Below are positions 1 to 64,000 of a stretch of DNA of 64,000 nt, one piece after another; the stretch's first letter is position 1; each line of letters starts with the position of its first letter. Where the stretch lies: the NCBI GenBank assembly GCA_012729375.1, contig JAAYDE010000004.1, positions 3,528 through 67,527 of the forward strand, given 5' to 3'. Source of the DNA: Deltaproteobacteria bacterium. GTDB taxonomy: Bacteria > Desulfobacterota > Desulfuromonadia > Desulfuromonadales > JAAYDE01. A model generated the notes under the pieces. The model made no database searches, was not told the DNA's origin, and saw nothing but the letters and a program-made list of their open reading frames with translations. Both the position numbers and the translations under genes were made by a program.

Positions 1-206
1 TTTGGTGTAAAAAACAACCAATTTGTTAAATTTTTTGCATTTATGCTCTCTTATATTTGTCTAATGAATAGAATATATCAATTAGAATTAATTCATAAAT
101 TCTGGGGGTTGAGTGACGGGATTTTTTTGGCTTTGCCGGGGGGCTGGCAATACAAAGGTTTTTAACCTTTTAAGCCTTCATTGTCATCCTTTCTTTCAGG
201 GTCCTG

Positions 207-932
207 TTAGATTCCGTAGGGGGAAATGATGTACCCGTAAACGGCTAAATAGTGGCAGACGCTTCCCGCCAACACAAACAGATGCCAGACGGCGTGGTGG
301 AAAAGGAGCTTTTTCCAGGCGTAGAATATCAATCCGAAGCTGTAGAACAGACCCCCCGCCAAGAGCAGCAGCAGGCCCGGCAAGGGGATCAGTTCCATGG
401 CCGGTTTGATGGCCAGGATGATCAGCCAGCCCATGAAGAGATAGATCAGCGGCGCCACGATCTTGAAGCGGTGGACGAAAAAGATTTTGAAGACAACCCC
501 GGCTACCGTGAGACTCCAGACGATCGCGAACAACGTCCATCCCCAGTTTCCCCGCAGCGTGACCAGCGTGAAAGGGGTGTAGGTTCCGGCGATGAGAAGA
601 TAGATGGTGGAATGATCGATGATGCGGAACAGATCGCTCCAGCGCAGGTGAAACTTGAACAGATGGTAGCAGGTAAATGCCGCGTAAGAAATGACCAGGC
701 TCGTGCCGTAGATGGTGAAACTCACCAGATGCCAGCCGTTGCCATGGCGTAAGGCATGAACAACCAGCAGAGCCAGGCCGGGAAGGCTCAGGAAAAAACC
801 CAAGGAGGCCGTGGCCGTGTTGAAGATCTGCGTGGGTTTGTAATAGCGCGGGTCCATCGTTCCGGGAAAAAGGGGTTTAATTGCCGGTGAAATTGGATGA
901 TTTGCCGCAATTCTAGCAAATTTATCCTTCAT
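207..932 (-). CDS. Hemolysin III / PAQR-family integral membrane protein
   Basis: ORF 207..1001 (-). I prefer the internal ATG at 930-932 (MKDKFARIAANH...). About seven hydrophobic spans and a C-terminal His-rich HlyIII-type motif (LFHHAVWHLFVLAGSVCHY). Confidence 0.8.
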   Translation of the reverse strand: MKDKFARIAANHPISPAIKPLFPGTMDPRYYKPTQIFNTATASLGFFLSLPGLALLVVHALRHGNGWHLVSFTIYGTSLVISYAAFTCYHLFKFHLRWSDLFRIIDHSTIYLLIAGTYTPFTLVTLRGNWGWTLFAIVWSLTVAGVVFKIFFVHRFKIVAPLIYLFMGWLIILAIKPAMELIPLPGLLLLLAGGLFYSFGLIFYAWKKLLFHHAVWHLFVLAGSVCHYLAVYGYIISPYGI

Positions 933-1041
933 CGGGTACGCTGATGCCGGGTGGTTCTGTACATCTAAGTTGTGCGTACGAATAAAAAGATACAGCACCA
1001 TCTATAGTATGATCTGTTTTTCAACTAAAAAGAGAGACCGA

Positions 1042-1863
1042 ATGCTTCAGAAAAAAATGATCGAACGTTTCAGCGGGGTTTTACGGAAGGATGAACGAAT
1101 AGTCGCGGCATTGATGTTCGGCTCCTTTGCTATCGGAGAGGGTGACGTCTTCTCTGATATCGAATTTGCAGTGTTTATTAAAGATAATTCATTTAAGAAC
1201 TTCGATCAGCGCTCGTTGCTTAATGTCGTCAGTCCGGTGGCAGCTTATTTCCCGGATGACTTCGGCCACTTCACCGCACTTTTTGAAAACGGCATTCGCG
1301 GTGAATTTCACTTCCTGCGCGAATCCGCCATACCGATCATTTCCACCTGGCAAGGCCACGGGTGGTTTCCCTCCCTTGATGCGGCTGTTCTGCTGGACCG
1401 ATCCGGCGAGTTGTCACAATACGCGAAGGTTCTCGTGGGCGGTCCTCCGGAACGGGGAGGCACGACCCTTGTCGAAGGACTCGCTTTGAACCTTATCAAC
1501 CTGATGCTTTTTGGGGCCAATCTTCTCAACCGGGGTGAGTATGCCCGCGCCTGGGCTATGCTCGGCAAAGCCCATGAAAACCTGCTCAAACTGGTTCGGC
1601 TCTACGAAGGGTCAACAGATCATTGGCCGACACCTTCACGGGCATTGGAAAAGGACCTTTCTGCGGTCGCGTATGATCGTTATCTGGCATGCACAGGCAG
1701 CGCAGAATCGACAGCCCTATACACGGCATATGGCGAGTCGTGGAAGTGGAGTCTCGAATTGTTCCAAACTGTTGTAAGACCCCTGCGTATCGAACTGCCG
1801 AGAACAGCGATTGAACAGGTACAAAGGTTGCTCGGTGGTTGTGCGTCGTCGCACAACAAGTAA
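1042..1863 (+). CDS. lnu: Lnu(F)/Lnu(G)-like lincosamide nucleotidyltransferase homologue (pol-beta NTase fold)
   Basis: ORF 970..1863. ATG at 1042 gives 273 aa starting MLQKKMIERF. NTase motif FGSFAIGEGDVFSDIEFAVFI. Blocks PVAAYFPDDFGHFTALFENGIRGEFHF, LLNRGEYARAW and DHWPTPSRALEKD match my memory of Lnu(F)/LinG. The alignment was not run. Confidence 0.6.
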   Translation: MLQKKMIERFSGVLRKDERIVAALMFGSFAIGEGDVFSDIEFAVFIKDNSFKNFDQRSLLNVVSPVAAYFPDDFGHFTALFENGIRGEFHFLRESAIPIISTWQGHGWFPSLDAAVLLDRSGELSQYAKVLVGGPPERGGTTLVEGLALNLINLMLFGANLLNRGEYARAWAMLGKAHENLLKLVRLYEGSTDHWPTPSRALEKDLSAVAYDRYLACTGSAESTALYTAYGESWKWSLELFQTVVRPLRIELPRTAIEQVQRLLGGCASSHNK

Positions 1864-2162
1864 ATCCAGCGGCAACCGTTCCGGTGCCGCCGATTGCCAA
1901 GTTGGGCATCAAAGGGGCAATCATGCCACTCAGGGGGAAACCACTGACCGTGTTTGAAATATTTTAAATCCTCGAAAAACAAAGAATACCCCGCTATACT
2001 CACAGTAATTAATTACGAAATGTATTCCTATTGAAACCACCTCATGGAGACAAAAAAGAACCCAATGATTTTGAAACTGGTGAAGCGGGGTAGGCATGGG
2101 GTGGGAATTTTCCCCTTGGAAATAACATTAAAATTGACTTATTTGGGTTGCGGAGGTGGGCA

Positions 2163-2528
2163 ATGTACCAGTTTTTATCGGAGGCCGGGGGTATCATCGG
2201 CTTTGCCATCGAAGGCACCGGCATCCTGTTCATCGGGGCCGGGTTTTGTTACGCCTTTTTTTCCGCGATCCGCAACAAATCGGCGAAAAACAAAGAAGAA
2301 CTCCTGCGGGAGTTCCGCCATGATATCGGCTTGAGCATGCTGGTGGGGCTCGATTTTCTGGTGGCCGGCGATATCATTCGAACCGTTACCGTGGTTCATT
2401 CCCCCATGGGGGTGCTCAGCCTGGGCCTGATCGTGCTGATCCGTACCCTGCTGGTATTTACCATTCACCTGGAGGTCGAGGGCCGTTGGCCGTGGCAAGC
2501 GAAGCTTTCCAAACAAGGTGATCCCTGA
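2163..2528 (+). CDS. DUF1622-type small membrane protein
   Basis: ORF 2148..2528, ATG at 2163 (MYQFLSEAGG...). Hydrophobic spans and a C-terminal LVFTIHLEVEGRWPWQ block that I recall as typical of DUF1622. Confidence 0.6.
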   Translation: MYQFLSEAGGIIGFAIEGTGILFIGAGFCYAFFSAIRNKSAKNKEELLREFRHDIGLSMLVGLDFLVAGDIIRTVTVVHSPMGVLSLGLIVLIRTLLVFTIHLEVEGRWPWQAKLSKQGDP

Positions 2529-2897
2529 TTTGTCTCCGCTGTGTTTATTCCCGTCCCGAAAGATTTCCCAGGATATCCCTCCCGCGTCTGCATGATCTTC
2601 CACCGCCCTGAGGTTTGCCGTCACCGGCGGCGCATTTTGCGCCGGTTTCATTGACCCAGGAGAGATCGCTCCGTGGGAGGGGATGTCATGACGGAGCGTG
2701 GCGGGAACCAGCGCCCGCAATAAAACCGGCCCCAGAAATTTTCTTGTTGATTCTGTCGGCAAGGGCGGATATTCCTTATCTTTGTTTTTCCGGAGGGGGG
2801 CGATTGGCGTGCCCCTCGTTTTTTGTGTCAAAATTACGACGGATAAGGTTAAAAATTTTGGCGAATTTTTATTGGTTTTCCTCGGTTGCCCGGAACG

Positions 2898-4835
2898 ATG
2901 ATCCACGTCAGAGATATTTCTAAAGATTTCGGCAGCCGCGAGATCCTTTCCGGAGTGTCCTGGTTTATCGGCGCCCGGACGCGCATCGGTTTGTGCGGTC
3001 CCAACGGGGCGGGAAAGACGACTCTGCTGCGGATTTTGGCCGGCGATCTGGAAGCCGATCGGGGGGCGGTCGACAAGGTCAAAGGGACGACCATCGGCTA
3101 TCTGCCCCAGTTGGTTGAGGCTTTCAGTGAAAACTCCCTTTTTGCCGAGGTGCGTTCCGCTCTGGAGGATCTGGAAAATCTGGAAAAGGAACTGAAGGGC
3201 CTCGAAAAGAGCATGGCCAGCCATTCCGACGAGGAGCGGATGGCGCGTTACGCGGAACTGCAGGAGCTGTTCCGGCTCCGCGGGGGCTACACCATGGAGT
3301 CGGACACGGGGCGGGTTCTCGACGGCCTCGGCTTCGCCCGCCAGGATTGGGAGCAGCCCTGCAACAGCTTCTCCGGCGGCTGGCAGATGCGCATCGCCCT
3401 GGCCAAGCTGTTGTTGCAGCGCCCCCACCTGCTGCTGCTGGACGAACCGACCAACCATCTCGACCTGCCGACCCGGGAGTGGCTGGAATCCTTCCTCCAG
3501 AACTATCCTTTCAGCCTGGTGGTGGTCTCTCACGACCGCTATTTTCTCGACCAGGTGGTGGAAAGGATCGTCGAGGTCTGGAATGGCGCCCTCCACGAAT
3601 ATACCGGCAACTACAGTGCCTACCTGGTGGAGCGCCAGCGCCGCATCGACTCGCTGCGGGAGGCCAAACGTCGTCAGGACGAGGAGATCGCCCGCATCGA
3701 GAACTTCATCAACCGTTTTCGCTATCAGGCCAACAAGGCCCCTCTGGTGCAGAGCCGGATCAAACAGCTGGAAAAGATCGACAGGATCGATCTGCCGCCT
3801 GTTCCCAAAAAAATCGGCTTCCGCTTTCCTGCCGCTCCCAAGGGGGGCAAGGATGTGCTGCGCTTCTCCGGCATCGGCCACGGCTACGGGACGCTGACGG
3901 TTCTGGAGAATATCGATCTGTTGATCAGCCGCGGGGAGCGGGTGGCTTTAGCGGGCCCCAACGGGGCCGGCAAGTCGACGCTGATGAGGCTTTTGGCCGG
4001 GGTCGAAGCGCCGCGTCAGGGGGAGCGGTGCGAAGGGGAGGGGCTGCGGATCGGCTACTTCGCCCAAAACCAGGCGGCGCATCTCGATTCGCGGCGCACG
4101 GTTCTCGACGAGATCAGCGCGGAAGCCCCCTTCGACATGGTCCCCAAGCTGCGCAACCTGTTGGGCGGCTTCCTTTTTTCCAACGACGACGTGGACAAGA
4201 AGATCGCTGTCCTCTCTGGGGGTGAGCGCAATCGCCTGGCTTTCGCCAAGTTGCTGCTGCGGCCGCGCAATCTGCTGTTGCTCGACGAGCCGACCAACCA
4301 CCTCGATATCGATTCCAAGGAAGTGCTTCTCGACACGCTGCGCCATTACGAAGGCACCCTGGTCTTCGTTTCCCACGACCGCTACTTTGTCGATCAACTG
4401 GCCACCCGCGTGCTGGAGGTGGGGCACGGGCGGGTTCTTTCCTATCCCGGCAATTACGGTGATTTTCTGCGCAGCAAGGAGGGGGAAGGAAATGCCGGCC
4501 ACAGCCAGGAGCGGGTCGAATGCCGCGGCCCGCTTGCGGAGACGGCATCGCGGGTCGAGGTGAAGGCCGAGCGCAGACAGGAGCACCGCGAGCGCCGGGA
4601 GGCGCAGCGGGAAGAGCGCAAGCGTCTGCGGGAAATCGACGTCATCGAGGAAACCATCGCCGCGCAGGAGGAGGAATTAGCCGCCCTGGAGAAGCTGCTG
4701 GCCGATCCCGTCCTTTATGAGGACCAGGAGCGCTTTGCCGAGACCCTTCACCGCCATGGGGATCTGCGCGCCGAGGTGGACAGCCTTTACCGGCGCTGGG
4801 AAGAATTGCAGAAAGTTGTGGATGGCCAAGGGTAG
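2898..4835 (+). CDS. ABC-F family ATPase (Uup/YheS-like; two NBDs plus charged C-terminal coiled coil)
   Basis: Two Walker A motifs (GPNGAGKTT, GPNGAGKST), two signatures (FSGGWQMR, LSGGERNR), two Walker B motifs (LLLLDEPTNHLD). No TMD. C-terminal R/E-rich helix. ATG at 2898 preferred over TTG at 2886. Confidence 0.9.
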   Translation: MIHVRDISKDFGSREILSGVSWFIGARTRIGLCGPNGAGKTTLLRILAGDLEADRGAVDKVKGTTIGYLPQLVEAFSENSLFAEVRSALEDLENLEKELKGLEKSMASHSDEERMARYAELQELFRLRGGYTMESDTGRVLDGLGFARQDWEQPCNSFSGGWQMRIALAKLLLQRPHLLLLDEPTNHLDLPTREWLESFLQNYPFSLVVVSHDRYFLDQVVERIVEVWNGALHEYTGNYSAYLVERQRRIDSLREAKRRQDEEIARIENFINRFRYQANKAPLVQSRIKQLEKIDRIDLPPVPKKIGFRFPAAPKGGKDVLRFSGIGHGYGTLTVLENIDLLISRGERVALAGPNGAGKSTLMRLLAGVEAPRQGERCEGEGLRIGYFAQNQAAHLDSRRTVLDEISAEAPFDMVPKLRNLLGGFLFSNDDVDKKIAVLSGGERNRLAFAKLLLRPRNLLLLDEPTNHLDIDSKEVLLDTLRHYEGTLVFVSHDRYFVDQLATRVLEVGHGRVLSYPGNYGDFLRSKEGEGNAGHSQERVECRGPLAETASRVEVKAERRQEHRERREAQREERKRLREIDVIEETIAAQEEELAALEKLLADPVLYEDQERFAETLHRHGDLRAEVDSLYRRWEELQKVVDGQG

Positions 4836-4991
4836 TGTCCGCGCCGCCTTGCCGGGTTGTTTCCGGCCTCTTCGGAATTGCCTGCGGGTGCGGAAAAACC
4901 CCTGTTTCAAAAGGATTTGCCAGTTGCGGGAGGTAGGGCCCTGTGCTATGAATAAAATCCTCGCCAACGGCGGAAGGGAGGATTTGTCGCC

Positions 4992-5828
4992 ATGTTTGCC
5001 ATCGATGAAGTGATCCGCAACGCCCTGCGGGAGGATATCGGCGCGGGCGATGTCACCACCCGGGTGACCGTCGATGCCGCCACCTCCGCCCAGGGGGAAC
5101 TTCTGGCCAAGGAGGAGTTCCTGGTCGCTGGCCTCGAGGTGGCGCGGCGGGTTTTCTCTCTGGTCGACGCCGAGATTCGCTTCGATACCGGGTTCCGCGA
5201 CGGCATGGCCGTCGCCGCAGGGCAGGTGTTCGCTCTCGTTTCCGGGCGCGCCGTTTCGATTCTCCAGGGGGAGCGGGTGGCTCTCAACTTTTTGCAGCGG
5301 CTGAGCGGTATCGCCACCTTGACCCGCCAGTTCGTCAAAGCGGTGGAGGGGACCAAGGCGTCCATCGTCGATACCCGCAAAACCACCCCCGGTCTGAGGA
5401 TGCTCGAAAAATACGCGGTCCGCGTCGGCGGCGGGCGCAATCATCGTTTTTCCCTGGCCGACGGCATCCTTATCAAAGAGAACCACAGCCGCGCCGCTGG
5501 GGGCATTGCCGTGGCCGTCGGCCGGGCGCTGCGGGAGGCCCCCCATCCCCTGCGTGTCGAGGTGGAGGTTGCCACCCTGGAAGAGACGGCCGAGGCCCTG
5601 GCCGCTGGCGCCGACATCCTGCTCCTCGACAACATGACCCCGCATCAGGTGCGGCAAGCCGTTGAACTGGTGGCTGGAAAAGCCCTGGTGGAGGTATCCG
5701 GCGGGGTTAACCTGGCGACGGTCCGTTCTCTGGCGGAATGCGGCGTCGATTTCATTTCCGTGGGCGCGCTGACCCACTCGAGCCGGGCGATGGACATCAG
5801 CCTTCTTTTCGACACCTCCTTTCCGTGA
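4992..5828 (+). CDS. nadC: Nicotinate-nucleotide diphosphorylase (carboxylating), quinolinate phosphoribosyltransferase
   Basis: 278 aa. Blocks IVDTRKTTPGLRMLEKYAVRVGGGRNHR and LLLDNM are typical of NadC. Confidence 0.9.
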   Translation: MFAIDEVIRNALREDIGAGDVTTRVTVDAATSAQGELLAKEEFLVAGLEVARRVFSLVDAEIRFDTGFRDGMAVAAGQVFALVSGRAVSILQGERVALNFLQRLSGIATLTRQFVKAVEGTKASIVDTRKTTPGLRMLEKYAVRVGGGRNHRFSLADGILIKENHSRAAGGIAVAVGRALREAPHPLRVEVEVATLEETAEALAAGADILLLDNMTPHQVRQAVELVAGKALVEVSGGVNLATVRSLAECGVDFISVGALTHSSRAMDISLLFDTSFP

Positions 5829-5842
5829 CGGGGCAGCTCACC

Positions 5843-6688
5843 ATGGATGGGCCGGACGATCTGCGTTTGCTTACCGCTGTCGGCGCTGTTGACAGGCGGT
5901 GTGTCGGCGGCGCTGTCATTTATCTGGAAAGTACCGATTCCACCAACCTGCAGGCCCGCCGTTTGGCCGAGGGAGGGGCACCCGAAGGAACCCTGGTCAT
6001 CGCCGACGAGCAGACCGCAGGCCGCGGCCGGATGGGACGCAGCTGGGCGTCGCCGCCGGGGGTAAACCTCTATCTTTCCCTGGTGCTGCGGCCGCCTATA
6101 GCGGCCCATCAGGCGCCCCAGGTCACGCTGCTCTCTTCTTTAGCCGTCGCCGAGGCCGTGGAATCCTGTTTCGGTTTGGCCGCAGAGGTCAAGTGGCCCA
6201 ACGATGTGTTGGTGGGCGGCCGGAAAATCGCCGGCCTTCTCGGGGAAATCGCCGCCTCCATGGCCGGAGTGGATTTCATCATTCTGGGCATGGGCATAAA
6301 CGTCAATATGGATTGCCGCCAGCTGCCGCCGCGCCCGCTCTACCCGGCCACTTCGATCGCCATTGAAAAAGGGGAGAAAGTGGCCCGCCTGCCGCTGGCG
6401 GAACAGGTGCTGGCGCGTCTCGATTTTCATTACGGTGTTTTCCTGAAAGAGGGGTTCGCGCCTGTTCGGCGCCTTTGGCAGGAACGCTGCGCCATGCTCG
6501 GGCGGCGCATCGAGGTCGACAACGGCGGAGACATCATCCGCGGAGAAGCCTTTGCCATCGACGAGGGCGGCGCGTTGCTTCTGCGCCTGCCGACAGGGCG
6601 CGTCGAGCGGCTGCTGAGCGGCGATATTTTATCGGTTGCTCCGCTTTCGGAGCGCTGTTCACGAATCGGCAGGACGGATGCCGGGTAA
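5843..6688 (+). CDS. birA: Biotin--[acetyl-CoA-carboxylase] ligase (class I, no N-terminal HTH)
   Basis: GRGRMGRSW biotin-binding motif and KWPNDV block. ATG at 5843. An alternative GTG at 5825 would overlap the nadC stop. Confidence 0.85.
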   Translation: MDGPDDLRLLTAVGAVDRRCVGGAVIYLESTDSTNLQARRLAEGGAPEGTLVIADEQTAGRGRMGRSWASPPGVNLYLSLVLRPPIAAHQAPQVTLLSSLAVAEAVESCFGLAAEVKWPNDVLVGGRKIAGLLGEIAASMAGVDFIILGMGINVNMDCRQLPPRPLYPATSIAIEKGEKVARLPLAEQVLARLDFHYGVFLKEGFAPVRRLWQERCAMLGRRIEVDNGGDIIRGEAFAIDEGGALLLRLPTGRVERLLSGDILSVAPLSERCSRIGRTDAG

Positions 6689-6769
6689 AAGGTGACGAGT
6701 CCCTTAAAGGCAGCTTGCCGCTGGTTTTGGAGCGGACGGCCAGCGATCCATGAGCGAAGGGTTGGGATC

Positions 6770-7549
6770 ATGCTTCTTGCTTTCGATGTCGGCAACACCA
6801 ATATCGTACTGGGGGTTTTTCGAAGTGGTGAACTCCGCCACAGCTGGCGCATCACCTCCGTCAAATTCCGCACCGACGACGAATACGCCATCGTCATCCG
6901 CAGCCTGTTCCAGTTCGGCGGCATTGATCTGGAGGATATCGGCGCCACTATCATCTCTTGTGTTGTTCCTCCTGTTCTCAACCCTTTGAGCGAGTTCTGC
7001 CGGCGCTATCTCCACCATAACCCCTGCATCGTTGGTCCCGGTGTCAAAACCGGCATGCCGATTCTCTACGAGAATCCTCGGGATGTGGGCGCGGATCGCA
7101 TCGTCAATGCGGTGGCCGCCTATGAGGAGTACCGGCGTTCGGTGATCGTGGTCGATTTCGGCACCGCCACCACCTTCGATTTCGTCAGCCCCCGGGGCGA
7201 ATATCTGGGGGGCGCCATCGCGCCGGGGCTGAGTATCTCCTCCGAGGCACTCTTCAGCAAGGCAAGCAAACTGCCCAGGGTCGAACTGGCCCAGCCTCCC
7301 CAGGTCATCGCCCGCAACACCGTCAACAGCATCCAGGCCGGCCTTTTCTTCGGCTACGCCGGTCTGGTCGACGGCATTGTCAACCGCATGAAGAAAGAGG
7401 CCGGGGAGGATTCCTTCGTGCTCGCCACCGGCGGTCTCTGCGACGCCATTGCTGCGGCCTCGGAGACCATCGATCGCAGCGATCCTTATCTGGCGCTGAA
7501 GGGTCTGCGTCTCATCCATGAACGCAACAAAGGCGCCGCGGCGGAATAA
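6770..7549 (+). CDS. coaX: Type III pantothenate kinase
   Basis: MLLAFDVGNTN N-terminus and VVDFGTATTFD block. ATG at 6770 within ORF 6692..7549. Confidence 0.9.
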   Translation: MLLAFDVGNTNIVLGVFRSGELRHSWRITSVKFRTDDEYAIVIRSLFQFGGIDLEDIGATIISCVVPPVLNPLSEFCRRYLHHNPCIVGPGVKTGMPILYENPRDVGADRIVNAVAAYEEYRRSVIVVDFGTATTFDFVSPRGEYLGGAIAPGLSISSEALFSKASKLPRVELAQPPQVIARNTVNSIQAGLFFGYAGLVDGIVNRMKKEAGEDSFVLATGGLCDAIAAASETIDRSDPYLALKGLRLIHERNKGAAAE

Positions 7550-7677
7550 GTGACTGTTCAAAGACGGGAATTTTTGCTTTAATAGGCAGGTTATAAGCGA
7601 ATTTTTCGCATATTTTCATGAAGGATGCCTGGAAAAGCCGCAAGAAACGTCGGTTTCAGGCTACGAAAGGAGAATGA

Positions 7678-9759
7678 ATGGGCAAGTGTTCTAGGGACAA
7701 ATTGCGGAATCTTGGCATTGTCGGTCATGGGGGTTGCGGCAAAACCACTCTGGCTGAGACACTTCTTTACATGACCGGTGTGACCGACCGCCTGGGCAGG
7801 GTCGATGACGGCACCTCGGTCATGGATTACGAGCCGGAAGAGGTGAAGCGCAAACTGACCATCAGTTCCAGTCTCAATCACTTAGATTGGAAAGGGACCA
7901 CCTTCAATATTATCGACACCCCCGGGTTCACCAACTTCCTCCACGACACCCGTGACTCCCTCAGCATCATGGACGGTGCCCTGCTGGTGGCGCCGGTAAT
8001 AGGCGGGGTCAAGGCCCAGGCGATCAAGATCTGGGAATGGGCCAATGACTTCCAGGTCCCGCGGGTGATCTTCGTCAACCAGATGGAAAGGGAAGGGGCC
8101 AATTTCGAACCGGTGGTGAAGGAACTTTCCGAAGCTTTCTCCACCCACGCCGTAGCCGTCACCATGCCGATCGGCGCCGAAGCCAATTTCAAAGGCGTGA
8201 TCAATCTGATCACCATGAAAGCCTATACCTACGATGATGCCGGCGGCAAAGGCAGGGAGGGGGAGATCCCCGCTGAGTTGAAAGATGAGGCCGAGACGAT
8301 GCGGGTGGAGTTGATGGAGGCTGTTTCCGAGGCCGACGACGCCCTCATGGAAAAATATCTGGAAACCGAGGAACTCTCCAGTGAGGAGATCCTCGACGGG
8401 CTCAAAAAAGGGGTTCGCAACTGTCTGCTGACGCCGGTTCTCTGCGGCAGCACCCTGGCCAACAAGGGGCTTGACCAACTCCTCGATTGTCTCGCTTTCT
8501 GTGTTCCTTCCCCCGCCGATCGCAAGCCGGTGATCGGCAAGTCCCTCAAAGGGGATGTCGAGGAGGAACGCCCCTGTGATGAGCAGGCGCCTTTCGCCGC
8601 CCGCGTTTTCAAAACCATCAGCGACCCTTTTACCGGCAAACTGACCCTTTTTCGGGTCTATTCCGGGACGCTGAAGAGTGACTCCAGCGTTTTCAACCCC
8701 AACCGTGACGCCTCCGAGAGGGTCGGTCAGCTCTTCCAGCTGGAAGGAAAGAAACAGAAGCCCATCGAGGAAGCCCTGGCCGGGGATATCATCGCCGTCG
8801 CCAAGCTCAAGGCCACCTGCACCGGCGACACCCTCTGCGATGCCGCCAAGCCGGTCCTGTTGCCGGCGCCGGCGCCGATGAGCCCGGTCATTTCCTTTGC
8901 TCTCCAGGCCCAGAGCAAGGGCGACCAGGACAAGATTCACAGTGGTTTGCAGCGCCTCATCGAAGAAGACCCGACCCTTCAGGTGCAGCGCGACGAGGAA
9001 ACTCATGAGTTGATCCTCTCCGGTATGGGCCAACTCCATCTGGAGGTGGCGGTGGAGAAGCTGAAGCGCAAGTTCGGTGTCGGCGTCGAGCTCAAGGAGC
9101 CCAAGGTCCCCTACCGGGAAACCATCAAGGGGAAAGCCAAGCTGCAGAGCAAGTACAAGAAGCAGTCGGGCGGCCGTGGCCAGTATGCCGATGCCTGGAT
9201 CGAGGTCGAGCCCAAGGAGCGGGGCGGCGGTTATGAATTTGTCGACAAGATTGTCGGCGGGGTCATTCCGCGCCAGTACATTCCGGCCGTCGACAAAGGG
9301 ATACAGGAAGCGGCCGTGAAAGGGATCCTTGCCGGGTTCCCGGTGGTCGACTTCAAGGTCACCCTCTTCGACGGTTCCTACCACGATGTCGACTCCTCCG
9401 AGATGGCTTTCAAGATCGCCGGTTCCATGGGTTTCAAGAAGGCCATGGAACAGGCCAACCCGATACTTCTCGAGCCCATCGTGCGCATGGATATCACCGT
9501 GCCCGATGAATGCATGGGGGATGTCATCGGCGATATCAACTCGCGCCGGGGCCGGGTCCTCGGTTTTGAGGCCAAAGGCGGCAACCAGGTGATCAGCGTC
9601 AACGTGCCGATGGCGTCGGTTCTGAAGTATTCTTCGGAACTCGGCTCCATGACCTCCGACCGGGGTCTTTTCACCATGGAGTTCTCCCATTATGAGGAGG
9701 TGCCCGCCCAAATGGCGGAGAAGGTGATCGAGCAGCTCAAACGACAACAGGAAGAATAA
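7678..9759 (+). CDS. Elongation factor G paralogue (EF-G2 type)
   Basis: 693 aa. G1 motif GHGGCGKTT (the EF-G2-like GHxGxGKTT rather than AHIDAGKTT), DTPG, and EF-G domains II-V recognisable. AGGAG lies 4 nt upstream of the start. Confidence 0.9.
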   Translation: MGKCSRDKLRNLGIVGHGGCGKTTLAETLLYMTGVTDRLGRVDDGTSVMDYEPEEVKRKLTISSSLNHLDWKGTTFNIIDTPGFTNFLHDTRDSLSIMDGALLVAPVIGGVKAQAIKIWEWANDFQVPRVIFVNQMEREGANFEPVVKELSEAFSTHAVAVTMPIGAEANFKGVINLITMKAYTYDDAGGKGREGEIPAELKDEAETMRVELMEAVSEADDALMEKYLETEELSSEEILDGLKKGVRNCLLTPVLCGSTLANKGLDQLLDCLAFCVPSPADRKPVIGKSLKGDVEEERPCDEQAPFAARVFKTISDPFTGKLTLFRVYSGTLKSDSSVFNPNRDASERVGQLFQLEGKKQKPIEEALAGDIIAVAKLKATCTGDTLCDAAKPVLLPAPAPMSPVISFALQAQSKGDQDKIHSGLQRLIEEDPTLQVQRDEETHELILSGMGQLHLEVAVEKLKRKFGVGVELKEPKVPYRETIKGKAKLQSKYKKQSGGRGQYADAWIEVEPKERGGGYEFVDKIVGGVIPRQYIPAVDKGIQEAAVKGILAGFPVVDFKVTLFDGSYHDVDSSEMAFKIAGSMGFKKAMEQANPILLEPIVRMDITVPDECMGDVIGDINSRRGRVLGFEAKGGNQVISVNVPMASVLKYSSELGSMTSDRGLFTMEFSHYEEVPAQMAEKVIEQLKRQQEE

Positions 9760-9790
9760 AAGAAACCTAATCATATCCTTCGGTTGTGAC

Positions 9791-9821
9791 AAAACGGGCG
9801 GCTTTGCCGCCCGTTTTGTTT
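9791..9821 (+). terminator. Rho-independent terminator after the EF-G2 gene
   Basis: ACGGGCGGC-TTT-GCCGCCCGT (9-bp GC stem) followed by TTTTGTTT. A second weaker hairpin plus T6 follows near 9836-9862. Confidence 0.8.
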
Positions 9822-10012
9822 CTGGTTCCTGCAGCGGCGAGGCGGCACGCCTGCCTTTTTTGTTCTCAGCGAACGAGAATTGTCCCTTTTCCCCGGGGAA
9901 AAGAGGCTCTTCTTTGGAAATAAGATAAAATTCTCTTTATAGGACCAAGGGGCACAAAGTTTTTGTTTTTTTATACTGACCGGAAGTCTGTTAGGAAAGG
10001 GAATTGCATAAG

Positions 10013-10702
10013 ATGACCTTGCCTGAAGAAATGGTGATGTTTGCCGGCAGGCTTTTGCTGGCCGCCTTTTTGGGTGGGCTCATCGGCCTGGAGCGGGAGT
10101 ACCACGGTCGTGATGCTGGCTTCCGTACCCATCTTCTGGTGGCCATGGGCGCCTGCCTTATGGTTTTCATTTCGGAGTATTTTTATTTCCGCTACGGCGC
10201 TGAATCAGAGCTGGGAATCATCCGTCTCGACCCGACCCGGATCGCCGCCCAGATAGTGACCGGAATCGGCTTCCTTGGCGCCGGAGCGATTCTGCGCGAA
10301 GGTCTTTCGGTGCGTGGATTGACTACCGCGGCCTGTCTTTGGCTGGTGGCCGGACTGGGCATGGCGGTAGGGGTAGGGCTTTATTTTCCGGCTGTTTTCG
10401 CCACCCTTCTTTCCTTGCTCACCTTGTGGATCCTCAAAAAGGTGGAAAGGCGGGTGCGACGCGGTTCCTTCCGGATTCTGACCGTCCACTGCGTGGCGGA
10501 AGACGGTACGCTGGACAAGCTGAGAACTTTTTTGACGGAAAGAAAGATCGAGATCTTCGACTTCTCCCTGGAGAGAAATCTGACCAGCCGGGAAATGAAG
10601 ATCGACCTGACCATTCGCATTCGTCCCGAGGCCCAAACGATTACTCCGCTGATGGAATCGGTAGCGGCGCTGGAATACGTCAACAAGGTGGTTTTCCGCT
10701 AA
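10013..10702 (+). CDS. mgtC: MgtC/SapB family membrane protein
   Basis: LGGLIGLEREYHGRDAGFRTHLLV block. N-terminal membrane domain plus a C-terminal soluble ACT-like domain. ATG at 10013 (the track starts at TTG 10004). Confidence 0.8.
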   Translation: MTLPEEMVMFAGRLLLAAFLGGLIGLEREYHGRDAGFRTHLLVAMGACLMVFISEYFYFRYGAESELGIIRLDPTRIAAQIVTGIGFLGAGAILREGLSVRGLTTAACLWLVAGLGMAVGVGLYFPAVFATLLSLLTLWILKKVERRVRRGSFRILTVHCVAEDGTLDKLRTFLTERKIEIFDFSLERNLTSREMKIDLTIRIRPEAQTITPLMESVAALEYVNKVVFR

Positions 10703-10761
10703 ACTTTGTTATCTATTTTTCAGCCTGGCAAAACGGGTCAGGTCGTTTGAAGGGGGAATGG

Positions 10762-11520
10762 GTGAATAAGGAAAAAATACTTCTGGTCGATGATGTCGCG
10801 CCTTTTCTGGACCTGGAGAGGTCTTTTTTCGATGAAGAACGTTTTGATGTTTTGACCGCCGGTTCCGGGCTCGAGGCGGTGCGGATTGTGTCCCGCCAGC
10901 CGCCGGCGCTGATTTTCATGGACCTTCACATGCCCGACATGAACGGGGATGAAGCCTGCGCCCTGATCAAGAGCGACCCGGTTTTTAAAAGTATTCCGAT
11001 CATTCTGGTGACCCATCCCGATGAAGATGACATCGCCAAATGTCGGGCCAGCGGTTGCGAGGGGTATATTTTCAAACCAGTCAGCCGCCATGATTTTGCG
11101 GAAGCGGTCAAACAATTCCTGGGAAAGGATACACGAATGGCGGTTCGCGTGCCTGTTCGTCTGGTCATTCGCTACAAACTTGAAGGGGATACCCGCGTCC
11201 TTGAACGCTATGCCGTCAACATGAGCAGTGGCGGGGTTTTTCTGGAAACCGAGGATGTCCTTCCGGAAAACACTCCTCTTTCGCTGGCTTTCATTCTCCC
11301 CGGCGAGGGCAGCGAGGTCTCCTGTGCGGGGCGCGTGGCCTGGGTCAATGGCCCTCAACACAGGGTGAATCCCAATCTGCCGGCGGGGATGGGAATCCAG
11401 TTCGTTGTCAATCAGTTTCAGGAACTCAGCGCCATCCGCAAGTACCTGCAACTGGTCAACGATGGAAAAGAGGAGGATTCGCTCCAGAGTGAGGGCAACT
11501 GTTCTCATCTCCCTGTCTGA
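10762..11520 (+). CDS. Response regulator receiver domain fused to a PilZ (c-di-GMP-binding) domain
   Basis: GTG start at 10762 preceded by AAGGGGGAA. REC domain (LLVDD, FMDLHMPDMNG, KP). PilZ motifs RVPVR (RxxxR) and NMSSGG (D/NxSxxG). Confidence 0.85.
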   Translation: MNKEKILLVDDVAPFLDLERSFFDEERFDVLTAGSGLEAVRIVSRQPPALIFMDLHMPDMNGDEACALIKSDPVFKSIPIILVTHPDEDDIAKCRASGCEGYIFKPVSRHDFAEAVKQFLGKDTRMAVRVPVRLVIRYKLEGDTRVLERYAVNMSSGGVFLETEDVLPENTPLSLAFILPGEGSEVSCAGRVAWVNGPQHRVNPNLPAGMGIQFVVNQFQELSAIRKYLQLVNDGKEEDSLQSEGNCSHLPV

Positions 11521-11605
11521 CCGGTCAGCGCTGATTTGCACCTGACGGTTTTTCCGATTGGACGGAGAAACCGTTTTTGAAATATAATTCAAACCATCCT
11601 TATCC

Positions 11606-11642
11606 GGAGGTCAATGGTCTTTCCGTTGACCTCCCTCTTTTT
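11606..11642 (+). terminator. Hairpin plus T-run downstream of the REC-PilZ gene
   Basis: GGAGGTCAA-N11-TTGACCTCC (9-bp perfect stem) followed by CTCTTTTT. A weaker hairpin plus T5 precedes it near 11544-11580. Confidence 0.6.
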
Positions 11643-11692
11643 CCCCGCTACTCTGGTTCGAAATCACCTGGATCGAATCGATTTTCATTATA

Positions 11693-12667
11693 ATGAACGA
11701 TTTTAACGAGGAATGGACGGCCGGCAGCCTCAGCGCCGTTGCCACAAAGAAACTCTGGCGTCTGCAACCTGTGGCGGATGAAGACGGAGAGCGCCTCGAC
11801 CTGTTCATCGCCGGACGCTGCCGGGAACTCTCCCGGGGGCTGATCCGTAAGGCGATCGATTTGGGCGGGGTGCATGTCGGCGGGCGCAGAACCCGCCGCT
11901 GCAGCCAGCCGGTGCGGAGCGGCGAGATGGTGGAGATGTATCTCGACGGCCTGCCGCTGAACGTTTTTTCCCTGGACGATTCCCTGGTCCTGTACCGGGA
12001 TTCGTGGCTCCTGGCGGTAAACAAACCCGCCGGCATCGACACCAATCCGACGCCGGCCCGCTACCGGGGAACCCTCTATGAAGCTCTGCTGCGTTATCTC
12101 CATAATCCCTTTCGCCCCCTCGACCGGCCTGAACTTGGCATGGTCCAGCGTCTGGACCGCGACACCTCGGGGGTTCTGCTTTTTTCCATCCACCGCCGCG
12201 CCCACAAACCGCTGACGGCCATATTCCGGGAGCGCCGGGCGAAAAAGCTTTACCGCCTGCTGGCGGCCGGGGCTTTCCCCGAAGGGGAGGGGGAGTTTCG
12301 TTCCCTGCTGGCCCGCAACCGGGGCAGCAACCGGATGAAGTCGGTGGCCGCGGGGGGCAAGGAGGCAGTCACCCGATTCCGGGTGCTGGAACAGTTTGCA
12401 GAGGCGGCTTACCTGGAAGCGGAGATTGTGACCGGCCGCTCCCATCAGATCCGCGCTCATTTTTCGGAGGCGGGTCACGGCCTGCTGGGCGACAGCAGGT
12501 ATGGAGGGCCGGAAAGTCTTTCCGGGCAGCGCTTTCGCCGCCCCATGCTCCATTCCTTTCATCTTGCCTTGCCCCATCCCGTTACCGGTGCCCCCCTGGA
12601 ACTGGCGGCGTCCCCTCCGGCGGACATAAATGAGGCGCTGAGCCGCTTTCGAAGGGGGGATCAGTGA
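11693..12667 (+). CDS. RluA-family 23S rRNA/tRNA pseudouridine synthase (S4-like N-terminus)
   Basis: Catalytic block GMVQRLDRDTSGVLLF and C-terminal TGRSHQIRAH motif. Confidence 0.85.
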   Translation: MNDFNEEWTAGSLSAVATKKLWRLQPVADEDGERLDLFIAGRCRELSRGLIRKAIDLGGVHVGGRRTRRCSQPVRSGEMVEMYLDGLPLNVFSLDDSLVLYRDSWLLAVNKPAGIDTNPTPARYRGTLYEALLRYLHNPFRPLDRPELGMVQRLDRDTSGVLLFSIHRRAHKPLTAIFRERRAKKLYRLLAAGAFPEGEGEFRSLLARNRGSNRMKSVAAGGKEAVTRFRVLEQFAEAAYLEAEIVTGRSHQIRAHFSEAGHGLLGDSRYGGPESLSGQRFRRPMLHSFHLALPHPVTGAPLELAASPPADINEALSRFRRGDQ

Positions 12668-12670
12668 TCT

Positions 12671-12770
12671 AAAAAAAGTTCGTGGCTGTTGGCTCATAGC
12701 TCGTCAAGACTGCTGCCAAAGACAGCTCGAACAAGTCAAATTGCCAGCCACAAGCCACGAACCGTTTTTT
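12671..12770. repeat. Intergenic hairpin element A (heptad-periodic inverted repeat, A7...T6 flanks)
   Basis: Arms GTTCGTGGCTGTTGGC (12678-12693) and GCCACAAGCCACGAAC (about 12747-12762), roughly 14/16 complementary. Contains TCATAGCTCGT (12694-12704), related to the module seen in elements B and E. Confidence 0.7.
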
Positions 12771-12798
12771 AGTCGCCTTCACCAAAGAGGATTTTCCC

Positions 12799-13587
12799 AT
12801 GTTGGCTTTTCCCCAAATCGATCCGGTGCTGATCCGCATAGGACCTCTGGCGGTTCGCTGGTACGGGCTCATGTATCTATTGGCTTTTGGTGTCGGGTAC
12901 CTGGTGATCCGTGGCCTGGGCCGGCGGCGGAATGTCGCCATGGCCGACACAACCGCTTCCGACCTGCTGTTTCACGCCATGCTCGGAGTCATCCTCGGCG
13001 GCCGTCTTGGCTATGTCCTTTTCTACAATCCCGGTTATTACTTGCGGCATCCCTTGCGCATCTTTGCCGTCTGGGAAGGGGGGATGAGCTTCCACGGGGG
13101 GCTTCTGGGGGTGGTCGCCGCGGTGCTGATCTTCAGTTACCGAAAAAGGTTGCCGGTGTTGCTGGTGGCCGACATCATGGCCGCCGCGGCGGCTCCCGGC
13201 CTTTTTTTCGGACGCATCGGCAACTTCATCAACGGTGAGTTGTGGGGCCGGGTCACCGATCTTCCCTGGGGGATGGTCTTTCCCGGCGCCGGTTCGGCGC
13301 CGCGCCATCCCAGCCAACTTTATGAAGCCCTGCTCGAGGGCCTGGTGCTGACGGTGGTACTCCTCCTTCTGCACCGCCGCAAGGTTGCCCACGGCGTTCC
13401 TTTTTTCACTTTTTTCCTACTGTACGGGGTGTTCCGCTTCGCCGTCGAGTTCGTCCGTGAGCCGGACGCCCATCTCGGCTATCTGTGGGCTGGCGCCACC
13501 ATGGGACAGCTCCTTTCCCTGCCCATGATCGGCTTGGGTATAGTCGGCTTGATGCTGGTTTTAAAAAAGAAAAAGGCTCTACGATGA
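12799..13587 (+). CDS. lgt: Prolipoprotein diacylglyceryl transferase
   Basis: 262 aa. Blocks RWYGLMYLLAF, GGRLGYVLFY, FHGGLLG, GRIGNFINGELWG. Confidence 0.9.
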   Translation: MLAFPQIDPVLIRIGPLAVRWYGLMYLLAFGVGYLVIRGLGRRRNVAMADTTASDLLFHAMLGVILGGRLGYVLFYNPGYYLRHPLRIFAVWEGGMSFHGGLLGVVAAVLIFSYRKRLPVLLVADIMAAAAAPGLFFGRIGNFINGELWGRVTDLPWGMVFPGAGSAPRHPSQLYEALLEGLVLTVVLLLLHRRKVAHGVPFFTFFLLYGVFRFAVEFVREPDAHLGYLWAGATMGQLLSLPMIGLGIVGLMLVLKKKKALR

Positions 13588-14261
13588 ACAAAATCAAAGG
13601 GATCATTTTCGACTTCGACGGCGTGCTCTTCGACAGCCTCCACGCCAACCTGGCCTATTACAATACGGTCTTCGAGGCCTTCGGCGCTCCGCCGGTGACC
13701 GCCGACGATGGGGACAAGATGCTGCTCTGCCACACGGCGAACAGCGCCAGGGTTTTTGAGGTTCTGCTGGGGGAGGAAAAACGGGACGCGGCCCTGGCCT
13801 TCGCCGCCGACCTCGATTTCCACCGTTTCGTGCCGCTGATGGAACTGGAGCCGGGCCTTCTTCCCGCGTTGCGGGATTTGCATCAGAGCGTGACGCTGGC
13901 CGTGGCCACCAACCGCAGCGGCAGCACTTACGCGATCCTCGAACATTTTGACCTGGCCCGCTATTTCCGCACCGTGGTGACCTGTCAGGACGTGACCCGG
14001 CCCAAGCCCGATCCGGAGATGCTGCTGCTGGCGGCAGCGCGGATCGGGGCGGCACGGGACGAAGTGCTTTATGTGGGGGATTCGGAATTGGATCGGCGGG
14101 CGGCGGAGGCCGCGGGAATGTTTTTCCTCGACTACAAGGGGGCGGCCGGAGGAACCCTGAGGATCGATGGTCACTCCGAGCTGGTGTCCCTCTTTTTGAG
14201 CGGCGGCCTGGAGAGACGCTTGACCATCTCCAGCACGTTGCCTCCGTCCACCCTGCGGTAG
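13584..14261 (+). CDS. HAD-superfamily hydrolase (phosphoglycolate phosphatase-like subfamily IA)
   Basis: ATG at 13584 overlaps the lgt stop (ATGA). Motif I IIFDFDGVLFDS and motif III/IV YVGDSELD. The 3' end overlaps the convergent kinase gene by 91 nt. Confidence 0.8.
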   Translation: MNKIKGIIFDFDGVLFDSLHANLAYYNTVFEAFGAPPVTADDGDKMLLCHTANSARVFEVLLGEEKRDAALAFAADLDFHRFVPLMELEPGLLPALRDLHQSVTLAVATNRSGSTYAILEHFDLARYFRTVVTCQDVTRPKPDPEMLLLAAARIGAARDEVLYVGDSELDRRAAEAAGMFFLDYKGAAGGTLRIDGHSELVSLFLSGGLERRLTISSTLPPSTLR

Positions 14262-14629
14262 GAAACCTCGTCCATCAGGCAGCGGATGATGTGGATTCCC
14301 CGTCCATGATCGTTGAGGATGTTTTCATCGGGAGGGGGCAGGGAGTTGATGTCGAACCCCTGGCCCTGGTCGTGGACGCGGATGCGCAGGCAGTCGTTAT
14401 CGATGCCGATGGAGATGTGGACCTCCTTGTCGGGATCGGCCACGTTGCCGTGGATCATGGCGTTGGCGATCGATTCGGTCAGCACCAGGTTGATGTGGTA
14501 GGCCAGTTCTTCCCGGTCCCCGCCGTATCTATCGAGGGTGCGGGCGAGGTTCTCCCCGATGTTGCCGATCAGACTCAGGTAACGGGTCTTGTTGGGAATG
14601 CGGATATTGACTTCGATTTTGTCGTGCAT
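14171..14629 (-). CDS. RsbW/SpoIIAB-like anti-sigma-type serine kinase (HATPase_c)
   Basis: 152 aa. N-box ESIANAMIHGN and G-box HDQGQGF...GRGIHII. Confidence 0.85.
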   Translation of the reverse strand: MHDKIEVNIRIPNKTRYLSLIGNIGENLARTLDRYGGDREELAYHINLVLTESIANAMIHGNVADPDKEVHISIGIDNDCLRIRVHDQGQGFDINSLPPPDENILNDHGRGIHIIRCLMDEVSYRRVDGGNVLEMVKRLSRPPLKKRDTSSE

Positions 14630-14648
14630 ACCAACCCGGGTGAGGCGC

Positions 14649-14984
14649 TCAGAAGCTGGCCAGGGCTTCCGGAACGCCGGCGAAGATTTCGAAAACCCGA
14701 TGCAAACGGGTCAGCTCAAACATCGATTTCACCTGTGTCTGCAGGCCGCAGAGTTTGAGGCTGCCGTTGCGGGCGGTAGCGTTTTTGAAACCCGACACCA
14801 GGGCGCCGAGGCCGGAGGAATCGATGAAGCGCACTCCTTTCAGATCGATGATCATGTTGTTCCTGCCCGCCTCGAAAAGGCTCAGCATCTGGGATTTGAA
14901 TTCGTTGCTGTTGTGGGCGTCCAGGCGCTCTTCCTTCAATTCGACGATTACCGCTTTTTCATGCTCCGTGACATCGCAGTTCAT
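14649..14984 (-). CDS. STAS-domain anti-sigma-factor antagonist (RsbV/SpoIIAA-like)
   Basis: FIDSSGLGALV with the phosphorylatable Ser. ATG at 14984 preceded by GGAGGAA at 5-nt spacing (the track ORF extends to 15011). Confidence 0.85.
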   Translation of the reverse strand: MNCDVTEHEKAVIVELKEERLDAHNSNEFKSQMLSLFEAGRNNMIIDLKGVRFIDSSGLGALVSGFKNATARNGSLKLCGLQTQVKSMFELTRLHRVFEIFAGVPEALASF

Positions 14985-15229
14985 GCCGGTTCCTCCGCTG
15001 ATGGTGTCCAATGATTTTCAACGTCCATGAAAAACCAAATTTTTATAAACATAACACAGTTTATTCCCGGCGGGCGGAAAACCTGTCATCTGTGGACGCC
15101 GCGAAAGTCAAGATTTTGGCTTTCGCGACCCGGATTGCGGGTTCGCCAAAGCGCCGGCCGGGACCCAAGCGATTTCCCATGATAAAACGGCTTCATGAAA
15201 ACCCAGGGCGCCGTTTTAAAGCCGTTCTC

Positions 15230-18200
15230 TCACTTCTCCTCCACTTTGATAATCACCAGGGAAACGTCATCCTCGAGACTCTCCCTGCCGGAGAATTGGC
15301 GCACCGTGTTCAACAGTTCGACGGCGATCTCGGTGGGGTGGAGCTTGCGGCTGTTTTTAAGAAAAATTCGCAGACGCGCCTCGCCGAAAAGTTCCTGATT
15401 GTCGTCGCGGGCCTCGATAATGCCGTCCGTGTAAAGGAGCAGGATGTCGCCGGGAGCGAGGGTTTCCGTTTTTTCCTCGAAAGTGACCTCTTCCTTGATG
15501 CCGAGGATCAGCCCTTCGGCGTCCAAAAGCAGGCATTTTCCGGTGGCGGCGCGGAACAGCAAAGGCGGGTTGTGGCCGGCGCTGGCGTAGCTGAAGCGGC
15601 GGCTTTCGGGGTCGAGGCGCAGGTAGAAGAGGGTGATGAAGAGTTCCGCTTTGCTCAGGTCACGGTTGAAGAAGCGGTTCAGCGCCTGCATGATGCCGGC
15701 CGGCCCGGAAAAGTTGTGATACTGGGCATGGATGAAGGTCCGTGCCTCGGCCATCATCAGGGCGGCGCCGACATTGTGGCCGGAGACATCGGCGATGAGG
15801 ATGTCGAGGCTGCGGTCGCCGTTGATCAGAACGTCGTAATAGTCCCCGCCCACCTGACTGGCGGGTTCGCAGAAACCGGCCAGAGACAGCCCTTTGATCT
15901 GGGGCAGTTTGGCTGGCAGCAGGCTGAACTGGATGCGTTTGGCGATCTCCATCTCCTTCTGGTGTTCCTTGGCCTCCAGCAGCTTTTCCGTTTGCTGGGC
16001 GTTGCGCCAGGCCACTCCCAGCTGACCGGCCAGGCTGGTGAAGAACTCGGTGAATTCCTCGGTGAAAATCCCCTTGATGGTCCTGGAATAAGCGGAAAGC
16101 ACTCCCACCGGCTGGTTCTCGATGACAATGGGTGTGTGGGCCATCGATTTGATTCCTTCCCGGCGGATTATTTTTACCGAATCTGGATTGGTGACCGTTT
16201 CCGCGTCGTTGATGATGACCAGCGAATTCTTGCGGAAGGATTCAGTGACAAAGGTCTGTTCATGGAGCTGAATCCTCGAGGAGAGGAGATGCCCTTCGGT
16301 CATGCCGATCTGGCTTTTGACGACGAGGGCGTTCTGGGCCGGGTCGAAGATGCGGATGATGCACAAATCGAGCATGAACTGCTGTTCCAGAAGGCGCAGG
16401 ATATCGTCGAGAATGGTCTGCAACCCCTTGCCGCTGGCCACCATCCGCGCCGCTTCGTAGAGGACGCTAAGCTGCTCGCGGCTGGCGTTGCGGCTCAAGG
16501 TGACGTTGCCGAAGATATCGAAAACATCCTCCATCTTGCTGCCGCGGGCGGAAAGGTAATTTTCGATAATGATGCGTGCCGGCGCGGCCCCAACCGAACC
16601 CGCCAGGGTTTTTTCGGTGAATCGCTTGAGGGCCGGGACCTCCTGATCGGGGAGGGAGCCGCGGAGGTCGATGCCCTTATCCTTCAGATAGTCGCCGATG
16701 GCCGACTGGGCTCTCTCCTCACCGATGAACTTGGTCATCAACTCGACGAACTCGCGGACGCTGGGCGCTTTGCTGAGAATCTTCATGCCCGCCGGTTCGG
16801 CGGGGGGAGAGAGGGCATGGACGAAGCGGTCGACCTGTTCCAGTTCGCGGGGGGTGAGTCGGCCGAAGACGGATATAACCAGGAAGGAGCCGAGATTGAA
16901 CAGCAGGCTCCAGAACAGGGCGTGGGACCAGACGTCCAGTCCGGCCAGGCCGAAAAGGGCATGGGGGCGGAGCCATGAAATGCCCCAGGGGCCTTCTCCC
17001 AGGATGTCGCCGGGAAGCCAGCCGGAAGCGATCAGGGAAGGAATGAGCAGGGTGTAGCCCCAGATCAGGAAACCGGCGACCAGACCCGTGAGCGCTCCCC
17101 GGCGCGAGGCTTTTTCCCAGAGCAGGCCGCCGATCAGGGAGGGCGCGAACTGGACGGCGGCGACAAAGGAAATGAGCACGATATTGATCAGGCCGTAGCT
17201 GTCGGAAAGGGCTTTGTCGTAGAAATAGCCGCCGAGAATGATCAGAAAGATGGCAATCCGTTTGGTGTTGATGAGCATGCCGGAAAGGGAGGCGGCGCCG
17301 CTGCGGATCTTGAGGACGGCGGGGACCACCAGGTTGTTGAGGATCATGGTGGATAGGGCCACGGAAGTCACCATCACCATGCCCGCCGCGGCCGACAGGC
17401 CGCCGAGGAAGATCAGCAGGGTCAGCCAGGGCGGTCCCTTCTCCATGGGCAGGCGGAGGACGAAATAGTCGGCGGGAACGGCGCTGGCGCTGAAGAAAAC
17501 CAGTCCGGCCAGGGCGATGGGGATGATGAAGAGGGAGAATAGGAGCATGTAGGCCGGGAACAGCCACATGGCGGTGCGGATGTGTTTCTCCCGGCTGTTT
17601 TCGATGACCATGAGGTGAAACTGGCCGGGGAGACAGAGCGGGGCCAGCATGCCGATGATCAGCAGGGTAAACCACTGGGTGTAAGTAATGGTTGCGGTGG
17701 GCAGGGAAAGAAGCGCACCGGCCTGGTCGGCATGGCGGAAAAATTGCCGAAGGAGATCGTCGAGACCGTCAAAAAGACCGAAAGTGACAAAAAAACCGAG
17801 GGCCAAAAAGGCGCACAGTTTGACCAGGGATTCCAGGGCGACGGCGGCGATGAGCCCGTCATGGCGCTCCGAAGCGTCGAGGTGACGGGCACCGAAGAGA
17901 ACACAGAAAAGACCGAGGAGCAGGGCGATGATCAGGCCGCTGTCGATATAGGAGGGCAGGGAGGGCGACACGGCCGCCGGAACCTTTACCATTTGTTCGG
18001 CGGTGACGGAAAGCAGGTCGAAGGTGTTGAACAGATCGATCAGATGTTGGGGGCTGACCACCGGTGGAATCGACAGCATGTTGAAGGTGGTGGAAATGGC
18101 CCGCAGCTGGATGGCGATGTAGGGAAGGGTGCCGATGACGCAGAAAAGGGTTACCAGGGCACCGATGGAGGCCGATTTGCCGTAGCGGCTGGATATGAAG

Positions 18201-18511
18201 TCGGCGAAGCTGACGATGTGCTGTTCCCGGCTGGCCCGCACCATGCGCCGCAGCAGCAGCCACCAGGTTGTCGCGATAAGGCTGGGGCCGAGGAACAGGG
18301 GGAGAAAATCGAGGCCTTGGGTGGCCATCCTTCCTGTCGCACCGTAAAAGGTCCAGGCGCTCAGAAAAACATTGAGGGAAAGGGCGTAGACATAGGCGTT
18401 GGCGGTGATACTGTGGCCGGCCTTGCGGCACTTGTCGGCATAGAAGGCAACTCCGAACAGCACGCCGAAATAGAGCAGGGAAGTGCCGGCGACGATGGCG
18501 AAGGGGATCAT
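15230..18511 (-). CDS. Sodium:solute symporter (SSF/SLC5)-like membrane domain fused to GAF and PP2C/SpoIIE phosphatase domains
   Basis: 1093 aa. The N-terminal ~560 aa is polytopic and SSF-like. A central GAF-like region follows. The C-terminus carries SpoIIE-type PP2C motifs (GGDYYDV, ADVSGHNVGAALMMA, LLLYTDGIIEA, DDVSLVIIKV). Confidence 0.85.
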   Translation of the reverse strand: MIPFAIVAGTSLLYFGVLFGVAFYADKCRKAGHSITANAYVYALSLNVFLSAWTFYGATGRMATQGLDFLPLFLGPSLIATTWWLLLRRMVRASREQHIVSFADFISSRYGKSASIGALVTLFCVIGTLPYIAIQLRAISTTFNMLSIPPVVSPQHLIDLFNTFDLLSVTAEQMVKVPAAVSPSLPSYIDSGLIIALLLGLFCVLFGARHLDASERHDGLIAAVALESLVKLCAFLALGFFVTFGLFDGLDDLLRQFFRHADQAGALLSLPTATITYTQWFTLLIIGMLAPLCLPGQFHLMVIENSREKHIRTAMWLFPAYMLLFSLFIIPIALAGLVFFSASAVPADYFVLRLPMEKGPPWLTLLIFLGGLSAAAGMVMVTSVALSTMILNNLVVPAVLKIRSGAASLSGMLINTKRIAIFLIILGGYFYDKALSDSYGLINIVLISFVAAVQFAPSLIGGLLWEKASRRGALTGLVAGFLIWGYTLLIPSLIASGWLPGDILGEGPWGISWLRPHALFGLAGLDVWSHALFWSLLFNLGSFLVISVFGRLTPRELEQVDRFVHALSPPAEPAGMKILSKAPSVREFVELMTKFIGEERAQSAIGDYLKDKGIDLRGSLPDQEVPALKRFTEKTLAGSVGAAPARIIIENYLSARGSKMEDVFDIFGNVTLSRNASREQLSVLYEAARMVASGKGLQTILDDILRLLEQQFMLDLCIIRIFDPAQNALVVKSQIGMTEGHLLSSRIQLHEQTFVTESFRKNSLVIINDAETVTNPDSVKIIRREGIKSMAHTPIVIENQPVGVLSAYSRTIKGIFTEEFTEFFTSLAGQLGVAWRNAQQTEKLLEAKEHQKEMEIAKRIQFSLLPAKLPQIKGLSLAGFCEPASQVGGDYYDVLINGDRSLDILIADVSGHNVGAALMMAEARTFIHAQYHNFSGPAGIMQALNRFFNRDLSKAELFITLFYLRLDPESRRFSYASAGHNPPLLFRAATGKCLLLDAEGLILGIKEEVTFEEKTETLAPGDILLLYTDGIIEARDDNQELFGEARLRIFLKNSRKLHPTEIAVELLNTVRQFSGRESLEDDVSLVIIKVEEK

Positions 18512-18762
18512 GGGCGCCTCCGCTTTTGCCGGTTGCCGGCCTCATCCTGTTCGTCGTCCTCTCCTGGGAGGTTCCTGACAAAAAGGAAGATGGCAAGGAT
18601 CAGCAGGCCCCAGGTCAGAAACAGGAAGACAAGGAGAGGGGAAAGCCCGGGGGTTCGCGCCGTATCGCCGAAGATCCCCAGAAAGGGATAGTTGAGGAGA
18701 ATCATACCCGCCGCCAGCAGCAGGCAGATTTCAGGAACGGTTCCCGCAGCGGGTTTCTTCAT
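18508..18762 (-). CDS. 84-aa two-span membrane protein with acidic/basic tail, translationally coupled on both sides
   Basis: Its start overlaps the upstream stop and its stop overlaps the downstream start (ATGA in both cases). Two hydrophobic spans (ICLLLAAGMILLNYPFLGIF, LLVFLFLTWGLLILAIFLFV). Confidence 0.55.
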   Translation of the reverse strand: MKKPAAGTVPEICLLLAAGMILLNYPFLGIFGDTARTPGLSPLLVFLFLTWGLLILAIFLFVRNLPGEDDEQDEAGNRQKRRRP

Positions 18763-20330
18763 CGTCCTCCGGATTTTATCGTTAGCAGTTCCGATAAGAT
18801 GAGACCGACATTATAATCGATCTCGCAGCCGCTGTCGATTTGGATAACCCCCGGAGATTCCGTCACCGCCTCGAAGGTGGCGGCCTGGGAAGCGAGAAGT
18901 TCGAGACGGCCGTCGGAGATGTCTTCCCCGGTGTCTTCGCGGTGCCGCAGACGTTTGCGCAGAATGTCCTCATTGCAGTGAAGGTGGGCCAGCAGAACGG
19001 GCACCCCCAGCTGGCTTCCGAAACGCTGGAAAATTTCCCGGTGGCGGTTTTTACCGAAGGAGGCGTCAACCAGCACCGATTCCCCACTGGCGAGGGCGCG
19101 GCGGGCTTTTTCGGCCAGGGCCAGGTAGGTGGCATCGGTCATGTCCGCGCCATAGATTCCCTGGCCAAAATCATCGCGCACTCTGCTTTGCGGGTCGATT
19201 CCCGCCAGTTCCTTGCGCTGGGCGTCGGAGCGGAGATGGAGCATGCCCGTCGCCGCCGCCAGTTCGGCGCCCAATACCGATTTGCCGGCCCCCATCAGGC
19301 CGCAGGTGAGAATGAGGGTTTGCGGGATCAGGTAGCCCATGGCCAGATTGAAATAGCGGCGCGCCCGTTGCTGCAGAATCCCGTAGGGCTCTTCATCCGG
19401 TCCATGCTGAGCCAGGGCCAGGGAGGTGACCTTGCCGCGCACCCAGGCGCGGTAGGCTTGGTAGAAAGGGATCAGCAAATCGGCGCCGTCCCCCCAGTCG
19501 ATATGCCGGCGGTAATTTTTTACCAGCACCGCGGCCAGATCCCGCCGCCGGCGGAATTCCAGATCCATGAGCAGAAAGGCGAGTTCGGAGAGGATATCGG
19601 AGATTCGAAAGCGGCGGTTGAATTCGATGCAGTCATAGAGCTGGATGGGATCGGTCAGGCAGACATGCTCGCTGTGCAGATCGCCGTGGAGGTCGCGGAC
19701 GAACCCCTTTTCCTCCCGCTGGCGCAGAAGAGGGGCCTGGCGTTCCAAAAACTCTTCGATGAGGGGCCGGGCCGCCGCCAGTCCCCGGGGGGGAATGGTC
19801 TTGCCGGCGAAAGGCTGTGTCTGGGCAAAGTTCTCCCGCCAGTTTTCGCGGATGATATCCAGGTCGGAAAGCCTTTTGCCGGCGGCGGAGGGATGGGCAC
19901 GGCGGTGCATTTCGGCGAGGTAGAGGGCGAGCCTCTCCATCTCCTGGTCCAGTCCGGGGACATCGGCTGCGATCAGGTGGTCGAGCATCCTCTTTTCGGG
20001 AAGGCGTTTCATGAGGACGGCGTATTCGATGGTTTCTCCGGGGCCGGCGAAACGCAGGCTGGAATCCGACCGGCGCAGGGGAACCACTCCCAGGTAGGTG
20101 GCCGGTGCAAACCGCCGGTTCAAACGCACCTCCTCGGTGCAGAAATGACGCCTTTTTTCCAGAGTGCTGAAATCGAGAAAACCGAAATTCACTGCCTTTT
20201 TGATTTTATAGACATGACAATCGGTGAGGTAGAGGCGGGAGGCGTGGGTTTCCACAAAGGAAACGGCGGCGGTTTCCTCGGGGTAGGTTTCTTTTTTCAT
20301 CAACGCCTGGTGCATAAGTTCGATATCCAT
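18759..20330 (-). CDS. Bifunctional APH-like phosphotransferase domain / P-loop (AAA-type kinase) protein
   Basis: Kinase-like LHGDLHSEHV and CIEFN blocks in the N-terminal half. Walker A GLMGAGKS in the C-terminal half. ATG at 20330 (MDIELMHQ...) preferred over the TTG at 20426. Confidence 0.75.
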   Translation of the reverse strand: MDIELMHQALMKKETYPEETAAVSFVETHASRLYLTDCHVYKIKKAVNFGFLDFSTLEKRRHFCTEEVRLNRRFAPATYLGVVPLRRSDSSLRFAGPGETIEYAVLMKRLPEKRMLDHLIAADVPGLDQEMERLALYLAEMHRRAHPSAAGKRLSDLDIIRENWRENFAQTQPFAGKTIPPRGLAAARPLIEEFLERQAPLLRQREEKGFVRDLHGDLHSEHVCLTDPIQLYDCIEFNRRFRISDILSELAFLLMDLEFRRRRDLAAVLVKNYRRHIDWGDGADLLIPFYQAYRAWVRGKVTSLALAQHGPDEEPYGILQQRARRYFNLAMGYLIPQTLILTCGLMGAGKSVLGAELAAATGMLHLRSDAQRKELAGIDPQSRVRDDFGQGIYGADMTDATYLALAEKARRALASGESVLVDASFGKNRHREIFQRFGSQLGVPVLLAHLHCNEDILRKRLRHREDTGEDISDGRLELLASQAATFEAVTESPGVIQIDSGCEIDYNVGLILSELLTIKSGGR

Positions 20331-20817
20331 TGGATCGTTCCTTAGGCTGGTTTTCTTGCGGAAAAGGCTCTTGGTACGATTTTCCGCAAAAGGCGGACTT
20401 CCTTGATCTTGCGAAAAATTTTCCAATTCCGCCAGGAAAATACGGGCTGATTTCTTTTGAGCCGGCCGATCGAAACCAGGCTATCCTTTTTATTCTTGCG
20501 GCCAGGGGCGTTCCAGAGGTTTCCTTCCTTTGCCTTCGCACCTTTTCCCCGTCAGGCCTGGCGTTAGCAGGGGGACGCGGGAGGAGGGGAGCAACGGGTT
20601 GGTTGACCTTTTTCGATAATGCAAAATTATATCCGGGCAGCCCCGTTTCCTTATAAAAACTGTAACATGGCCTGGAAAAGGGGAAAAGAAACCCGCCTCG
20701 AGCGGTATGTGATAACATGACAAAGAAGGAAGGGGCCAAAAGCGTCCCGGCCCGGCTACGATTTGACCCCCGGCGCGGGGCTGTGCTAACTTGCCGCTGA
20801 AATAGCGAGGGAATTCC

Positions 20818-22512
20818 ATGGATTTCCGCCACATGAGGCTTTTTCTGCCGGTCCTGGTCCTGGCCGTCATCGGCTGTGGCCGCTGGCCCGGTTCTTCCCA
20901 AAAGGACGTCTATCCTTTCGGCGCCACGGATGGCGCCGGGAAAGCCGCTTTTTTATTTGCCAAGGCCAATCTTTTTGAAAACCAAGGCCTGATCGGAGAG
21001 GCCCAGGAAACCCTCGGTGAGGCGCTGCGCCTCGATCCCCAAGCCCCCTATCTTCATTTCCGCATGGCTTCCCTCCTCGCCCAGAAAGGAGAGAAGGAAG
21101 CCGCTTTGACTGCGGTGCGCACCGCCCTCGAACTCGATCCGAATCTCATTGACGCCCTTTTCCTGTTGGCCGAGATTCATCTGAACGCCAACGAGCCCGC
21201 CGCAGCGATCCCCCCTTTGCGGCATATTCTGAAACTGGATCCTGAAGAAGAGGGCGCCCGTCTGAAACTGGGAGTGGCCTACTCCCAGAAAGGGGATCAG
21301 CAAGAGGCGATGCGGATTTTTCAGGGAATGCTGGCCAGGGATGCCGATTCCCCCTGGGCGGGTCTGGCTCTGGGGCGCCTTTACCGGCAGCTCGGCATGA
21401 CCGCCGAGGCCGAACAACATTACCGGTCGATTATCGCCCGTCAACCCGGCTTCGAGCCGGTGGTTTTCGAACTGGGGGAACTGCTGGAACAGGCGCGGGC
21501 GTGGGCCAAGGCCGGCGAGGTCTATGACCAGGCGTTGCGGGATGATCCCGGCAATACCGAGATGCGCCTGCGGCTGGCTCAGACATTGGTGATGGAGAAC
21601 CGTCTCGAAGAGGCCATGGGCCACTACCGCTTGGTTCTGGATGCGGAGCCGGACAACCTCGAAGCGCTGCGCAAAAGCGGCCTCATTCACCTCGAACGGC
21701 AGCGCTGGTCCGCGGCGGCCGAATCCTTTGCCCGTCAAGTCCAGCTGCGTCCCGATTGGGATCACGCCCGCTACTACCTGGGCATCGCCTTGGTCCGGGA
21801 CGGTAAGGACGAAGAGGCCCTGGCCGCCTTTTCCGAAATCCGCCCCTGGTCTCCTCTCTACGACGACGCCCTGATCCATATCGGATATCTTTACCATGGC
21901 CTCGGCCGTGGCGACGAGGGGCTGGCATTCATTGAGAAAAACCTCGAGGGGCGGTCGGGAAACCCGGCCCTGTACCGTCTTCTCGGCGCCTTCTATGAGG
22001 ACCGGGGAGATGCGGCCGGCGCCCTGCGGGTTTTGGAGCGGGGTCTCGGGGCTTTCCCCAAGGATACGGACCTGCTCTATCAGAAGGGGATGTTGTTGGA
22101 GAAAACGGGGGCTGGAGAAGCTGCCAAGGCGGTTATGGAGGAAATCCTCCTGCTACAGCCGGAACATGCCGAAGCCATCAATTTCATCGCCTATTCCCTG
22201 GCTGAGCAGGGCCGGGATCTGGATCGCGCCCTGGCTCTTGCCGAACAGGCCCTGGCCCTTCGCGACAGACCCCACATCCGCGACACCCTGGGCTGGGTCC
22301 ACTACAAACGGGGGGACTACGCCGAGGCGCTGAAACATCTCCAAATGGCCCTGGCGGAAATGGGGGACGATCCCGTGGTTCAGGAACACATCGGCGATAC
22401 GCTGGCCGCCCTGGGCCGTTTTCCTGAAGCCATGGCCGCCTACCGTAGGAGCCTGGCCCAGGAACCCGACAACCCGGCGGTGCGCGACAAACTGAGGAAA
22501 CTGGAAGAATGA
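20818..22512 (+). CDS. TPR-repeat lipoprotein
   Basis: Signal peptide with lipobox LAVIGC. More than ten TPR-like repeats (recurring A..Y...L..DP motifs). Confidence 0.8.
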   Translation: MDFRHMRLFLPVLVLAVIGCGRWPGSSQKDVYPFGATDGAGKAAFLFAKANLFENQGLIGEAQETLGEALRLDPQAPYLHFRMASLLAQKGEKEAALTAVRTALELDPNLIDALFLLAEIHLNANEPAAAIPPLRHILKLDPEEEGARLKLGVAYSQKGDQQEAMRIFQGMLARDADSPWAGLALGRLYRQLGMTAEAEQHYRSIIARQPGFEPVVFELGELLEQARAWAKAGEVYDQALRDDPGNTEMRLRLAQTLVMENRLEEAMGHYRLVLDAEPDNLEALRKSGLIHLERQRWSAAAESFARQVQLRPDWDHARYYLGIALVRDGKDEEALAAFSEIRPWSPLYDDALIHIGYLYHGLGRGDEGLAFIEKNLEGRSGNPALYRLLGAFYEDRGDAAGALRVLERGLGAFPKDTDLLYQKGMLLEKTGAGEAAKAVMEEILLLQPEHAEAINFIAYSLAEQGRDLDRALALAEQALALRDRPHIRDTLGWVHYKRGDYAEALKHLQMALAEMGDDPVVQEHIGDTLAALGRFPEAMAAYRRSLAQEPDNPAVRDKLRKLEE

Positions 22513-23282
22513 GGATGACAAGACTCGCTGCGATCGGCCTGATTTTCCTGCTCTGTTCCTGTGCCCTACCGCCGACGGTTCTGCCCCCGGCCATCGAAGC
22601 GGTGACCGCGGAAGAGCTGCTCGGCCTGCTGCAACAGCGGGAAGAAGCGGACACCAGCCTGCGTGGTCTGGCCCAGATTTCGTGGCGGGAGGGAAAAGGA
22701 AACGCGCTGCGCAGCCGCCAGGCTCTGCTGATCCGCAAGCCGGGCCGTATCCGCTCGGAACTCTTCGGCCTTTTCGGGCAGCCGGTGCTGGTGGCGACGG
22801 TCAACGAGCGGGAGATCAGCGCCCTCGATCTTTCCGCAGGGGTCTTCTACCGGGGCGTGGCTTCGGCGGAAAACATTTACCGCCTGCTCCATCTGCCCCT
22901 GGCCGCCGACGATCTGGTCCGTCTTGCCCTCAACCAGGCGCCACCGGGTAATTTCCCCGACCCGCCCCTGGCCGTGGCGACGGCGCAAGGCTACCAACTG
23001 ACCCGCGCCAACCGGCAGTGGCGGCAGGAACTTCATTTCAGCCCGGAGCGGCATTTGACAAAGGTGGTTCTGTATTACCGCGGGGACCGGCAAGTGGAGG
23101 CGGAGTACGCCGATTTCACCGGCGGCGACGGGGCATTTCCCTTGCAGATGAGGCTGTTTCTGCCGCTTCGTCAGGTCGAGGTGACGATCCGTTTCACCAC
23201 CCTGGAAACCAACGTGGCCCTTGCCGATGATCTTTTCCAACTGCGCAATCCCGGCGGCTTCCGGGTCCAGCCTTTGCCATGA
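22509..23282 (+). CDS. LolB-like / DUF4292-type lipoprotein (tentative)
   Basis: Lipobox FLLCSC. About 250 aa, ATGA-coupled to the TPR gene. The family call is from memory of TPR-DUF4292 gene pairs. Confidence 0.5.
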   Translation: MRMTRLAAIGLIFLLCSCALPPTVLPPAIEAVTAEELLGLLQQREEADTSLRGLAQISWREGKGNALRSRQALLIRKPGRIRSELFGLFGQPVLVATVNEREISALDLSAGVFYRGVASAENIYRLLHLPLAADDLVRLALNQAPPGNFPDPPLAVATAQGYQLTRANRQWRQELHFSPERHLTKVVLYYRGDRQVEAEYADFTGGDGAFPLQMRLFLPLRQVEVTIRFTTLETNVALADDLFQLRNPGGFRVQPLP

Positions 23283-24970
23283 TGCGGCTTCTCGCCCTTT
23301 CTTCAGTGTCGGCAGGACGCCTCCTCCACGGCTTGCGGGCCGCCGCCCGGCAGTGGCCGGCGGCCCTTGGGCTGGCGGCGCTGATTCTGACGGCCGCCTG
23401 TGCTCCCGACGCGGAGCAGCCGGCGGCCCGCGGGGAAGGGGAAACGCCCGCCGTCTACGGCGACACCATCCTCTTCGGCAGCGGCGCCGACGCCGTGAAT
23501 CTGCTGCCGGTGCTGGCCTCCGATGCCACCTCCTCGAGCATCAACGGGCTGCTTTACAACGGCCTCGTCCGCTACGGCAAGAACCTCGAGATCGAGGGGG
23601 ATCTGGCCGAATCCTGGGAGATTTCCCAGGATCATCTCACCCTCACCTTCCATCTCCGCAAGGGTATCAAATGGCATGACGGAACCCCCTTCACCGCGGC
23701 GGATGTCCTCTTCACCTACCGCCTCTACGTCGACCCGAAAACCCCCACCGCCTATGCCGAGCGCTATCGCCAGGTGGAGCGGGCGGCGGCCCCCGACCCT
23801 TACACCTTTGTCGTTACCTATGCCAAGCCTCTGGCCTCGGCGCTGAGCAGCTGGGCCCTCGACATCCATCCCCGTCACCTTCTGGAAGGGGTCGAGATCA
23901 CCAAGAGCCCCCTTTCCGCGGCGCCGATCGGCACCGGGCCCTTCGTTTTCAGGGAGTGGCGACGGGGGGAGCGCATCGTTCTCGAAGCCAATCCCGACTA
24001 TTACGAAGGCCGGCCCCATCTGAACCGGGTGGTGTTCCGCGTCGTTCCCGATCCCACCACCATGTTCCTGGAGCTGCAGACCGGGGGCATCGACCAGATG
24101 GGGCTTACGCCGCTGCAGTACGCCCGCCAGACCGATTCCGCCAACTTCCGCCGCAACTTCCGCAAATACCGTTATCCTGCCATGGCTTACACCTATCTCG
24201 GCTTCAACCTGCGCAAGCCCCTGTTTCAGGATAAACGGGTGCGTCAGGCGATATCCTACGCCATCGACCGGGAAGAGATCGTGCAGGGCGTGCTGCTGGG
24301 GCTGGGACGGACGGCCACCGGCCCCTATGTCCCCGGCACCTGGCCCTACAACCCCGAGGTCCGCAAGTATCCCTACGACCCGGAAAAGGCCCGCGAGCTG
24401 CTGGGCCAGGCCGGATGGCAAGACAGAGACGGGGACGGTCTCCTCGACCGCGAGGGGCGGCCCTTCTCCTTTACCATCGTCACCAACCAGGGCAACGATC
24501 AGCGGATCAAGTGCGGCGAAATCATTCAGCGCCGCCTCAAGGAAGTGGGCATCGAGGTGCGCCTGCGGGTCATCGAGTGGGCTTCCTTTCTCAAGGAGTT
24601 CATCAATCCGGGGAACTTCGAGGCGACGCTGCTCGGCTGGACGGTGCCCGTCGACCCCGACGGCTACAACGTCTGGCACTCGAGCAAGACCGGCGTCGGC
24701 CAGCTCAACTTCATCCATTTCAACCATGCGGAAGCGGATGACCTGCTGGAGCGGGGGCGGCGCACCCTGGATGAGGAGGAGCGCAAGGCCATCTACGGCC
24801 GCTTTCAGGAGATCCTCGCCGAGGAACAGCCCTACGCGTTTCTCTACGTGCCCGACGCCCTGCCGGTGGTGGCGGCCCGGTTTCGGGGAATCGAACCGGC
24901 GCCGGTGGGCATCATGCACAATTTCATCCGCTGGCATGTTCCTGAATCGGAGTGGAAATACCGCAGGTGA
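23279..24970 (+). CDS. ABC transporter substrate-binding protein, family 5 (peptide/nickel, DppA/OppA-like), probable lipoprotein
   Basis: 563 aa. N-terminal signal ending LTAAC. Family-5 SBP blocks (DLAESWEIS, KGIKWHDG, YGRFQEILAEEQPY). ATGA-coupled to the upstream gene. Confidence 0.85.
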   Translation: MMRLLALSSVSAGRLLHGLRAAARQWPAALGLAALILTAACAPDAEQPAARGEGETPAVYGDTILFGSGADAVNLLPVLASDATSSSINGLLYNGLVRYGKNLEIEGDLAESWEISQDHLTLTFHLRKGIKWHDGTPFTAADVLFTYRLYVDPKTPTAYAERYRQVERAAAPDPYTFVVTYAKPLASALSSWALDIHPRHLLEGVEITKSPLSAAPIGTGPFVFREWRRGERIVLEANPDYYEGRPHLNRVVFRVVPDPTTMFLELQTGGIDQMGLTPLQYARQTDSANFRRNFRKYRYPAMAYTYLGFNLRKPLFQDKRVRQAISYAIDREEIVQGVLLGLGRTATGPYVPGTWPYNPEVRKYPYDPEKARELLGQAGWQDRDGDGLLDREGRPFSFTIVTNQGNDQRIKCGEIIQRRLKEVGIEVRLRVIEWASFLKEFINPGNFEATLLGWTVPVDPDGYNVWHSSKTGVGQLNFIHFNHAEADDLLERGRRTLDEEERKAIYGRFQEILAEEQPYAFLYVPDALPVVAARFRGIEPAPVGIMHNFIRWHVPESEWKYRR

Positions 24971-25099
24971 GAATCGTGTGAAGATGGCTGGCTGATGCCT
25001 GAAGGACAGTTTGTGGTTCGTAGCTCGTAGAAAAACCGGTAACCGGCAGCTTGTGATTGGTTTTTATGCTTTGACTATAACTGGTTGCTTGCTTATTGT

Positions 25100-25162
25100 T
25101 TGTCACTTGTCACTTGTCACTTGTCACTTGTCACTTGTCACTTGTCACTTGTCACTTGTCAC
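25100..25162 (+). repeat. Perfect tandem heptanucleotide array (TTGTCAC)x9
   Basis: Nine uninterrupted copies, counted directly. Confidence 0.95.
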
Positions 25163-25170
25163 TGTTTTTC

Positions 25171-25212
25171 TACCAGCTACCAGCTACCAGTTACCAGTTA
25201 CCAGTTACCAGT
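25171..25212 (+). repeat. Tandem heptanucleotide array (TACCAGC)x2 (TACCAGT)x4
   Basis: Six copies, counted directly. Separated from the first array by TGTTTTTC. Confidence 0.95.
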
Positions 25213-25258
25213 TACTGTTCCCTGACATGCCCCATTTTTCGTGGGTTGAAAATTCACC

Positions 25259-26233
25259 ATGTTTTTTTATCTGCTGAGAAGGGTGGCGATGATGATCCCC
25301 CTGCTGCTGGGGATCACCCTCATCACCTTTACCGTAATCCACCTGGCGCCGGGAGAACCGACCGATCTCCAGACCCAGCTCAACCCGGAAGCCAGTTCCG
25401 AGCTGCAGGAGCGGCTGCGGGCCTATTACGATCTGGACAAGCCGCTATACGTTCAATACGGCAAGTGGCTGGGGAGGTTGGCGCGGCTCGATTTCGGAGA
25501 GTCCTTTTCCCAGGACCATCGCCCGGTACTCGACAAAATCGCCGAACGTCTGCCGGTGACCGTGTTCATCAACGTGCTGTCGATTTTGGTCATTCTGGGG
25601 GTGGCCATACCGATAGGCATCCTGTCGGCGGTCCATCAGGATTCCCCCTTCGACCGGACGACCACGGTCTTCGTCTTCCTCGGTTTCGCCACCCCTTCCT
25701 TCTGGCTGGCCCTGCTGCTGATGGACCTTTTCGGCGTGCGGCTGGGGCTGTTGCCCATCGCCGGCCTGAAATCCTTCGGCTACGAGTACCTGTCGGCGGG
25801 GGGAAAGATCCTCGACCTGCTGCGCCACCTGGTGCTGCCGGTCTTCATTTCCGCCTTCGGCGGGCTGGCCGGTTTCTCCCGCTACATGCGCTCCAATATG
25901 CTCGAGGTGGTGCGTCAGGATTACATCCTCACGGCGCGGGCCAAGGGACTTGCCGAGCGGACGGTGATCCTCAAGCACGCCCTGCGCAACGCCCTGCTGC
26001 CGATCATCACCATCCTCGGCCTCTCCGTCCCCGGCCTGATCGGCGGCAGCGTCATCTTCGAGACCATCTTCGCCATCCCCGGCATGGGCAAACTCTTCTA
26101 CGACGGCGTCATGATGCGGGACTACCCGCTGATCATGGGGATTCTGGTCATCGGCGCGGTTCTCACCCTGATCGGCAACCTGCTGGCCGACATCGGCTAC
26201 GCCCTCGCCGATCCCCGCATCCGCAAATCGTAA
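25259..26233 (+). CDS. ABC transporter permease (DppB/OppB-like)
   Basis: 324 aa. [10 protein letters not shown]-terminus and EAA-loop region [27 protein letters not shown]. Confidence 0.9.
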
Positions 26234-26277
26234 AAAAAAGCTATTCTGGATGGTGAATCAAATCCACCACCGCTGGC

Positions 26278-29200
26278 TCACAGCTCCCGGTCGGCCGATC
26301 CCCCTTGCTTTTTGTCTTTGTTCGTTCCGTAGAGCAGGCGGGCGGTGTGCAGCATCCGCGCGGCGGCGCCGGTGTACCAGCTCCAGCCGCCGCGCCCCAC
26401 GTAGCCGGGACCGAAGTAGATGTCGGCGGCCTGCTGGTGGGGGGAAAGGCCGTAAGCGGCCATCCCTTCCGGGGTGGAGCGGCCGAGAGGGGAAATCTTG
26501 CGCCATAATCTTTGCGCCCGGGACCGGTAGTTTTCGGCTTGGGCGGCATTTCCTTTTTCCTTTGCCTGTTCGGCAAGGATCAGCAGAGCGTCGATAAGCC
26601 AGGAAACGCCGTGGGAATATTGGCCGCCGTTTTCCCGCACTCCCGGCGGGTAATCGGCCAGGCGGCCGGGGTAGAGGTCATCCCTTTCGCTGCAGGGCGG
26701 GGCGAACAACTGCACCAGCGTATCCTGCTCCAGTTCCCGCAGGGCCGTTTCCATGGCCGCGGCCCCCCTTTCGAAATCGACGGCGCCGGAAAGGATCGGC
26801 CAGGCGGCCATCAGGGCGTCGACCCGGGTCATCTCTTGCCCGTCATCGGTGACCAGGCGCACGTAGCGGTCTTGTCGCCACATGCCATCGAGGGCTTTCT
26901 GCAGAGCCGCGGCCTCCTTGCGGAAACCTTCCGCCGTGTCCGAATCCCCTCTTTTTTCAGCAAGTTCCACGAAATCCACAAGAATTCCGTAGAGGAAGAA
27001 GCCCATCCAGACGCTTTCCCCCAAGCCTCTGAATCCGGCGCTGTCGAGACCGTCGTTCCAGTCGCCGCTGCCGAGGAGGGGCAGGCCGTGGCGGCCTTTT
27101 CTGGACAGGGTCAGCTCGATGGCCCGCCGGCAGTGTTCGTAGAGGGTGGCGCAATCCCGGGAGGGGCGCGGCGCCACCACCTTGCCGGCGGAAAGGGGGC
27201 CGGGGCGGGGCGCTTCCAGAAAGGGAATCGTTTCCTCCAGAAGCCCCCGGTCGCCGCTGATCTGCAGGTAACGGCAAACCATGTAGGGGAGCCACAGGTG
27301 GGGGTCGGCGGCGCGTCCGCGCAGGCCGATGCCGGTTTTTCCCTCCCAGCTCCGGTGCCACCAGTGAAGCACGTCCCCTTCCCGGAACTGCTGGCCGGCA
27401 TGAAGGAGGAGCTGGTTGCGGACCAGGTCGGGATGGGAGGAAATCAGGGGCAGGACATCCTGCAGCTGGTCGCGGAAGCCGAAGGCGCCGCTGCGTTGAT
27501 AGGGGCCAAGGCGTCCCCAGAGGCGGGATACGAGGATCTGGTAGGGGAGCCAGACATTCGCCAGGCGGTCGATGTCCCCATCGCCGCTTGCCGTTTCGAC
27601 ATGGGGGAGATAGTCCCGCCACCATTGGCAGGTCGCCGCGAAGGCCTGCCGTCCCCGGTCGTTGTCCTGGAAGTTTGCGATCAGGGCTTCCGCCTCGTGA
27701 CGGGTTTGGCACTGGCCGAAGATGAGGGTGAAAGCGGTCTCGCCGCCGGCAGGGACGGTGACGGTGCCGCACAGGGCGGCGCAGCGGAAGCCGTCGTCCG
27801 GCTGGTCGGCATCGGCTCTTCCTTCGGTGACCAGGAAGGGGCGGGTGAGGTCCCGGTCCGGGCCACCGAGGAAGCGGCGGCGCACCGTCTCCACCGCCTC
27901 CACCGGGAAACCCGCCGCGGCGAAGGCCCATCCTTTCCAAAAATCGTTGTGGGGATTGGAGAAAAACAGCGCCGGCAGGTCGGAGCTGCGGGCGGTTTCG
28001 ATCTTGCCCAGGGTGTCCACAGGGGTTTCGCCGAGGAGGATCTGAATATAGGAGACGACCCGGTAGCGCAGGGGCTCGCCGGTGAGGTTGCGGAGCCTTA
28101 CCAGGCGCAGCTCGGCGGGCTGGTCGGGGAGTACGAATTGGGTCATCTCCAGTTCCGCTTCGTCGCCCCGGCTTCGGTAGATCGCGTAGCCAAGTCCCCA
28201 GAGAACTTCATAATCGCGGTCCTTTTTCCTCATGGGAAGAAGATAGGGGGTGTCGGTGCGCTGCGTGGAGAGGTTGTGCAGATAGAGAACCTGGCCCGGC
28301 AGTTGGCAGGGAACCGAATCGGTGTCGAAGGGGGTCAGCCCGTTCTGCTGGGAGTTGTTCATGAAGGAGTAACAGGCGCCGTGATTGCTGACCAGCGTGC
28401 CGTAGCCCAGGGGGTTGGCCATCATGTGGTGCCAGGGGCGGACCGTATTCCAGGGGACGGAAAGTTCGCGCCCGTCGGCGGCATAGCGGAACCGAGGGGG
28501 GAAATCACGGTTTTCTTCGCTGACCGGGGCAGGCGGTGGCGATTTTTGCGCCGCTGCCGATCCCGTAATTGCGCCGAGGATGCGCAGGGCTTCGGCCTCG
28601 CTGCCGGCATAGCCGTTGATGAAGAGGATTTCCGTCGCCGCGAGGGGGGCCAGTTCCACCCGCAGGCGGAGGCTGGCGATGGGGTCGAAACTGTAGTCGA
28701 AAATTCCTTCCTTGGGGGCTTTCCCGGCCTGGTGGAGGGCGGCTGGATGGAGGAGGGTGCCGGAACCGATGAAACGCGGGCGGGAATCCTCGTAACCGGT
28801 CACGGTGATCCCCCGGTCCTTGGCGGCGCGGACGGCGTGGAAGGCCGTTTCCCCGGAGATCCGCCGCCGGGAAGGATCCGCGTCGGCGCTTTTGTTGAGC
28901 CTGTTTTGGGCCAAAACCGCATTGACCGAAGGCAGGAAGCGGGTGCCGACATGGAGGTGGTTGTAGAAAGGGTGGCGGCGGTAGGCGTCGGTGCTGTTCA
29001 TGGCCCACTCCTGATAGCTGATCAGTTCCAGAACGCGGGGTCGTTCCTCGAGGTTGACCAGGCGCAGGCGCCAACTCTCCAGGGGCTCGTCGGGGTCGAC
29101 GCAGAGGCGGGTTTCGACGCGGAGGCCGTCGTCACGGCTGTGGACGAATTCCAGGGTGAGGGGATTGATGGGATTGATCTGCCATGTTCCTTCATCAGGG

Positions 29201-31698
29201 CCGGGGGGAACACCGGTGGCCGACCACCAGGCGCGGGGGCCTGGCGAACCGTTTTCAACTTCCGCCAGGTAGAAGAATTTCCCCCGCATCTGCAGTGGAT
29301 CGTCGGGGCGGCGGGTGATGTCGATCTCGAATCCCTTGTTGATGGCGCTGTAGACCCGGCTGTAGCCCCGTCCGCCGGAGGAGATTTCAACGGCGTAGCG
29401 GCCGTTGGCGAGCAGCCAGTTCCTTTCCGGTGTTGCTTTTGCTGTTGCCGGGCCGGGGTTGGCCATGGCGCCGGGCATGGGAAAACCCCTGAGGTGGCGT
29501 CGCGCGAGGAAAAAAGCGCTGATGGCCATGAGCGCCGCGAAACCGCCGATCAGGTAGTAGAGAGGAGGCCAGACGGTAGCGGCGAGTTCGGCGGCGCGGG
29601 ACGCGGAGGTGTCCCAGACGTAATCCCAATCGGCGCCGCGGGGGAGATAGAAGGGGATCAGCAGCGGCGCCCAGGTGGCGAAACGCCGCAAGCCTTCGGG
29701 GATGCAGCGGGTGCGGGCCGAATGGCCGATGGCGCGGGCCGCTTTTTCATCGAGGATATCAGCGCCCACAAAGGAGAGGTTGACCAGAGTGGCGACGCGC
29801 AGGCCCATGTGATCGACCCAGATGGTGATGCGCAGCCAGTCGTGGACCAGCATGTTGAGAAAGACGTCGAGGCTCCAGCCGCGGAAGGCGGCCGGCTCCA
29901 GAGCCCAGCTCTGGAAGGTGGCTATCAGGGTGCGGAAGGCGCCGTCCTGGTTGTACCAGGCGGGATCGGGAGACATGCGCAGGAAGGAATAGATGACCGG
30001 AGCCATCCACAGCCCCCAGCGCAGCACCCGCAGCGCCTGTTCCACCAGGGCGACCATCCCGCGGCGGCTGAACAGTTCCCGCAGGGGCGCCAGGCTCCGC
30101 TGCAGCAGGGCATTGAGGAGGAAAAAGTTGATGCTGAACAGGGGGGCCGCCAGTGACCAGTTGATGACCCCGGAAAGGGCCTCGTTATAGAACAGCCTTG
30201 CCGCCCCCGGCGTGGGGCCGAGGTTCATCGCCCCCCATTTGCTGAAGAGAGGGTAGATGACGTAGTCCTCCACCGGCATCCCCGACCGGGGATAGTGGAG
30301 GACGGCGTATTTGAAGAATTTCCCGGTCAGCACCTGAAGTTGGGGCAGATCGACATACCAGGCCAGGCCGCCGCCGGCAACGCCGCCCAGGGCCGCGGCC
30401 AGGGCGTAGAGGCGCCATGACTGGAGCCGCCGGCGGCGCCCGTGGGCCATCAGGAAGAGGTCGCGGAGCAGGTCGACCCCGGCGTAGGCGGACATCCCAG
30501 CGATTAGACCGAAAAGAAAACGATCCGGTCCCGAGGTCTTGGGCAATCCGCCGACAAAGGCGGCGGCGACGAACAGTCCCACCGCCGCGCCGCGCAGAGG
30601 CCCGACCCAGTCCCGGTAGTTGCGCCGCACGCGGAGGAAGAAAGGCTCGCTGCCGTCGAAGCTTTCGATGATGGTCTGGAAGAAGGGAAAAAGGACGGCG
30701 CCGATGACGGCGGCGCTGAGCAGAGGCCTGGCGGCTATGCAGGAAGAGACTTCCGGAGTGCCCAGGAGCAGGGCCGTCATCTGGATCAGGGCCAGGAAGA
30801 GGAAGCTGTAGATGGCTCCTTTGCCGAGGCCGGAGCGGAAATGGCTGCCGGCCCAGTACCAGGTCGGTTTTTTCCGGTGCAGGGCATCCATCATCAGGCC
30901 CGTGATCAGAAACGTCTGCGCCCACAGACCGGCCTGGGCAAGCATGGCGGCGCCGAGGGCCGCCGCCAGCGCCGCCGGGCGGGGAAGGGAGGCGATGAGG
31001 GGGCCCGAACCCCAGGCGGCCCATTCCGGGGTTGCCGAAGCCAGCAAGGCAGCTCCCAGAAGGAGCAGGTGCAGGCGGACATCCCGCACGCGGCGGCCGA
31101 CGACCAGCAGGCTTAAAAGGTTGGCGATGACTTCGTTGACCAGGGCGAGCAACAGGGTGCGGCCGAAAATGACCGCCGCCGTGGCGCCGAAGAGGGCGGC
31201 CGGCTTGCCGAGGGTAGCCATCAGGTCGGGTCTTCCCAGGATCAACAGGCCGTTGAAAAGGAACGGGATCAGGCCCAGGGCCAGGGCGGCCAGGGGCCGC
31301 GGCGGACCTTTTTCCACGGCCAGACTGCGCAGGGTGGTGACCAGGTGCAGGAGGATGAAAAATCCCCCGGCCAGTCCGGTCAGACGGAAGATTTCCGCAA
31401 AGGTTCCGGGGGTCTGCCAGATGGCGACAGCGGGATCGACGGCCAGGGCCAGGAGAAACGGCGCCAGCAAGTGGTGGAGGGCTTCTTTCGGTCCGGGAAG
31501 GCGGCGGGTGAACTGGTAGCGGAAGCAGGTCCCGGCCAACAGACCGAGAAGGCCGGCGGCAAGGGCGCCCGGCAAACCCCGGCCCTGGCCGGCGATGAAG
31601 GCGCCGGCCAGGGCAACGGCGGCGCCGGCGCCAAACAAGAGACCGTCGGCCGCCATACGGCGGGCGCGGGGGATGTCCGCATGGGAAGTGTCGTTCAT
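26278..31698 (-). CDS. Large membrane protein: ~760-aa polytopic N-terminal domain fused to a GH94 (cellobiose/beta-1,2-glucan phosphorylase-like, formerly GT36) module
   Basis: 1806 aa. The N-terminal part is almost entirely hydrophobic spans with no recognisable GT domain. Two GH94-type beta-sandwich regions follow (LANGRYAVEISSGGRGYS..., NPLGYGTLVSNHGACYSFMNNSQQNGLTPF...). The catalytic barrel has LLGSGDWNDGLD and ENGGQYSHG. Confidence 0.8.
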   Translation of the reverse strand: MNDTSHADIPRARRMAADGLLFGAGAAVALAGAFIAGQGRGLPGALAAGLLGLLAGTCFRYQFTRRLPGPKEALHHLLAPFLLALAVDPAVAIWQTPGTFAEIFRLTGLAGGFFILLHLVTTLRSLAVEKGPPRPLAALALGLIPFLFNGLLILGRPDLMATLGKPAALFGATAAVIFGRTLLLALVNEVIANLLSLLVVGRRVRDVRLHLLLLGAALLASATPEWAAWGSGPLIASLPRPAALAAALGAAMLAQAGLWAQTFLITGLMMDALHRKKPTWYWAGSHFRSGLGKGAIYSFLFLALIQMTALLLGTPEVSSCIAARPLLSAAVIGAVLFPFFQTIIESFDGSEPFFLRVRRNYRDWVGPLRGAAVGLFVAAAFVGGLPKTSGPDRFLFGLIAGMSAYAGVDLLRDLFLMAHGRRRRLQSWRLYALAAALGGVAGGGLAWYVDLPQLQVLTGKFFKYAVLHYPRSGMPVEDYVIYPLFSKWGAMNLGPTPGAARLFYNEALSGVINWSLAAPLFSINFFLLNALLQRSLAPLRELFSRRGMVALVEQALRVLRWGLWMAPVIYSFLRMSPDPAWYNQDGAFRTLIATFQSWALEPAAFRGWSLDVFLNMLVHDWLRITIWVDHMGLRVATLVNLSFVGADILDEKAARAIGHSARTRCIPEGLRRFATWAPLLIPFYLPRGADWDYVWDTSASRAAELAATVWPPLYYLIGGFAALMAISAFFLARRHLRGFPMPGAMANPGPATAKATPERNWLLANGRYAVEISSGGRGYSRVYSAINKGFEIDITRRPDDPLQMRGKFFYLAEVENGSPGPRAWWSATGVPPGPDEGTWQINPINPLTLEFVHSRDDGLRVETRLCVDPDEPLESWRLRLVNLEERPRVLELISYQEWAMNSTDAYRRHPFYNHLHVGTRFLPSVNAVLAQNRLNKSADADPSRRRISGETAFHAVRAAKDRGITVTGYEDSRPRFIGSGTLLHPAALHQAGKAPKEGIFDYSFDPIASLRLRVELAPLAATEILFINGYAGSEAEALRILGAITGSAAAQKSPPPAPVSEENRDFPPRFRYAADGRELSVPWNTVRPWHHMMANPLGYGTLVSNHGACYSFMNNSQQNGLTPFDTDSVPCQLPGQVLYLHNLSTQRTDTPYLLPMRKKDRDYEVLWGLGYAIYRSRGDEAELEMTQFVLPDQPAELRLVRLRNLTGEPLRYRVVSYIQILLGETPVDTLGKIETARSSDLPALFFSNPHNDFWKGWAFAAAGFPVEAVETVRRRFLGGPDRDLTRPFLVTEGRADADQPDDGFRCAALCGTVTVPAGGETAFTLIFGQCQTRHEAEALIANFQDNDRGRQAFAATCQWWRDYLPHVETASGDGDIDRLANVWLPYQILVSRLWGRLGPYQRSGAFGFRDQLQDVLPLISSHPDLVRNQLLLHAGQQFREGDVLHWWHRSWEGKTGIGLRGRAADPHLWLPYMVCRYLQISGDRGLLEETIPFLEAPRPGPLSAGKVVAPRPSRDCATLYEHCRRAIELTLSRKGRHGLPLLGSGDWNDGLDSAGFRGLGESVWMGFFLYGILVDFVELAEKRGDSDTAEGFRKEAAALQKALDGMWRQDRYVRLVTDDGQEMTRVDALMAAWPILSGAVDFERGAAAMETALRELEQDTLVQLFAPPCSERDDLYPGRLADYPPGVRENGGQYSHGVSWLIDALLILAEQAKEKGNAAQAENYRSRAQRLWRKISPLGRSTPEGMAAYGLSPHQQAADIYFGPGYVGRGGWSWYTGAAARMLHTARLLYGTNKDKKQGGSADREL

Positions 31699-31845
31699 GG
31701 GGTGGCTTTCAAAAGGATGAATTTTTCAAAGGGCGCCAAGGAGCGATTACTTTTCAATGGGTAAGCGGAAAACAAAACGATAGTGGCTGGGCATAAAGAG
31801 AGTTTTTTCGTTATGGTAAAACGCTGCGGAATTCACTCCAACGGC

Positions 31846-31883
31846 AACCGGCAAGAAGAAGTGGACCCTTCTTCTTGCCGGTT
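31846..31883 (-). promoter_or_regulatory. 16-bp perfect stem-loop between the opgG/D-like gene and the GH94 gene
   Basis: AACCGGCAAGAAGAAG-TGGACC-CTTCTTCTTGCCGGTT, 30 nt downstream of the upstream stop codon. No U-tract on the transcribed (-) strand. Confidence 0.5.
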
Positions 31884-31913
31884 TATCTCATAGTGGTTTT
31901 GCGTTTGCCGCGG

Positions 31914-33530
31914 TCAGGGCTGATGGACGTAACTCCAGGTTTCGGTCAGCACATCCGCGCCGTTTTTCAGAAAAGCGCGGAGTTCCACGGGGTTTTTCCT
32001 GTCCTGGGGAGGGATCGTGCCGCGGTCGATCTCAAAAACCAGGCGCCACTGGTTGTTGTGGCGGTTTTTATGAAGCTGGTGTTCGACGAGGCGGGCGTTG
32101 GCGCCGACATCGATGATTGCCTGCAGGGGTTCGTTTTCCGCCAGGGCGGCCAGTTCCGCGCCGGTGAAGTCGATGACGAATTTTTTGCGGTCGGCGCCTT
32201 TGCCGGCCGCGGTGCGGGTGGCGACGGCCCAGCCGCCGGGAGGGCGCCGGCCGTCGGCGAAGTAATGCCAGCTCATCCGGTAGTCGAAGCCGATCGGTTG
32301 ACCGATGGCGGGCGGGGTTGCGGGAACCCACATGGCGACGATGTTGTCATGGATCTCCTCGTCGCTGGGAATCATGAACAGAGCCACCCGTCCCGCACCC
32401 CAGGACCCGTTCGGTTGGACCCACAGGCTGGGGCGGTTTTCGTAGTTGCTTTCCATGTCGAGGTAGTGGTCGTAGTCCTGGTCCCGCTTGATGAGACCGA
32501 AGCCCTCGGGATTGACGGTGGAAAAGGAGGTCACCAGCAGGCTGCGCGGGTTGACGAGCGGACGCCAGATCCATTCGCCGTGGCCGGTTTCCATCATCAG
32601 GCCGTCGGAATCGTGGATCTCCGGCCGGAAATCGTCCACCGGGCGGATCGAGGTGTTCTCGCCGTAGTAGAACATGCTGGTCATGGGCGCGATGCCGAGC
32701 TGCTTGATTTCGGTGCGCGGGAACAGGGTGCTGCGCACGTCCATGACCGTTTCCTTGCCCGGATGGATGACAAACTCGTAGGCGCCGCTCAGGCTCGGCC
32801 CGTCGACGAGGGCGTAGAGGGTGATCTGTTTGGCGTCCGCGGCCGGTTTGCGGATCCAGAACTTGCGGAAGTAGGGGAACTCCTCGCCGCTGGGCAACCA
32901 GGTATCGATGGCGACGCCGCGGGCCGAAAGGCCGTAGTTCATGTGTTTGGCGACGGCGCGGAAGTAGCTCGCGCCGACGAAGACGGCCACCTCGTCCTGG
33001 TATTCCAAAGTGTTGATGGGATGGTGGATGCGAAAGCCGGCGAACCCCAGATCCCGGGGCACCATGGCCTTGACCTTGTCGCTTTTGTAGTCGAACTGAT
33101 CCCGTGAAAAGGGAACCTTGTGCACCTTCCCCTTGGCGTCTATGAAGTTGATGGCTACCGTCCGGTCGTAGTAAAGCCCGGGATGGAAAAACTGCAGAGT
33201 GAAGGGGAGCTTTTCATCTTTCCACAGGGCCTTGGCGGGGATAAAGCGGATATCCCGCCACTGGTCGTAACTGATCTTCATGAGCCGCTCGGGGATCTCG
33301 CCGACGGGACTTTTGAAGGGATGCCGGGAAAGGTCGCGGGCTTCGGCGACGGCGTCCCGGTAGGTGAAGGGAGGCGCCGAAGCCAACCCCGATGATGCGG
33401 CCGCAAGCAGGATGGCCAACACCGTGATCAGTCCCCACAACCCTTTCTCCGCAAACCTCAGCCGGCGGGCAGGGGGCGAGTCCTTTTGCTCCGGTGAAAG
33501 ATCAATGGACGATGGCATGGGGCGACGCAT
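31914..33530 (-). CDS. opgD: Periplasmic glucan biosynthesis protein, OpgG/OpgD (MdoG/MdoD) family
   Basis: 538 aa. Blocks FAGFRIHHPIN, GASYFRAV, EEFPYFRKFWI, RPLVNP. The N-terminus has RRLRF followed by a hydrophobic region ending ASA, a possible Tat-type signal as in OpgD. Confidence 0.8.
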   Translation of the reverse strand: MRRPMPSSIDLSPEQKDSPPARRLRFAEKGLWGLITVLAILLAAASSGLASAPPFTYRDAVAEARDLSRHPFKSPVGEIPERLMKISYDQWRDIRFIPAKALWKDEKLPFTLQFFHPGLYYDRTVAINFIDAKGKVHKVPFSRDQFDYKSDKVKAMVPRDLGFAGFRIHHPINTLEYQDEVAVFVGASYFRAVAKHMNYGLSARGVAIDTWLPSGEEFPYFRKFWIRKPAADAKQITLYALVDGPSLSGAYEFVIHPGKETVMDVRSTLFPRTEIKQLGIAPMTSMFYYGENTSIRPVDDFRPEIHDSDGLMMETGHGEWIWRPLVNPRSLLVTSFSTVNPEGFGLIKRDQDYDHYLDMESNYENRPSLWVQPNGSWGAGRVALFMIPSDEEIHDNIVAMWVPATPPAIGQPIGFDYRMSWHYFADGRRPPGGWAVATRTAAGKGADRKKFVIDFTGAELAALAENEPLQAIIDVGANARLVEHQLHKNRHNNQWRLVFEIDRGTIPPQDRKNPVELRAFLKNGADVLTETWSYVHQP

Positions 33531-33640
33531 GGCTTGTTAGTTCCTCTCCTGAAAAATTGTTGATATTGGAAAAGCCGATACATGATGATCCACATCGTGG
33601 GCAAAAAACAAGAGGAAGCTTTATCGGCCCGGCAGGCCGT

Positions 33641-34306
33641 TCAACGCCCTTGCAGGGCCTTGTCGATATCCTCTGTCTTGCCGAGAAAGATGAGCAGGTC
33701 GCTGTCCTTGATGAGGTAGGCGGGGGAAGGAGCCAGGGAAAAGTTCCCGGTCAGGACATCCTTGATGCCGATGACGGTGACATGGTGTTTCTTGCGCAGA
33801 TCGAGGTCGGCAAGGGTTTTGCCCAGATAATGTTGCGGCGCGCTCGCCTCGGTGATGGTGTACTCCTCGGTGAGGGGGATGAATTCGAGGATGTTGGGAA
33901 TGGAAAGGCTGCGGGCGATTTTGACGGCGATGTCCTTTTCCGGAAAGATGACATCGTTGGCTCCCACTTTTTTCAGGATGCGGCCGTGATCTTCGTTGAT
34001 TGCCTTGACCAGGATGCGGGGAACATCCATCTCCTTGAGGTAGAGGGTGATCAGGGTGGCCATATGGGAACGCTCGCCGGTGGAAACGACCACTGCCGTC
34101 ATCTCCTCGATCCCCTGGCCGGCAAGGAACTCCTTGTTGCCGGCGTCGCCGAGAACGGCGTAAGTGCAGTAATCGACGATACGCTGCACCTTTTCCTGAT
34201 CGATGTCGATGGCGACGACCTCGCTTCCCGCCTCGTAAAGAGCCCGGGCGACGTGAAAACCGAAATTTCCCAGCCCGATGACGGCAAAACGGCTCTGTTT
34301 TTTCAT
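33641..34306 (-). CDS. trkA: Trk/Ktr potassium uptake system NAD-binding (RCK) subunit
   Basis: 221 aa. Rossmann GLGNFG plus a C-terminal RCK_C domain. Confidence 0.9.
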   Translation of the reverse strand: MKKQSRFAVIGLGNFGFHVARALYEAGSEVVAIDIDQEKVQRIVDYCTYAVLGDAGNKEFLAGQGIEEMTAVVVSTGERSHMATLITLYLKEMDVPRILVKAINEDHGRILKKVGANDVIFPEKDIAVKIARSLSIPNILEFIPLTEEYTITEASAPQHYLGKTLADLDLRKKHHVTVIGIKDVLTGNFSLAPSPAYLIKDSDLLIFLGKTEDIDKALQGR

Positions 34307-34351
34307 CCTTTGACTCCTTGGCGCCTTGCGGCGCCGATTGGCGGTGGTAAT

Positions 34352-35725
34352 TCAACCGATCATGATATTTTCTCGGCCGTAGCGGATGCCGTCCTGGCGG
34401 GTTTTCCTGGCGATGGAGAAGGCCACGGTGAGCAGGCCGACGCGGCCGACGAACATCAACAGAATGACGAGAACCTTGGCCGCCGGCAGCAACTGGCTCG
34501 TGGCGCCCAATGAGAGACCGACGGTGGCGAAGGCGGAAACCGCCTCGAAGCTGTAGACCATATAGCCGGCCAGAGTGTCCGCCGTCGCCGGACCGGGAAG
34601 CTGAATGGCAAGGAGGGCGAATATGGCGCCGGCGATAAGCAGAAGGGCGAGCATCACCAGGGAAAGGGTTTTGGTGATGGCCTCGTCGGGAATGGTCCGG
34701 CGGTAGATGTTGGTGTGAGGATTTCCCTTCAAGCGGCTGCGGAGGATGGCGATAAACAGGGCCAGGGTGGTGGTTTTGATGCCGCCGCCGGCGGAGCCGG
34801 GAGAGGCGCCGATGAACATCAGGAAGGTCAGCAGGAAGAGTGTTGACGGCCGCAGCAGACTGAGGTCGATGGTGTTGAAACCGGCGGTGCGCGTCGTCAC
34901 CGACTGGAAGAGGGCGGTCCAGAAACCTTCCGTCCAGGTCATGCCGGCAAAGGCGGCGCCGGATTCCAGAAGGCCGATCAGCAGCGCTCCGCCGACAATG
35001 AGCACGGCCGAAGTAATCAGTACCACCCGGGAATGGAGGGAAAGGCGTCGCCGCGCCGTTTTGCGGCGCCATGGCGCCAGGGACAGCAGCTCGCGAATGA
35101 CCAGGAAACCGATACCACCGGAAACAATCAAAACAATGATGACGAGGTTGATCAGGGGGTGGCTGCGGTAGCCGACCAGACTGTCGGGAAAAAGGGAGAA
35201 GCCGGCATTGCAGAAGGCGGAAACGGAATGGAAAAGACTGGCGTAAAGACCCGGCCAGAAACCCGATCGGGGGATGAGCACGAAAGAGATCAGCAGGGCG
35301 CCGACTGCTTCGATGATCAGGGTTGCCAGGAGGATTTCCCGGATCAGCTCACGAAGTGAGCCGACCGGGGTGTGGAGCAGGGTTTCCTGAATCATCCAGC
35401 GTCCGCGGACGCCGACGCCGATGCGCAGATAGAAAAAGAGATAGACGGAAAAAGTGGTGATGCCGATGCCGCCGAGCTGGATCAGGGCGAGGACGACCAA
35501 CTGGCCGAAAAGGCTCAGGCGGCTGCCGGTGTCGACGACGGCCAGGCCGGTGACGCACTGGGCCGAGGTGGCGGTGAACAGGGCGTCGAGAAAGGAGAGG
35601 GGTGCGCCGACGGCGGCTGCCGGCAGCCGAAGCAGAATGGTTCCCGTCAGGACGGCGGCGGCATAGGTCAGAATCAGCGTTTGTCCCGGTGTCGGCGTTT
35701 TCAACCATGAACGTGGAGCGGCCAT
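34352..35725 (-). CDS. trkH: TrkH/KtrB-family potassium transporter membrane subunit
   Basis: 457 aa, polytopic. Repeated selectivity-filter-like motifs (TGLAV, NAGFS, RTAGFN, GGGIKT). Confidence 0.9.
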   Translation of the reverse strand: MAAPRSWLKTPTPGQTLILTYAAAVLTGTILLRLPAAAVGAPLSFLDALFTATSAQCVTGLAVVDTGSRLSLFGQLVVLALIQLGGIGITTFSVYLFFYLRIGVGVRGRWMIQETLLHTPVGSLRELIREILLATLIIEAVGALLISFVLIPRSGFWPGLYASLFHSVSAFCNAGFSLFPDSLVGYRSHPLINLVIIVLIVSGGIGFLVIRELLSLAPWRRKTARRRLSLHSRVVLITSAVLIVGGALLIGLLESGAAFAGMTWTEGFWTALFQSVTTRTAGFNTIDLSLLRPSTLFLLTFLMFIGASPGSAGGGIKTTTLALFIAILRSRLKGNPHTNIYRRTIPDEAITKTLSLVMLALLLIAGAIFALLAIQLPGPATADTLAGYMVYSFEAVSAFATVGLSLGATSQLLPAAKVLVILLMFVGRVGLLTVAFSIARKTRQDGIRYGRENIMIG

Positions 35726-36360
35726 GGATCTGGGAAGGTCCCTTCTTCGATTTTTCGGTAACGGCCGGCCTTTGTCGAGGATGGCTGGAATTTCCCGTCT
35801 GGGTTACAGGACAATGGGATTGTAGCAGGTTTTTGAATATGGGGCAGCTGTGACCCGGATGGATCGGCAGGGTTCCGGGAAATGGTTTCAGAACAAGATT
35901 TTTGGATAAGAAATTTTATATTCGGCCACATCTCCTGTCGATTCTTGGAAAATTTTTTAAACAGGGCGGGTCACTCTGATTCCTGTTGCAATCTAATCGG
36001 AAAACCGTTATTAAAAGAATTCTGCCCTTAAAAACGCCGTTGCCAGCCTGACGGTGGATGGCTGAAAACGGCACTGAAGGCCTCTGCCCCCATTTCGATA
36101 AAAATTTTTTTCATGCCTGCATGCCTCCTAAAAATCGAAACCTTTGATATCCTTCATGCCGTGTCCTGGGGGGATGGTGCCATGTTTTTACGTGGGCAGC
36201 CAACTAATGAAATGCAATTTTTTGTTATGGTGGTAAAGTAGAACATTATATAGAATATGTCCCTGACATTTTTTGCCTTGGACGATTTTCCCTGGAAGTT
36301 ACGCATCGGAGCGTATCCATAGAGGAATGAACTGTAACCGTTAACAAAGGAGGAGCAACA

Positions 36361-37521
36361 ATGAACAAAAGGTTTATAGGCGTTATCTTCTCATTATTCG
36401 CCGCAGCCATGCTGGTCGGCTGCGCGGGGCTCAAACCCAGTGAACCCCTGACCTTCACCCCGCAGAAGTTCGATGCCGGAAAGTACTCTCCCAAAGTCGA
36501 AAATTTCCAGATCATCATCGATGCTTCCGAAAGCATGGACACCAACATGCACGGCGAGAAGAAGTACCTGACCGCCAAGAATTTTGTCAGCGCCCTGAAT
36601 CAGAGCATCCCTGACGCATTGGCCTACAATGCCGGCCTGCGTTCCTTCGGCCATCATCCCAAGCAATCCGAGGACACGACGGCTCTTCCCTACGGGATGA
36701 CCCGCTACACCCAGAGCGGTTTTGCCGATGGTCTGGACAGCATCAAGTATCTCGGCGGCGTCAGCCCCCTCGCCGATGCCCTGGTTGCCGCGGCCAATGA
36801 TCTCAAAGACGCCTCCGGCCAAAGCACCATCGTGGTCGTCAGCGACGGTATCTCCATGGAGGACGCTCCCGCAGCGGCCGCCAAGATCAATGCCGAAATG
36901 GGTGATCGTCTCTGTGTTTACACCGTTCAGGTAGGCGACAGCGAGGAAGGCAAGAAAGTTCTGGGCAAAGTAGCCAAAGCTTTCCAGTGTGGTTCGGCCT
37001 ATGCGGCCGCCGACCTGGTCGCCGGCGATGCCTTCGGCAAATTTGTCGAAACCGCCTTCCTGGCTTCCGGCAAATGGGTTGACAGCGACGGCGACGGCGT
37101 TCCCGATCACCTCGACAAATGCCCCGACACCCCCAAAGGGGTGCAGGTTGACGCAGATGGCTGTCCGGTTCAGTTCTCCCTGCGGATCGAGTTCGACTTC
37201 GACAGTGCCGAGATCCGTTCCACCTATCACAACGACCTGCCGATTGCCGCCCAGTTCATCAAGAACAATCCCGCCGTTCCCTACATGCTGCTCGCCGGTC
37301 ATACCGACAGCATCGGCTCGGAAGCCTACAACCAGAAACTTTCCGAGAGACGCGCCCAAGCCGTGCGCCGCTATCTGATCGAGAACTTCGGCATCGACGG
37401 GAAGAAACTGGTCACCAAGGGTTATGGTGAAAACAGGCCGGTCGCCGACAATGACACGGAAGCCGGCCGCCAGAAAAACCGCCGCGTGGAAATCATCGCC
37501 CATTCAGCGCAACCCGAATAG
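36361..37521 (+). CDS. Lipoprotein with vWA domain, thrombospondin type-3 repeat and OmpA C-terminal peptidoglycan-binding domain
   Basis: Lipobox MLVGC. MIDAS DASES. DSDGDGVPDHLDKCPDTP. OmpA_C GHTDSIGSEAYNQKLSERRAQAV...NRRVEI. AGGAGG-type RBS (AAAGGAGGAG) upstream. Confidence 0.85.
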   Translation: MNKRFIGVIFSLFAAAMLVGCAGLKPSEPLTFTPQKFDAGKYSPKVENFQIIIDASESMDTNMHGEKKYLTAKNFVSALNQSIPDALAYNAGLRSFGHHPKQSEDTTALPYGMTRYTQSGFADGLDSIKYLGGVSPLADALVAAANDLKDASGQSTIVVVSDGISMEDAPAAAAKINAEMGDRLCVYTVQVGDSEEGKKVLGKVAKAFQCGSAYAAADLVAGDAFGKFVETAFLASGKWVDSDGDGVPDHLDKCPDTPKGVQVDADGCPVQFSLRIEFDFDSAEIRSTYHNDLPIAAQFIKNNPAVPYMLLAGHTDSIGSEAYNQKLSERRAQAVRRYLIENFGIDGKKLVTKGYGENRPVADNDTEAGRQKNRRVEIIAHSAQPE

Positions 37522-37545
37522 GCTTAACGGCTCACAATGATCAGC

Positions 37546-37581
37546 AAAAAGAGCCGCCCGGAAACGGGCGGCTCTTTTTTA
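37546..37581 (+). terminator. Rho-independent terminator after the OmpA-like gene
   Basis: GAGCCGCCCG-GAAA-CGGGCGGCTC followed by T6, with A5 upstream. Confidence 0.9.
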
Positions 37582-37761
37582 TTCGGGCGGCAGGGCGACC
37601 GGCGGGAACAAGGATAAGGGAAGGATTCCCCCGGCGGGGTCCCTCGGTTATAATAGGTTTTCATTCACCGGGAAGCGGCTTTTTGGCGGCGCGGTTTTTT
37701 CTCCGGTCTTGGTCAGAAATGTCACGGATCTCCGGCGGATTGGCCCGGAGTCAAGGTTTCC

Positions 37762-38649
37762 ATGAGGACTCGGCAACAGGATTCCCTCCTTTTCGGATTC
37801 ATCCTTCTTTCTCTGCTCCTCCATCTTGTGGCGGCCTACCAGTTGCCGCTGCAGCGCCTGCTGGAGGCTCCGGAGCGGCCGCGGGAGCCGATGGTGGTGG
37901 AGATGCTCCCCGCCGAGGAACCGGTCCCTTCGCCCCGGCCGAAACCCCGGGAGCTGGAGCTGCCGGAAAGCGCCCCGCAGGAACGGGAGACGCCGGCCGA
38001 AAGACTCGGTCCCCAGGATCATGTGGCCAAAGAAGAGGTGGCCCCCAAGGGGGAGGATTTCGAAGACCGAACCCCCGTCACGCCGCAAAGAAAGAGGGTG
38101 ATGCCGCAGAGAACGCCGCCTCCCGTAGCCGCCGTGCCGACGGTTCCCCAAGCGCCGAAGCCCGCCGATATTCCCCTTCCCGCGGCGCCCATTCCTCTCG
38201 ATTCTCTGATGAAGCTGCCCCAGGAGACCATCGACCGCAGCGCCCGGGAAGCGCGACGCAAAGAGCGGGAAGGGGTCAAGGAGGGGGATGTCGTCTGGCT
38301 CGACACCGAGAAGGATATCCTGGCCTCCTTTTTCAAGCGTTTCAAGGACAACATCTACCGCGTTTGGGACTACCCTTTCGCCTCCGCCCAGCGGGGCGAG
38401 CAGGGGGTGAGCCGTCTGCAAATCACCGTAAACCGTCAGGGCGTGGTGAAAAAGGTGGATGTTCTTATGGGTTCCGGTTCCGCCGCCCTCGATCGCGAGG
38501 CGGTCAAAGCCGTGAGAATGGGCTCCCCCTACGGCCCCCTTCCCCGGGAATATAAAGAGGAAACCCTGAAGATCGTCGCCGATTTTCACTATGTTCTTTC
38601 CGGCCGCAGCAAATCCCTCGGCCGCTGGGGTTACCGGCAGTCGATCTGA
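37762..38649 (+). CDS. TonB-family energy transducer
   Basis: N-terminal anchor LLFGFILLSLLLHLV, Pro/Glu/Lys-rich spacer, TonB_C-like C-terminus (YPFASAQRGEQGVSRLQITVNRQGVVKKVDVLMGSGSAALDREAVKAV). Confidence 0.75.
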   Translation: MRTRQQDSLLFGFILLSLLLHLVAAYQLPLQRLLEAPERPREPMVVEMLPAEEPVPSPRPKPRELELPESAPQERETPAERLGPQDHVAKEEVAPKGEDFEDRTPVTPQRKRVMPQRTPPPVAAVPTVPQAPKPADIPLPAAPIPLDSLMKLPQETIDRSAREARRKEREGVKEGDVVWLDTEKDILASFFKRFKDNIYRVWDYPFASAQRGEQGVSRLQITVNRQGVVKKVDVLMGSGSAALDREAVKAVRMGSPYGPLPREYKEETLKIVADFHYVLSGRSKSLGRWGYRQSI

Positions 38650-38827
38650 ACCCCTTCTCCCCCTTTTCCCCGCCGCCGAACCCTGGGCCCATGTCCGGCC
38701 CTGCCCGATGAAAAAGGGAGAATGACTTTCCGTATTGGTTGGTTTTTTCTGTGATATAATGGGCTTTGCCGGATGTTCCGGAAGGCATCAATCACACATA
38801 TATTTCCAATTCAAGGGGGAGAGAGTC

Positions 38828-39289
38828 ATGCTGAAAGAGTTCAAAGAATTTGCCATGCGCGGCAATGTCGTCGACATGGCCGTGGGGATCATCATCGGCG
38901 GCGCCTTCGGCACCATCGTCAAGAGTCTGGTGTCGGACATCCTCATGCCGCCGCTGGGGCTGCTCATGGGCGGGGTCGATTTCTCCAATATCTTCCTGGT
39001 CCTTAAAGAAGGGGCCAAACCGGGTCCCTACGCGGCTCTCACCGATGCCCAGGGCGCGGGCGCGGTGACCATCAATGTCGGCGTTTTCGCCAACACGGTG
39101 ATCAGCTTCATGATCGTCGCCTTCGCCGTTTTCCTCCTCATCAAGGGAATCAACACCCTGCGTCGCCAGCAGGAGGAGCCGGCCCCCGAACCGACCAGCA
39201 AAGACTGCCCTTTCTGCATGAGCGCCATCCCCATCAAGGCGAGACGCTGCCCCCACTGTACTTCCGAACTGGAGGGCGCCACCGCCTGA
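38828..39289 (+). CDS. mscL: Large-conductance mechanosensitive channel with C-terminal CxxC...CxxC extension
   Basis: ATG at 38828 ([28 protein letters not shown]). 153 aa. C-terminus [18 protein letters not shown]. Confidence 0.9.
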
Positions 39290-39315
39290 TTCACCTGGTT
39301 TGCACGGCCTGTTGG

Positions 39316-39358
39316 AAAAAAAAACGGCGGGGATCCAGATATCCTCGCCGTTTTTTTT
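39316..39358. terminator. Bidirectional intrinsic terminator (A9-hairpin-T8)
   Basis: ACGGCGGGGAT...ATCCTCGCCGT stem with one G-U pair, flanked by A9 and T8. Lies between convergent mscL and the PEP-binding-domain gene. Confidence 0.85.
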
Positions 39359-39377
39359 CCAAAATGATGCTGCTGTT

Positions 39378-39474
39378 GGTGACTGGTGATCGGAGGTTGG
39401 TTATGTATCTGATTTTACTAGTCACCAGTCACCAGTCACCAGTTTCCAGTTATCAATCACTAGTCACCACTTGT
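39378..39474. repeat. Intergenic element C (complement arm GGTGACTGGTGAT facing seven forward heptads)
   Basis: Heptads TAGTCAC CAGTCAC CAGTCAC CAGTTTC CAGTTAT CAATCAC TAGTCAC at 39419-39467. The left arm at 39378-39390 is complementary to the CAGTCAC units. Confidence 0.85.
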
Positions 39475-42090
39475 TCAGTCGGGATCGAAATAGCAGATCG
39501 CCCGCTGTTTGAGGGTGTTGGCGTTGATTCTGAGAACGGGTTTCCGGGGCAGATCACTGCAGTCAATGACTTTCACCGCCTCTTCCTGTCGCGGATCGAC
39601 GTCGGGCACCAGCTCCCGCAATTTGCTGGGTGCCTGGCGGAAGAAGACATCATTGACAACGCCGTCCTTCTGGTGGGGGAAGACGGCCAGGTAAAGCATG
39701 TCCATACCAACGATTTCGCTGAAAAAATGGGTGCCCAGGGAGACATCGGGGATGAGATCGTCACGCATGGTGACGATCTCGACGAGGATGGTGACCCGGT
39801 TGATCTGGGAAAAAGTGACCGGAACCCCCAGGGAGGGCGTGGTGCTCCCCCAGCGTCCCGGTCCCAGCAACATGATGGTTCCCTGGTAGCCGGGATCGGC
39901 GCGCATTATTTTCCCGATCAGTTGGGCGATTTCGTACCGCTCGCCCATGGGGAGATGCCCGTAGACGGAGGGGACGACATAGATCAGGCGGTCGATGCGG
40001 GCGATGCGGCTTTGGCCGATGATGGCCTTGCGGGTTTCCAGGAGCACATCCTCCGGGCGGAGATCATCCGGCGGGTCGGCGGTGTCCTCAACCCCCTTGA
40101 CCAGCAGCGGCCGGCATTGGACCAGGTTGATGCGATAACCGCCGTCGGCGAGGAAATTGCCGGTGAACTCGATATCCACCGGGTGGTTGTATTCCTCGTG
40201 AAGGGTCCGCAGGATTTCCCCCATATCCATGGCAAAGGGTGTTTTTCTCAGCAGGTGATCGAAGGTCAGCACCCAGGGGGAGATGATTTCCCGGCCCAAC
40301 TGGCGGGAGAATTCCTCGATGGTGCGGTCGCGGGAGGCGAACTTGGCCACCGGCAATCTGCTGCCGCTTTCCCTGGTGACGTCGGAAAAGTCCATGGTCA
40401 ACAGCTGGTTGGCTGTCAGATCCAGGATATCGACCTTGCGCTGGCAGTATTTTCCAGGGTTTTCCACGACCCCCTCGGGGCGCCGTTCGGGATCGTTGAG
40501 AGCCACCAGCCGGGTGTAGTCGTCATCGCTGCGGTTGACCGCCCGTGTTCCCAGGCCGAAGACCAGTCTCAGTACCCCCGCTTGCGGATCGATGGTTTTG
40601 TCCCAGACATAGGGGTTGAAGGAGAAGCCGACGCCGGCGATCTGAGGGTAGAAATAGTGCTCGTAGAACGCCCCCGAAACGCGCTGGACCAGAAGGCTCA
40701 TCTGCTCGTCGCGGTCGAGCAGTCCGTGTTTGGCCCGATAGCGCAAGGCTTCCTCGCTCATGGCACTGGCGTAGACGGTGCGCACCGCCGAGAGAAAATC
40801 CTCGAGGCGCTGGGAGCGGGACCCCTGATTGGCGCAGAAAACGCTTTCGTATTTGCCGACGAAGGCGTGGCCGAAATTGTCTTCGAGGAGACTGCTGGAG
40901 CGCACGATGATGGGGGACTGCCCGAAGTAATCGAGCATGTCCGAAAACTCCTTGATCAGATACTCGGGGAAAGAACCGCGCAGGGTCAGGCGCCGTGCCT
41001 CCTTGGCCCCCTGGAGAAAGGTGTCGGGGTGGCGCATGGTTTCCCGCAGCCACCAGGCGCCGTTTTTGACCAGGAAGGTGTAGAAGACGTCCGAGGTGAT
41101 ATAGAAGGAGTCGTGGATCTCCAGGAGTTCGCTCAAGCGCGGGTTTTTGCGGCGCAGAATCGCCCGGGCGAGGAGCATGCCGACGGTTTTTCCGCCGATC
41201 AGCCCGGTGCCGATCATGCGGCTGCCGATGGCGGTCAGATCCGAAAGGGTCAGGTATTTTCTGGCCAAATCCAGAATCCGTTCGTCCCTGGATACGGCCA
41301 TCCGCAGAAGGCGTTCGAAACAGAGGTTGGCCTCGGTCAGATCGCAGCTCGAGGATTCCAGGTCGTCATGCATGCGCGCCGCTTTGGAAAAGTTGCGGCT
41401 CCAGGAGTCCATATCCTCGTTCCCCGATTTCAGGGAGGGGCGGGAGCGGGAAGAGAGGATTTCGGCGACGGTGACGCTGTCGATGACCGGTTGGAAACCG
41501 TCATCGCCCCAGGTATGGAGCATGTACATGGTGGGGGAATGGCGGTGCTGGACCTTGAGGGGGTGCAGATAGAGACGTTCCCGGTGCCGGTAGGCGTCGA
41601 GAAAGAGCTGGGTGGTGTTGGTGATCGGCCCCGTCGCCCGAAAGGAGTGATGGTTGCGGATCACGGCGAAGTAGGCGATGCTCTCCATGTCGAAAAGATA
41701 GGGGCAGGTCAGAACGAAGAAATTGGCCAGCATCTGGTCGCTGTACCAATCCGCCAACAGGTCCGATAAGCAGTCGAAGACGTAAAAGGCCCGCTTGCCC
41801 ACCTTTTCAATGATGCGGTGGATGTTGGCCAGGAAGGACTCGAAACCGTCTTCGGGATTGAAAAAATGGGTTTCCACCGCGAGGTTTTCCGGAATCAGCA
41901 TCGGGTGGCGGGCGAAACGGAAATAGACCACCGGCCGGCCGCTGCGTTTACCTTTTTCCACATAGGGTTGAATAAAAGGAACATAGTCCTCGACGGTGTC
42001 GACCTGCCAGACCACGTTGTCTCCGGGGAGCAGGCCCCCAAGAATCCGGTCCAGGGTGTCGATGCCGGTGCCCATTTCACGGTTGATCAT
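39475..42090 (-). CDS. PEP/pyruvate-binding (PPDK_N ATP-grasp-like) domain protein with a RecA/KaiC-like N-terminal domain lacking a Walker A motif
   Basis: 871 aa. N-terminus GTGIDTLDRILGGLLPGDNVVWQVD resembles KaiC/RadA-type domains but has no GxxGxGKT. The central region (IIVRSSSLLEDNFGHAFVGKYESV...) is typical of PPDK_N. The C-terminus has GPGRWGSTTPSLGVPV...GTHFF. Confidence 0.7.
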   Translation of the reverse strand: MINREMGTGIDTLDRILGGLLPGDNVVWQVDTVEDYVPFIQPYVEKGKRSGRPVVYFRFARHPMLIPENLAVETHFFNPEDGFESFLANIHRIIEKVGKRAFYVFDCLSDLLADWYSDQMLANFFVLTCPYLFDMESIAYFAVIRNHHSFRATGPITNTTQLFLDAYRHRERLYLHPLKVQHRHSPTMYMLHTWGDDGFQPVIDSVTVAEILSSRSRPSLKSGNEDMDSWSRNFSKAARMHDDLESSSCDLTEANLCFERLLRMAVSRDERILDLARKYLTLSDLTAIGSRMIGTGLIGGKTVGMLLARAILRRKNPRLSELLEIHDSFYITSDVFYTFLVKNGAWWLRETMRHPDTFLQGAKEARRLTLRGSFPEYLIKEFSDMLDYFGQSPIIVRSSSLLEDNFGHAFVGKYESVFCANQGSRSQRLEDFLSAVRTVYASAMSEEALRYRAKHGLLDRDEQMSLLVQRVSGAFYEHYFYPQIAGVGFSFNPYVWDKTIDPQAGVLRLVFGLGTRAVNRSDDDYTRLVALNDPERRPEGVVENPGKYCQRKVDILDLTANQLLTMDFSDVTRESGSRLPVAKFASRDRTIEEFSRQLGREIISPWVLTFDHLLRKTPFAMDMGEILRTLHEEYNHPVDIEFTGNFLADGGYRINLVQCRPLLVKGVEDTADPPDDLRPEDVLLETRKAIIGQSRIARIDRLIYVVPSVYGHLPMGERYEIAQLIGKIMRADPGYQGTIMLLGPGRWGSTTPSLGVPVTFSQINRVTILVEIVTMRDDLIPDVSLGTHFFSEIVGMDMLYLAVFPHQKDGVVNDVFFRQAPSKLRELVPDVDPRQEEAVKVIDCSDLPRKPVLRINANTLKQRAICYFDPD

Positions 42091-42157
42091 ATGCCGGGTT
42101 TCTCCTTTGCAAAGGTTTGCGGGAAAAGCAAGGATTCATTTTCATGGCGGGGAATGA

Positions 42158-43396
42158 TCATAGGTCCGCCTGCGTATTTCTCGAGTCATCGGTGTCGGGC
42201 AGGGTGGTGGGAAACCCTGCAGCCCTGAATGCGCCCAGGATCTCGTGCAGATGAGGCAGACCGCGGGTCTCGAGGATCACTTCCAGCTGTACCGTTTTCA
42301 GGGCAAGACGGGTGAAGGCCCGCTGGTGGGAAACTTCGACGATATTGGCGTTGGCGGCGCCGAGAATGCGGGTCACATCGGCCAGGGAGCCGGGATGGTC
42401 GGGGATCTCGACGCGGAGACGCACCAGCCTGCCGCTGCGGGCCAGGCCACGCTGAATGATCGTGGCCAAGATCAGCAGGTCGATGTTTCCTCCCGAGAGG
42501 ACGAGTCCCACCTTGCGCCCCCGGAACCTTTTGCGGTGATTGAGCAGCGCCGCCAGGCCGACGGCGGCGGCCCCCTCGACTACCGTTTTTTCCACTTCGA
42601 GCAGCAGCAGCACGGCGGCCTCGATATCGTTTTCCTCCACCAGGAGGATATCGTCCACCAGTTGCCGGATGATGCCCAGGGTGATTTGCCCCGGCTGTTT
42701 GACGGCGATCCCTTCGGCGAAGGTGGCGGCGCCGCAATGGATGGGGAGCCCGCGGATGGCCTGAAGCATGGAGGGGAAGCGGACGGTCTCGACGCCGATG
42801 ATGTCGATGGCCGGCTTGAGTCCCCTGGCGGCGACGGCCATGCCGGAGATCAGCCCGCCGCCCCCTACGGGCACCAGCAGCGCCTCCAGGTCGGGATGGT
42901 CCTCGAGCATCTCCAGGGCGATGGTTCCCTGGCCGGCAATTACTTTTTCATCGTCGTAGGGATGAAGGAAGGTGAGTTTCCGTTGGACCATAAGTTCGTG
43001 GGCACGTAAGGCAGCCTCATCGAGAGTTTCTCCGTGAAGGACGACCTCGGCGCCGAAGGCGCGAGTCTGCTCCACCTTGACGTTGGGGGTGAAACGGGGC
43101 ATGATAATCAGCGCCGGTATGCCGAGGCGCTGGGCGTGGTAAGCGACCCCCTGGGCGTGGTTGCCCGCCGACATGGCGACGACGCCGGCGCGCCGTTCCC
43201 CTTCGGCAAGTGAGAGGAGCTTGACCAAGGCGCCTCGTTCCTTGAAGGAGGCGGTGAACTGAAGATTCTCGAATTTCAGGATCACTTCGGCGCCGGTTAT
43301 TTCCGAAAGAGTCCGCGAAGGGGCGCAGGGGGTGCGGGGAATGCGGCCGCGGATCGCGGAGGCGGCGCGGCGGACATCGTCCAGGGTAAGGGTCAT
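42158..43396 (-). CDS. ilvA: Threonine ammonia-lyase (threonine dehydratase) with C-terminal ACT-like domain
   Basis: 412 aa. PLP-lysine motif FTASFKERGA and glycine-rich loop VGGGGLISG. Confidence 0.9.
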   Translation of the reverse strand: MTLTLDDVRRAASAIRGRIPRTPCAPSRTLSEITGAEVILKFENLQFTASFKERGALVKLLSLAEGERRAGVVAMSAGNHAQGVAYHAQRLGIPALIIMPRFTPNVKVEQTRAFGAEVVLHGETLDEAALRAHELMVQRKLTFLHPYDDEKVIAGQGTIALEMLEDHPDLEALLVPVGGGGLISGMAVAARGLKPAIDIIGVETVRFPSMLQAIRGLPIHCGAATFAEGIAVKQPGQITLGIIRQLVDDILLVEENDIEAAVLLLLEVEKTVVEGAAAVGLAALLNHRKRFRGRKVGLVLSGGNIDLLILATIIQRGLARSGRLVRLRVEIPDHPGSLADVTRILGAANANIVEVSHQRAFTRLALKTVQLEVILETRGLPHLHEILGAFRAAGFPTTLPDTDDSRNTQADL

Positions 43397-43689
43397 GGCA
43401 AAGTCTCCCGATCTCTGACACCGGCGCTGTGGAGCTTCTTTTCTGGCGTCTGCGCACCGGGGTAATTCAGTTTAAGCGCCGATTTGTTTTGCTTCGCCAG
43501 CCGGCTCCTTAACCCGGTTTTTCCCGGGGTTGCCTGGACGAAGGAGAATTCTTGTTTTTTTTCAATGGTTTTCAATCGGGTCAGGAATAATATGGGAATT
43601 CCCCGGCCGGCGCAAGAAACTTTTCCGCGGAATCCATAACTATCATAAAATCCTTGACAGACTATTGGATAATCCTGTATGAAATAATC

Positions 43690-43763
43690 CCAAAATTTAC
43701 CGAACCGCACAATGGTGTGCGTATTTTTGAGACAAAGGCGTCCCTGAACGGGCGCCTTTTTTT
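43690..43763 (+). ncRNA. Candidate small RNA or leader: promoter-like element plus two hairpins ending in an orphan intrinsic terminator
   Basis: TTGACA (43654-43659), 18-nt spacer, TATGAA. Hairpin CGCACA-ATGG-TGTGCG (43706-43721) plus T5. Terminator AAAGGCG(T)CCC-TGAA-CGGGCGCCTTT plus T7 (43734-43763). There is no upstream + strand gene to terminate. Confidence 0.3.
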
Positions 43764-43883
43764 GTTCCATGATGCCGCAGCCGCCAAGAAGGAATAAACA
43801 AAGAATTTGCCAAGGCAGTGAATACCGGCCGCGGCCGCCGGATCCCCCAGGGGACGGAAAGCGGCCGGTCAGTTATGAATCAA

Positions 43884-43905
43884 CCGGAAGGGTTCCGGAT
43901 ATAAT
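43884..43905 (+). promoter_or_regulatory. Putative gdhA promoter -10 (TATAAT) abutting a CCGGAA-GGG-TTCCGG palindrome
   Basis: TATAAT at 43900-43905, 38 nt upstream of the gdhA ATG. Perfect 6-3-6 palindrome at 43884-43898 in the spacer. The -35 region is weak. Confidence 0.4.
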
Positions 43906-43943
43906 AAAAACAGAGAAAATTCACAACCAAGAGGATCCAGACC

Positions 43944-45284
43944 ATGACAACAAAGATTCAGGAGTTTCTTGAAGCCGTCGTTCGCAAGAATCCCGGGGAG
44001 ATCGAATTTCACCAGGCAGTTACCGAGGTTGTCGAATCGGTCATGCCGTTCATTGAAGAGAATCCCAAGTATGAGGAAGCCCGCATCCTGAAAAGGATGG
44101 TGGAGCCGGAGCGGGTGATCATCTTCCGCGTTCCCTGGGTCACCGACAAAGGAGAGATCAAGGTCAACCGCGGTTTCCGCGTCGAAATGAACAGTGCCCT
44201 GGGACCTTACAAGGGGGGGCTGCGCTTCCATTCCAACGTCAACCTGGGCACCCTGAAGTTCCTCGCCTTTGAACAGATTTTCAAAAACAGCCTGACCAGC
44301 CTGCCGATGGGCGGTGGCAAGGGGGGGTCCGATTTCAGTCCCAAGGGCAAAACCGACAACGAGGTGATGCGTTTCTGCCAGAGTTTCATGACCGAATTGC
44401 AGCGCCATATCGGGCCGGATACCGACGTTCCCGCCGGAGACATCGGCGTCGGTGCGCGGGAGATCGGCTACCTGTTCGGCCAGTACAAACGGATTCGCAA
44501 CGAGTTCACCGGTGTGCTCACCGGCAAGGGGCTGAACTGGGGGGGCAGCCGGATCCGCCCCGAAGCGACCGGTTACGGCTGCGTCTATTTCGTTGAAGAG
44601 ATGATGAAGACCCACGACGACTCGCTCCAGGGCAAGGTCTGCACCGTTTCCGGTTCCGGCAATGTCGCTCAGTACACCGTCCAGAAGCTGATCCAGCTTG
44701 GCGCCAAGGTGGTCACCGTTTCCGACACCCAGGGCTATGTGTACGACAAGGACGGTATCGACCAGGAGAAACTGGATTACATCCTGGTCCTGAAAAACAT
44801 CCGCCGCGGCCGGATTCGGGAGTACGCCGAGAAATTCAAATGTGAATTCCATGAGCACCAGCGCCCTTGGGGGGTTCCCTGCGACGCGGCCTTTCCCAGC
44901 GCCTATCAGAACGAACTGAACGGCGACGATGCCCGCAAGCTGGTGGCCAACGGCTGCCGGGCCGTCGGCGAGGGGGCCAACATGCCGACCACCCCCGAGG
45001 GGGTGCGGGTGTTTCTCAACGGCAAGGTGCTTTTTGGTCCGGGCAAGGCGGCCAACGCCGGCGGCGTGGCCACCTCGGGCTTGGAGATGAGCCAGAACAG
45101 CATGCGCCTTTCCTGGCCGATGGAGGAAGTCGACCGGCGCCTACATGAAATCATGATCGCCATCCACAAGAACTGCGTGAAATACGGGCGGGATGCGGAT
45201 GGTTTCGTCAACTACGTGAAAGGGGCCAACATCGCCGGCTTCATCCGCGTAGCCGACGCCATGATCGACCAGGGGCTGGTTTAA
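43944..45284 (+). CDS. gdhA: NADP-specific glutamate dehydrogenase
   Basis: 446 aa. LPMGGGKGGSDF catalytic-Lys motif and Rossmann VSGSGNVA. Confidence 0.95.
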   Translation: MTTKIQEFLEAVVRKNPGEIEFHQAVTEVVESVMPFIEENPKYEEARILKRMVEPERVIIFRVPWVTDKGEIKVNRGFRVEMNSALGPYKGGLRFHSNVNLGTLKFLAFEQIFKNSLTSLPMGGGKGGSDFSPKGKTDNEVMRFCQSFMTELQRHIGPDTDVPAGDIGVGAREIGYLFGQYKRIRNEFTGVLTGKGLNWGGSRIRPEATGYGCVYFVEEMMKTHDDSLQGKVCTVSGSGNVAQYTVQKLIQLGAKVVTVSDTQGYVYDKDGIDQEKLDYILVLKNIRRGRIREYAEKFKCEFHEHQRPWGVPCDAAFPSAYQNELNGDDARKLVANGCRAVGEGANMPTTPEGVRVFLNGKVLFGPGKAANAGGVATSGLEMSQNSMRLSWPMEEVDRRLHEIMIAIHKNCVKYGRDADGFVNYVKGANIAGFIRVADAMIDQGLV

Positions 45285-45309
45285 AATCAAGCATCTTTAA
45301 GGAAAAGGA

Positions 45310-45333
45310 AAGGCCGCGGCATGCCGCGGCCTT
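45310..45333. terminator. Hairpin shared by convergent gdhA and gcvPB
   Basis: AAGGCCGCGGC-AT-GCCGCGGCCTT (10-bp GC stem after opening the inner pair). Weakly T-rich on both sides. Confidence 0.7.
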
Positions 45334-45359
45334 ATTTCATCAAGGAACAGGGTTTTTGT

Positions 45360-46823
45360 TTACGGGTTTTCATGGCGCCAGCGCAGGCGCGGCTTGCGCG
45401 CCGCCAGCACCTCGTCGAGACGGCGGACGAGGGTGCGCCGCGGTGCCTCCTTGAGCAGCTCGGGGGAACTCCGCGCCTCTTCGGCGATGCGCACCATGGC
45501 CGCGCAAAACTCGTCCAGGCTCTCCTTGGTTTCCGTCTCCGTCGGCTCGATCATCAGCGCCCCCTTGATTACCAGGGGGAAATAGACCGTCGGTGGATGG
45601 AAGCCCAGGTCGATGAGCCGCTTGGCCACATCGAGGGTGTGGCAGTCTCCCGGCAGGTGCTGATCGGAAAAGACCACCTCGTGCAGGGAGCGTTCCGTGT
45701 GGGGCAGATGGAAGTGCCCTTCGAGGCGGCTGCGGATGTAGTTGGCGTTGAGCACCGCCATTTCCGTGGCCTGGCGCAGCCCGGCGGCACCGAGCATGCG
45801 GATGTAGGTGTAGGCGCGGACGAGAACGGCGAAGTTCCCGTAAAAGGCGCGCAGCCGGCCGATGGAGTCGGGGCGCTCACGATCGAAACGGTAACCGTCG
45901 CCGTCGCGGACGATGCGCGGCCGGGGCAGGAAGGGCTCCAGCTCTTTGGTGACGCCGATGGGGCCGGCGCCGGGGCCGCCGCCGCCATGGGGGGTGGAAA
46001 AGGTCTTGTGAAGGTTGAAATGCATGACGTCGATGCCGGCGTCCCCCGGCCTGGAGATGCCGAGGAGGGCGTTGAGGTTGGCGCCGTCGCAATAGACCAG
46101 CCCTCCCTTGGCGTGGACCGCTGTGCAGATGGCGGCGAGCTCTTTTTCAAAGAGGCCCAGGGTATTGGGGTTGGTGATCATGATCGCCGCCGTCTCTTCA
46201 TCCATGGCCGCGGCGACGGTGGCCGCGCTCAGGCAGCCGTTGGAGGCCAGCGGGGTCACCTCGTAGCCGCAGAGGGCCGCCGAGGCGGGATTGGTGCCGT
46301 GGGCGGTGTCGGGGATCAGCACCTTGCGGCGCGGGTTGCCGCGCTTCTCGTGGCTGGCGCGGATCACCATCATGCCGGTCAGCTCGCCGTGGGCGCCGGC
46401 CGCCGGATGGAGGCAGACGGCCGGAAACCCGCTGATCTCGCCGAGGAGTTCCTCCAGATGATGAATCAGCGCCAGTGCCCCCTGGCTGAGATCCTCGGAA
46501 GTGTAGGGGTGCAGCAGGGCAAAGCCGCCGATGCGTGCCGCCGCCTCGTTGACCTTGGGATTGTACTTCATGGTGCAGCTGCCCAGGGGGTAGAAGCCCG
46601 AGTCGACCCCGTAGTTCCAGGAAGAGAGGCGGGTGAAGTGGCGTACCACCTCCACTTCCGAAACCTCGGGAAAGCCTTCGATATCGTCCCGCGCCAGTTC
46701 CGCGGGGAGTTGCGCCCCGGGCACGTCTAATTCCGGCAGACGGCAGCCGCCGCGTCCGGGGCGGGAATGTTCGAAAATCAGTTTTTCGCGCAGCGCCAGG
46801 CCGCCGGTTCCCACTTCGTTCAT
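45360..46823 (-). CDS. gcvPB: Glycine dehydrogenase (aminomethyl-transferring) subunit 2
   Basis: 487 aa. PLP-lysine block HFNLHKTFSTPHGGGGPG. Start overlaps the gcvPA stop (ATGA). Confidence 0.95.
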   Translation of the reverse strand: MNEVGTGGLALREKLIFEHSRPGRGGCRLPELDVPGAQLPAELARDDIEGFPEVSEVEVVRHFTRLSSWNYGVDSGFYPLGSCTMKYNPKVNEAAARIGGFALLHPYTSEDLSQGALALIHHLEELLGEISGFPAVCLHPAAGAHGELTGMMVIRASHEKRGNPRRKVLIPDTAHGTNPASAALCGYEVTPLASNGCLSAATVAAAMDEETAAIMITNPNTLGLFEKELAAICTAVHAKGGLVYCDGANLNALLGISRPGDAGIDVMHFNLHKTFSTPHGGGGPGAGPIGVTKELEPFLPRPRIVRDGDGYRFDRERPDSIGRLRAFYGNFAVLVRAYTYIRMLGAAGLRQATEMAVLNANYIRSRLEGHFHLPHTERSLHEVVFSDQHLPGDCHTLDVAKRLIDLGFHPPTVYFPLVIKGALMIEPTETETKESLDEFCAAMVRIAEEARSSPELLKEAPRRTLVRRLDEVLAARKPRLRWRHENP

Positions 46824-48169
46824 GATTCACCTCCGGCCAGGGCGGCGATCAGGGTGTCGATCTCCTGGCGGCTGTTTTCTTCGGTGACGCATACCAGCAG
46901 GCGGTTTTCCTGCTCCGGGAAGAAACGCGCCAGGGGAATCCCCGCCAGGATCCCTTTTTCCTGCAGCCGCTTCAGGAGCAGTGCAGCAGTTTCCGGCGCC
47001 TCGACGACGAACTCGTTGAAGGTCGGCGCCGCGTAGGGAAGGGAATAGCCCGGCAGGGCGGCGATCCCTTTCTTGGCGTATTCCGCTTTGGAGTGGTTGT
47101 GGATGGCGACCCGGCGCAGCCCTTCTTTGCCCATCAGGGAGAGGTAGACGGCGGCGGTCAGGGCGCAGAGGCCGTGGTTGGAGCAGATGTTGGAGGTGGC
47201 CTTTTCGCGGCGGATGTGCTGTTCCCGGGTGGAAAGGGTCAAAACGAAGCCGCGCTGTCCCTCCTGGTCGACGGTTTCGCCGACGAGGCGGCCGGGGACG
47301 GAGCGCAGGTCTTTGTCGCGGACGGCGAAAAAGCCGCAGTGGGGGCCGCCGAAAGCGGGCGCAATGCCGAAACTCTGCACGTCGCCGACGACCATGTCGG
47401 CGCCGAAGTCTCCCGGCGGTTTGAGAAGAGCCAGGGAGAGGGCTTCGGCGACGGCGACGATCAGTTTGGCTCCCTTTTCGTGGACTGCGGCGGCAAAGGC
47501 GGCCAGATCCTCGATGGCGCCGAAGAAATTGGGGGAGCCGATGAGGACGGCGGCGGTCTGATCATCCGCCAGCGTCTCCAGCGCCGCCGCCTCGCTCCGC
47601 CCGGAGCTGCCCAGGGAAAGCGTTGCCACCTCGAGATCAAGGAAGCGGCAATAGCAATCCACCGTCTCCCGGTATTCGGGATGAAGGCCCGCCGCCACCA
47701 GGATTTTTTTGCGCTTAGTCAGGCGCGCCGCCATCAGGGCCGCCTCGGCCGCCGCCGAGGCGCCGTCGTACATGGAGGCGTTGGCCGCCTCCATGCCGGT
47801 CAACTGGCAGATCATCGTCTGGAACTCGAAGATGGCCTGCAGGGTTCCCTGGCTGATTTCCGCCTGATAGGGGGTGTAGGCGGTGGCAAACTCGCCCCTG
47901 GAAACCAAATAGTCGACCGCGGCAGGGGTGAAATGGCGGTAGGCTCCGCCGCCCAGAAAGGAGATGTGGGTGGCGGAGGTGGCGTTGGCCGCCGCCAGCC
48001 TTTCCAGCTCGCGGAGGATTTCCGGTTCGGAAACCGGCGGCGGCAGTGCGAGGGGACGGTTGAGGCGCAGCTTTTCGGGGATGCCGGAGAAAAGCGCTGC
48101 CGTCGACGGGACGCCGATGGCAGTGAGCATGCGCCGGACATCATCTGGGGTATGGGGGGTGAAGGTCAT
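46820..48169 (-). CDS. gcvPA: Glycine dehydrogenase (aminomethyl-transferring) subunit 1
   Basis: ATG at 48169 (MTFTPHTPDDVRRMLTAIG) matches the usual GcvPA N-terminus. The track ORF extends to 48202. Confidence 0.95.
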   Translation of the reverse strand: MTFTPHTPDDVRRMLTAIGVPSTAALFSGIPEKLRLNRPLALPPPVSEPEILRELERLAAANATSATHISFLGGGAYRHFTPAAVDYLVSRGEFATAYTPYQAEISQGTLQAIFEFQTMICQLTGMEAANASMYDGASAAAEAALMAARLTKRKKILVAAGLHPEYRETVDCYCRFLDLEVATLSLGSSGRSEAAALETLADDQTAAVLIGSPNFFGAIEDLAAFAAAVHEKGAKLIVAVAEALSLALLKPPGDFGADMVVGDVQSFGIAPAFGGPHCGFFAVRDKDLRSVPGRLVGETVDQEGQRGFVLTLSTREQHIRREKATSNICSNHGLCALTAAVYLSLMGKEGLRRVAIHNHSKAEYAKKGIAALPGYSLPYAAPTFNEFVVEAPETAALLLKRLQEKGILAGIPLARFFPEQENRLLVCVTEENSRQEIDTLIAALAGGES

Positions 48170-48194
48170 GTTTATATTCTCAAAGGATGAATGC

Positions 48195-48274
48195 GGTGAC
48201 AAACAGCAAGTGACGAGTGACGGGTTTTTTATTTTTATGATCTTAACTCGTTGCTCGTCGCTAAAAGTTGTCGG
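48195..48274. repeat. Intergenic element D (imperfect inverted heptad arms) filling the gcvH-gcvPA spacer
   Basis: Left arm GGTGACAAACAGCAAGTGACGAGTGACGGG, AT-rich loop, right arm AACTCGTTGCTCGTCGCTAAAAGTTGTCGG. About 10/13 complementary over the GTGACGAGTGACG core. Confidence 0.7.
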
Positions 48275-48664
48275 TTACTGATCCTCGTTTTCCAGGAACT
48301 CCCGGTAAGCGTCGGCGTCCATCAGTTCGTCGAGCTGAGAGGGGTCGTCGGGGCGAATCTTGACCATCCAGCCGTCGTCGTAGGGGGAGGTGTTGATGAC
48401 TTCGGGAGCGTCGGGAAGCTCTTCGTTGACCTCCTCGATGGTGCCGCTGATCGGGGCGTAGACGTCGGAAACGGCTTTGACCGATTCGACCACCGCAAAG
48501 GCCTTGCCGGCGAAAACCTGGGTGCCGACCTCCGGCAACTCGACGAATACGATGTCCCCCAGGGATTCCTGGGCATGGTCGGTGATGCCGACGGTGCACA
48601 GGTCGTCTTCGGCCAGCACCCACTCATGATCTTCGGTATACTTCAATTCTTCGGGAAATTCCAT
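48275..48664 (-). CDS. gcvH: Glycine cleavage system H protein
   Basis: Lipoyl-lysine motif [13 protein letters not shown] at 48664 ([16 protein letters not shown]). Confidence 0.95.
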
Positions 48665-48744
48665 GGTCAGCTCCTGTCGGTCAGTGTCGTTCAAGGGACA
48701 TGCGCCACGCTGGAGTTCACGGCTTTCGAGCCGCTTCCGTTGCC

Positions 48745-49842
48745 CTAGCGCGGGGGATAAAAGGGGGGCTTGATGATCAGCGCTGATCGCTTGCGCCCGT
48801 GGATGTCGATTTTCAGTCGTTGTCCCGGCTTCCAGGAGCCGGCCGCCACCAGGGCGATGGCGATGCCCTGGCGCAAAGAGGGGGAAAGGGTGCCGCTGGT
48901 GACCGTGCCGATGGGGCGGTCGCCGTCGTAGACAAGATATTTTTCCCTGGGGATGCCGGCTTCTTCCATCTGCAGACAGACCAGCTGGCGGGGGATGCCG
49001 TTGCGTTTGAGCTCCTCCAGGGCGGCTTTTCCGTTGAAATCGGCTTTGTCGAACTTCACCACCCAGGCAAGGCCGGCCTCCAGGGGGGTGATATCGGCAC
49101 TCAGTTCATGGCCGTAAAGGGCGTATTTCTTTTCCAGGCGCAAGGTATCGCGGGCGCCCAGGCCGACGGGCAGAAGACCCTGATCCTGCCCTGCGTCCAT
49201 CAGGGCGTTCCACACCGCCGCCGTCTCGTTGGCCGGCAGGTAGAGCTCGAAACCGTCCTCTCCGGTGTAGCCGGTGCGCGAGATCAGGGCGCACACCCCG
49301 GCGACCTTTTCCTCCACGAAATGGAAGGAAGGAAGGCCGGCGAGGCCGGCGCCGGTGATTTTGCCGAGAATGGCCCCGGCAGCGGGACCCTGAAGGGCGA
49401 GCAGGCCGTATTCGTCGCTCAAATTGGCCAATTGGACGTCAAATCCCTTTTCCGCGGCGATGGTTTCCATCCACGCGAAGTCCTCGTCGCAGCGGGAGGC
49501 ATTGACACAGAACAAATACTCTCCGTTGCCAACCCGGTAGAGGGTGGTGTCGTCCACGGTGCCGCCGTTGGGATAGCAGATGATGGTGTACTGGACCTGT
49601 CCCGGCGTCAGTTGAGAGGCGTCGTTGGTGGTCAGATACTGGATGAAGGCAAGGGCCTGGAAGCCCGTCACCCGGATCTGGCCCATATGGGAAACATCGA
49701 AAAGCCCCGCTTTACGACGCACGGCCAGATGTTCCTCGATAACCCCCGTCGGGTAGTTGACGGGCATCTCCCAGCCGGCGAAGGGGACCATCTTCGCCCC
49801 CAGCAGGCGGTGGATTCCATGGAGCGCTGTCTTCTTCAGCAT
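48745..49842 (-). CDS. gcvT: Glycine cleavage system aminomethyltransferase T
   Basis: ATG at 49842 ([30 protein letters not shown]) preceded by GAGGAGG. Confidence 0.95.
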
Positions 49843-49883
49843 GGCCGGTACCTCCTCACTCTCCACTGACGTTGGTAAAGTGT

Positions 49884-50756
49884 TTAGCACTGCTTTGGGG
49901 AATTGGCAAGAATCTCCGGAATACGTTTTTCCTGGCCCAGGGTCATGAGATGGACCCCCTGGCAGCAGGTACGGGCGAAGCGGACCAGCTCGCCGGCGAT
50001 GGCGACGCCTTCTTCCGTGGGATCAGCGGCTTTTTCGAGTCTTTCAATGATTGTTTGGGGAACCCGCACGCCGGGAATGTTGGCGTTGAGAAAACGGCAC
50101 ATGCGGGCGCTTTTGAGCAGAAGAACGCCTGCCAATACCGGCACGCCGAGAGGGGCGGCGGCGTCCATGAAGCGCGCCAGTTTGGCGGTGTCGAAGATGG
50201 CCTGGGTCTGAAAAAAGCGCGCCCCCGCCAGCACCTTTTTGCGGAATTTGTGGAACATCAGCTCGAAGGGCTCTCCTTCCGGCACGGCCGCCGCGCCGGG
50301 GAAAAAAAAGGGGGCCCGGCTCAGGGGCTTGCCGGCCATGTCGAAACCGCCGTTGAGGCCTTTCACCACTTTCAGAAGGTGGATGGAGTCGAGGTCGAAG
50401 ACGGGACGGGACTGCGGGTGATCGCCGAAGGAGGGATGATCCCCGGAGAGCAGCAGCAGGTTTTCGATGCCGAGCAGGGAGGCGCCGAGGAGTTCCGACT
50501 GCAGCGCCATGCGGTTGCGGTCGCGGCAGGTGAGCTGCAGAACCGGTTCGCAGCCGGCGCGGGCCAGAACGGCGGCCACCGCCACCGGACTGGTGCGCAT
50601 GTTGGCCCCCTGGTTATCGGTGACGTTGACGGCCGTCACGCCCTTCAGAGCGGCGGCCTGTTCCAGAATGACGTCGAGGCCGACTCCCTTGGGCGGGGCG
50701 ATTTCGGCGGTAACGACGAAGCGGCCCAAGGCCAGCTGTTCACTTAAACGGGACAT
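49884..50756 (-). CDS. metF: Methylenetetrahydrofolate reductase, acetogen-type MetF subunit
   Basis: ATG at 50756 (MSRLSEQLALGRFVVTAEIAPPKG), 290 aa. The upstream part of the track ORF merely reads through heptad repeats. Confidence 0.9.
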   Translation of the reverse strand: MSRLSEQLALGRFVVTAEIAPPKGVGLDVILEQAAALKGVTAVNVTDNQGANMRTSPVAVAAVLARAGCEPVLQLTCRDRNRMALQSELLGASLLGIENLLLLSGDHPSFGDHPQSRPVFDLDSIHLLKVVKGLNGGFDMAGKPLSRAPFFFPGAAAVPEGEPFELMFHKFRKKVLAGARFFQTQAIFDTAKLARFMDAAAPLGVPVLAGVLLLKSARMCRFLNANIPGVRVPQTIIERLEKAADPTEEGVAIAGELVRFARTCCQGVHLMTLGQEKRIPEILANSPKQC

Positions 50757-50804
50757 TTGATCGATTCCTGGTCCAGCCTCATGGGTCAAAGGAAGTAGGG
50801 TTCT

Positions 50805-50960
50805 GTGACTGGTGACTGGTGGCTGGTGATTGGTGACTGGTAAAAACAACGCATGGCTCGTAGCTCGTGGTTTGTAAAAAGCCGGTGACGAGGGACAAGT
50901 AACGAATAACTAATTAAAATCAAAAGGCAAAAATCCGGCACTTGTCACTCGTCACCAGCC
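50805..50960. repeat. Intergenic element E ((GTGAYTG)x5 array, GGCTCGTAGCTCGTGG module, 17-bp inverted repeat) in the metV-metF spacer
   Basis: GTGACTG GTGACTG GTGGCTG GTGATTG GTGACTG at 50805-50839. TCGTAGCTCGT at 50858-50868. GGTGACGAGGGACAAGT (50884-50900) versus ACTTGTCACTCGTCACC (50940-50956), 16/17 complementary with a 39-nt AT-rich loop. Confidence 0.9.
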
Positions 50961-51605
50961 TTATTTGACCTTCAGTTCCCCGGGGGGCTGTTTTTTACGC
51001 CAGTCCTTGGCCGGGACGGTGCGGGTGAAGATATCCTGCCGCCCTTGTTTTTTGAGGTTTTCGTAGATAAGGTGCCAGGCGCAGTCGAGTTCCCGGTCGA
51101 CCTCGCATTTGCCATCCTCCATGCCGCCGCAGGGGCCGTTGAGGAGTCCCTTGGCACAGAGGGTGACGGGGCAGATGCCGCCGGTTTCATTGAGCAGGCA
51201 GGTGCCGCACAGGGAGCACTTTTCGGCGAATTGCCCGTTGCGCAGGGTGTTGCCCAAAAACAGGGTATCCAGCGCCCCGATCACCCTTCGGCCCGATTTG
51301 AGGACCACCGAATGAACGCCGGCGCCGCAGGCCAGGACCATGACGGCGTCCGCTTCCTCCACCTGAACGCGGTGGTCGCGCAGATCGCGGGCGGTGCGGT
51401 TGACGTTGCAGGGGCTGTCGATGATGACGCTGCCGGTGACCCTTTTGCCGAGGGTGGTCAGCCATTCCTCCATGCGGAAAACCTCTTCCTCGCCCCCGGA
51501 TTTGCAGACGGTGGCGCAGGCCGAGCAGCCGACAAGAAAAAGGCTGTCCAGTCCCTCCAGAAGAGCGGCCATTTCTTCGCGGTTTTTCTGTTTGCTGACG
51601 ATCAT
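50961..51605 (-). CDS. metV: MetV-like Cys-rich small subunit (methylene-THF reductase C-terminal domain protein)
   Basis: 214 aa. Cys clusters VGCSACATVCKSGG, CSLCGTCLLNETGGICPVTLCAKGLLNGPCGG. Confidence 0.8.
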   Translation of the reverse strand: MIVSKQKNREEMAALLEGLDSLFLVGCSACATVCKSGGEEEVFRMEEWLTTLGKRVTGSVIIDSPCNVNRTARDLRDHRVQVEEADAVMVLACGAGVHSVVLKSGRRVIGALDTLFLGNTLRNGQFAEKCSLCGTCLLNETGGICPVTLCAKGLLNGPCGGMEDGKCEVDRELDCAWHLIYENLKKQGRQDIFTRTVPAKDWRKKQPPGELKVK

Positions 51606-51648
51606 GGGAACTCTTTTTTAAGTGACAAGGCGGGCGGGCCGCCAAAAA

Positions 51649-52500
51649 TCAGCCTTGCAGGCGCCGTTTGCTGCTCTCCACCGTGTTGGCCAGCAGCATG
51701 GTGATGGTCATCGGGCCGACGCCTCCCGGCACCGGGGTGATGGCCGAGGCGCGCCGGCAAGCGGCGGCGAAGTCCACATCGCCGACCAGTTTGTTGCCTT
51801 CGATGCGGTTGATGCCGACGTCGATGACCACCGCCCCCTCTTTGATCCATTCCCCCTTGATCATCTGCGCCTTGCCCACGGCGGCGATGACCACGTCGCC
51901 CTGGACGACCCGCCGGGGCAGGTCGCGGGTGCGGGAGTGGCAGATGGTGACGGTGGCATGGCGGGCCAGGCACATCAGGGCGACCGGCTTGCCGACGATG
52001 TTGGAGCGGCCGACGACGACCACCTCCTTGCCGGTGAGGTCGACTCCGGTTTCATCCAGCAGCTTCATGATGCCGTAGGGGGTGCACGGCTGAAAGAGGG
52101 GATTGCCGGCGGCCAGGCGCCCGAAATTGTAGGGATGGAAACCGTCCACATCCTTGCGGGGGTCGATCGATTCGATGACCCGGGCGGTGTCGATCTGCTT
52201 GGGCAGGGGCAGTTGGACGAGGATGCCGTCGATGCGTTCGTCCCGGTTGAGCCGGTCGATGAGGGCCAGCAGCTCCGCTTCGGAGGTGTCTTCCGGGAGT
52301 TGGCGTTCCTGGGAGTAGATTCCCGCCTTCTGGCAGGCCTTCTCCTTCATGCTGACATAGGTGCGGCTGGCGGGGTCGTCGCCGACCAGAACCACCGCCA
52401 GGCCGGGAACGGCGTCCCGTTGGGCCAAAGCGGCGGCGTCTGCGGCGATGGTTTTGCGGAGCTTTTCGGAAATGGCTTTTCCGTCGATGATAGCGGCCAT
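51649..52500 (-). CDS. folD: Bifunctional methylene-THF dehydrogenase / methenyl-THF cyclohydrolase
   Basis: ATG at 52500 ([15 protein letters not shown]) preceded by GAAAGGAG. Motifs [10 protein letters not shown] and [10 protein letters not shown]. Confidence 0.95.
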
Positions 52501-52590
52501 GGGCGCTCCTTTCACGGCAAAACGGCGCTTTCGAGTGAGCAGCGCCGCCGGTTTGCATGTCCCGATTTCTGCAGGCTGGAAACGACCCTC

Positions 52591-52619
52591 AATATAACGC
52601 CTAAATTTCAAGCTGACAA
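52591..52619 (-). promoter_or_regulatory. Sigma-70-type promoter candidate for the folD-metVF-gcv operon
   Basis: On the - strand: TTGTCA (52619-52614), 17-nt spacer, TATATT (52596-52591), about 90 nt upstream of the folD ATG. Confidence 0.5.
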
Positions 52620-52789
52620 CTGACTAAGTTCCATTTGCTTTGTTGTCCGTCCCTTTGCCGGGGCAAAGCGGGGAAAGGGGCCGGGTACGGGTTTCACACG
52701 AAACGGAAGGCGCGCAGCACCGTTGGGGAAGAAAAGTTTTTGAAGCAGGGGGGGGGGAAGGGGTCGCGGGGAAAGGGCGGGGGCAGGAT

Positions 52790-53155
52790 TTACCTGGCCG
52801 CCCCCAGCTTTTCCCGGTGTTCCTCTTCTTCTTTGCAGTCGATGCAGAGGGTAGTGACGGGGCGTGCCCGCAGGCGTTCCAGGCCGATGGACTCACCGCA
52901 AGACTCGCAGATACCGAATTCCCCGTGGTCGATCCGTTCCAGGGCTTCGCGGATCTTGCCGATCAGCTTGCGTTCCCGCTCGCGGATGCGCAGTTCGAAG
53001 TTGCGGTCCGATTCCATGCTGGCGCGGTCGGTGGGATCGGCGAAGGCGGCCTTCTGGTCGGTCATCTCGTTGACCGTTTTCCCCGCCTCGCTGAGCAGTT
53101 CCTCCATCTGCCGAAGAAGGAGGTTGCGGAATTCCTGCAATTGGGTTTCGTTCAT
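52790..53155 (-). CDS. dksA: DksA/TraR-family C4 zinc-finger RNA polymerase-binding regulator
   Basis: ATG at 53155 (MNETQLQEF). Coiled-coil region with DxxDxA (FADPTDRAS) and CESCGESIGLERLRARPVTTLCIDC. Confidence 0.9.
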   Translation of the reverse strand: MNETQLQEFRNLLLRQMEELLSEAGKTVNEMTDQKAAFADPTDRASMESDRNFELRIRERERKLIGKIREALERIDHGEFGICESCGESIGLERLRARPVTTLCIDCKEEEEHREKLGAAR

Positions 53156-53247
53156 GTCGTTTCCTCGATGAAAAATTGATTGAAGTTTATGACAAAACAT
53201 CACAAAGAGTCAATCTTTGTCGAAAGCGGAATATCAGGCTGCCAGCA

Positions 53248-53772
53248 TCAGGAGAGCAGGGGTTGGATCTGCAGGAAAATGCCGACGCCGAGAATCCCCG
53301 CCATCAGCCAGAGGGTGAAGATGCTGCCATGGTGGAGAGGCGGATTCTCCGCCAGGGGCGGAATATCCTCGCCGATGGCCGCGGCGGGCAGGCGTTGGAT
53401 GAGGGTATGGATGAGATCCTTCAGATCCCCGTAGGCATTGCTGAAAAGGAGGTAGTTTTCGGCCGAGGAGAGGGCGAAAAAGACCCGTTTTCTCATTCGG
53501 GTGGCGTCGAAGCGCAGGATCTCTTCGAAGGAGAGGGTTTTGGCGCCGTAGAGGCGCCGCTGGGTAATTCCCCTGTCGTCAATGCGCAGGCGCCGGGAAA
53601 GGATGTTGATGGTCAGAAAAGTAAACAGCAGGGCGAGAAGGGCCGGGATGAAGAGGCGGCCGGGCGGCTCTCCCTGGTGCCAGGAAGTCCCCAGCAGACC
53701 CAGGGCCATCAGGGTACAGACCAGGTGGGGAACGATCAGCGCGGTGCGGATACGGTACTCTTTGGGTTTCAT
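53248..53772 (-). CDS. Hypothetical membrane protein (two N-terminal and one or two C-terminal spans around a small soluble, possibly PH-like, segment)
   Basis: 174-aa ORF with clear hydrophobic spans. No motif that I can name. Confidence 0.5.
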   Translation of the reverse strand: MKPKEYRIRTALIVPHLVCTLMALGLLGTSWHQGEPPGRLFIPALLALLFTFLTINILSRRLRIDDRGITQRRLYGAKTLSFEEILRFDATRMRKRVFFALSSAENYLLFSNAYGDLKDLIHTLIQRLPAAAIGEDIPPLAENPPLHHGSIFTLWLMAGILGVGIFLQIQPLLS

Positions 53773-53914
53773 CCTGGGAAAGCTCCTTGTGGGCGAAACT
53801 GTGGCGGCGGCTCAGGCGCCCTGTCGTTTTGCCGGGATGGGACCGCCGCTGCTCTCCGGCGATTATTTAGGACCGGTGCCGGGTCCCCAAACAGGTTTTT
53901 TTTCAGCTGTCCGA

Positions 53915-55285
53915 TCAAGACAGAAAAAGCTCTTCGAGAACCTCGGCGATGCTGCCGACGCCGGTCAGCTGCAGGCTGCGGGAGGCCTCCGGCAGGTTTT
54001 TCAGGTTGCCGGCGGGCAGGTAACAGTGGCGGAAGCCGAGCCTTTCCGCCTCGTTGAGGCGGATATCGGGACGGGCTACGGCGCGGACCTCGCCGGTCAG
54101 GCCAACTTCGCCGAAGAAGAGAGTGCGCGGCGGGGCCGGACGGTTGATGTGGCTGGAGGCCAGGGCGGCGACGACGCCGAGGTCGGCCGCCGGTTCGTCC
54201 AGGCGCACCCCGCCGGCGACATTAAAGAAAATGTCCTGGCCCATGAGGGGCAAGCCCACCCTCTTCTCCAGGACGGCGATGAGCAGGGAGACCCGCTTGT
54301 GGTCGATGCCGATGGTGGAGCGCTGCGGGGTGCCGAAGGAGGCCCCGGAAACCAACGCCTGCAGTTCCACCAGGATCGGCCGCGAACCCTCCAGGGAAGG
54401 GATGACAATGCTTCCCGGCGCCCCCTCGGGGCGTTCCTGGAGAAAGATTTCCGAAGGGTTGGCAACCTCCCGCAGACCGCTGCCGGCCATCTCGAAAACG
54501 CCGATCTCGTTGGTGGAGCCGAAGCGGTTTTTGACGGCGCGCAGGATGCGGTAGGGGTAGGAGGGGTCCCCTTCGAAGTAGAGGACGGTGTCGACCATGT
54601 GTTCCAGCAGCCGCGGTCCGGCGATGGCCCCGTCCTTGGTGACGTGGCCGGCGATGCAGGTGGTGATGCCTTCCCCCTTGGCCAGCTGCATCAGCTTGCC
54701 GCAGCACTCCCGCACCTGGCTGACGGTGCCGGGGGCGGACTGCAGCTCGTGGGAATAGACGGTCTGGATCGAGTCGACCACCAGAAAAGAGGGCTGCCAG
54801 TCGCGGGCCGTGTCGACGATCCGCGCCATGGAGGTTTCCGCCAGCAGATAGAGCTGTTCGGCGTCGGCCCCAAGGCGGTCGGCGCGCAGCTTGACCTGCT
54901 GGACCGATTCCTCGGCGGTGACGTAGAGCACCTTGGCCTTTTCCGCCAGAGTGTCCATGCACTGCAACAGCAGGGTTGACTTGCCGATCCCCGGATCACC
55001 GCCGATCAGGGTCAGGGAGCCGGGGACGAAGCCTCCTCCCAGGACCCGGTCGAGTTCGCCGATGCGGCAGGGAAAGCGGGTCTCCCGGGCGGCAGTGAGG
55101 GAACGGAGCTGGCAGGGGGCCGCTGCCGGCGCGCCGGGGCGGCCCGCCGGGGCGGCCGGGGCGACCCGTTCTTCGGCGAAGCTGTTCCAGCCGTCACAGT
55201 TGGGGCAGCGACCGAGCCACTTGGGGCTCTGGTGGCCGCAGCTCTGGCAGACGAAAAGGAATTTTTCCCTGTTTTTCCCGCTCAT
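53915..55285 (-). CDS. radA: DNA repair protein RadA/Sms
   Basis: N-terminal zinc finger CQSCGHQSPKWLGRCPNCDGWN, Walker A GGDPGIGKST, KNRFG motif, Lon-like C-terminus. Confidence 0.95.
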   Translation of the reverse strand: MSGKNREKFLFVCQSCGHQSPKWLGRCPNCDGWNSFAEERVAPAAPAGRPGAPAAAPCQLRSLTAARETRFPCRIGELDRVLGGGFVPGSLTLIGGDPGIGKSTLLLQCMDTLAEKAKVLYVTAEESVQQVKLRADRLGADAEQLYLLAETSMARIVDTARDWQPSFLVVDSIQTVYSHELQSAPGTVSQVRECCGKLMQLAKGEGITTCIAGHVTKDGAIAGPRLLEHMVDTVLYFEGDPSYPYRILRAVKNRFGSTNEIGVFEMAGSGLREVANPSEIFLQERPEGAPGSIVIPSLEGSRPILVELQALVSGASFGTPQRSTIGIDHKRVSLLIAVLEKRVGLPLMGQDIFFNVAGGVRLDEPAADLGVVAALASSHINRPAPPRTLFFGEVGLTGEVRAVARPDIRLNEAERLGFRHCYLPAGNLKNLPEASRSLQLTGVGSIAEVLEELFLS

Positions 55286-55683
55286 GGTTTGACCATTTCC
55301 AGCCCGTTTCCCGGGAGAAATATTCTCTCCGGTAATTTTTTGTGCTATGTTAACTCCTTATCTTTTTTCCGGCAAGAAGGAGTTGCGGTCTTGCGGCTGC
55401 CGTCGGAAATGCTTATGATGGAAAAAATAACTATTTAAGTCATCTTTTCCGGCGCCGATGGGGTGGCCGCTGAGGGGAAGGCAGGTTGGCTCGCAGCTGT
55501 CGGCTTTTGGGATACTCCCCGGAAATAATTCGGCAGCCGGGAATTTCTCCAGATCCTTCATCCAGCCGTTATCGGTTTTGAATTAATGTTTTTTGGGGTC
55601 CTGAGTAAAGGGGAACGGTAAAAAAGTTTTCCTTTTTTAAGCAGTTTGGCGCCGAACCTGGCAACGGGAAAAGAGAAAAAACC

Positions 55684-57075
55684 ATGCTTGATAAGTCGAT
55701 CATCCGGAAACTGGAAAAAATCGTCGGCCGCGAGAATATGACCACCGAGAAATCGGATCTGATCTGCTACGCCTTCGATGCCACCCAACAGCGCTTTCTT
55801 CCCGACGTCGCCCTCTACCCGCAAAGCGCCGCGGAGATCAGTGACATCCTGAAACTCGCCAACGCCGAAAAAATACCCGTGGTGCCCCGCGGCTCCGGCA
55901 GCGGATTTTCCGGCGGCAGCCTGCCCACCATGGGCGGCATCGCCCTGGTGCTGCGGCGCATGGACAAAATCCTCGAGATCGACGAGGAGAACATGCTGGC
56001 CGTCGTCGAGCCCGGCGTGGTGACCGAGGTCTTCCAGCAGGCGGTGGAAGCCAGGGGACTTTTCTATCCCCCCGACCCGGCCTCGCTCAAGTTCAGTTCC
56101 CTCGGCGGCAACGTCGCCGAGTGCGCCGGCGGCCCCCGCTGCGTCAAGTACGGGGTGACCCGTGACTACATCCTCGGCCTCGAGGTCGTCACCCCCCAGG
56201 GCGACATCATCCACACCGGCGGCCGCACCATGAAAGGGGTGGTCGGTTACGACCTGACCCGGCTCATGGTCGGCAGCGAAGGGACCCTCGGCGTGGTGAC
56301 CAAGATCATCATCAAGCTTTTGCCCCTGCCGGCGGCCAAGAAGACCATGCTCGTCGTTTTCGATTCGATCCGCGGCGCCAGCCAGGCGGTCTCCGACATC
56401 ATCCTCGGCCGCATCATTCCCACCACCCTCGAGTTCATGGATTCCACCAGCATCGACGTGGTGCGCAACGCCACCAATCTGTCGATTCCGGAAAGGGCAC
56501 GGGCGATCCTCATCATCGAGGTGGACGGCGATGAGGAGCTGCTGGAGAAGCAGGCCGAGAGGATTCTTGAGATCGTCGCTCCCTTCGGCGTCGTGGAAAC
56601 CCGCGTCGCCAAAGACAAGGCCGAGAGCGACGACATCTGGAAGCTGCGCCGCAGCATTTCCCCCAGTCTGCGCCAGGTCAATCCCAACAAGTTCAACGAG
56701 GACATCTGCGTGCCGCGCAGCAAAATCCCCGACATGATCCTCGAATTGGAGCGGATTTCCCGGGAGGTCGGAGTGCCGATCATCAATTTCGGCCACGCCG
56801 GCGACGGCAACATCCACGTCAACGTCATGGTCGACTTGGCCGAAGAGGGGATGCAGGAGAAAGTCGACCGGGCCCTGGAGGAGATCTTCCGCGCCACCCT
56901 CAAGCTGGGCGGAACGATCAGCGGCGAGCACGGCATCGGCACCACCAAGGCCCCCTACCTGGGCATGGAACTGAACGATCCGACCATCCAATACATGTGG
57001 ATTATCAAGAAGGCCCTCGACCCGAACAACATCCTCAACCCCGGCAAGATTTTCGGGTTTTCCGGAAACGAGTGA
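55684..57075 (+). CDS. glcD: FAD-linked oxidase, glycolate oxidase GlcD / D-lactate dehydrogenase-like
   Basis: 463 aa. FAD_binding_4 block VVPRGSGSGFSGGS and C-terminal GEHGIG. Confidence 0.85.
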   Translation: MLDKSIIRKLEKIVGRENMTTEKSDLICYAFDATQQRFLPDVALYPQSAAEISDILKLANAEKIPVVPRGSGSGFSGGSLPTMGGIALVLRRMDKILEIDEENMLAVVEPGVVTEVFQQAVEARGLFYPPDPASLKFSSLGGNVAECAGGPRCVKYGVTRDYILGLEVVTPQGDIIHTGGRTMKGVVGYDLTRLMVGSEGTLGVVTKIIIKLLPLPAAKKTMLVVFDSIRGASQAVSDIILGRIIPTTLEFMDSTSIDVVRNATNLSIPERARAILIIEVDGDEELLEKQAERILEIVAPFGVVETRVAKDKAESDDIWKLRRSISPSLRQVNPNKFNEDICVPRSKIPDMILELERISREVGVPIINFGHAGDGNIHVNVMVDLAEEGMQEKVDRALEEIFRATLKLGGTISGEHGIGTTKAPYLGMELNDPTIQYMWIIKKALDPNNILNPGKIFGFSGNE

Positions 57076-57082
57076 CGACACC

Positions 57083-58363
57083 ATGGCGGAACTGAAAAAG
57101 CAGCCTGAACTCAAGGATTACGCGGAGCAGATCAAACAGTGCGTCAAGTGCGGCACCTGCCACGCCTACTGCCCGATCTTCGACCAGGAGCGCAAGGAGC
57201 CCCTGGTGGCGCGGGGCAAGGTCGCCCTCGCCCAATCCCTGCTCAACAAGGAAACGGAGATCGACGCCCGCTTCATGGAGAACCTCTCCAAGTGTCTGCT
57301 GTGCGGATCCTGCTCCGACAAATGCCCCAACCTGGTGCCGGTGGAGGAGATCGTCGCCGCCTCGCGGCGCGAGATCGCCCGCCGCAAGGGGTTGTCCCTC
57401 TTCGGCTTCGGGCTCTCCACCACCCTCAAGCACCCCAGGCTGATGAAGCTGATGGCCAGAATGGGCAACCTCTTCTCCTGGCTGGTGTTCCGCAAGGTGC
57501 CGGAGAAGAGCGGCCTGCGGCTGCGCTTCCCCGCCCCCTACATCCGCGGCGACCGCACCATTCCCAAGGTGGCTCCGCGGTTTCTGCGGGACGCCCACCC
57601 GGAATTCATCCCCGGCGAGCCGGGCAAGCCGACGGTGGCTTTCTTCACCGGCTGCATGGCCAATTTCATGTATCCCCACATCGGCGATGCCGCCATCGAC
57701 GCCCTGAAGCTCCTCGGAATGAACATCCGCATTCCGCAAAACCAGGGATGCTGCGGGGTGCCGGCCCTTTCCTCGGGGGACGGCGCCACTGTGGACGAGC
57801 TGACGAAACGCAATTTTGACGCTTTCGCCGCCGTGGACGCCGATTATATCGTCACCGTCTGCGCCTCCTGCAACTTCGGGTTGCGCACCAACCTGGGCAA
57901 GACCGGCGCGGAAGGGGAGAGCCTCGCCGGCAAGGTGATCGATATCCACCGCTTTCTCAACGAACAGGGGATCGGCGCCAAGCTCGCCGCCCTGCCGCCC
58001 CGGGAGAAAAAGGTTCGCGTCACTTATCACGACCCCTGCCATCTGCGCAACCAGGGGATCACTAAGGAGCCCCGGGAAATTCTCAGAGCCCTGCCCGGGG
58101 TCGATTTCGTCGAGATGCGCAACGCCGACCAGTGCTGTGGCCTGGGCGGCACCTTCTCCGTCTATCATTACGACATGAGCGTCAAGATCGGCGCCAAAAA
58201 GGCGGCCGCGATCCGCGACAGCGGCACCGAGGTGGTGGCCACTGCCTGTCCCGGCTGCATGATGCAGCTGCTCGACTCCATCAACCACGCCGGCCTTGCC
58301 CACCGCGTCTGCCACGTGCTGGAACTGGTGGCCGCCGAACTGCCACCCGCCAATCAAAAATAA
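57083..58363 (+). CDS. glcF: Fe-S subunit with two [4Fe-4S] motifs and two CCG domains (GlcF-like)
   Basis: CVKCGTCHAYCP and CLLCGSCSDKCP. CCG motifs GCCGVPA and QCCGLGG. Confidence 0.85.
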   Translation: MAELKKQPELKDYAEQIKQCVKCGTCHAYCPIFDQERKEPLVARGKVALAQSLLNKETEIDARFMENLSKCLLCGSCSDKCPNLVPVEEIVAASRREIARRKGLSLFGFGLSTTLKHPRLMKLMARMGNLFSWLVFRKVPEKSGLRLRFPAPYIRGDRTIPKVAPRFLRDAHPEFIPGEPGKPTVAFFTGCMANFMYPHIGDAAIDALKLLGMNIRIPQNQGCCGVPALSSGDGATVDELTKRNFDAFAAVDADYIVTVCASCNFGLRTNLGKTGAEGESLAGKVIDIHRFLNEQGIGAKLAALPPREKKVRVTYHDPCHLRNQGITKEPREILRALPGVDFVEMRNADQCCGLGGTFSVYHYDMSVKIGAKKAAAIRDSGTEVVATACPGCMMQLLDSINHAGLAHRVCHVLELVAAELPPANQK

Positions 58364-58366
58364 CCC

Positions 58367-59344
58367 ATGACCAAGGCTCTAGGACTCTTTTCCGGAGGCC
58401 TCGACAGCATTCTGGCGGCGCTGGTTTTACGCCGCCAGGGCATCGAGGTCGCCGGGGTGACTTTCGTCACTCCCTTTTTCGGCGCCGAAAAGGCACTCAA
58501 ATCCGCGGCGCCGCTGGCTATCCCCCTCATCGTCCGCGATATCGGCGCCGTCCATCTGGAGATGCTCAAAAACCCTCGCTACGGCTACGGCCGCAACCTC
58601 AACCCGTGCATCGACTGTCACGCCCTGATGTTCCGCCTCGCCGCCGCGATGATGGCCGACGGCGGCTTCGACTTTCTGTTTTCCGGTGAGGTGCTGGGGC
58701 AACGCCCCATGAGCCAGAACCTCAACTCCCTCAAGGCGGTGGCCAAGGCTTCCGGCGCCGGCGACAGGATTCTGCGCCCCTTGAGCGCCAGGCTGCTGCC
58801 GGTCACCGCCATGGAAAAAGAAGGACGGGTCGACAGAAACCAGCTCCTCGATATCCAGGGACGGAGCCGGCGCCGCCAGGAGGAACTGGCCAACGAGTGG
58901 GGAGTGAAGGTTTATCCGGCTCCCGGCGGCGGCTGCCTGCTGACGGAAAAATCCTTCATCAACCGCCTTCGCGAATTGCTGGAGACCACCCCCGAGGCGG
59001 ATGTCGTCGATGTGGAACTGCTCAAACTCGGCCGCCGCTTTCGCCTGCCGCCGGCGGCCTGGCTGACCGTTGGCCGCAACCGGGAACACAACGAGGCCAT
59101 ACGCCGCCTGGCGCGGCCTCACCATTGGCTGCTCCAGGCCCGCGACTGCGCCGGGCCTCTGGGACTGGTCAGCGGCGCCGTCGACGCGGACAATCTCCTT
59201 GCCGCGGCCGCCATCGTCGCCGGTTACGGCAAAGGAAAAAACTGTGCGAGCCTGGTGGTGGCATTGCGGCGGGAGGCAGAAAACCGTGAGCTCATAGTGG
59301 CCCCCTTTTCCGCCGCGGAACTGGCGGAACGGATCCTTTTTTAA
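58367..59344 (+). CDS. PP-loop ATP pyrophosphatase superfamily protein (ThiI C-terminal / tRNA thiolation-like, no THUMP domain)
   Basis: N-terminal LFSGGLDS PP-loop and NPCIDCH block. Starts 3 nt after the GlcF-like stop. Confidence 0.7.
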   Translation: MTKALGLFSGGLDSILAALVLRRQGIEVAGVTFVTPFFGAEKALKSAAPLAIPLIVRDIGAVHLEMLKNPRYGYGRNLNPCIDCHALMFRLAAAMMADGGFDFLFSGEVLGQRPMSQNLNSLKAVAKASGAGDRILRPLSARLLPVTAMEKEGRVDRNQLLDIQGRSRRRQEELANEWGVKVYPAPGGGCLLTEKSFINRLRELLETTPEADVVDVELLKLGRRFRLPPAAWLTVGRNREHNEAIRRLARPHHWLLQARDCAGPLGLVSGAVDADNLLAAAAIVAGYGKGKNCASLVVALRREAENRELIVAPFSAAELAERILF

Positions 59345-59345
59345 T

Positions 59346-60382
59346 GGGACGTTGTTTATTTGTTGACTAACCCTCTCTTTCTCATTATATTTTGTTCATG
59401 CCAAGAACCGCCCGCCTTGATCTGCCCAACCTTTTACAGCACGTCATAGCCCGTGGCGTCGATCGTTGCGATATTTTCCGGGATGATGCCGACCGCCAAC
59501 GCTTTCTCCTGAGTTTTTCCGGTCTTTTGGTTGATACTGGCACCCAGTGTTTCGCCTGGTCCCTGATGCCCAACCATTTCCATCTCCTCCTTCGCCCCCG
59601 GAATCGTCTGGCGCCCTTCATGCGCCGGCTTCTCACCGGCTATGCCGTCTATTTCAATCTCCGTCACAACCGTTCCGGTCATCTGTTCCAGAACCGCTAT
59701 AAATCGTTGGTCTGTGAAGAAGATTCCTACCTGCTGGAACTGATCCGCTACATTCACCTCAATCCTTTGCGCGCCGGGTTGGTGAAAGATCTCGTCGCTC
59801 TGGATCATTACCCCTGGTCCGGCCATGCGGTCATCCTTGGGAAAAGATTACTGGAAGGCCAAACTCCGGCGGAAATCCTGTCCCTGTTTTCCCAGAAAAA
59901 GGCTGAGGCGAGACAGCATTATCGAGCCTTTGTGGAGGACGGGATCCCCCAAGGAAAGCGGGAGAATCCGGGCGGCGGAAGAAAAAAGACGGGCAGGATT
60001 GAGCCAACAGAAAAGGATGATGTGCTGTATGACGACAGGGTTTTGGGGAGTGGGGCTTTTGTCGAGAACCTGAGAAAGCGCCAGGAATTTGCAGCCGAAT
60101 TCCCCCGGACTCTGGAGATTTCCGATATCATTTCCCGGGTGTGCCGCCATTTTGCCATCGATCCGGCGGATTTGCTGCAGAAAAGGCGTACGGAGAAACT
60201 CGCGGCGGCGCGGAGCGTCATCTGTTATCTGGCGGTCCGTCAAGAGGGGTACAACGGCGTGGAGGTCGGACGCCGGGTGAATCTTGGTCGTTCCGGCGTC
60301 TGTGTGGCCGCCGACCGAGGAGAGAAAATGGCAAAGGGGGAGCCGGCGCTGTTGAAGTTGGTGAACGAATAAACAACGTCCC
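59346..60382 (+). mobile_element. Single-gene unit: Y1 (HUH) transposase-like gene bracketed by 13-bp perfect inverted repeats
   Basis: GGGACGTTGTTTA at 59346-59358 and TAAACAACGTCCC at 60370-60382 (exact reverse complements). The right repeat includes the TAA stop codon. Confidence 0.55.
59398..60372 (+). CDS. IS200/RAYT-like Y1 tyrosine transposase homologue with C-terminal DnaA-C-like helix-turn-helix domain
   Basis: HUH motif PNHFHLLL, catalytic-Tyr region GHLFQNRYKS. C-terminal RTEKLAAARSVICYLAVRQEGYNGVEVGRRVNLGRSGV resembles DnaA domain IV. ATG at 59398 (the track starts at TTG 59392). Confidence 0.75.
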   Translation: MPRTARLDLPNLLQHVIARGVDRCDIFRDDADRQRFLLSFSGLLVDTGTQCFAWSLMPNHFHLLLRPRNRLAPFMRRLLTGYAVYFNLRHNRSGHLFQNRYKSLVCEEDSYLLELIRYIHLNPLRAGLVKDLVALDHYPWSGHAVILGKRLLEGQTPAEILSLFSQKKAEARQHYRAFVEDGIPQGKRENPGGGRKKTGRIEPTEKDDVLYDDRVLGSGAFVENLRKRQEFAAEFPRTLEISDIISRVCRHFAIDPADLLQKRRTEKLAAARSVICYLAVRQEGYNGVEVGRRVNLGRSGVCVAADRGEKMAKGEPALLKLVNE

Positions 60383-60414
60383 CGATTGATTTGCGATTGA
60401 TTCGAAAGAAAACG

Positions 60415-60447
60415 AAAAAAGCTCCCGGTTTTGCCGGGAGCTTTTTT
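60415..60447. terminator. Bidirectional intrinsic terminator (A6-hairpin-T6) between the Y1 gene and groEL
   Basis: AGCTCCCGG-TTTTG-CCGGGAGCT flanked by A6 and T6. Confidence 0.9.
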
Positions 60448-60472
60448 GTATGGTGCCAGGAGTGGGCAGGAT

Positions 60473-62116
<1,644 letters not shown>

Positions 62117-62172
62117 CTATATTCCTCCTTGTATCTGCTGATTGAGATGGGATCGGTCTTCGTCTCCGGTGA

Positions 62173-62460
62173 TTACTCGACAACGCAGAGGACGTCTTCC
62201 TCGCGCATGATGAGGAATTCATTGCCGTCGATCTTGATCTCCGAACCGGAATATTTGCCGAAAAGCACTTTGTCCCCTTCCTTGACGTCCATGGGAACGG
62301 TTTTGCCGTCGGGGAGTTTTTTCCCCTTGCCGACGGCGATTACCCGGCCCTGCTGGGGCTTTTCCTTGGCGGTGTCGGGAATGATCAGCCCGCCGGCGGT
62401 TTTGGTTTCTTCTTCGATCCGTTCAACGATGATACGGTCCTGCAGAGGTCTTACACTCAT
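62173..62460 (-). CDS. groS: Co-chaperonin GroES
   Basis: ATG at 62460 ([35 protein letters not shown]), 95 aa. Confidence 0.97.
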
Positions 62461-62558
62461 CTTTTCTGCTCCTTTCTGGTTTTGCCTGTTTGACTTGAGT
62501 CGATGCAAGAATGATCCGGAAGAGGGTTTCCTCCGGTTTTTTAGGCGCCTCGCCGTTG

Positions 62559-62585
62559 TTAGCACTCGATGACGTAGGGTGCTAA
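62559..62585 (-). promoter_or_regulatory. CIRCE operator (HrcA binding site) upstream of groES
   Basis: TTAGCACTC-N9-GGGTGCTAA, one mismatch to the TTAGCACTC-N9-GAGTGCTAA consensus. The palindrome extends to CCGTTGTTAGCAC. Confidence 0.9.
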
Positions 62586-62596
62586 CAACGGCACCT

Positions 62597-62624
62597 AATA
62601 TAATTCCTGGCGTATAGAAGTCAA
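62597..62624 (-). promoter_or_regulatory. Sigma-70-type groESL promoter candidate
   Basis: On the - strand: TTGACT (62624-62619), 16-nt spacer, TATATT (62602-62597), directly upstream of CIRCE. Confidence 0.6.
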
Positions 62625-62793
62625 GGGGTTTTTCCGTAAAAATTTTCCGGTGGGGCGGTTGGACGATGGTGGTGGGGGAGGGCGGTCATTGACAATTTCT
62701 TGCCGATGATGCTAATTAGCGGGGAAACTCCGGAAGATCCGCCGGCGGGGCGTGCCGGTGTCATAAGCTTTTTTTACAGGAGAGGACCGAAAA

Positions 62794-63870
62794 ATGGCCA
62801 AGAAACTCTATGTTCCGGGACCGGTCGAGGTGCGGCCCGATGTGCTGGCGGCCATGGCGCGACCGATGATCGGCCATCGCACCAAGGAATATGCGGCGCT
62901 CCATGAGAAGGTGGTGAACCGCCTCAAAACCCTGCTCAACACCGGGGGGCGGGTCTTTCTTTCCACCTCCAGCGCTTTCGGGGTTATGGAGGGGGCGATC
63001 CGCAATCTGGTGCAGAAGCGCTGCGTCAACTTCGCCAACGGCGCCTTCGCCAAGAAGTGGCACGACGTCACCCTGCGCTGCGGCAAGGAGGCCGATGTGG
63101 TGGCCGTCGACTGGGGCCAGCCGGTCACCGCGGAGGTGGTGGATCAGGCCCTGGCCACCGGCAAATACGACGCCATGACGCTGATCCACAACGAAACCTC
63201 CACCGGCGTGATGAGCCCCTTGGCGGAGATCGCCGCGGTGATGCGCCGCTATGCCGATGTCTCCTTCATTGTCGACACCGTTTCCTCGATGAGCGCCGTT
63301 CCCCTCGATCTCGACTCCCTGGGAACCGATGTCTGCCTGGCGGGGGTTCAGAAGGCTTTCGGGCTGCCGCCGGGGCTGGCCGTCTTCGCCGTTTCCGACA
63401 AGGCCCTGGAGAAGGCCGCGGCGACGCCGGGGCGGGGTTACTACTTCGATTTTGTCGAATTCGCCAAGATGGATGAAAAACACAACACCCCCAGCACCCC
63501 CTGCCTGAGCCAGATCTTCGCCCTTGACCATCAGCTCGACAAGATGTTCGCCGAGGGGCTGGAAAACCGCTACCGGCGCCATCTGAGGATGGCCGAGGCG
63601 ACCCGCCGGTGGGTTGTCGACCAGGGTTTCACCCTGTTTCCCGATCCGGGCTGCTGTTCGGTGACCCTGACCTGTGCCCGCAACGACGGCCGCACCGATC
63701 TCGAACTGCTCAAGAAGCTGGCCGGGGACAAGGGCTACGCCATCGACAACGGCTACGGCAAGATCAAGAACGAGGCCTTCCGCATCGCCCACATGGGGGA
63801 TTTCACGATGGCGGATATGGAGGAGCTGTTCGGGTTGCTGGAGGGGCTGCTGCCGCGGGTGAGGAAGTAG
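62794..63870 (+). CDS. Class V aminotransferase (alanine/serine--glyoxylate aminotransferase family)
   Basis: 358 aa. LIHNETSTGV, FIVDTVSSM and the PLP-lysine region AGVQKAFGLPPG. Confidence 0.85.
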   Translation: MAKKLYVPGPVEVRPDVLAAMARPMIGHRTKEYAALHEKVVNRLKTLLNTGGRVFLSTSSAFGVMEGAIRNLVQKRCVNFANGAFAKKWHDVTLRCGKEADVVAVDWGQPVTAEVVDQALATGKYDAMTLIHNETSTGVMSPLAEIAAVMRRYADVSFIVDTVSSMSAVPLDLDSLGTDVCLAGVQKAFGLPPGLAVFAVSDKALEKAAATPGRGYYFDFVEFAKMDEKHNTPSTPCLSQIFALDHQLDKMFAEGLENRYRRHLRMAEATRRWVVDQGFTLFPDPGCCSVTLTCARNDGRTDLELLKKLAGDKGYAIDNGYGKIKNEAFRIAHMGDFTMADMEELFGLLEGLLPRVRK

Positions 63871-64000
63871 GGGAGGGATGTCGCCGGACAAGGCGAAACC
63901 AAAGGCGTCAATTCAGCACTGCGTTGCTATCGACCGCCAGCCAATTTCTACCTACCTGCTTCTGCCTCGGGGCTCCGCCCCGCGCCCCGGCTTCCTTTTT

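Follow-up and report, generated by a model that had tools for sequence, protein, structure and literature searches.

Five spacers in a 64,000-nt window (the whole stretch of DNA analyzed here) from an uncultured Desulfuromonadaceae bacterium carry copies of one family of degenerate heptanucleotide repeats, whose unit has the core GTNAC plus 2 nt. The copies lie in gaps between housekeeping genes (5 sites/64 kb) and, judged by the units and modules that they share, are a true dispersed family rather than separate slippage products. Alignment with a sister species further shows the full composite form of the repeat in different, nonorthologous spacers of the two genomes. As a whole, these observations are best explained, with a confidence that we place slightly above even, by a single lineage-specific dispersed heptad repeat that would change by slippage, spread between spacers, and have a predicted role as an RNA hairpin.

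Direct checking of the sequence placed the five spacers, and every string quoted from them in a first-pass annotation, exactly where that annotation had put them: GGTGACTGGTGAT is present at 39378-39390, GGTGACGAGGGACAAGT (50884-50900) faces ACTTGTCACTCGTCACC (50940-50956) with 16/17 complementarity, TCGTAGCTCGT is found at both 25018-25028 and 50858-50868, and TCATAGCTCGT is found at 12694-12704. The pattern GTYACNNGTYAC has 17 matches, against 0.06 expected from shuffles, and all but one of these (in a coding region at 56155) fall in spacers B, C, D, and E. Period-7 arrays were called by Tandem Repeats Finder (Table 1), and self-identity at a lag of 7 nt falls from 0.58 (spacer B) through 0.51 (E) and 0.42 (D) to 0.35 (C). 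The value for spacer A, 0.29, is inside the range of ordinary spacers; the heptad periodicity previously attributed to all five is thus clear in four and weak in A, which is the weakest member of the family. The elements are extragenic, as had been claimed, none of the five overlapping a credible CDS; an open reading frame over 50805-50849 starts at an upstream TTG, and the MTHFR gene, as called on further contigs from this species, starts at 50756.

Table 1. Heptad-repeat spacers of the window, their component parts, and the period-7 arrays called in them
Feature	Position	Strand	Content or context	Tandem Repeats Finder array
Spacer A	12671-12770	+	Pseudouridine synthase to Lgt	
A, flanking runs	12671-12677; 12765-12770		A7; T6	
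A, 5' arm	12678-12693		GTTCGTGGCTGTTGGC, then module-2-like GGCTCATAGCTCGT	
A, 3' arm	12743-12762		GCCAGCCACAAGCCACGAAC	
A, decayed array			CAGTCAC type (AGTCGCC TTCACCA), comes next	
Spacer B	25013-25215	+	Solute-binding protein to permease	
B, module 2	25015-25030		GGTTCGTAGCTCGTAG, then A5	
B, short 5' arm	25036-25046		CCGGTAACCGG	
B, next segment	25053-25060		GTGATTGG, then AT-rich stretch	
B, array	25100-25163		(TTGTCAC)9	25100-25163, 9.1 copies, 100%
B, T run	25165-25169		T5	
B, module 1	25171-25215		(TACCAGY)6.4, reverse-complement orientation	25171-25215, 6.4 copies
Spacer C	39378-39469	+	Between convergent MscL and PPDK-like genes	
C, 5' arm	39378-39390		GGTGACTGGTGAT, then loop	
C, array	39419-39469		Degenerate (CAGTCAC)7	39420-39469, 7.1 copies
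Spacer D	48195-48262	-	GcvH to GcvPA; module-3 hairpin alone, one arm decayed	
D, first arm	48195-48224	+	GGTGACAAACAGCAAGTGACGAGTGACGGG, then AT-rich loop	
D, second arm	48246-48262	+	AACTCGTTGCTCGTCGC	
Spacer E	50805-50960	+	MetV-like to MTHFR, genes on - strand; full composite	
E, module 1	50805-50841		(GTGACTG)5, then linker GTAAAAACAACGCAT	50805-50841, 5.3 copies
E, module 2	50855-50870		GGCTCGTAGCTCGTGG, then TTTGTAAAAA	
E, module 3, 5' arm	50881-50910		GCCGGTGACGAGGGACAAGTAACGAATAAC	
E, loop motif	50916-50936		Loop includes AAAATCAAAAGGCAAAAATCC	
E, module 3, 3' arm	50938-50960		GGCACTTGTCACTCGTCACCAGCC	

The earlier claim that a single related family occupies all five spacers is borne out both by the units and modules that they share and by comparison with two relatives, a sister species (L211; 85% protein identity) and a species at ~80% identity. 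CAGTCAC recurs in C and E, TTGTCAC in B, D, and E, and TCGTCAC in D and E, and nonrepetitive parts, namely, the 21-nt loop motif, GGTTTGTAAAAA, and module 2, are kept between copies at nonorthologous sites. In the GcvH-GcvPA spacer of the sister species, the ~150-nt composite of spacer E recurs with its three modules and loop in the order seen on the + strand of E (89.7% identity over 145 nt), running opposite to the genes. Spacer D, the window ortholog of this GcvH-GcvPA spacer, aligns to module 3 of that full composite. The sister species has 6 sites/35 kb; its site for spacer A spans 82 nt with another mix of modules, and its spacer B shows 94% identity in the nonheptad part, the contig ending inside the array. 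The species at ~80% identity lacks the repeats in all four spacers compared (A, 4 nt; B, 63 nt; D, 84 nt; E, 1 nt) and has no period-7 array within 41 kb. The absence of the family from this next relative shows it, on the evidence of these spacers, to be young.

Comparison of orthologous spacers, proposed in the first-pass annotation, thus recovered both presence/absence, the ~80% species being empty, and unit-number change between strains and between sister species. Spacer E differs between strains by one 7-nt unit (204 versus 211 nt), the majority allele of this indel giving a perfect 17-bp stem; in the sister species, the arms of this spacer are unequal, with about 12 units on the 5' side and 4 on the 3' side. 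With the loci co-oriented, the loop motif at an orthologous site switches strand between the two species (-, window species; +, sister species). At the level of these alignments, copies are shown to change by gain or loss of 7-nt units, by one arm expanding independently, and by inversion of the loop that separates the inverted arms.

On the basis of these observations, the five spacers may be viewed as copies of one repeat at various stages of growth and decay. The full element is a nested imperfect palindrome, with an outer layer formed by a GTGACTG array facing a CAGTCAC array, inside which lie a GTAGCTC/GAGCTAC module and then an A run and a T run, the innermost part being a hairpin with GTGACGA/TCGTCAC arms and a conserved AT-rich loop. 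Unit number probably changes by replication slippage in a 7-nt register, a known behavior of prokaryotic heptanucleotide repeats, and spread among spacers could involve recombination or gene conversion between copies or an enzyme acting in trans. The main cellular consequence would be a stable transcript hairpin at the 3' ends of genes and between cistrons, although many copies are possibly neutral passengers.

Folding of the RNA, scored as z against dinucleotide shuffles, limits the previous description of the elements as hairpin forming to four of the five spacers, because spacer B as a whole folds no better than shuffles (z = -0.15), its module 2 pairing with the CTACCAG array in the predicted fold. 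Spacer A reaches -40.2 kcal/mol (z = -3.75), its hairpin being flanked by the A7 and T6 runs; spacer C, which is the outer-layer hairpin alone (module 1 and its reverse complement), reaches -34.3 kcal/mol on the + strand (z = -2.7) and -32.4 kcal/mol on the - strand (z = -2.8); D has a z of -2.4; and the E hairpin, read on the gene-sense strand, reaches -38.5 kcal/mol (z = -8.35) with U5 after it. For the direct arrays of B and E, folding is no better than that of shuffles (z about +1 and 0). An ordinary bidirectional terminator, separate from the element, lies beside spacer C at about 39320-39360.

The module-3 hairpin is 6 to 15 kcal/mol more stable, via G.U pairs, on the strand with a T run after the hairpin. 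This asymmetry is independent of the host genes, the favored strand being sense in E and antisense in D (-28.0 kcal/mol on the + strand, antisense to the genes, versus -13.4 sense), and may reflect inheritance from a single ancestral copy rather than per-copy selection, the five copies being nonindependent. Both species retain a T run (U5 and U7) after the E hairpin; none follows hairpin C or D. A combination of hairpin and T run, as in A and E, with a T5 also following the TTGTCAC array in B, might act as an intrinsic-terminator-like attenuator or a 3'-end stabilizer. The same role has been proposed for REP sequences and cyanobacterial STRR hairpins. The likely effect is a transcript hairpin, or a structure resembling a terminator, at the 3' ends of genes. 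A consensus terminator scan did not call the heptad hairpin sites, whose loops, at 25 to 45 nt, are much longer than those of typical intrinsic terminators. Were a strong terminator to lie between metV and metF, it would separate genes that overlap or abut in relatives (overlapping or 10 to 40 nt apart in more distant ones, the latter in n = 20), and no convincing promoter was found downstream of the hairpin in this spacer.

The likeness to REP/REPIN or MITE elements drawn in the first-pass annotation stands insofar as the sister species confirms a dispersed composite repeat, but the defining features of either class are lacking: no target-site duplications were found and the RAYT-like gene of the window is not flanked by elements, so that membership in both is unsupported. 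That the copies are MITEs, nonautonomous elements with heptad arrays as terminal inverted repeats and moved in trans by a transposase whose gene lies outside them in the genome, seems to us unlikely. Their occurrence at nonorthologous sites in both orientations, mutually inverted ends (left, GTGACTG arrays; right, NNGTCAC arrays), sizes of 100 to 290 nt, and AT-rich interiors would fit, as would the constant spacing between IS elements and comparable paired repeat sites in G. metallireducens. However, module content varies among copies, unlike that of near-identical cut-and-paste products, the window holds no candidate transposase with matching ends, the composite was not found in plasmid and phage collections, and the sister-species spacers are too diverged for a target-site duplication or sharp boundary to be defined. 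Mobilization as REP/REPIN-type elements by the window's own RAYT-like Y1 (HUH) transposase (59398-60372), whose substrate would be the single-stranded DNA hairpins plus the module-2 GTAG motifs, is quite improbable. This protein combines Y1_Tnp and DnaA_C domains, and several sources name its relatives RayT, but its match to the NCBIfam REP-associated tyrosine transposase model is weak (55.5 bits) and under the family cutoff of 80. GTAG does occur twice in module 2, about 17 nt upstream of the base of the hairpin, and a G.U asymmetry of fixed strand regardless of host gene direction is expected of an element processed as a single strand. Against this, the gene belongs to a compact cassette whose ends are a separate, perfect 10-bp inverted repeat (GGGACGTTGT/ACAACGTCCC), the same ends surround homologs in three other genome contexts with heptad arrays absent nearby, and the sister species, with more elements per kilobase, has no such gene at its syntenic GroEL/ThiI-like junction.

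The arrays could instead serve as binding sites for a protein whose contacts with nucleic acid recur every 7 nt; we give this little credence. Candidates would be a nucleoid protein (IHF/HU, for example, which has been proposed for Geobacter) and a cold-shock-domain protein that would bind the nascent RNA arm and tune hairpin formation (antitermination). A lineage-specific binding partner would yield a restricted vocabulary, and that of this genome is narrow, the units of relatives being quite different; moreover, binding by global regulators or Csp/S1 proteins has been suggested for analogous repeats. Common descent of the copies nevertheless accounts for the vocabulary without selection, unit number and sequence drift freely between the sister species, and the binding protein is hypothetical. 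Among pattern-selected loci from other phyla, a GTGAC array precedes a GTCAC array in 21 cases versus 1 in reverse, but this bias comes mainly from one phylum and falls to about 7 to 1 by lineage (p = 0.07), and in viral contigs control heptad cores gave 64, 116, and at least 120, versus at least 120 for GTCAC. Separate in situ slippage in each spacer, with the shared vocabulary a mutational coincidence, is scarcely credible: heptanucleotide slippage is frequent in prokaryotes and unit number does differ among strains and species, but identical units occur at different loci, the nonrepeat parts are retained at nonorthologous sites, and the composite shared between nonorthologous spacers of the sister species contradicts such an origin. 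We retain the single dispersed heptad repeat as the preferred reading.

Like REP/BIME/REPIN sequences, the heptad elements are extragenic palindromic repeats found at gene 3' ends and between operon cistrons, in inverted pairs; spacer B, between binding-protein and permease genes, is a classic REP position, mRNA 3'-end protection is plausible for both, and the window has a RAYT-like gene. REPs, however, are palindromes of 20 to 40 nt without internal periodicity, with GTAG beside the stem and a REP-flanked RAYT gene, and the heptad elements share none of these traits. Modular comparators are the pneumococcal BOX element (boxA-boxB(n)-boxC) and foldback-type elements with inverted arms of short tandem repeats, which are likewise modular, nonautonomous, and intergenic, with variable subunit copy number and strong predicted secondary structure; they are unrelated in sequence, and the subunit is 7 nt here versus about 45 nt.

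The strict heptad periodicity had been thought unusual, but intergenic heptanucleotide repeats are catalogued in Geobacter and 7-bp repeats are known in cyanobacteria; according to Mrazek 2007, as relayed in PMC4679880, heptanucleotides are the most frequent unit of long prokaryotic simple-sequence repeats. In 523 kb from relatives, we found 13 period-7 arrays versus 0 to 3 for any other period. The cyanobacterial STRRs are 7-bp hairpin-forming repeats that, between hupS and hupL, were suggested to raise transcript stability (PMC2670836). They resemble the present family in their 7-bp tandem units, many dispersed intergenic copies, hairpins between cistrons, and proposed effect on transcript stability or coupling, and arrays of the CAGTGAC/GTCACTG type are present in Scytonema as well as in other cyanobacteria. 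The phylum differs, STRRs are described as simple arrays without a nested composite or conserved nonrepeat modules, and the likeness implies no homology. Geobacter genomes have catalogued intergenic families (Aklujkar et al. 2009, 2010; PMC2700814, PMC2996986), including, in G. bemidjiensis, [CAATTGA]n, with about 57 intergenic loci mostly 3' of one gene and 5' of another, and [AACGTTG]n, and, in G. metallireducens, paired inverted 7- to 9-nt tandem arrays termed global regulator sites of classes 1 to 3. No GTCAC-type arrays were found in the supplementary tables searched, the units being YWGTYAC here versus CAATTGA, AACGTTG, MTYCTGA, and GTTGCTYN, and neither a three-module composite with a conserved loop nor loop inversion nor strand-asymmetric G.U pairing is described for Geobacter. 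Common to both are Desulfuromonadales/Geobacter-group hosts, lineage-specific tandem units of 7 (7 to 9) nt that fill intergenic regions, a location mostly between codirectional genes or at convergent 3' ends, and often two opposite-strand arrays at variable distance, with several possible in one spacer. The five-spacer family, young and fast-changing, is a local form of the intergenic heptanucleotide repeats known from Geobacter and cyanobacteria.

The organization of the elements emerges from comparison with the sister species (GCA_012512925.1 and a Logan contig; MTHFR and SpoIIE-type phosphatase both 85% identical to those of the window), whose GcvH-GcvPA spacer contains a complete three-module composite (see the table). 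On its plus strand, window spacer E is colinear with this composite, and the two are 89.7% identical over 145 aligned bases. The two sites are nonorthologous, and the element is oriented oppositely relative to the genes in the two; copies have therefore spread between spacers. This sharing of the composite at nonorthologous sites of the relatives compared rules out five independent products of slippage. The five spacers thus contain a single family of dispersed composite elements, window copies A to D being partial versions of the same nested palindrome as E. The first-pass annotation had already proposed one dispersed family, which the composite in relatives upholds, and every coordinate and string quoted in it proved correct when checked against the sequence. 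Its "second module," GGYTCRTAGCTCGT, is also real but is itself two heptads (GTAGCTC) that pair with the CAGCTAC-type array, to which the string is complementary in the fold of spacer B.

Locations and contents of the repeat elements and neighboring features; positions are those of the window unless a stretch from another genome (L number) or the sister species is named
Feature	Location	Strand	Content
Spacer A (pseudouridine synthase to Lgt)	12671-12770		A-run/hairpin/T-run, module-2-like stretch, decayed outer array
Spacer B (solute-binding protein to permease)	25013-25215		Module 2, A-run, short 5' arm, 3' arm of nine TTGTCAC, T-run, reverse-complement module 1
Spacer B, array	25100-25163		TTGTCAC x9.1, 100% identical (Tandem Repeats Finder, period 7)
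Spacer B, array 2	25171-25215		TACCAGT x6.4 (Tandem Repeats Finder, period 7)
Bidirectional terminator	39320-39360		A-run, GC-rich 10-bp stem, T-run; z = -4.5
Spacer C (MscL/PPDK-like)	39378-39469		Outer layer only: module 1 facing reverse-complement module 1
Spacer C, array	39420-39469		x7.1, 76% (Tandem Repeats Finder, period 7)
Spacer D (GcvH to GcvPA)	48195-48262		Module 3, one arm decayed
Spacer E (MetV-like to MTHFR)	50805-50960		
Spacer E, array	50805-50841		GTGACTG x5.3 (Tandem Repeats Finder, period 7)
Composite, module 1	Sister GcvH-GcvPA spacer	As window E, +	(GTGACTG/GTAACTG)n, then GTAAAA
Composite, module 2	Sister GcvH-GcvPA spacer	As window E, +	GGCTCGTAGCTCGYGGTTTGTAAAAA
Composite, module 3	Sister GcvH-GcvPA spacer	As window E	Hairpin, arms CCGGTGACGAGTGACAAGTAACGARTAAC and GTCACTCGTCAC, loop TAAAATCAAARGGCAAAAATCC
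DksA-FolD spacer	52516-52789		
Poly-C tract in DksA-FolD spacer	~52735-52750	-	
Y1_Tnp-DnaA_C gene	59398-60372		Y1 (HUH) transposase fused to DnaA C-terminal helix-turn-helix
Y1_Tnp-DnaA_C cassette	59346-60382	+	~1.04 kb, conserved leader TTTATTTGTTGACTAA
Cassette inverted repeat, perfect 10 bp, first copy	59346-59355		GGGACGTTGT
Cassette inverted repeat, second copy	60373-60382		ACAACGTCCC
GroEL gene	60473-62113	-	
9-nt tandem repeat in GroEL gene	60479-60514		CATGCCGCC x4
Sister contig end in spacer B array	L224 1-73		(TTGTCAC)n
Pyrinomonadaceae nested hairpins, very stable	L118 2-151; L057 4715-4852; L065 2984-3134; L097 553-633		
MTHFR-GcvT junction hairpins	L137, L138, L139, L143, L144, L148, L152, L153, L165, L188; directly after MTHFR stop		

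The window has a G+C content of about 60%, encodes housekeeping genes, and is matched by same-species metagenome contigs carrying identical proteins; the nearest named relatives of two of its proteins are Desulfuromonadaceae MAGs at 85% identity, and at the DNA level GroEL shares 78% identity with a Desulfuromonadales MAG. These matches place the source organism among the uncultured Desulfuromonadaceae. The tandem repeat within this GroEL gene is the reverse complement of the C-terminal Gly-Gly-Met repeats and is ordinary there. No tRNA genes were found in the 64 kb, an Rfam 15 search of the window gave no matches at the gathering threshold, and a permissive Rfam search of spacer E brought up nothing beyond noise from generic long hairpins (miRNA precursors), well short of the threshold. 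At least three head-to-tail 7-nt units are present in spacers B, C, and E, with 5.3 to 9.1 copies by Tandem Repeats Finder. Lag-7 self-identity, computed on a gene map based on codon usage, is highest in B (0.58) and E (0.51), followed by D (0.42) and C (0.35); spacer A, at 0.29, does not differ from ordinary spacers. Matches to GTYACNNGTYAC number 17 against 0.06 expected from shuffles, 16 of them in spacers B, C, D, and E, and loci with related units are dispersed between genes in both the 64-kb window and 35 kb of the sister species. Each of the five elements lies downstream of the 3' end of at least one gene, and none of the seven divergent (promoter-only) spacers of the window contains one. 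Across the whole family, the heptads share a conserved core, GTNAC, a 5-bp interrupted palindrome of the MaeIII/Tsp45I type, followed by two variable bases. Likenesses to the DnaA box, the Pho box (CTGTCAT), omega-repressor heptads (WATCACW), and the RSS heptamer probably do not hold, their spacing or orientation being inconsistent. The heptanucleotide families of G. bemidjiensis likewise have palindromic cores (CAATTG+A and AACGTT+G).

In the sister species, the elements occupy the same spacers as in the window, much rearranged and with large differences in unit number, and two of the six sites found in 35 kb (the DksA-FolD and BPL-PanK spacers) have no window counterpart. Ten same-species contigs differ little from the window, and on one side of it such contigs stop within about 1 kb. 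Their spacer E nevertheless varies: it measures 204 nt in the window and one contig versus 211 nt in the other nine, the alleles differing by one heptad and one substitution, with the majority allele forming a perfect 17-bp stem. Unit number is hence polymorphic in multiples of 7 between strains as well as between species. In the next relative, at about 80% protein identity, the four spacers compared (A, B, D, and E) measure only 4, 63, 84, and 1 nt, respectively, and 41 kb contains no period-7 array, from which it follows that the family expanded after that split; in about 20 more distant relatives the MetV-MTHFR gap is 10 to 40 nt. Spacer E of the sister species has about 12 units in its 5' arm and 4 in its 3' arm, so the arms expand independently. 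Further, the 21-nt loop motif lies on the minus strand in all 10 window-species contigs and on the plus strand at the orthologous, co-oriented sister site, and the loop has therefore been inverted between inverted arms. One sister contig ends inside the TTGTCAC array of spacer B; such repeats thus break short-read assemblies and will be underrepresented in MAGs. The poly-C tract in the DksA-FolD spacer of the window differs by one base among same-species contigs (spacer lengths of 273 and 274 nt), with one variant also having a T-to-C change at the tract's edge, and the length difference is either true variation or assembly noise.

The elements had been annotated as hairpin forming throughout. 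RNA folding against shuffles bears this out for the hairpins of A (z = -3.75), C (z = -2.7), D (z = -2.4), and E (-38.5 kcal/mol, z = -8.35, followed by U5) but not for the direct arrays of B and E, whose folds, like that of the entire spacer B, are no more stable than those of shuffles. The core of the element consists of a stable stem between an A-run and a T-run: both species keep the T-run that follows hairpin E (U5 in the window, U7 in the sister), and hairpin A is bordered by A7 on one side and T6 on the other. The module-3 hairpin gains 6 to 15 kcal/mol in stability when folded on the strand that places the T-run after it because mismatches on that strand are G.U rather than A.C, and the gain holds both sense (E, three copies) and antisense (D, two copies) to the genes. 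This asymmetry fits an element shaped in a single orientation as one strand, be it RNA or single-stranded DNA; since the five copies are related, it may also be no more than an inherited trait.

Three points weigh against a simple terminator role: the loops are 25 to 45 nt long (between arms of 17 to 30 nt with internal 7-nt periodicity), spacers C and D have no U-tract, and metV-metF, where a strong terminator would require a promoter downstream, yielded none downstream of the spacer E hairpin in a consensus promoter scan. A consensus terminator scan did not call the elements' sites because its loop limit excludes such hairpins, and the few weak -35/-10-like matches in arms and loops are not above shuffles in one of two regions. 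An ordinary bidirectional terminator lies between MscL and element C, so that neither of the convergent genes needs element C for termination. We assign the family to the STRR/REP-like dispersed repeats. Its main effect is probably to place a hairpin in the transcript at gene 3' ends, as an attenuator or stabilizer; the elements would grow by slippage in 7-nt steps and spread by recombination among copies or through some activity in trans.

Other readings involve mobility in a stricter sense. The outer arrays are inverted copies of each other (GTGACTG ... CAGTCAC), as in the MITE likeness suggested earlier; their ends are ragged and variable. No parent (autonomous) element with the same ends was found in the window, and plasmid and phage collections gave no match. 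Comparisons of filled and empty sites were confined to species at 80 to 85% identity, and when the DksA-FolD spacer, filled in the sister and empty in the window, was aligned, the flanks were too diverged for a target-site duplication to be read. We consider it improbable that the composite is a self-contained mobile unit read or processed single-stranded in one fixed orientation, an idea that arises because, on the T-run strand, the inner hairpin has retained G.U pairs and not A.C, be that strand sense or antisense to the host genes. If true, the composite would be a portable A-run/hairpin/T-run "terminator cassette" settling between cistrons or, in an alternative form, a small structured RNA or single-stranded-DNA intermediate settling at cistron junctions.

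Membership in REP/REPIN, a likeness put forward in the first-pass annotation, is not supported, since the RAYT-like gene is without flanking heptads and GTAG is not directly 5' of the stem. The protein in question, a Y1_Tnp-DnaA_C fusion, scores 55.5 bits against a RAYT model with a cutoff of 80 and belongs to a very large family named RayT by several sources. Around its gene lie a 10-bp inverted repeat belonging to the gene's own cassette and an ordinary terminator, with no heptad elements, and this is equally true of homologues 63 to 72% identical (stretches L215 to L223, from a Geobacter sp. MAG, a MAG labelled Anaerolineae, and a Deltaproteobacteria MAG). The cassette ends and leader recur in these homologues, with the inverted repeat conserved at 10 to 11 bp and no heptad arrays within 10 kb. 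The protein was provisionally rejected as the cognate enzyme of the elements because the homologue flanks constitute such an inverted-repeat cassette without heptads; in itself, the cassette has the look of a small IS-like unit that has been transferred widely. The element-rich sister species is without this gene at the one junction compared, the syntenic GroEL/ThiI-like one. REPs are imperfect palindromes of 20 to 40 nt with GTAG directly 5' of the stem, whereas the window elements have 17- to 30-nt arms and 25- to 45-nt loops, with GTAG in module 2, some 17 nt away from the stem. The window elements thus do not show the arrangement that defines REP/RAYT.

Scanning one genome per species for (NNGTCAC)4 yielded at least 120 stretches, and the matches listed come from Acidobacteriota (many Pyrinomonadaceae), Verrucomicrobiota, Planctomycetota, Chloroflexota, Cyanobacteria, Bacteroidales, Dialister, and others. 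Among these listed matches, a GTGAC array faces a GTCAC array no more than 120 nt away at 21 loci versus 1 in the reversed order (P = 1e-5 by locus; about 7 to 1, P = 0.07, by lineage). Also among them, nested heptad hairpins with GTGAC on the left and GTCAC on the right occur in Pyrinomonadaceae, Verrucomicrobia, Chloroflexi, and Dialister, facing arms mirror each other even at variable positions, and some of the nested hairpins have an inner pair of different heptads; many of the listed hairpins reach -45 to -97 kcal/mol, and flanking A-runs and T-runs accompany only some. The Pyrinomonadaceae examples have outer arms of GTGACRA/TYGTCAC and inner hairpins of GTGATGA or GTGAATC heptads. In viral contigs, control cores gave counts of 64, 116, and at least 120 versus at least 120 for GTCAC; GTCAC itself is therefore not special, and a special GTCAC core across phyla was rejected. 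The order bias is an unexplained lead rather than a finding. Were the single-strand mobile unit real, this cross-phylum design might be the sign of a widespread class of elements, as yet undescribed, that share one mechanism.

The question of what such repeats do goes back to the Geobacter genome papers and the work on cyanobacterial STRR. In the stretches examined from the two Desulfuromonadaceae species, as many as about one-seventh of the intergenic spacers contain them. They add about 100 to 200 nt of strongly structured DNA between genes, metV-metF and rluD-lgt, that in relatives overlap or are directly adjacent; operon expression is therefore likely to be altered. The sister-species comparison gives a handle on this question through the three-module composite, its nonorthologous sites, unit slippage, loop flipping, and strand-specific pairing. 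More broadly, 523 kb from relatives contains 13 period-7 arrays versus 0 to 3 for every other period, the units of which (TTTGAAT, GCTGATA, and GGCTAAA among them) bear little likeness to those of the window; frequently such an array comes immediately after the stop codon of MTHFR and has an inverted counterpart. Unrelated hairpins occupy the MTHFR-GcvT junction in many Desulfuromonadales relatives, their arms consisting of tandem 7- to 9-nt units (TTTGAAT, CTTGGTGN, CACAGAGG, and GGGGAAT), which looks like repeated independent colonization of one operon junction.

A literature search with the heptad strings themselves matched only primer noise; the type of repeat, by contrast, has several precedents. 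According to Mrazek 2007, as relayed in PMC4679880, heptanucleotides are the most abundant unit of long simple-sequence repeats in prokaryotes and are attributed to polymerase slippage. In G. bemidjiensis, some 57 intergenic loci are annotated as [CAATTGA]n, alongside another family, [AACGTTG]n; most lie 3' of one gene and 5' of its neighbor, and multicopy sequences take up 12% of the intergenic regions of this genome (PMC2996986). Tandem arrays of 7 to 9 nt, paired on opposite strands at variable distance, are found in G. metallireducens and have been proposed as IHF/HU sites (PMC2700814), and the cyanobacterial STRR are 7-bp repeats forming hairpins between hupS and hupL that may stabilize transcripts (PMC2670836). 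Given these precedents in Geobacter, cyanobacteria, and relatives, the kind of repeat is already known, and the finding adds no new kind of element; what is new is one particular family and its better-resolved anatomy as a three-module composite, which shares with the LSSR, STRR, and Geobacter repeats its 7-nt tandem units, dispersed intergenic loci, and unit-number polymorphism.

Follow-up and report, generated by a model that had tools for sequence, protein, structure and literature searches.

Five open reading frames, all on the minus strand, lie at positions 14171-20330 of the window, by which we mean the whole 64-kb stretch of DNA that was analysed, and identical metagenome contigs, whose genes were called independently, yield the same five products of 523, 84, 1093, 111 and 152 amino acids, in agreement with the layout described in an earlier note on this DNA. 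All features discussed below are on that strand. The gene of the 84-aa product overlaps its neighbours at both ends by ATGA, at 18759-18762 and at 18508-18511 as the note had it, and each overlap is preceded by a GGAGG-type ribosome-binding site. The 245-nt gap reported by the note is likewise found, as measured from the stop of the 1093-aa phosphatase (15230) to the ATG of the STAS gene (14984), and the spacing between the STAS and kinase genes is 19 nt.

The largest product, a 1093-aa phosphatase (15230-18511; stop codon 15230-15232), combines the GAF and SpoIIE/PP2C domains recognised by Pfam with a transporter-like N-terminal part. The latter consists of an SLC5 (solute:sodium symporter family) domain (16823-18511, residues 1-563), assigned by CbrA homology and by the fold match of the AF2 model, and of a STAC-like four-helix domain (16544-16795, residues about 573-656), delimited by alignment to CbrA residues 513-595, which constitute the STAC part of PDB 10ED (PMC13022988). 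The N-terminal 656 residues as a whole resemble the SLC5-STAC chain of Pseudomonas CbrA in this structure (phmmer E 3e-64; family profile E 5e-87), and the AF2 model also matches the folds of SGLT/SGLT2, NIS and SiaT. The transporter-like sensor proposed earlier for the input phosphatase is thus borne out by this homology; of the label 'SSF-GAF-PP2C', the transporter-like part, the GAF and the PP2C stand, whereas Pfam SSF gives no match for the phosphatase from this window and the N-terminus is an SLC5-STAC module. Lys231 (nt 17819-17821), invariant in 49 homologs, corresponds in the alignment to Lys196 of CbrA, the residue that occupies the Na2 site there (PMC13022988). The STAC region, modelled at low confidence (pLDDT 34-67) as helices 585-596, 598-609, 622-640 and 645-656, is the best-conserved segment of the protein, with a median identity of 64%.

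The GAF domain (16010-16423, residues 697-834; Pfam GAF_2 4e-15) gives a profile match (E 1e-37) to PDB 2qyb, a GAF domain from a 'putative membrane protein', and is joined to the PP2C domain by a helical linker (15818-16009, residues 835-898; AF2 secondary structure), the model predicting ahead of the PP2C a continuous helix of 46 residues (818-863). Coiled-coil linkers have been proposed as a general control mechanism of RsbU-type phosphatases (PMC12143880), and the linker here may be analogous to them. The PP2C/SpoIIE domain itself (15242-15817, residues 899-1090; Pfam SpoIIE 2e-53) retains D890, D893, D908, G911, H912, D1029, G1030, D1081 and D1082 invariant in the 49 homologs, and finds SiaA PP2C (TMt 0.84), RssB, Rv1364c and SpoIIE with Foldseek.

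The 84-aa product (18508-18762) is a membrane peptide with two hydrophobic helices and a conserved motif, LN(Y/F)PF..IFN......G.P......W, and is present in 67 of the 76 loci having enough upstream sequence. Pfam gives no match for it; UniRef names its orthologs DUF3311, and hmmscan relates these peptides to DUF3311 weakly (3 of 28 members, best E 0.0086). Its counterpart by position and topology is CbrX, a 58-aa hairpin peptide, which is translationally coupled to CbrA and co-purifies bound to TM3/TM8 (PMC6591292, PMC13022988). The two systems, as well as the wider SLC5/STAC kinases CrbS and RpuS, share a 13-TM SLC5 domain followed by STAC (at the profile E-value given above), and the Pseudomonas putida CbrX/CbrA pair further shares the lysine at the Na2-site position and a small two-helix peptide gene upstream, which overlaps the sensor gene and is coupled to it in translation. 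The differences are that CbrA continues into a PAS domain and a histidine kinase acting on a response regulator, where the protein here continues into GAF and PP2C acting on a STAS/kinase switch, and that the peptide here is longer and DUF3311-like, no sequence similarity being detected between it and the PDB chain of CbrX. Judged by homology, topology and position, then, the peptide and the phosphatase N-terminus appear to correspond to the CbrX/CbrA transceptor module, so that neither the micro-membrane protein nor the SSF domain of the earlier note is an oddity. Small DUF3311 proteins are known beside SSS permeases, for example by a rhizobial symporter gene under RpuS/R control (PMC9100948); there too the gene of a small two-TM protein adjoins that of an SSS-family membrane protein and is co-regulated with it, although the SSS partner here serves in signalling, unlike a plain permease, and family membership of the peptide is weakly supported by hmmscan.

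Downstream of the phosphatase lie a 111-aa STAS-domain protein (14649-14984; Pfam STAS 2e-22, TIGR00377 3e-24), whose relatives in the PDB are TM1442, RsbV and SpoIIAA, and a 152-aa RsbW/SpoIIAB-like serine kinase (14171-14629; Pfam HATPase_c_2 1e-24). The conserved DSSG serine noticed earlier is present in the STAS protein (D55-S56-S57-G58), Ser56 (nt 14817-14819) being the putative phospho-serine. The kinase scores below the cut-off against NCBIfam RsbW (5e-13); its best solved relatives are RsbW (PDB 6m36, 7e-8) and SpoIIAB, and its N box (ESIANAMIHG), G1 (DQGQGF) and G2 (GRGIHI) can be read from the sequence. With these domain assignments and intact catalytic motifs, the proposal that the PP2C, STAS and RsbW-like proteins form a partner-switching triad is supported. 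An extended -10 promoter-like motif, TGTTATGTT (15048-15056), lies 72 nt ahead of the STAS start codon; in 46 of 58 loci, as against 5.7 +/- 2.3 in shuffles, the 110 nt preceding STAS contain the pattern TGnTAnn[ACT]T, mostly at 55-75 nt, and the block is conserved in an alignment of close relatives. The STAS and kinase genes are accordingly predicted, from this conserved motif, to be a separate transcription unit.

The remaining product, of 523 aa (18759-20330; Pfam AAA_33 4e-24, weak APH 2e-5), is an accessory two-domain kinase-like protein, comprising an APH/ePK-like domain (19326-20330, about residues 1-335) and a gluconate-kinase-like P-loop domain (18762-19316, residues 339-523). Its AF2 model is rigid (pLDDT 90.8, pTM 0.90), and Foldseek relates the N-terminal part to APH(2''), homoserine kinase and choline kinase (TMt 0.52-0.60) and the C-terminal part to gluconate kinase (TMt 0.72). 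The coupled kinase-like/ATPase protein that the note described is in this way recovered by Pfam, AF2 and Foldseek, with the ATGA overlap present in the window. Its orthologs carry in NCBI and UniRef the name 'bifunctional aminoglycoside phosphotransferase/ATP-binding protein', a family uniting an APH-like and a P-loop kinase domain, of which M. tuberculosis Rv2004c may be a member; we know of no established function for this family and of no other member linked to a partner switch.

Across 79 related genome loci, all from one order, a four-gene core of peptide, phosphatase, STAS protein and kinase recurs in 48 of the 56 fully flanked loci, and the 4-nt overlap of the peptide and phosphatase genes is kept in 54 of 58; the arrangement is therefore far beyond chance, and the conserved unit is this core of four genes, not five. 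Adjacency alone is nevertheless weak evidence of functional linkage, since all the loci belong to one order, throughout which synteny extends over about 15 genes (for oligopeptide ABC proteins, DUF4292, TPR, the cluster, HAD, lgt, a pseudouridine synthase and others). The peptide and SLC5-STAC cassette is also found on plasmids of Paracoccus, Cupriavidus and Azoarcus (40-43% identity over about 650 aa), where the outputs behind it are HisKA-HATPase_c histidine kinases or a GGDEF-EAL protein. As the same cassette precedes differing outputs, the input module is independent of the output.

Among known partner switches, RsbU/RsbV/RsbW of Bacillus subtilis and SpoIIE/SpoIIAA/SpoIIAB likewise consist of a PP2C phosphatase, a DSSG STAS antagonist and a HATPase_c_2 serine kinase, with a helical linker ahead of the PP2C domain; they differ in that the phosphatase here is integral to the membrane and carries a transporter-like input, that no sigma factor gene is found in the operon or among the large ORFs scanned in the window and that no RsbT or stressosome genes are seen. 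Computational work has noted SSS-GAF-PP2C_SIG-HATPase_c proteins in Actinobacteria (PMC7918813). These share the association of SSS with PP2C but have the kinase domain fused in the same chain. RsbZ of Clostridioides difficile similarly joins GAF to PP2C via a helical linker but is soluble; to our knowledge, no STAC domain and no peptide partner has been characterised either for it or for the actinobacterial proteins. The joining, in this Desulfuromonadales bacterium, of a CbrA-type transporter-like sensor and its small peptide to a partner-switch phosphatase is a new wiring of known parts.

Taken together, we consider it probable that the locus is a CbrXA-type membrane transceptor rewired to a partner-switch output and organised in two transcription units, the physical contacts, direction of regulation, ligand and target being those we infer. 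The first unit would comprise the optional APH/P-loop gene, the hairpin peptide and the phosphatase, all translationally coupled. The peptide would lie against the SLC5 domain in the manner of CbrX on CbrA, and this domain would bind, and perhaps transport, a small solute, with coupling probably to protons because of the lysine at the Na2-site position. The conformational state of the SLC5 domain and a cytoplasmic ligand of the GAF domain could then be relayed through STAC and the long helical linker to the PP2C. The second unit, STAS and kinase, would be expressed from its own conserved extended -10 promoter; STAS phosphorylated at Ser56 would be dephosphorylated by the PP2C and re-phosphorylated by the kinase, and the unphosphorylated form would bind the kinase. 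The APH/P-loop protein would stand outside this core mechanism.

What such a switch would control is most likely encoded elsewhere in the genome, as a protein held by the kinase, for example a sigma factor like RpoS or FliA. The absence of a nearby sigma factor claimed earlier holds: no Sigma70-family domain occurs among the gene calls extending 10 kb to each side of the cluster, and no sigma factor among the other large ORFs scanned across the window. Such an absence is not unusual for partner switches, the sigma factor or target being likewise non-adjacent in the documented Chlamydia Rsb, SypE/SypA and BtrUVW systems (PMC8256260). In Chlamydia trachomatis RsbU/V/W, Vibrio fischeri SypE/SypA and Bordetella BtrU/V/W the output is distal or non-sigma; their sensors are periplasmic or receiver domains, in contrast to SLC5-STAC-GAF here. 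For none of the three do we know of a small peptide partner. Next in likelihood comes direct action of the STAS protein on a target, and the stricter version, in which unphosphorylated STAS regulates a non-sigma target like SypA or BtrV and the RsbW-like protein is only its kinase, is possible though somewhat unlikely: it has these reviewed precedents and the empty sigma scan on its side, together with the STAS protein being the most conserved of the five (median identity 70%, versus 57% for the kinase), but such conservation is also expected from two known partners, and the kinase is stand-alone, of RsbW/SpoIIAB size and closest among solved structures to true anti-sigma factors.

At the input end, the switch may be solute-responsive, as was suggested earlier; the transporter domain of CbrA is not strictly needed for signalling (PMC6591292). 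CbrX is dispensable for CbrA function (PMC13022988, PMC6591292), and overexpressed CbrA that lacks its membrane domain still signals and responds to carbon status (PMC6591292), so that the primary sensor may be other than the SLC5 domain. The latter observation would also suit a protein that is primarily a working transporter, with GAF-PP2C regulating or reporting transport and the true signal being intracellular and read by the GAF domain; conservation with CbrA, which itself transports histidine (PMC13022988, PMC7096432), extends to the substrate-site region and the Na2-site lysine. We regard this as unlikely, given that the coupling element, STAC, is the segment conserved best and that fusions of the cassette to signalling outputs recur.

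The rewired-transceptor reading leaves the APH/P-loop protein as an accessory, whereas the earlier note had suggested that all five genes may be one switch and had named beforehand, as the finding that counts against this, the separation of the APH-like gene from the SSF-PP2C gene in relatives. The two are apart in 23 of the 48 core-bearing loci, the gene being present in 25 and missing from the rest at the same chromosomal slot, and the loci that carry it are dispersed over the phosphatase tree, a patchiness implying repeated loss. One ortholog, at 49% identity, adjoins minCDE/gidAB instead. An obligatory five-gene switch, in which this protein is integral, for example as a kinase whose substrate is the phosphatase, STAS or the sensed solute, is doubtful on these grounds, the more so as adjacency is expected anyway in so syntenic a neighbourhood. 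It would account for the invariance of catalytic residues in both domains among 32 homologs (H215-G-D217-L-H, D233 and Walker A G344..G349-K350) and for the confident two-domain model, for the usual overlap coupling with the peptide gene where the gene is present (about 21 of the 34 loci carrying it offer a start at -4), and for the finding of 7 of 8 close orthologs looked up within the cluster. Usual coupling and ortholog location on the one hand, and the many loci devoid of the gene on the other, therefore make the protein best read as a dedicated but dispensable, lineage-variable accessory.

That the five genes are mere neighbours in a conserved block, the phosphatase having substrates other than the adjacent STAS, is highly improbable: the order-wide synteny, the separate promoter of STAS and kinase and the Geobacter-type phosphatase homologs, which stand alone with no peptide, STAS or kinase alongside, would agree with it, but triads of PP2C, STAS and RsbW are well known to function as a unit, their three genes run in one direction here, and in the Geobacter-type clade the peptide, STAS and kinase have been lost together.

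The five genes lie head to tail on the − strand and encode, from 5' to 3', an APH-like/P-loop protein of 523 aa (18759-20330), a small membrane peptide of 84 aa (18508-18762), an SLC5–STAC–GAF–PP2C phosphatase of 1093 aa (15230-18511), a STAS protein of 111 aa (14649-14984) and an RsbW-like kinase of 152 aa (14171-14629). This layout, first described in the earlier note, is present, and the same products appear in gene calls on identical metagenome contigs. The ATGA overlaps reported there are likewise found in the sequence, at 18762-18759 and 18511-18508, each preceded by a GGAGG-type ribosome-binding site, and 245 nt do indeed separate the phosphatase stop from the STAS ATG. At its other end the cluster abuts a convergent HAD hydrolase gene (+), whose 3' end overlaps that of the kinase gene (−) by 91 nt (14171-14261), an overlap also called on the identical metagenome contigs.

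In the phosphatase, Pfam detects a GAF and a SpoIIE/PP2C domain (SpoIIE 2e-53); residues 1-504 give nothing useful even at E ≤ 10, and the SSF family, which is matched by many of the orthologs, does not match the window protein. A profile of 14 orthologs, however, matches chain A of PDB entry 10ED with E = 4.6e-87 over positions 6-633, and the single sequence matches the same chain with a phmmer E of 3.4e-64. This entry, solved by cryo-EM, shows Pseudomonas putida CbrA, in its SLC5–STAC part, in complex with the peptide CbrX (PMC13022988). Phosphatase residues 573-656 align with CbrA 513-595, the STAC four-helix bundle, and the TM2 break that lines the substrate pocket reads YASAWAFYG in CbrA and FLSAWTFYG in the phosphatase. 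In CbrA Lys196 fills the Na2 site and has been proposed to make transport proton-coupled (PMC13022988); the aligned Lys231 of the phosphatase is invariant in 49 orthologs.

The full-length AF2 model (mean pLDDT 77.6) is consistent with this assignment, comprising a membrane domain whose fold matches SGLT2, NIS and SiaT, four short helices of low pLDDT at residues 585-656, the GAF domain, a continuous helix of 46 residues (818-863) and a confident PP2C domain with SiaA as its best structural match (TMt 0.84). The profile also matches the GAF structure 2qyb (1e-37), the GAF domain of a 'putative membrane protein', as well as the PP2C structures of Rv1364c, RssB, SiaA and SpoIIE, and the metal-binding aspartates D890, D908, D1029 and D1081/D1082 are invariant in the orthologs. 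The helix preceding the PP2C domain fits a mechanism of control by coiled-coil linkers that has been proposed to apply generally to phosphatases of the RsbU type (PMC12143880). Since the chain ends in GAF and SpoIIE/PP2C domains, with neither HisKA nor HATPase_c detected by Pfam, the protein falls outside the SLC5/STAC kinase family and shares only its input module. What the system has in common with the kinases of the CbrA/CrbS type is the input, but not their defining kinase feature, and what it has in common with the Rsb/SpoIIA modules is the core, but not an adjacent sigma factor. In two genomes the phosphatase gene is called in pieces, namely as 688 + 374 aa in Desulfuromonas versatilis (L086:8814-12026) and as several fragments in L091:6814-10054; these calls may reflect frameshifts, pseudogenisation or assembly errors.

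The gene for the 84-aa peptide is real and conserved. By tblastn it is located directly upstream of the phosphatase gene in 67 of the 76 loci with enough flanking sequence, and the two genes share a 4-nt stop–start overlap in 54 of 58 loci. The aligned orthologs display two hydrophobic helices and the motif LN(Y/F)PF..IFN......G.P......W. Pfam yields nothing useful for the peptide even at E ≤ 10, and the matches of its family profile to monocarboxylate transporter 8 in the PDB are spurious. A candidate family is DUF3311 (PF11755), the genes of which are known to adjoin SSS permease genes (PMC9100948): hmmscan matches it weakly in three of 28 orthologs (best E 0.0086) and not in the window peptide itself, and three peptide orthologs bear this name in UniRef. 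CbrX is a two-helix peptide of 58 aa, the translation of which is coupled to that of CbrA (PMC6591292), and it remains on TM3/TM8 of the CbrA SLC5 domain through purification (PMC13022988). The peptide described here resembles CbrX in position, size class, two-helix topology and 4-nt overlap, with no detectable sequence homology, the family profile failing to find the CbrX chain in the PDB.

When plasmids were searched by tblastn with a typical peptide ortholog, related small ORFs turned up in three genera, directly upstream of proteins that share 40-43% identity with the SLC5–STAC part of the phosphatase over their first ~650 residues. On pAZKH of Azoarcus sp. KH32C (L094:5001-8397) the small ORF is followed by an SLC5–STAC–GGDEF–EAL protein of 1063 aa (E 2e-165), and on Cupriavidus necator p1 (L095:4459-7462) and Paracoccus aminovorans plasmid II (L096:4447-7364) by SLC5–STAC–HisKA–HATPase_c proteins; in the Paracoccus case the two genes overlap by 4 nt and a response regulator comes next. 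Since homologs of the peptide thus precede SLC5–STAC modules with various outputs, the pair constitutes a portable two-gene input cassette with at least three output classes, which occurs across alpha- and betaproteobacteria and Desulfuromonadales. This argues against a peculiarity of Pseudomonas and for CbrX-like peptides as a widespread and conserved component of sensors of this kind. Studies of CbrA-type transceptors have so far been confined to histidine kinases. One input cassette with three natural output swaps (PP2C partner switch, plain histidine kinase and GGDEF–EAL) provides a direct route to testing whether coupling through STAC and a helical linker is general.

The remaining two proteins are of the partner-switch type. 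The STAS protein matches Pfam STAS (2e-22) and TIGR00377 (3e-24, above the 53-bit cut-off), carries the conserved, putatively phosphorylated serine in the motif D55-S56-S57-G58 and is the most conserved of the five, with a median identity of 70%. The kinase contains HATPase_c_2 (1e-24) and has RsbW (6m36) and SpoIIAB as its best PDB relatives; as it scores below the NCBIfam equivalog cut-offs for both RsbW and SpoIIAB, it is an ortholog of neither. For four of the five cluster proteins, the NCBIfam matches are all sub-threshold.

Taken together, the best-supported reading is that of a CbrXA-type transceptor with PP2C-dependent dephosphorylation of the STAS protein as its output. The PP2C domain would dephosphorylate the STAS protein, and the RsbW-like kinase would oppose this reaction and switch partners; all of these interactions are inferred, as are the ligand and the sign of the regulation. 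The earlier note had found no sigma factor in the neighbourhood, and this holds: the genes called up to 10 kb to each side and the scanned large ORFs of the window contain none, and the clusters of D. versatilis and Desulfuromonas sp. AOP6 likewise have none close by. The target is most likely a sigma factor encoded elsewhere, direct action of the STAS protein on a target being the next most likely alternative, and both arrangements have precedents (PMC8256260). The input could also be of a different kind. Because the CbrA transporter domain and CbrX are each dispensable for some signalling (PMC6591292, PMC13022988), the GAF domain, rather than the membrane domain, may by analogy be the primary input.

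The proposed transceptor switch is conserved across an order. A genome scan yielded 79 loci, nearly all of them labelled as Desulfuromonadales, Geobacteraceae or unclassified Deltaproteobacteria. Among named relatives, the best match to the phosphatase, at 85% identity, comes from a Desulfuromonadaceae MAG. Gene content was counted in the 56 loci with complete flanks. The proposal of the earlier note that the five genes may form one unit is weakened: all five occur together in 25 of these loci, and in 23 others the peptide, phosphatase, STAS and kinase genes are clustered with the APH/P-loop gene missing. The phosphatase alone, of the Geobacter type and with no small ORF upstream, accounts for six loci, and other partial combinations for two. 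The syntenic block comprises ABC permease, SBP_bac_5, DUF4292 and TPR genes, then the cluster, followed by HAD, lgt and pseudouridine synthase genes. In the Geobacter-type clade (L031, L051, L056, L060, L065, L068, L077 and L078) the homologs are full-length SLC5–STAC–GAF–PP2C proteins, and they stand alone, that is, without a small upstream ORF or an adjacent STAS or kinase gene.

The APH/P-loop protein, which is the variable element, matches AAA_33 (4e-24) and, weakly, APH (PF01636; 24.9 bits against a cut-off of 23.2). Sequence comparison with the PDB gave only a marginal gluconokinase match, so that a fold search was needed for classification. In Foldseek searches with the confident AF2 model (pLDDT 90.8, pTM 0.90) the N-terminal domain finds the folds of APH(2''), homoserine kinase, choline kinase and methylthioribose kinase, and the C-terminal domain gluconate kinases (TMt 0.72) and related P-loop kinases. 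The database name of the family is 'bifunctional aminoglycoside phosphotransferase/ATP-binding protein'. Across 32 homologs the catalytic H215-G-D217, the metal-binding D233 and the Walker A K350 in GLMGAGKS are invariant, and therefore both halves are probably active; in the catalytic loop His222 takes the place of the Asn at D+5. Where present, the gene is always flanked by the divergent TPR gene on one side and the peptide gene on the other, and about 21 of the 34 loci that carry it offer a peptide start with a 4-nt overlap with the APH/P-loop stop. Its presence is scattered on the neighbour-joining tree of the phosphatase, a distribution that fits ancestral presence with repeated loss. Seven of the eight close orthologs looked up are inside the cluster. 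The gene can also sit outside it, since one ortholog (49% identity) is found between minE and gidA on contig JAFZJY010000418.1 (L088), with minCDE on one side and gidA-gidB-parA-parB on the other; this contig is labelled Actinomycetaceae, probably through a binning error. Our reading is that the APH/P-loop protein is a dedicated but dispensable accessory. We hold it very improbable that the cluster is instead a 'transport, trap and sense' relay, a transceptor pathway without a described counterpart, in which the SLC5 domain with its peptide subunit would import a solute, the co-translated double kinase would phosphorylate it, the GAF domain would read the phosphorylated product and set PP2C activity, and the STAS protein rather than a sigma factor would signal to a non-transcriptional target.

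Returning to the transceptor with its STAS output, the organisation of the locus suggests that sensor and switch could be expressed separately. The phosphatase–STAS spacer measures 49 to 292 nt in relatives (median 113), and alignment with close relatives shows a conserved block and, within the 245 nt of the window, ~140 extra bases, at about 15085-15229 (−). An 8-bp inverted repeat is located just past the phosphatase stop (AACGGCTT, 15226-15219, and AAGCCGTT, 15193-15186), followed by a T run. In the 110 nt that precede STAS, 46 of 58 loci carry an extended −10 pattern, TGnTAnn[ACT]T, compared with 5.7 ± 2.3 in shuffled sequences, and it is mostly placed 55-75 nt upstream; in the window it reads TGTTATGTT (15056-15048, − strand), 72 nt upstream of the STAS start. 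Given this conservation, the STAS and kinase genes probably form a separate transcription unit, expressed independently of the sensor. General scans for promoters and terminators gave counts not above shuffle expectation, and a permissive Rfam scan of 13000-22000 found no match. The 3' end of the APH/P-loop gene contains a strong sigma-70-like site, TCGACA-17-TATAAT with 11/12 matches, at 18810-18838 (−), 48 nt upstream of the peptide gene. This site could be an internal promoter of the core operon or, since the regional promoter count equals shuffle expectation, a chance occurrence.

Computational work has noted an SSS–GAF–PP2C_SIG–HATPase_c architecture in Actinobacteria (PMC7918813). Our literature search found no paper on an SLC5–STAC–PP2C system or its peptide partner, and no partner switch of this type from Geobacter or Desulfuromonas. 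The main use of the locus is twofold: it offers a natural output swap on a CbrXA input, and it represents an uncharacterised, order-wide signalling pathway in the metal-reducing Desulfuromonadales, of which cultured and fully sequenced carriers exist. Cultured carriers include Desulfuromonas versatilis (AP024355), Desulfuromonas sp. AOP6 (AP022810), D. soudanensis and Geoalkalibacter.

Several genes of envelope or osmotic type are found near the cluster, at 26278-39289 and 10004-11520, including those for an 1806-aa GH94 glucan phosphorylase/synthase-like protein, MdoG, TrkH, an OmpA-VWA protein and MscL; MgtC and a response-regulator-PilZ protein are likewise encoded nearby. Any functional tie between these neighbours and the switch is pure speculation. 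Elsewhere in the window, a single ORF at 59392-60372 (+) encodes both an IS200-like Y1 transposase domain and a DnaA C-terminal helix-turn-helix domain.

Follow-up and report, generated by a model that had tools for sequence, protein, structure and literature searches.

A gene for an OpgG-type protein and, directly downstream in the same orientation, a gene for a giant fusion of a novel polytopic membrane domain with a Cgs-type GH94 phosphorylase module form a conserved, uncharacterised and putative link from periplasmic beta-1,2-glucans to the cytoplasm, in one direction or the other (Table 1). We tentatively propose, with a probability of about 0.4, that the fusion is a translocase-phosphorylase that draws beta-1,2-glucan in from the periplasm and splits it to glucose-1-phosphate, serving glucan turnover or size control. 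The pair lies on the minus strand of the 64-kb stretch of DNA that was analysed (the window). An earlier note on this DNA had described an OpgG/D homologue beside a co-oriented 1806-aa protein, and both open reading frames are present where it placed them. We found no published description of a membrane-domain/GH94 fusion in the literature.

Table 1. Features of the opgG-type/fusion locus, with positions counted along the window.
Feature	Position	Strand	Description	Basis
trkH	34352-35725	-	K+ uptake; upstream of the pair, co-oriented	Precomputed Pfam on identical contigs
trkA	33641-34306	-	K+ uptake; directly upstream of the pair, co-oriented	Precomputed Pfam on identical contigs
OpgG-type gene	31914-33530	-	538 aa; GH186 (OpgG/OpgD, MdoG) beta-1,2-glucan-processing protein, probably periplasmic	Pfam and PDB matches
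N-terminal export signal of OpgG-type protein	33375-33530	-	Residues 1-52; hydrophobic core, then ASA/PP; contains RRLRF	Translation, orthologue N-termini
Perfect 16-bp stem-loop	31846-31883	-	About 30 nt past the opgG-like stop codon; no T-run	RNA fold
Giant fusion gene	26278-31698	-	1806 aa; novel polytopic membrane domain and Cgs-type GH94 module, a putative beta-1,2-glucan phosphorylase	Pfam, Cgs alignment
N-terminal membrane domain	29479-31698	-	Residues 1-740; all-helical, about 18 TM helices	AF2, hydropathy
Most conserved membrane-domain core	29599-30066	-	Residues 545-700	56 full-length homologues and alignments A1, A2
GP1, first GH94-type beta-sandwich	28609-29415	-	Residues 762-1030; aligns to Cgs 1543-1786	phmmer vs 8rf9
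GP2, GH94 supersandwich	27709-28512	-	Residues 1063-1330; aligns to Cgs 2024 onward	PF06165, Cgs alignment
GP3, GH94 (alpha/alpha)6 catalytic domain	26347-27624	-	Residues 1359-1784	PF17167

The OpgG-type protein matches the Pfam family MdoG (PF04349) over residues 55-534 (profile positions 1-476 of 478; E 3.6e-188, 627 bits). Among PDB entries it is closest to E. coli OpgG (1txk/8ip2, E 1e-127, ~47% identity), ahead of XccOpgD and EcOpgD; other matches are 8x18 (E 5e-111) and 8iox (E 9e-92). Both catalytic aspartates are kept in the alignment: the general acid D395, in HDNIV, aligns to the site that is D in 1txk and N in 8ip2, the structure of the D361N mutant, and D307 (EIHDSDGL) lies within a conserved RPEIHDSDGL motif. 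The general acid corresponds to D361 of EcOpgG and D388 of EcOpgD, and the general base to D300 of EcOpgD (PMC10514313). OpgG and OpgD proteins are beta-1,2-glucanases or transglycosylases (PMC10514313; PMC11842490). The RRLRF sequence had been read as a possible Tat-type signal, which the comparison of orthologue N-termini does not support: its twin-arginine character is off-register and not conserved, some orthologues having no RR and others being lipoprotein-like, with a possible lipobox. OpgG is exported by the Sec route and OpgD by the Tat route.

The C-terminal part of the fusion is a complete GH94 module. PF06165 (GH94 supersandwich) scored 256 bits against a cut-off of 23, in two stretches, one of them at residues 1088-1328, and PF17167 (GH94 catalytic) scored 224 bits against a cut-off of 27 (E 2.8e-66). 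Residues 762-1784 align to GP1-GP3 of Cgs (1543-2740, E 8e-134), with 762-1028 on 1543-1786 and 1063-1784 on 2024-2740; the two GH94-type beta-sandwich regions of the earlier note correspond, by Pfam and phmmer, to GP1 and GP2 of such a module. The barrel does retain the expected catalytic GDWND motif, at residues 1545-1549 and invariant in 56 homologues, together with the phosphate-site motifs GFRDQLQD (from 1407) and RENGGQYSH (1688-1696). D1546, W1547 and D1549, R1409 and D1410, and R1688, E1689, N1690 and H1696 are invariant (at least 97%) among the 56 full-length homologues, and the catalytic and phosphate-site residues coincide with identical motifs in the Cgs alignment. Similarity to the Cgs GP module (451 bits) is far higher than to cellobiose, chitobiose and laminaribiose phosphorylases (at most 146 bits), which, with the linkage to OpgG, suggests that the module acts on beta-1,2 linkages. 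Single-sequence, profile and fold searches detected no glycosyltransferase in the fusion, so phosphorolysis or its reverse is the only recognisable chemistry. To our knowledge, every characterised GH94 enzyme is phosphorolytic in vivo, and cells contain far more Pi than glucose-1-phosphate (G1P).

The N-terminal domain had been described as a polytopic region of ~760 aa with no recognisable glycosyltransferase fold. It is polytopic, but its size is about 740 aa, with ~18 TM helices, the last of which (about 708-735) leads straight to GP1; the AF2 model has a pLDDT of 85.5 and a pTM of 0.84. The absence of a recognisable glycosyltransferase was borne out by every search. Residues 1-760 had no match in Pfam or NCBIfam, even at E<=10, the best Foldseek match among PDB folds had an E-value of 0.08 (TM<=0.13), and a profile of the membrane-domain family retrieved nothing from all PDB sequences, full-length Cgs included. 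Alignment of the family profile (A2) to that of OpgH (A3) with hhalign gave a probability of 0.1%, and there was no fold or profile similarity to solved GT-C, BcsA-type channel, ABC, MFS or MOP/Wzx members. Hydropathy and a positive-inside tally suggest an N-in/C-in topology for the membrane domain, which would place the GH94 module in the cytoplasm. About 75 positions of the domain are invariant in the 56 full-length homologues, and those of the core include RWGLWM (560-565), WxNQDG (581-586), DHMGxRVATLVN (629-640), D647, D650, RRFxTW (671-676), W691 and W695. The periplasmic loops are predicted to be aromatic-rich, and invariant Asp, His, Arg and Asn residues to be buried. Some homologues carry tandem CBM11/CBM22-like jelly rolls, predicted to be periplasmic, before the membrane domain, and the membrane and GH94 modules are adjacent even where gene calling splits them in two.

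The fusion is a family present in 72 species genomes from several phyla and in 419 representative clusters, and the architecture of the 1806-aa protein is likewise kept in the 72 genome loci. Most copies stand alone, with OpgG absent within 10 kb at about 60 of the 72 genomic loci, and adjacency to OpgG arose in three separate gene orders. Where OpgG is at least 69% identical to that of the window, the fusion lies directly downstream at all 11 loci (8 metagenome and 3 genome loci), and the pair is thus co-conserved within the window's clade. A second clade has the order fusion-opgG with gaps of 25-140 nt, and a Victivallales locus (L063) has fusion-opgG-opgH, with a bona fide opgH, in a single tight operon. 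More distant OpgG relatives pair with OpgH. Within the Thermodesulfobacteriota-type clades of the OpgG tree, no locus has both the fusion and OpgH as partners, and the fusion-linked clades nest among OpgH-linked ones with OpgH at none of their loci. In one clade of close OpgG relatives, neither the fusion nor OpgH is adjacent, which indicates that the lack of OpgH at a locus does not show its absence from the genome.

As the earlier note had stated, no GT2 or GT84 gene was found in the window, either by Pfam on about 50 open reading frames (of which several at 51-58 kb, and a few elsewhere, match no Pfam family) or in the precomputed Pfam annotation of called genes flanking the pair; an opgH likewise went undetected there, both by Pfam and with E. 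coli OpgH as a tblastn query. Loci of the pair in the window's clade yielded no synthase, and neither did the surroundings of most stand-alone copies. Of the three points on which that note had made its proposal depend (a glycosyltransferase in the N-terminal domain, an opgH nearby and co-conservation of the pair), none came out fully against it. OpgG is the only recurrent carbohydrate neighbour of the fusion, and no co-conserved outer-membrane glycan transporter, beta-glucosidase or regulator was found at fusion loci. In Methylocystis, the gene after the fusion, which overlaps it, encodes acetate kinase. The hosts of the fusion include sulfate reducers and methanotrophs, and most hosts do not grow on sugars; Victivallales are saccharolytic.

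The opgG-type and fusion genes are separated by 215 nt, a spacer that holds the 16-bp hairpin. The predicted fold of this spacer (31699-31913, minus strand) has an MFE of -56 kcal/mol and a z-score of -3.1, while a terminator scan found no T-tailed terminator in it and Rfam no family match. The stem-loop could act as a partial terminator, or in processing or stabilising the mRNA, and in this way set the ratio of OpgG to fusion expression. A promoter-like site was found upstream of trkH only, and trkH and trkA may be co-transcribed with the pair. This linkage to trkHA is confined to the closest relatives (L001 and L078). The window also holds mscL, near the pair.

In the reading that we favour, the exported OpgG-like GH186 protein would bind or cut periplasmic beta-1,2-glucan to give free linear chains. 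The 1806-aa protein would span the inner membrane, its GH94 module lying in the cytoplasm, and its ~18-TM domain would take a chain from the periplasmic side and feed it, with the non-reducing end leading, to the GH94 site, where glucose units would be split off with phosphate as glucose-1-phosphate. The high cytoplasmic Pi/G1P ratio favours phosphorolysis and, we propose, could pull the chain inward like a ratchet. A separate synthase of the OpgH or Cgs type would make the periplasmic glucan, which the pair would turn over, keep to size or salvage at a saving of energy. Whole-length homology to the phosphorylase module by which Cgs controls chain length, together with the invariant catalytic and phosphate-site residues and the lack of a detectable glycosyltransferase, argues for this reading, and an OpgG/OpgD protein would be well suited to supply such a machine with chains. 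The L063 operon, which puts the fusion beside a UDP-glucose synthase much as GT84 and GH94 are joined within Cgs, is suggestive by analogy; the three OpgG gene orders, the CBM-like repeats, the constant adjacency of the two modules and the predicted cytoplasmic position of GH94 also favour this reading, and the acetate kinase neighbour in Methylocystis is weakly consistent with a catabolic context. Since no synthase lies near the pair or most stand-alone copies, however, inward phosphorolysis requires each genome to carry an opgH or cgs at some other, unseen place. The exclusivity of fusion and OpgH at Thermodesulfobacteriota-type loci looks like gene displacement, a degradative device in a synthase operon (L063) could lead to futile cycling unless size control is its purpose, and we know of no case in which a glucan polymer is imported through an inner-membrane channel.

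The earlier note had weighed a synthetic or export role against one in recycling or length control; our data shift the weights of these readings and do not decide between them. We consider it rather unlikely that the fusion acts as a nucleotide-sugar-independent glucan synthase-exporter in place of OpgH. Here a reversed GH94 reaction would add glucose from glucose-1-phosphate at the non-reducing end, the membrane domain (cast as an "export conduit" by the earlier note) would extrude the chain, reducing end first and possibly by proton-motive force, and the periplasmic OpgG-like enzyme would cut OPG-sized pieces, pull the equilibrium and leave a stub as primer. Gene order speaks for such a role, as the fusion takes OpgH's slot downstream of opgG in all close relatives, is closely linked to opgG in the second clade, and is tied to OpgG clades that nest among OpgH-linked ones and have no OpgH at their loci; the window itself yielded no GT2 or GT84. 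The invariant charged residues of the membrane domain suggest an active machine over a passive pore, the mostly stand-alone copies are Cgs-like, and the phosphorolysis of beta-1,2-glucan can be run in reverse in vitro. Because the hosts are sulfate reducers and methanotrophs and not sugar users, the glucan is likely to be endogenous. In vivo, however, the Pi/G1P ratio is unfavourable to synthesis, we know of no GH94 enzyme that polymerises in vivo, and there is no visible means of making the first primer. Replacement of OpgH, as first suggested, agrees with the exclusivity at Thermodesulfobacteriota-type loci, but a simple replacement is at odds with the true OpgH in the L063 operon, with the many genomic loci that have no OpgG within 10 kb and with the close-OpgG clade in which neither partner is adjacent.

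Less probable still is that the fusion is part of a "split Cgs", serving a separate membrane synthase as a cytoplasmic subunit for length control or scaffolding. GH94 would then trim chains still under synthesis, on the cytoplasmic side of OpgH or another GT, and the membrane domain would only dock to the synthase or sense the membrane or osmotic state, with no passage of glucan. The homologous GP module of Cgs has both a length-adjustment step and a scaffolding role (PMC10901819; PMC11842490), and the fusion-opgG-opgH operon of L063 fits such a subunit, as do trkHA and mscL nearby, but trkHA synteny is restricted to the closest relatives and most loci have no nearby synthase. A domain of this length, with so many helices and invariant positions, aromatic-rich loops and optional CBM repeats, is also excessive for a docking anchor, and processive GT2 synthases keep the non-reducing end in the GT site, inaccessible to a second enzyme.

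It is very unlikely that the fusion is a scavenging device unrelated to the cell's own OPG, which would take up and phosphorolyse a glucan or oligosaccharide of foreign origin (beta-1,2-glucan from neighbouring bacteria, or a beta-glucan of another linkage): Victivallales are sugar users, CBM11/22-like repeats bind various beta-glucans and the substrate specificity is deduced from Cgs similarity only, but that similarity is far the strongest, most hosts do not grow on sugars, no transporter, beta-glucosidase or regulator is co-conserved, and the one recurrent carbohydrate neighbour, OpgG, marks a cell's own OPG system. Known sophoro-oligosaccharide phosphorylases (SOGPs) do sit in catabolic clusters with importers (PMC11842490).

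Among known systems, Cgs is likewise a giant inner-membrane protein with a link to beta-1,2-glucan and a C-terminal GH94 module in the cytoplasm, as predicted for the fusion. Cgs joins GT84 and GH94 in one protein (PMC10901819; PMC11842490), whereas the fusion has no GT84 (no Pfam or NCBIfam GT match, and nothing aligns N-terminal of Cgs 1543) and no counterpart of the GH189/GH144-like cyclase (Cgs 979-1535), a region to which it does not align. The domain boundaries of Cgs include a Rossmann-like RFL insert (1847-2012) between GP1 and GP2 (PMC10901819). Only about 34 residues separate GP1 and GP2 in the fusion, compared with about 237 in Cgs, so this insert is absent. The fusion is also about 1000 aa shorter, has an unrelated ~18-TM domain where Cgs has six TM helices, and pairs with OpgG in some lineages, which Cgs does not. 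The SOGPs of Listeria innocua (Lin1839) and L. phytofermentans (5H3Z) share the GP1-GP2-GP3 arrangement without RFL and, by analogy, the presumed reaction (beta-1,2-glucan(n) + Pi = glucan(n-1) + G1P) and a logic of import followed by phosphorolysis, although a phmmer search of PDB with the fusion gave no SOGP sequence at E<=10. SOGPs are soluble and fed by separate ABC transporter genes, whereas the membrane part of the fusion is covalently attached and has no known transporter fold. As in E. coli OpgG-OpgH, the gene for a membrane partner lies directly downstream of the opgG-like gene in the same orientation, but the partner is not a GT2 and has a phosphorylase module instead of a UDP-glucose transferase. 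BcsA-BcsB has no sequence or fold similarity to the fusion (Foldseek against PDB), which has GH94 in place of GT2 and no PilZ, but the extended homologues may be likened to it in layout, a point that also lends some weight to synthesis and export: periplasmic jelly-roll CBM-like domains, a single TM anchor, a polytopic domain, which in BcsA-BcsB forms the channel, and a cytoplasmic catalytic domain, which there works on the non-reducing end.

Translation gave two co-oriented ORFs on the minus strand, an opgG-like gene directly upstream of a giant ORF that joins an N-terminal membrane domain to a C-terminal GH94 module (the fusion), in agreement with the pairing claimed by the earlier note. The opgG-like product is a full-length MdoG/GH186 protein (PF04349, 627 bits, E 3.6e-188, profile positions 1-476 of 478), and its nearest structure is E. 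coli OpgG (1txk/8ip2, E 1e-127), followed by Xanthomonas OpgD (8x18) and E. coli OpgD. Both catalytic aspartates, the roles of which in OpgG/OpgD have been described (PMC10514313), are present: D395 aligns with the position at which the D361N mutant 8ip2 differs from wild-type 1txk, and the motif RPEIHDSDGL contains D307. A possible Tat-type RRLRF signal had also been claimed for this protein; the RR motif is not kept among orthologues, so conservation does not support Tat export.

Pfam matched the GH94 supersandwich twice in the fusion and placed the GH94 catalytic domain at residues 1359-1784, with GDWND at residues 1545-1549; the two beta-sandwich regions and the barrel noticed earlier were thus all recovered. 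The C-terminal 1040 residues scored 451 bits (E 8e-134) against the phosphorylase (GP) module of Cgs, the synthase of cyclic beta-1,2-glucans, and at most 146 bits against cellobiose, chitobiose and laminaribiose phosphorylases. Fusion residues 762-1028 align to Cgs 1543-1786, and residues 1063-1784 to Cgs 2024-2740. In the Cgs domain map GP begins at residue 1536 and the Rossmann-like (RFL) insert occupies 1847-2012 (PMC10901819), which, taken with the alignment blocks, indicates that the fusion C-terminus, as judged by sequence, has all three parts of the phosphorylase module (GP1-GP2-GP3) and lacks the RFL insert. Across 56 full-length homologues, invariant residues are D1546, W1547 and D1549 of the catalytic Asp motif, R1409 and D1410 of GFRDQLQD, and R1688, E1689, N1690 and H1696 of RENGGxxxH. 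This invariance of catalytic and phosphate-site residues marks the family as an active-looking phosphorylase. Similarity to Cgs and linkage to OpgG suggest beta-1,2 specificity, and the sole recognisable chemistry of the fusion is predicted to be GH94 phosphorolysis or its reverse.

The earlier note had seen no recognisable glycosyltransferase in the N-terminal region and proposed HMM searches and structure prediction with Foldseek; both were run, and neither a GT2 or GT84 domain nor a known translocase fold was detected. Residues 1-760 matched nothing in Pfam or NCBIfam, even when the separate halves were searched against Pfam at E<=10. No relative of these residues was found by phmmer among all PDB sequences, full-length Cgs included, and a 37-sequence family profile searched against the same set reached at best only E 1.3. 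Comparison of the membrane domain with a 17-sequence OpgH profile using hhalign gave a probability of 0.1%. An AlphaFold2 model of the domain (residues 1-740; 54-sequence alignment; mean pLDDT 85.5, pTM 0.84) is all-helical except for one short hairpin, and a Foldseek search of this model against 350,542 PDB chains returned noise (best E 0.08, TM<=0.13), including a membrane pyrophosphatase at TM 0.12. Because the sequence, profile and fold searches gave no match, GT2, GT84, GT-C, ABC, MFS and BcsA-like identities were rejected within the reach of these searches. Segment-versus-segment hhalign revealed no internal duplication, high scores being confined to overlapping segment ends.

Hydropathy, helix boundaries and the positive-inside rule suggest that the domain has ~18 TM helices and a cytoplasmic N-terminus, and RRHLR after the last TM helix (about 708-735) suggests that the GH94 module is cytoplasmic, as in Cgs. 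Some members carry an N-terminal extension of 220-720 residues; in these homologues the conserved domain is preceded by a signal peptide, by periplasmic repeats and by one additional TM helix, a layout that is consistent with the proposed topology. The extensions (e.g. P0033, P0036 and P0030 from the representative-protein search) consist of one to four tandem modules of ~170 aa each, which matched no Pfam family. Models of them show jelly rolls, with a pLDDT of about 80 inside the repeats and CBM11 as the closest single-domain fold (1v0a/6r31, target TM about 0.6) and further matches to tandem CBM22 (4xup, E 6e-8) and to a chain of the beta-1,2-glucanase 5z06. A further homologue, P0250, is a free-standing protein built of CBM11/22-like repeats with a C-terminal TM anchor.

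The membrane domain has ~75 invariant positions, clustered at residues 545-700, among them RWGLWM (560-565), WxNQDG (581-586), DHMGxRVATLVN (629-640), D647, D650, RRFxTW (671-676), W691 and W695. Under the proposed topology, the WxNQDG and RRFxTW/W691/W695 segments, which are rich in aromatics, would face the periplasm, and D629, H630, R634 and N640 would lie within a TM helix. Such a pattern is easier to reconcile with a machine that handles glycans and is possibly ion-coupled than with a simple anchor.

No GT2 or GT84 gene was found across the 64-kb window, as had been claimed. Precomputed annotation of identical contigs shows trkH, trkA, opgG and the fusion gene co-oriented. Among these four genes a promoter-like site was picked up upstream of trkH only, and a terminator scan found no T-tailed terminator between them. 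Between opgG and the fusion gene is a 215-nt spacer with a hairpin, AT-rich elsewhere; the hairpin might serve to attenuate the transcript at this point or to stabilise it. No Rfam family, riboswitch or other RNA, was matched in the window, spacer included. Convergent with the fusion gene at its 3' end are an ABC permease gene and an SBP_bac_5 gene; also close to the pair are mscL, tonB and an OmpA-VWA gene. An osmoregulation island was considered from the upstream trkHA and nearby mscL: because trkHA synteny is confined to the nearest relatives, an osmoregulatory flavour of the locus is suggestive only. The block of six consecutive ORFs further along the window could represent poorly called frames or uncharacterised genes.

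Features in the window and at the other loci discussed, with coordinates of the respective sequence
Feature	Position	Strand	Description
Response-regulator receiver fused to PilZ (c-di-GMP-binding), window	10339-11520	+	glucan genes about 15 kb away
TPR protein, DUF4292 (LolB-like), SBP_bac_5, single ABC permease, window	20818-26233	+	row ends 44 nt from fusion stop; no second permease or ATPase follows
386-aa ORF, window	25096-26256		rejected as wrong-frame shadow; real gene is the ABC permease, 25259-26233
Fusion gene, window	26278-31698	-	1806 aa
Stem-loop, window	31846-31883	-	perfect 16-bp GC-rich, AACCGGCAAGAAGAAG...CTTCTTCTTGCCGGTT, about 30 nt past opgG-like stop, no T-run
opgG-like gene, window	31914-33530	-	538 aa
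Six consecutive ORFs, window	51045-58357		179-518 aa, no Pfam match at E<=1e-5
IS200-like Y1 transposase with DnaA C-terminal helix-turn-helix, window	59392-60372	+	one ORF, unusual pairing
Fusion-opgG-opgH row, L063 (Victivallales MAG CAYYJS010000044.1)	9218-19052	+	fusion 9218-14707, opgG 14732-16315, opgH to 19052; tight, co-oriented
Acetate kinase family gene, L028	15262-16479	+	begins a few bases before fusion stop
Cyclase genes flanking the fusion, L034	5909-9746, 16060-18927	+	
Separately called membrane domain and GH94, L158 and L159 (JGI sample 3300041964)	10001-15552	+	714 aa and 1118 aa, 50 nt apart, two contigs

When one genome of each GTDB species was scanned with a sequence pattern, 72 fusion loci were identified, and every one long enough to show it encodes the same fusion, which measures about 1820-1900 aa. 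Hosts include Thermodesulfobacteriota (Desulfomicrobium, Desulfovibrionaceae, Desulfobacterales and, at 77-85% identity, a Desulfuromonadaceae MAG), Alphaproteobacteria (Methylocystis, Methylosinus, Methylocapsa, Methylovirgula, Lichenibacterium and Rhodoblastus), some Gammaproteobacteria and one Victivallales MAG. The fusion is a family, the copies of which mostly stand alone. When 1.84 billion representatives were searched exhaustively with HMMER, 419 matched at E<=1e-3 (159 at E<=1e-30), and full-length members came solely from this search and the genome loci. Members are labelled 'cyclic beta-1,2-glucan synthetase' or 'glycosyl transferase family 36' at source; neither name matches the predicted domain content, which points to widespread mis-annotation. 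A word-indexed protein search yielded only proteins of up to about 1160 aa, mostly 150-450-aa pieces on long ENA contigs, and frameshifts appear to have broken many copies of the gene in long-read assemblies. The two-gene call at L158 and L159, from one metagenome sample, could reflect a form that is naturally split; otherwise the two contigs share a stop or a frameshift.

OpgG adjoins the fusion at 9/72 genomic loci, upstream of it at three (L001-L003) and downstream at six (L006, L008, L009, L011, L056 and L063); it was not found within 10 kb of the fusion at any alphaproteobacterial or Desulfomicrobium locus. Co-occurrence was also checked from the OpgG side in metagenomes (80 loci), where the fusion lies directly downstream in every OpgG relative at least 69% identical (L078-L085). 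A clade at 58-62% identity has neither the fusion nor OpgH adjacent, its neighbours being a methyltransferase and a CNNM transporter, and relatives at or below 54% nearly all adjoin OpgH. A neighbour-joining tree of OpgG placed the fusion-linked proteins in three separate places: an opgG-fusion clade that includes the window, a fusion-opgG clade whose sister group is OpgH-linked, and L063, the only locus at which the TM-GH94 fusion occurs together with a GT2 OpgH. These placements, together with the L063 row, indicate that the functional tie of the fusion to the periplasmic glucan (OPG) system is strong and has arisen repeatedly. In one lineage the fusion excludes OpgH from the locus; in another the two occur side by side in the same gene row.

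No recurrent glycosyltransferase, transporter or glucosidase was found beside stand-alone copies, the neighbours of which are acetate kinase in Methylocystis, two GGDEF genes and an adenylate cyclase in Gammaproteobacteria, and otherwise housekeeping genes. The acetate kinase overlap occurs at 12 loci of Methylocystis and relatives (within L021-L069) and hints at translational coupling with acetyl-phosphate/ATP metabolism. In the gammaproteobacterial loci L034, L035 and L039, two co-oriented diguanylate cyclases (7TMR-DISM-GGDEF and PAS-GAF-GGDEF) lie directly upstream of the fusion and a class-I adenylate cyclase downstream, so the fusion may be under second-messenger control there.

We infer that the membrane domain links periplasmic glucan to the cytoplasmic GH94 active site. 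This geometry allows chain movement in both directions: since GH94 acts on the non-reducing end, a membrane-spanning chain could be shortened (inward) or lengthened (outward). We favour the inward reading, with a probability of about 0.4, in which phosphorolysis at the GH94 site would shorten the chain and pull the glucan inward. Cellular phosphate (Pi) greatly exceeds glucose-1-phosphate (G1P), to our knowledge every characterised GH94 is phosphorolytic in vivo, no route to a primer is apparent, and the L063 operon encodes a true synthase. The homologous Cgs module is itself phosphorolytic in vivo (PMC11842490). All of these observations weigh against the fusion being a nucleotide-sugar-independent synthase-exporter of beta-1,2-glucan that would polymerise from G1P by reverse phosphorolysis, push the chain out through a translocase of a new class and have displaced OpgH beside OpgG in some Thermodesulfobacteriota. 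We regard this alternative as unlikely, even though locus-level displacement of OpgH, stand-alone copies in non-saccharolytic hosts and the BcsAB-like layout of extended homologues speak for it. A docking or length-control subunit is less likely than either of these readings, and the scavenging of foreign glucan is the most doubtful of all.

Supply and removal of periplasmic beta-1,2-glucans are both poorly understood, and we know of no OPG turnover route. The chemistry of OpgH is not fully confirmed and the partner of OpgG is debated (PMC10514313). The fusion family would tie its sole recognisable module, a predicted beta-1,2-glucan phosphorylase, to the periplasm through a large conserved membrane domain of unmatched fold, with a genetic tie to OpgG in three independent arrangements, and either direction would be new. 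If inward, it would be a polymer 'retro-translocase' driven by phosphorolysis that saves bond energy as G1P, which would be attractive to energy-limited anaerobes and methanotrophs. If outward, it would be a polysaccharide synthase operating without a nucleotide sugar and, as a G1P synthase, the first phosphorylase-driven envelope polysaccharide synthase. Recognition of the family corrects the mis-annotation of its members, and cultured hosts, in part genetically tractable, are available in Methylocystis, Methylosinus, Methylocapsa and Lichenibacterium.

Our literature searches turned up no account of TM-GH94 fusions and none of glucans in the host genera, and this architecture goes unmentioned in reviews of beta-1,2-glucan enzymes (including PMC11842490). 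The fusion differs from Cgs in GT84, cyclase, RFL insert and TM core, and these four differences rule it out as a Cgs; an OpgH identity was likewise ruled out. By analogy, it would work like either the Cgs GP module or 1,2-beta-oligoglucan phosphorylase (SOGP).
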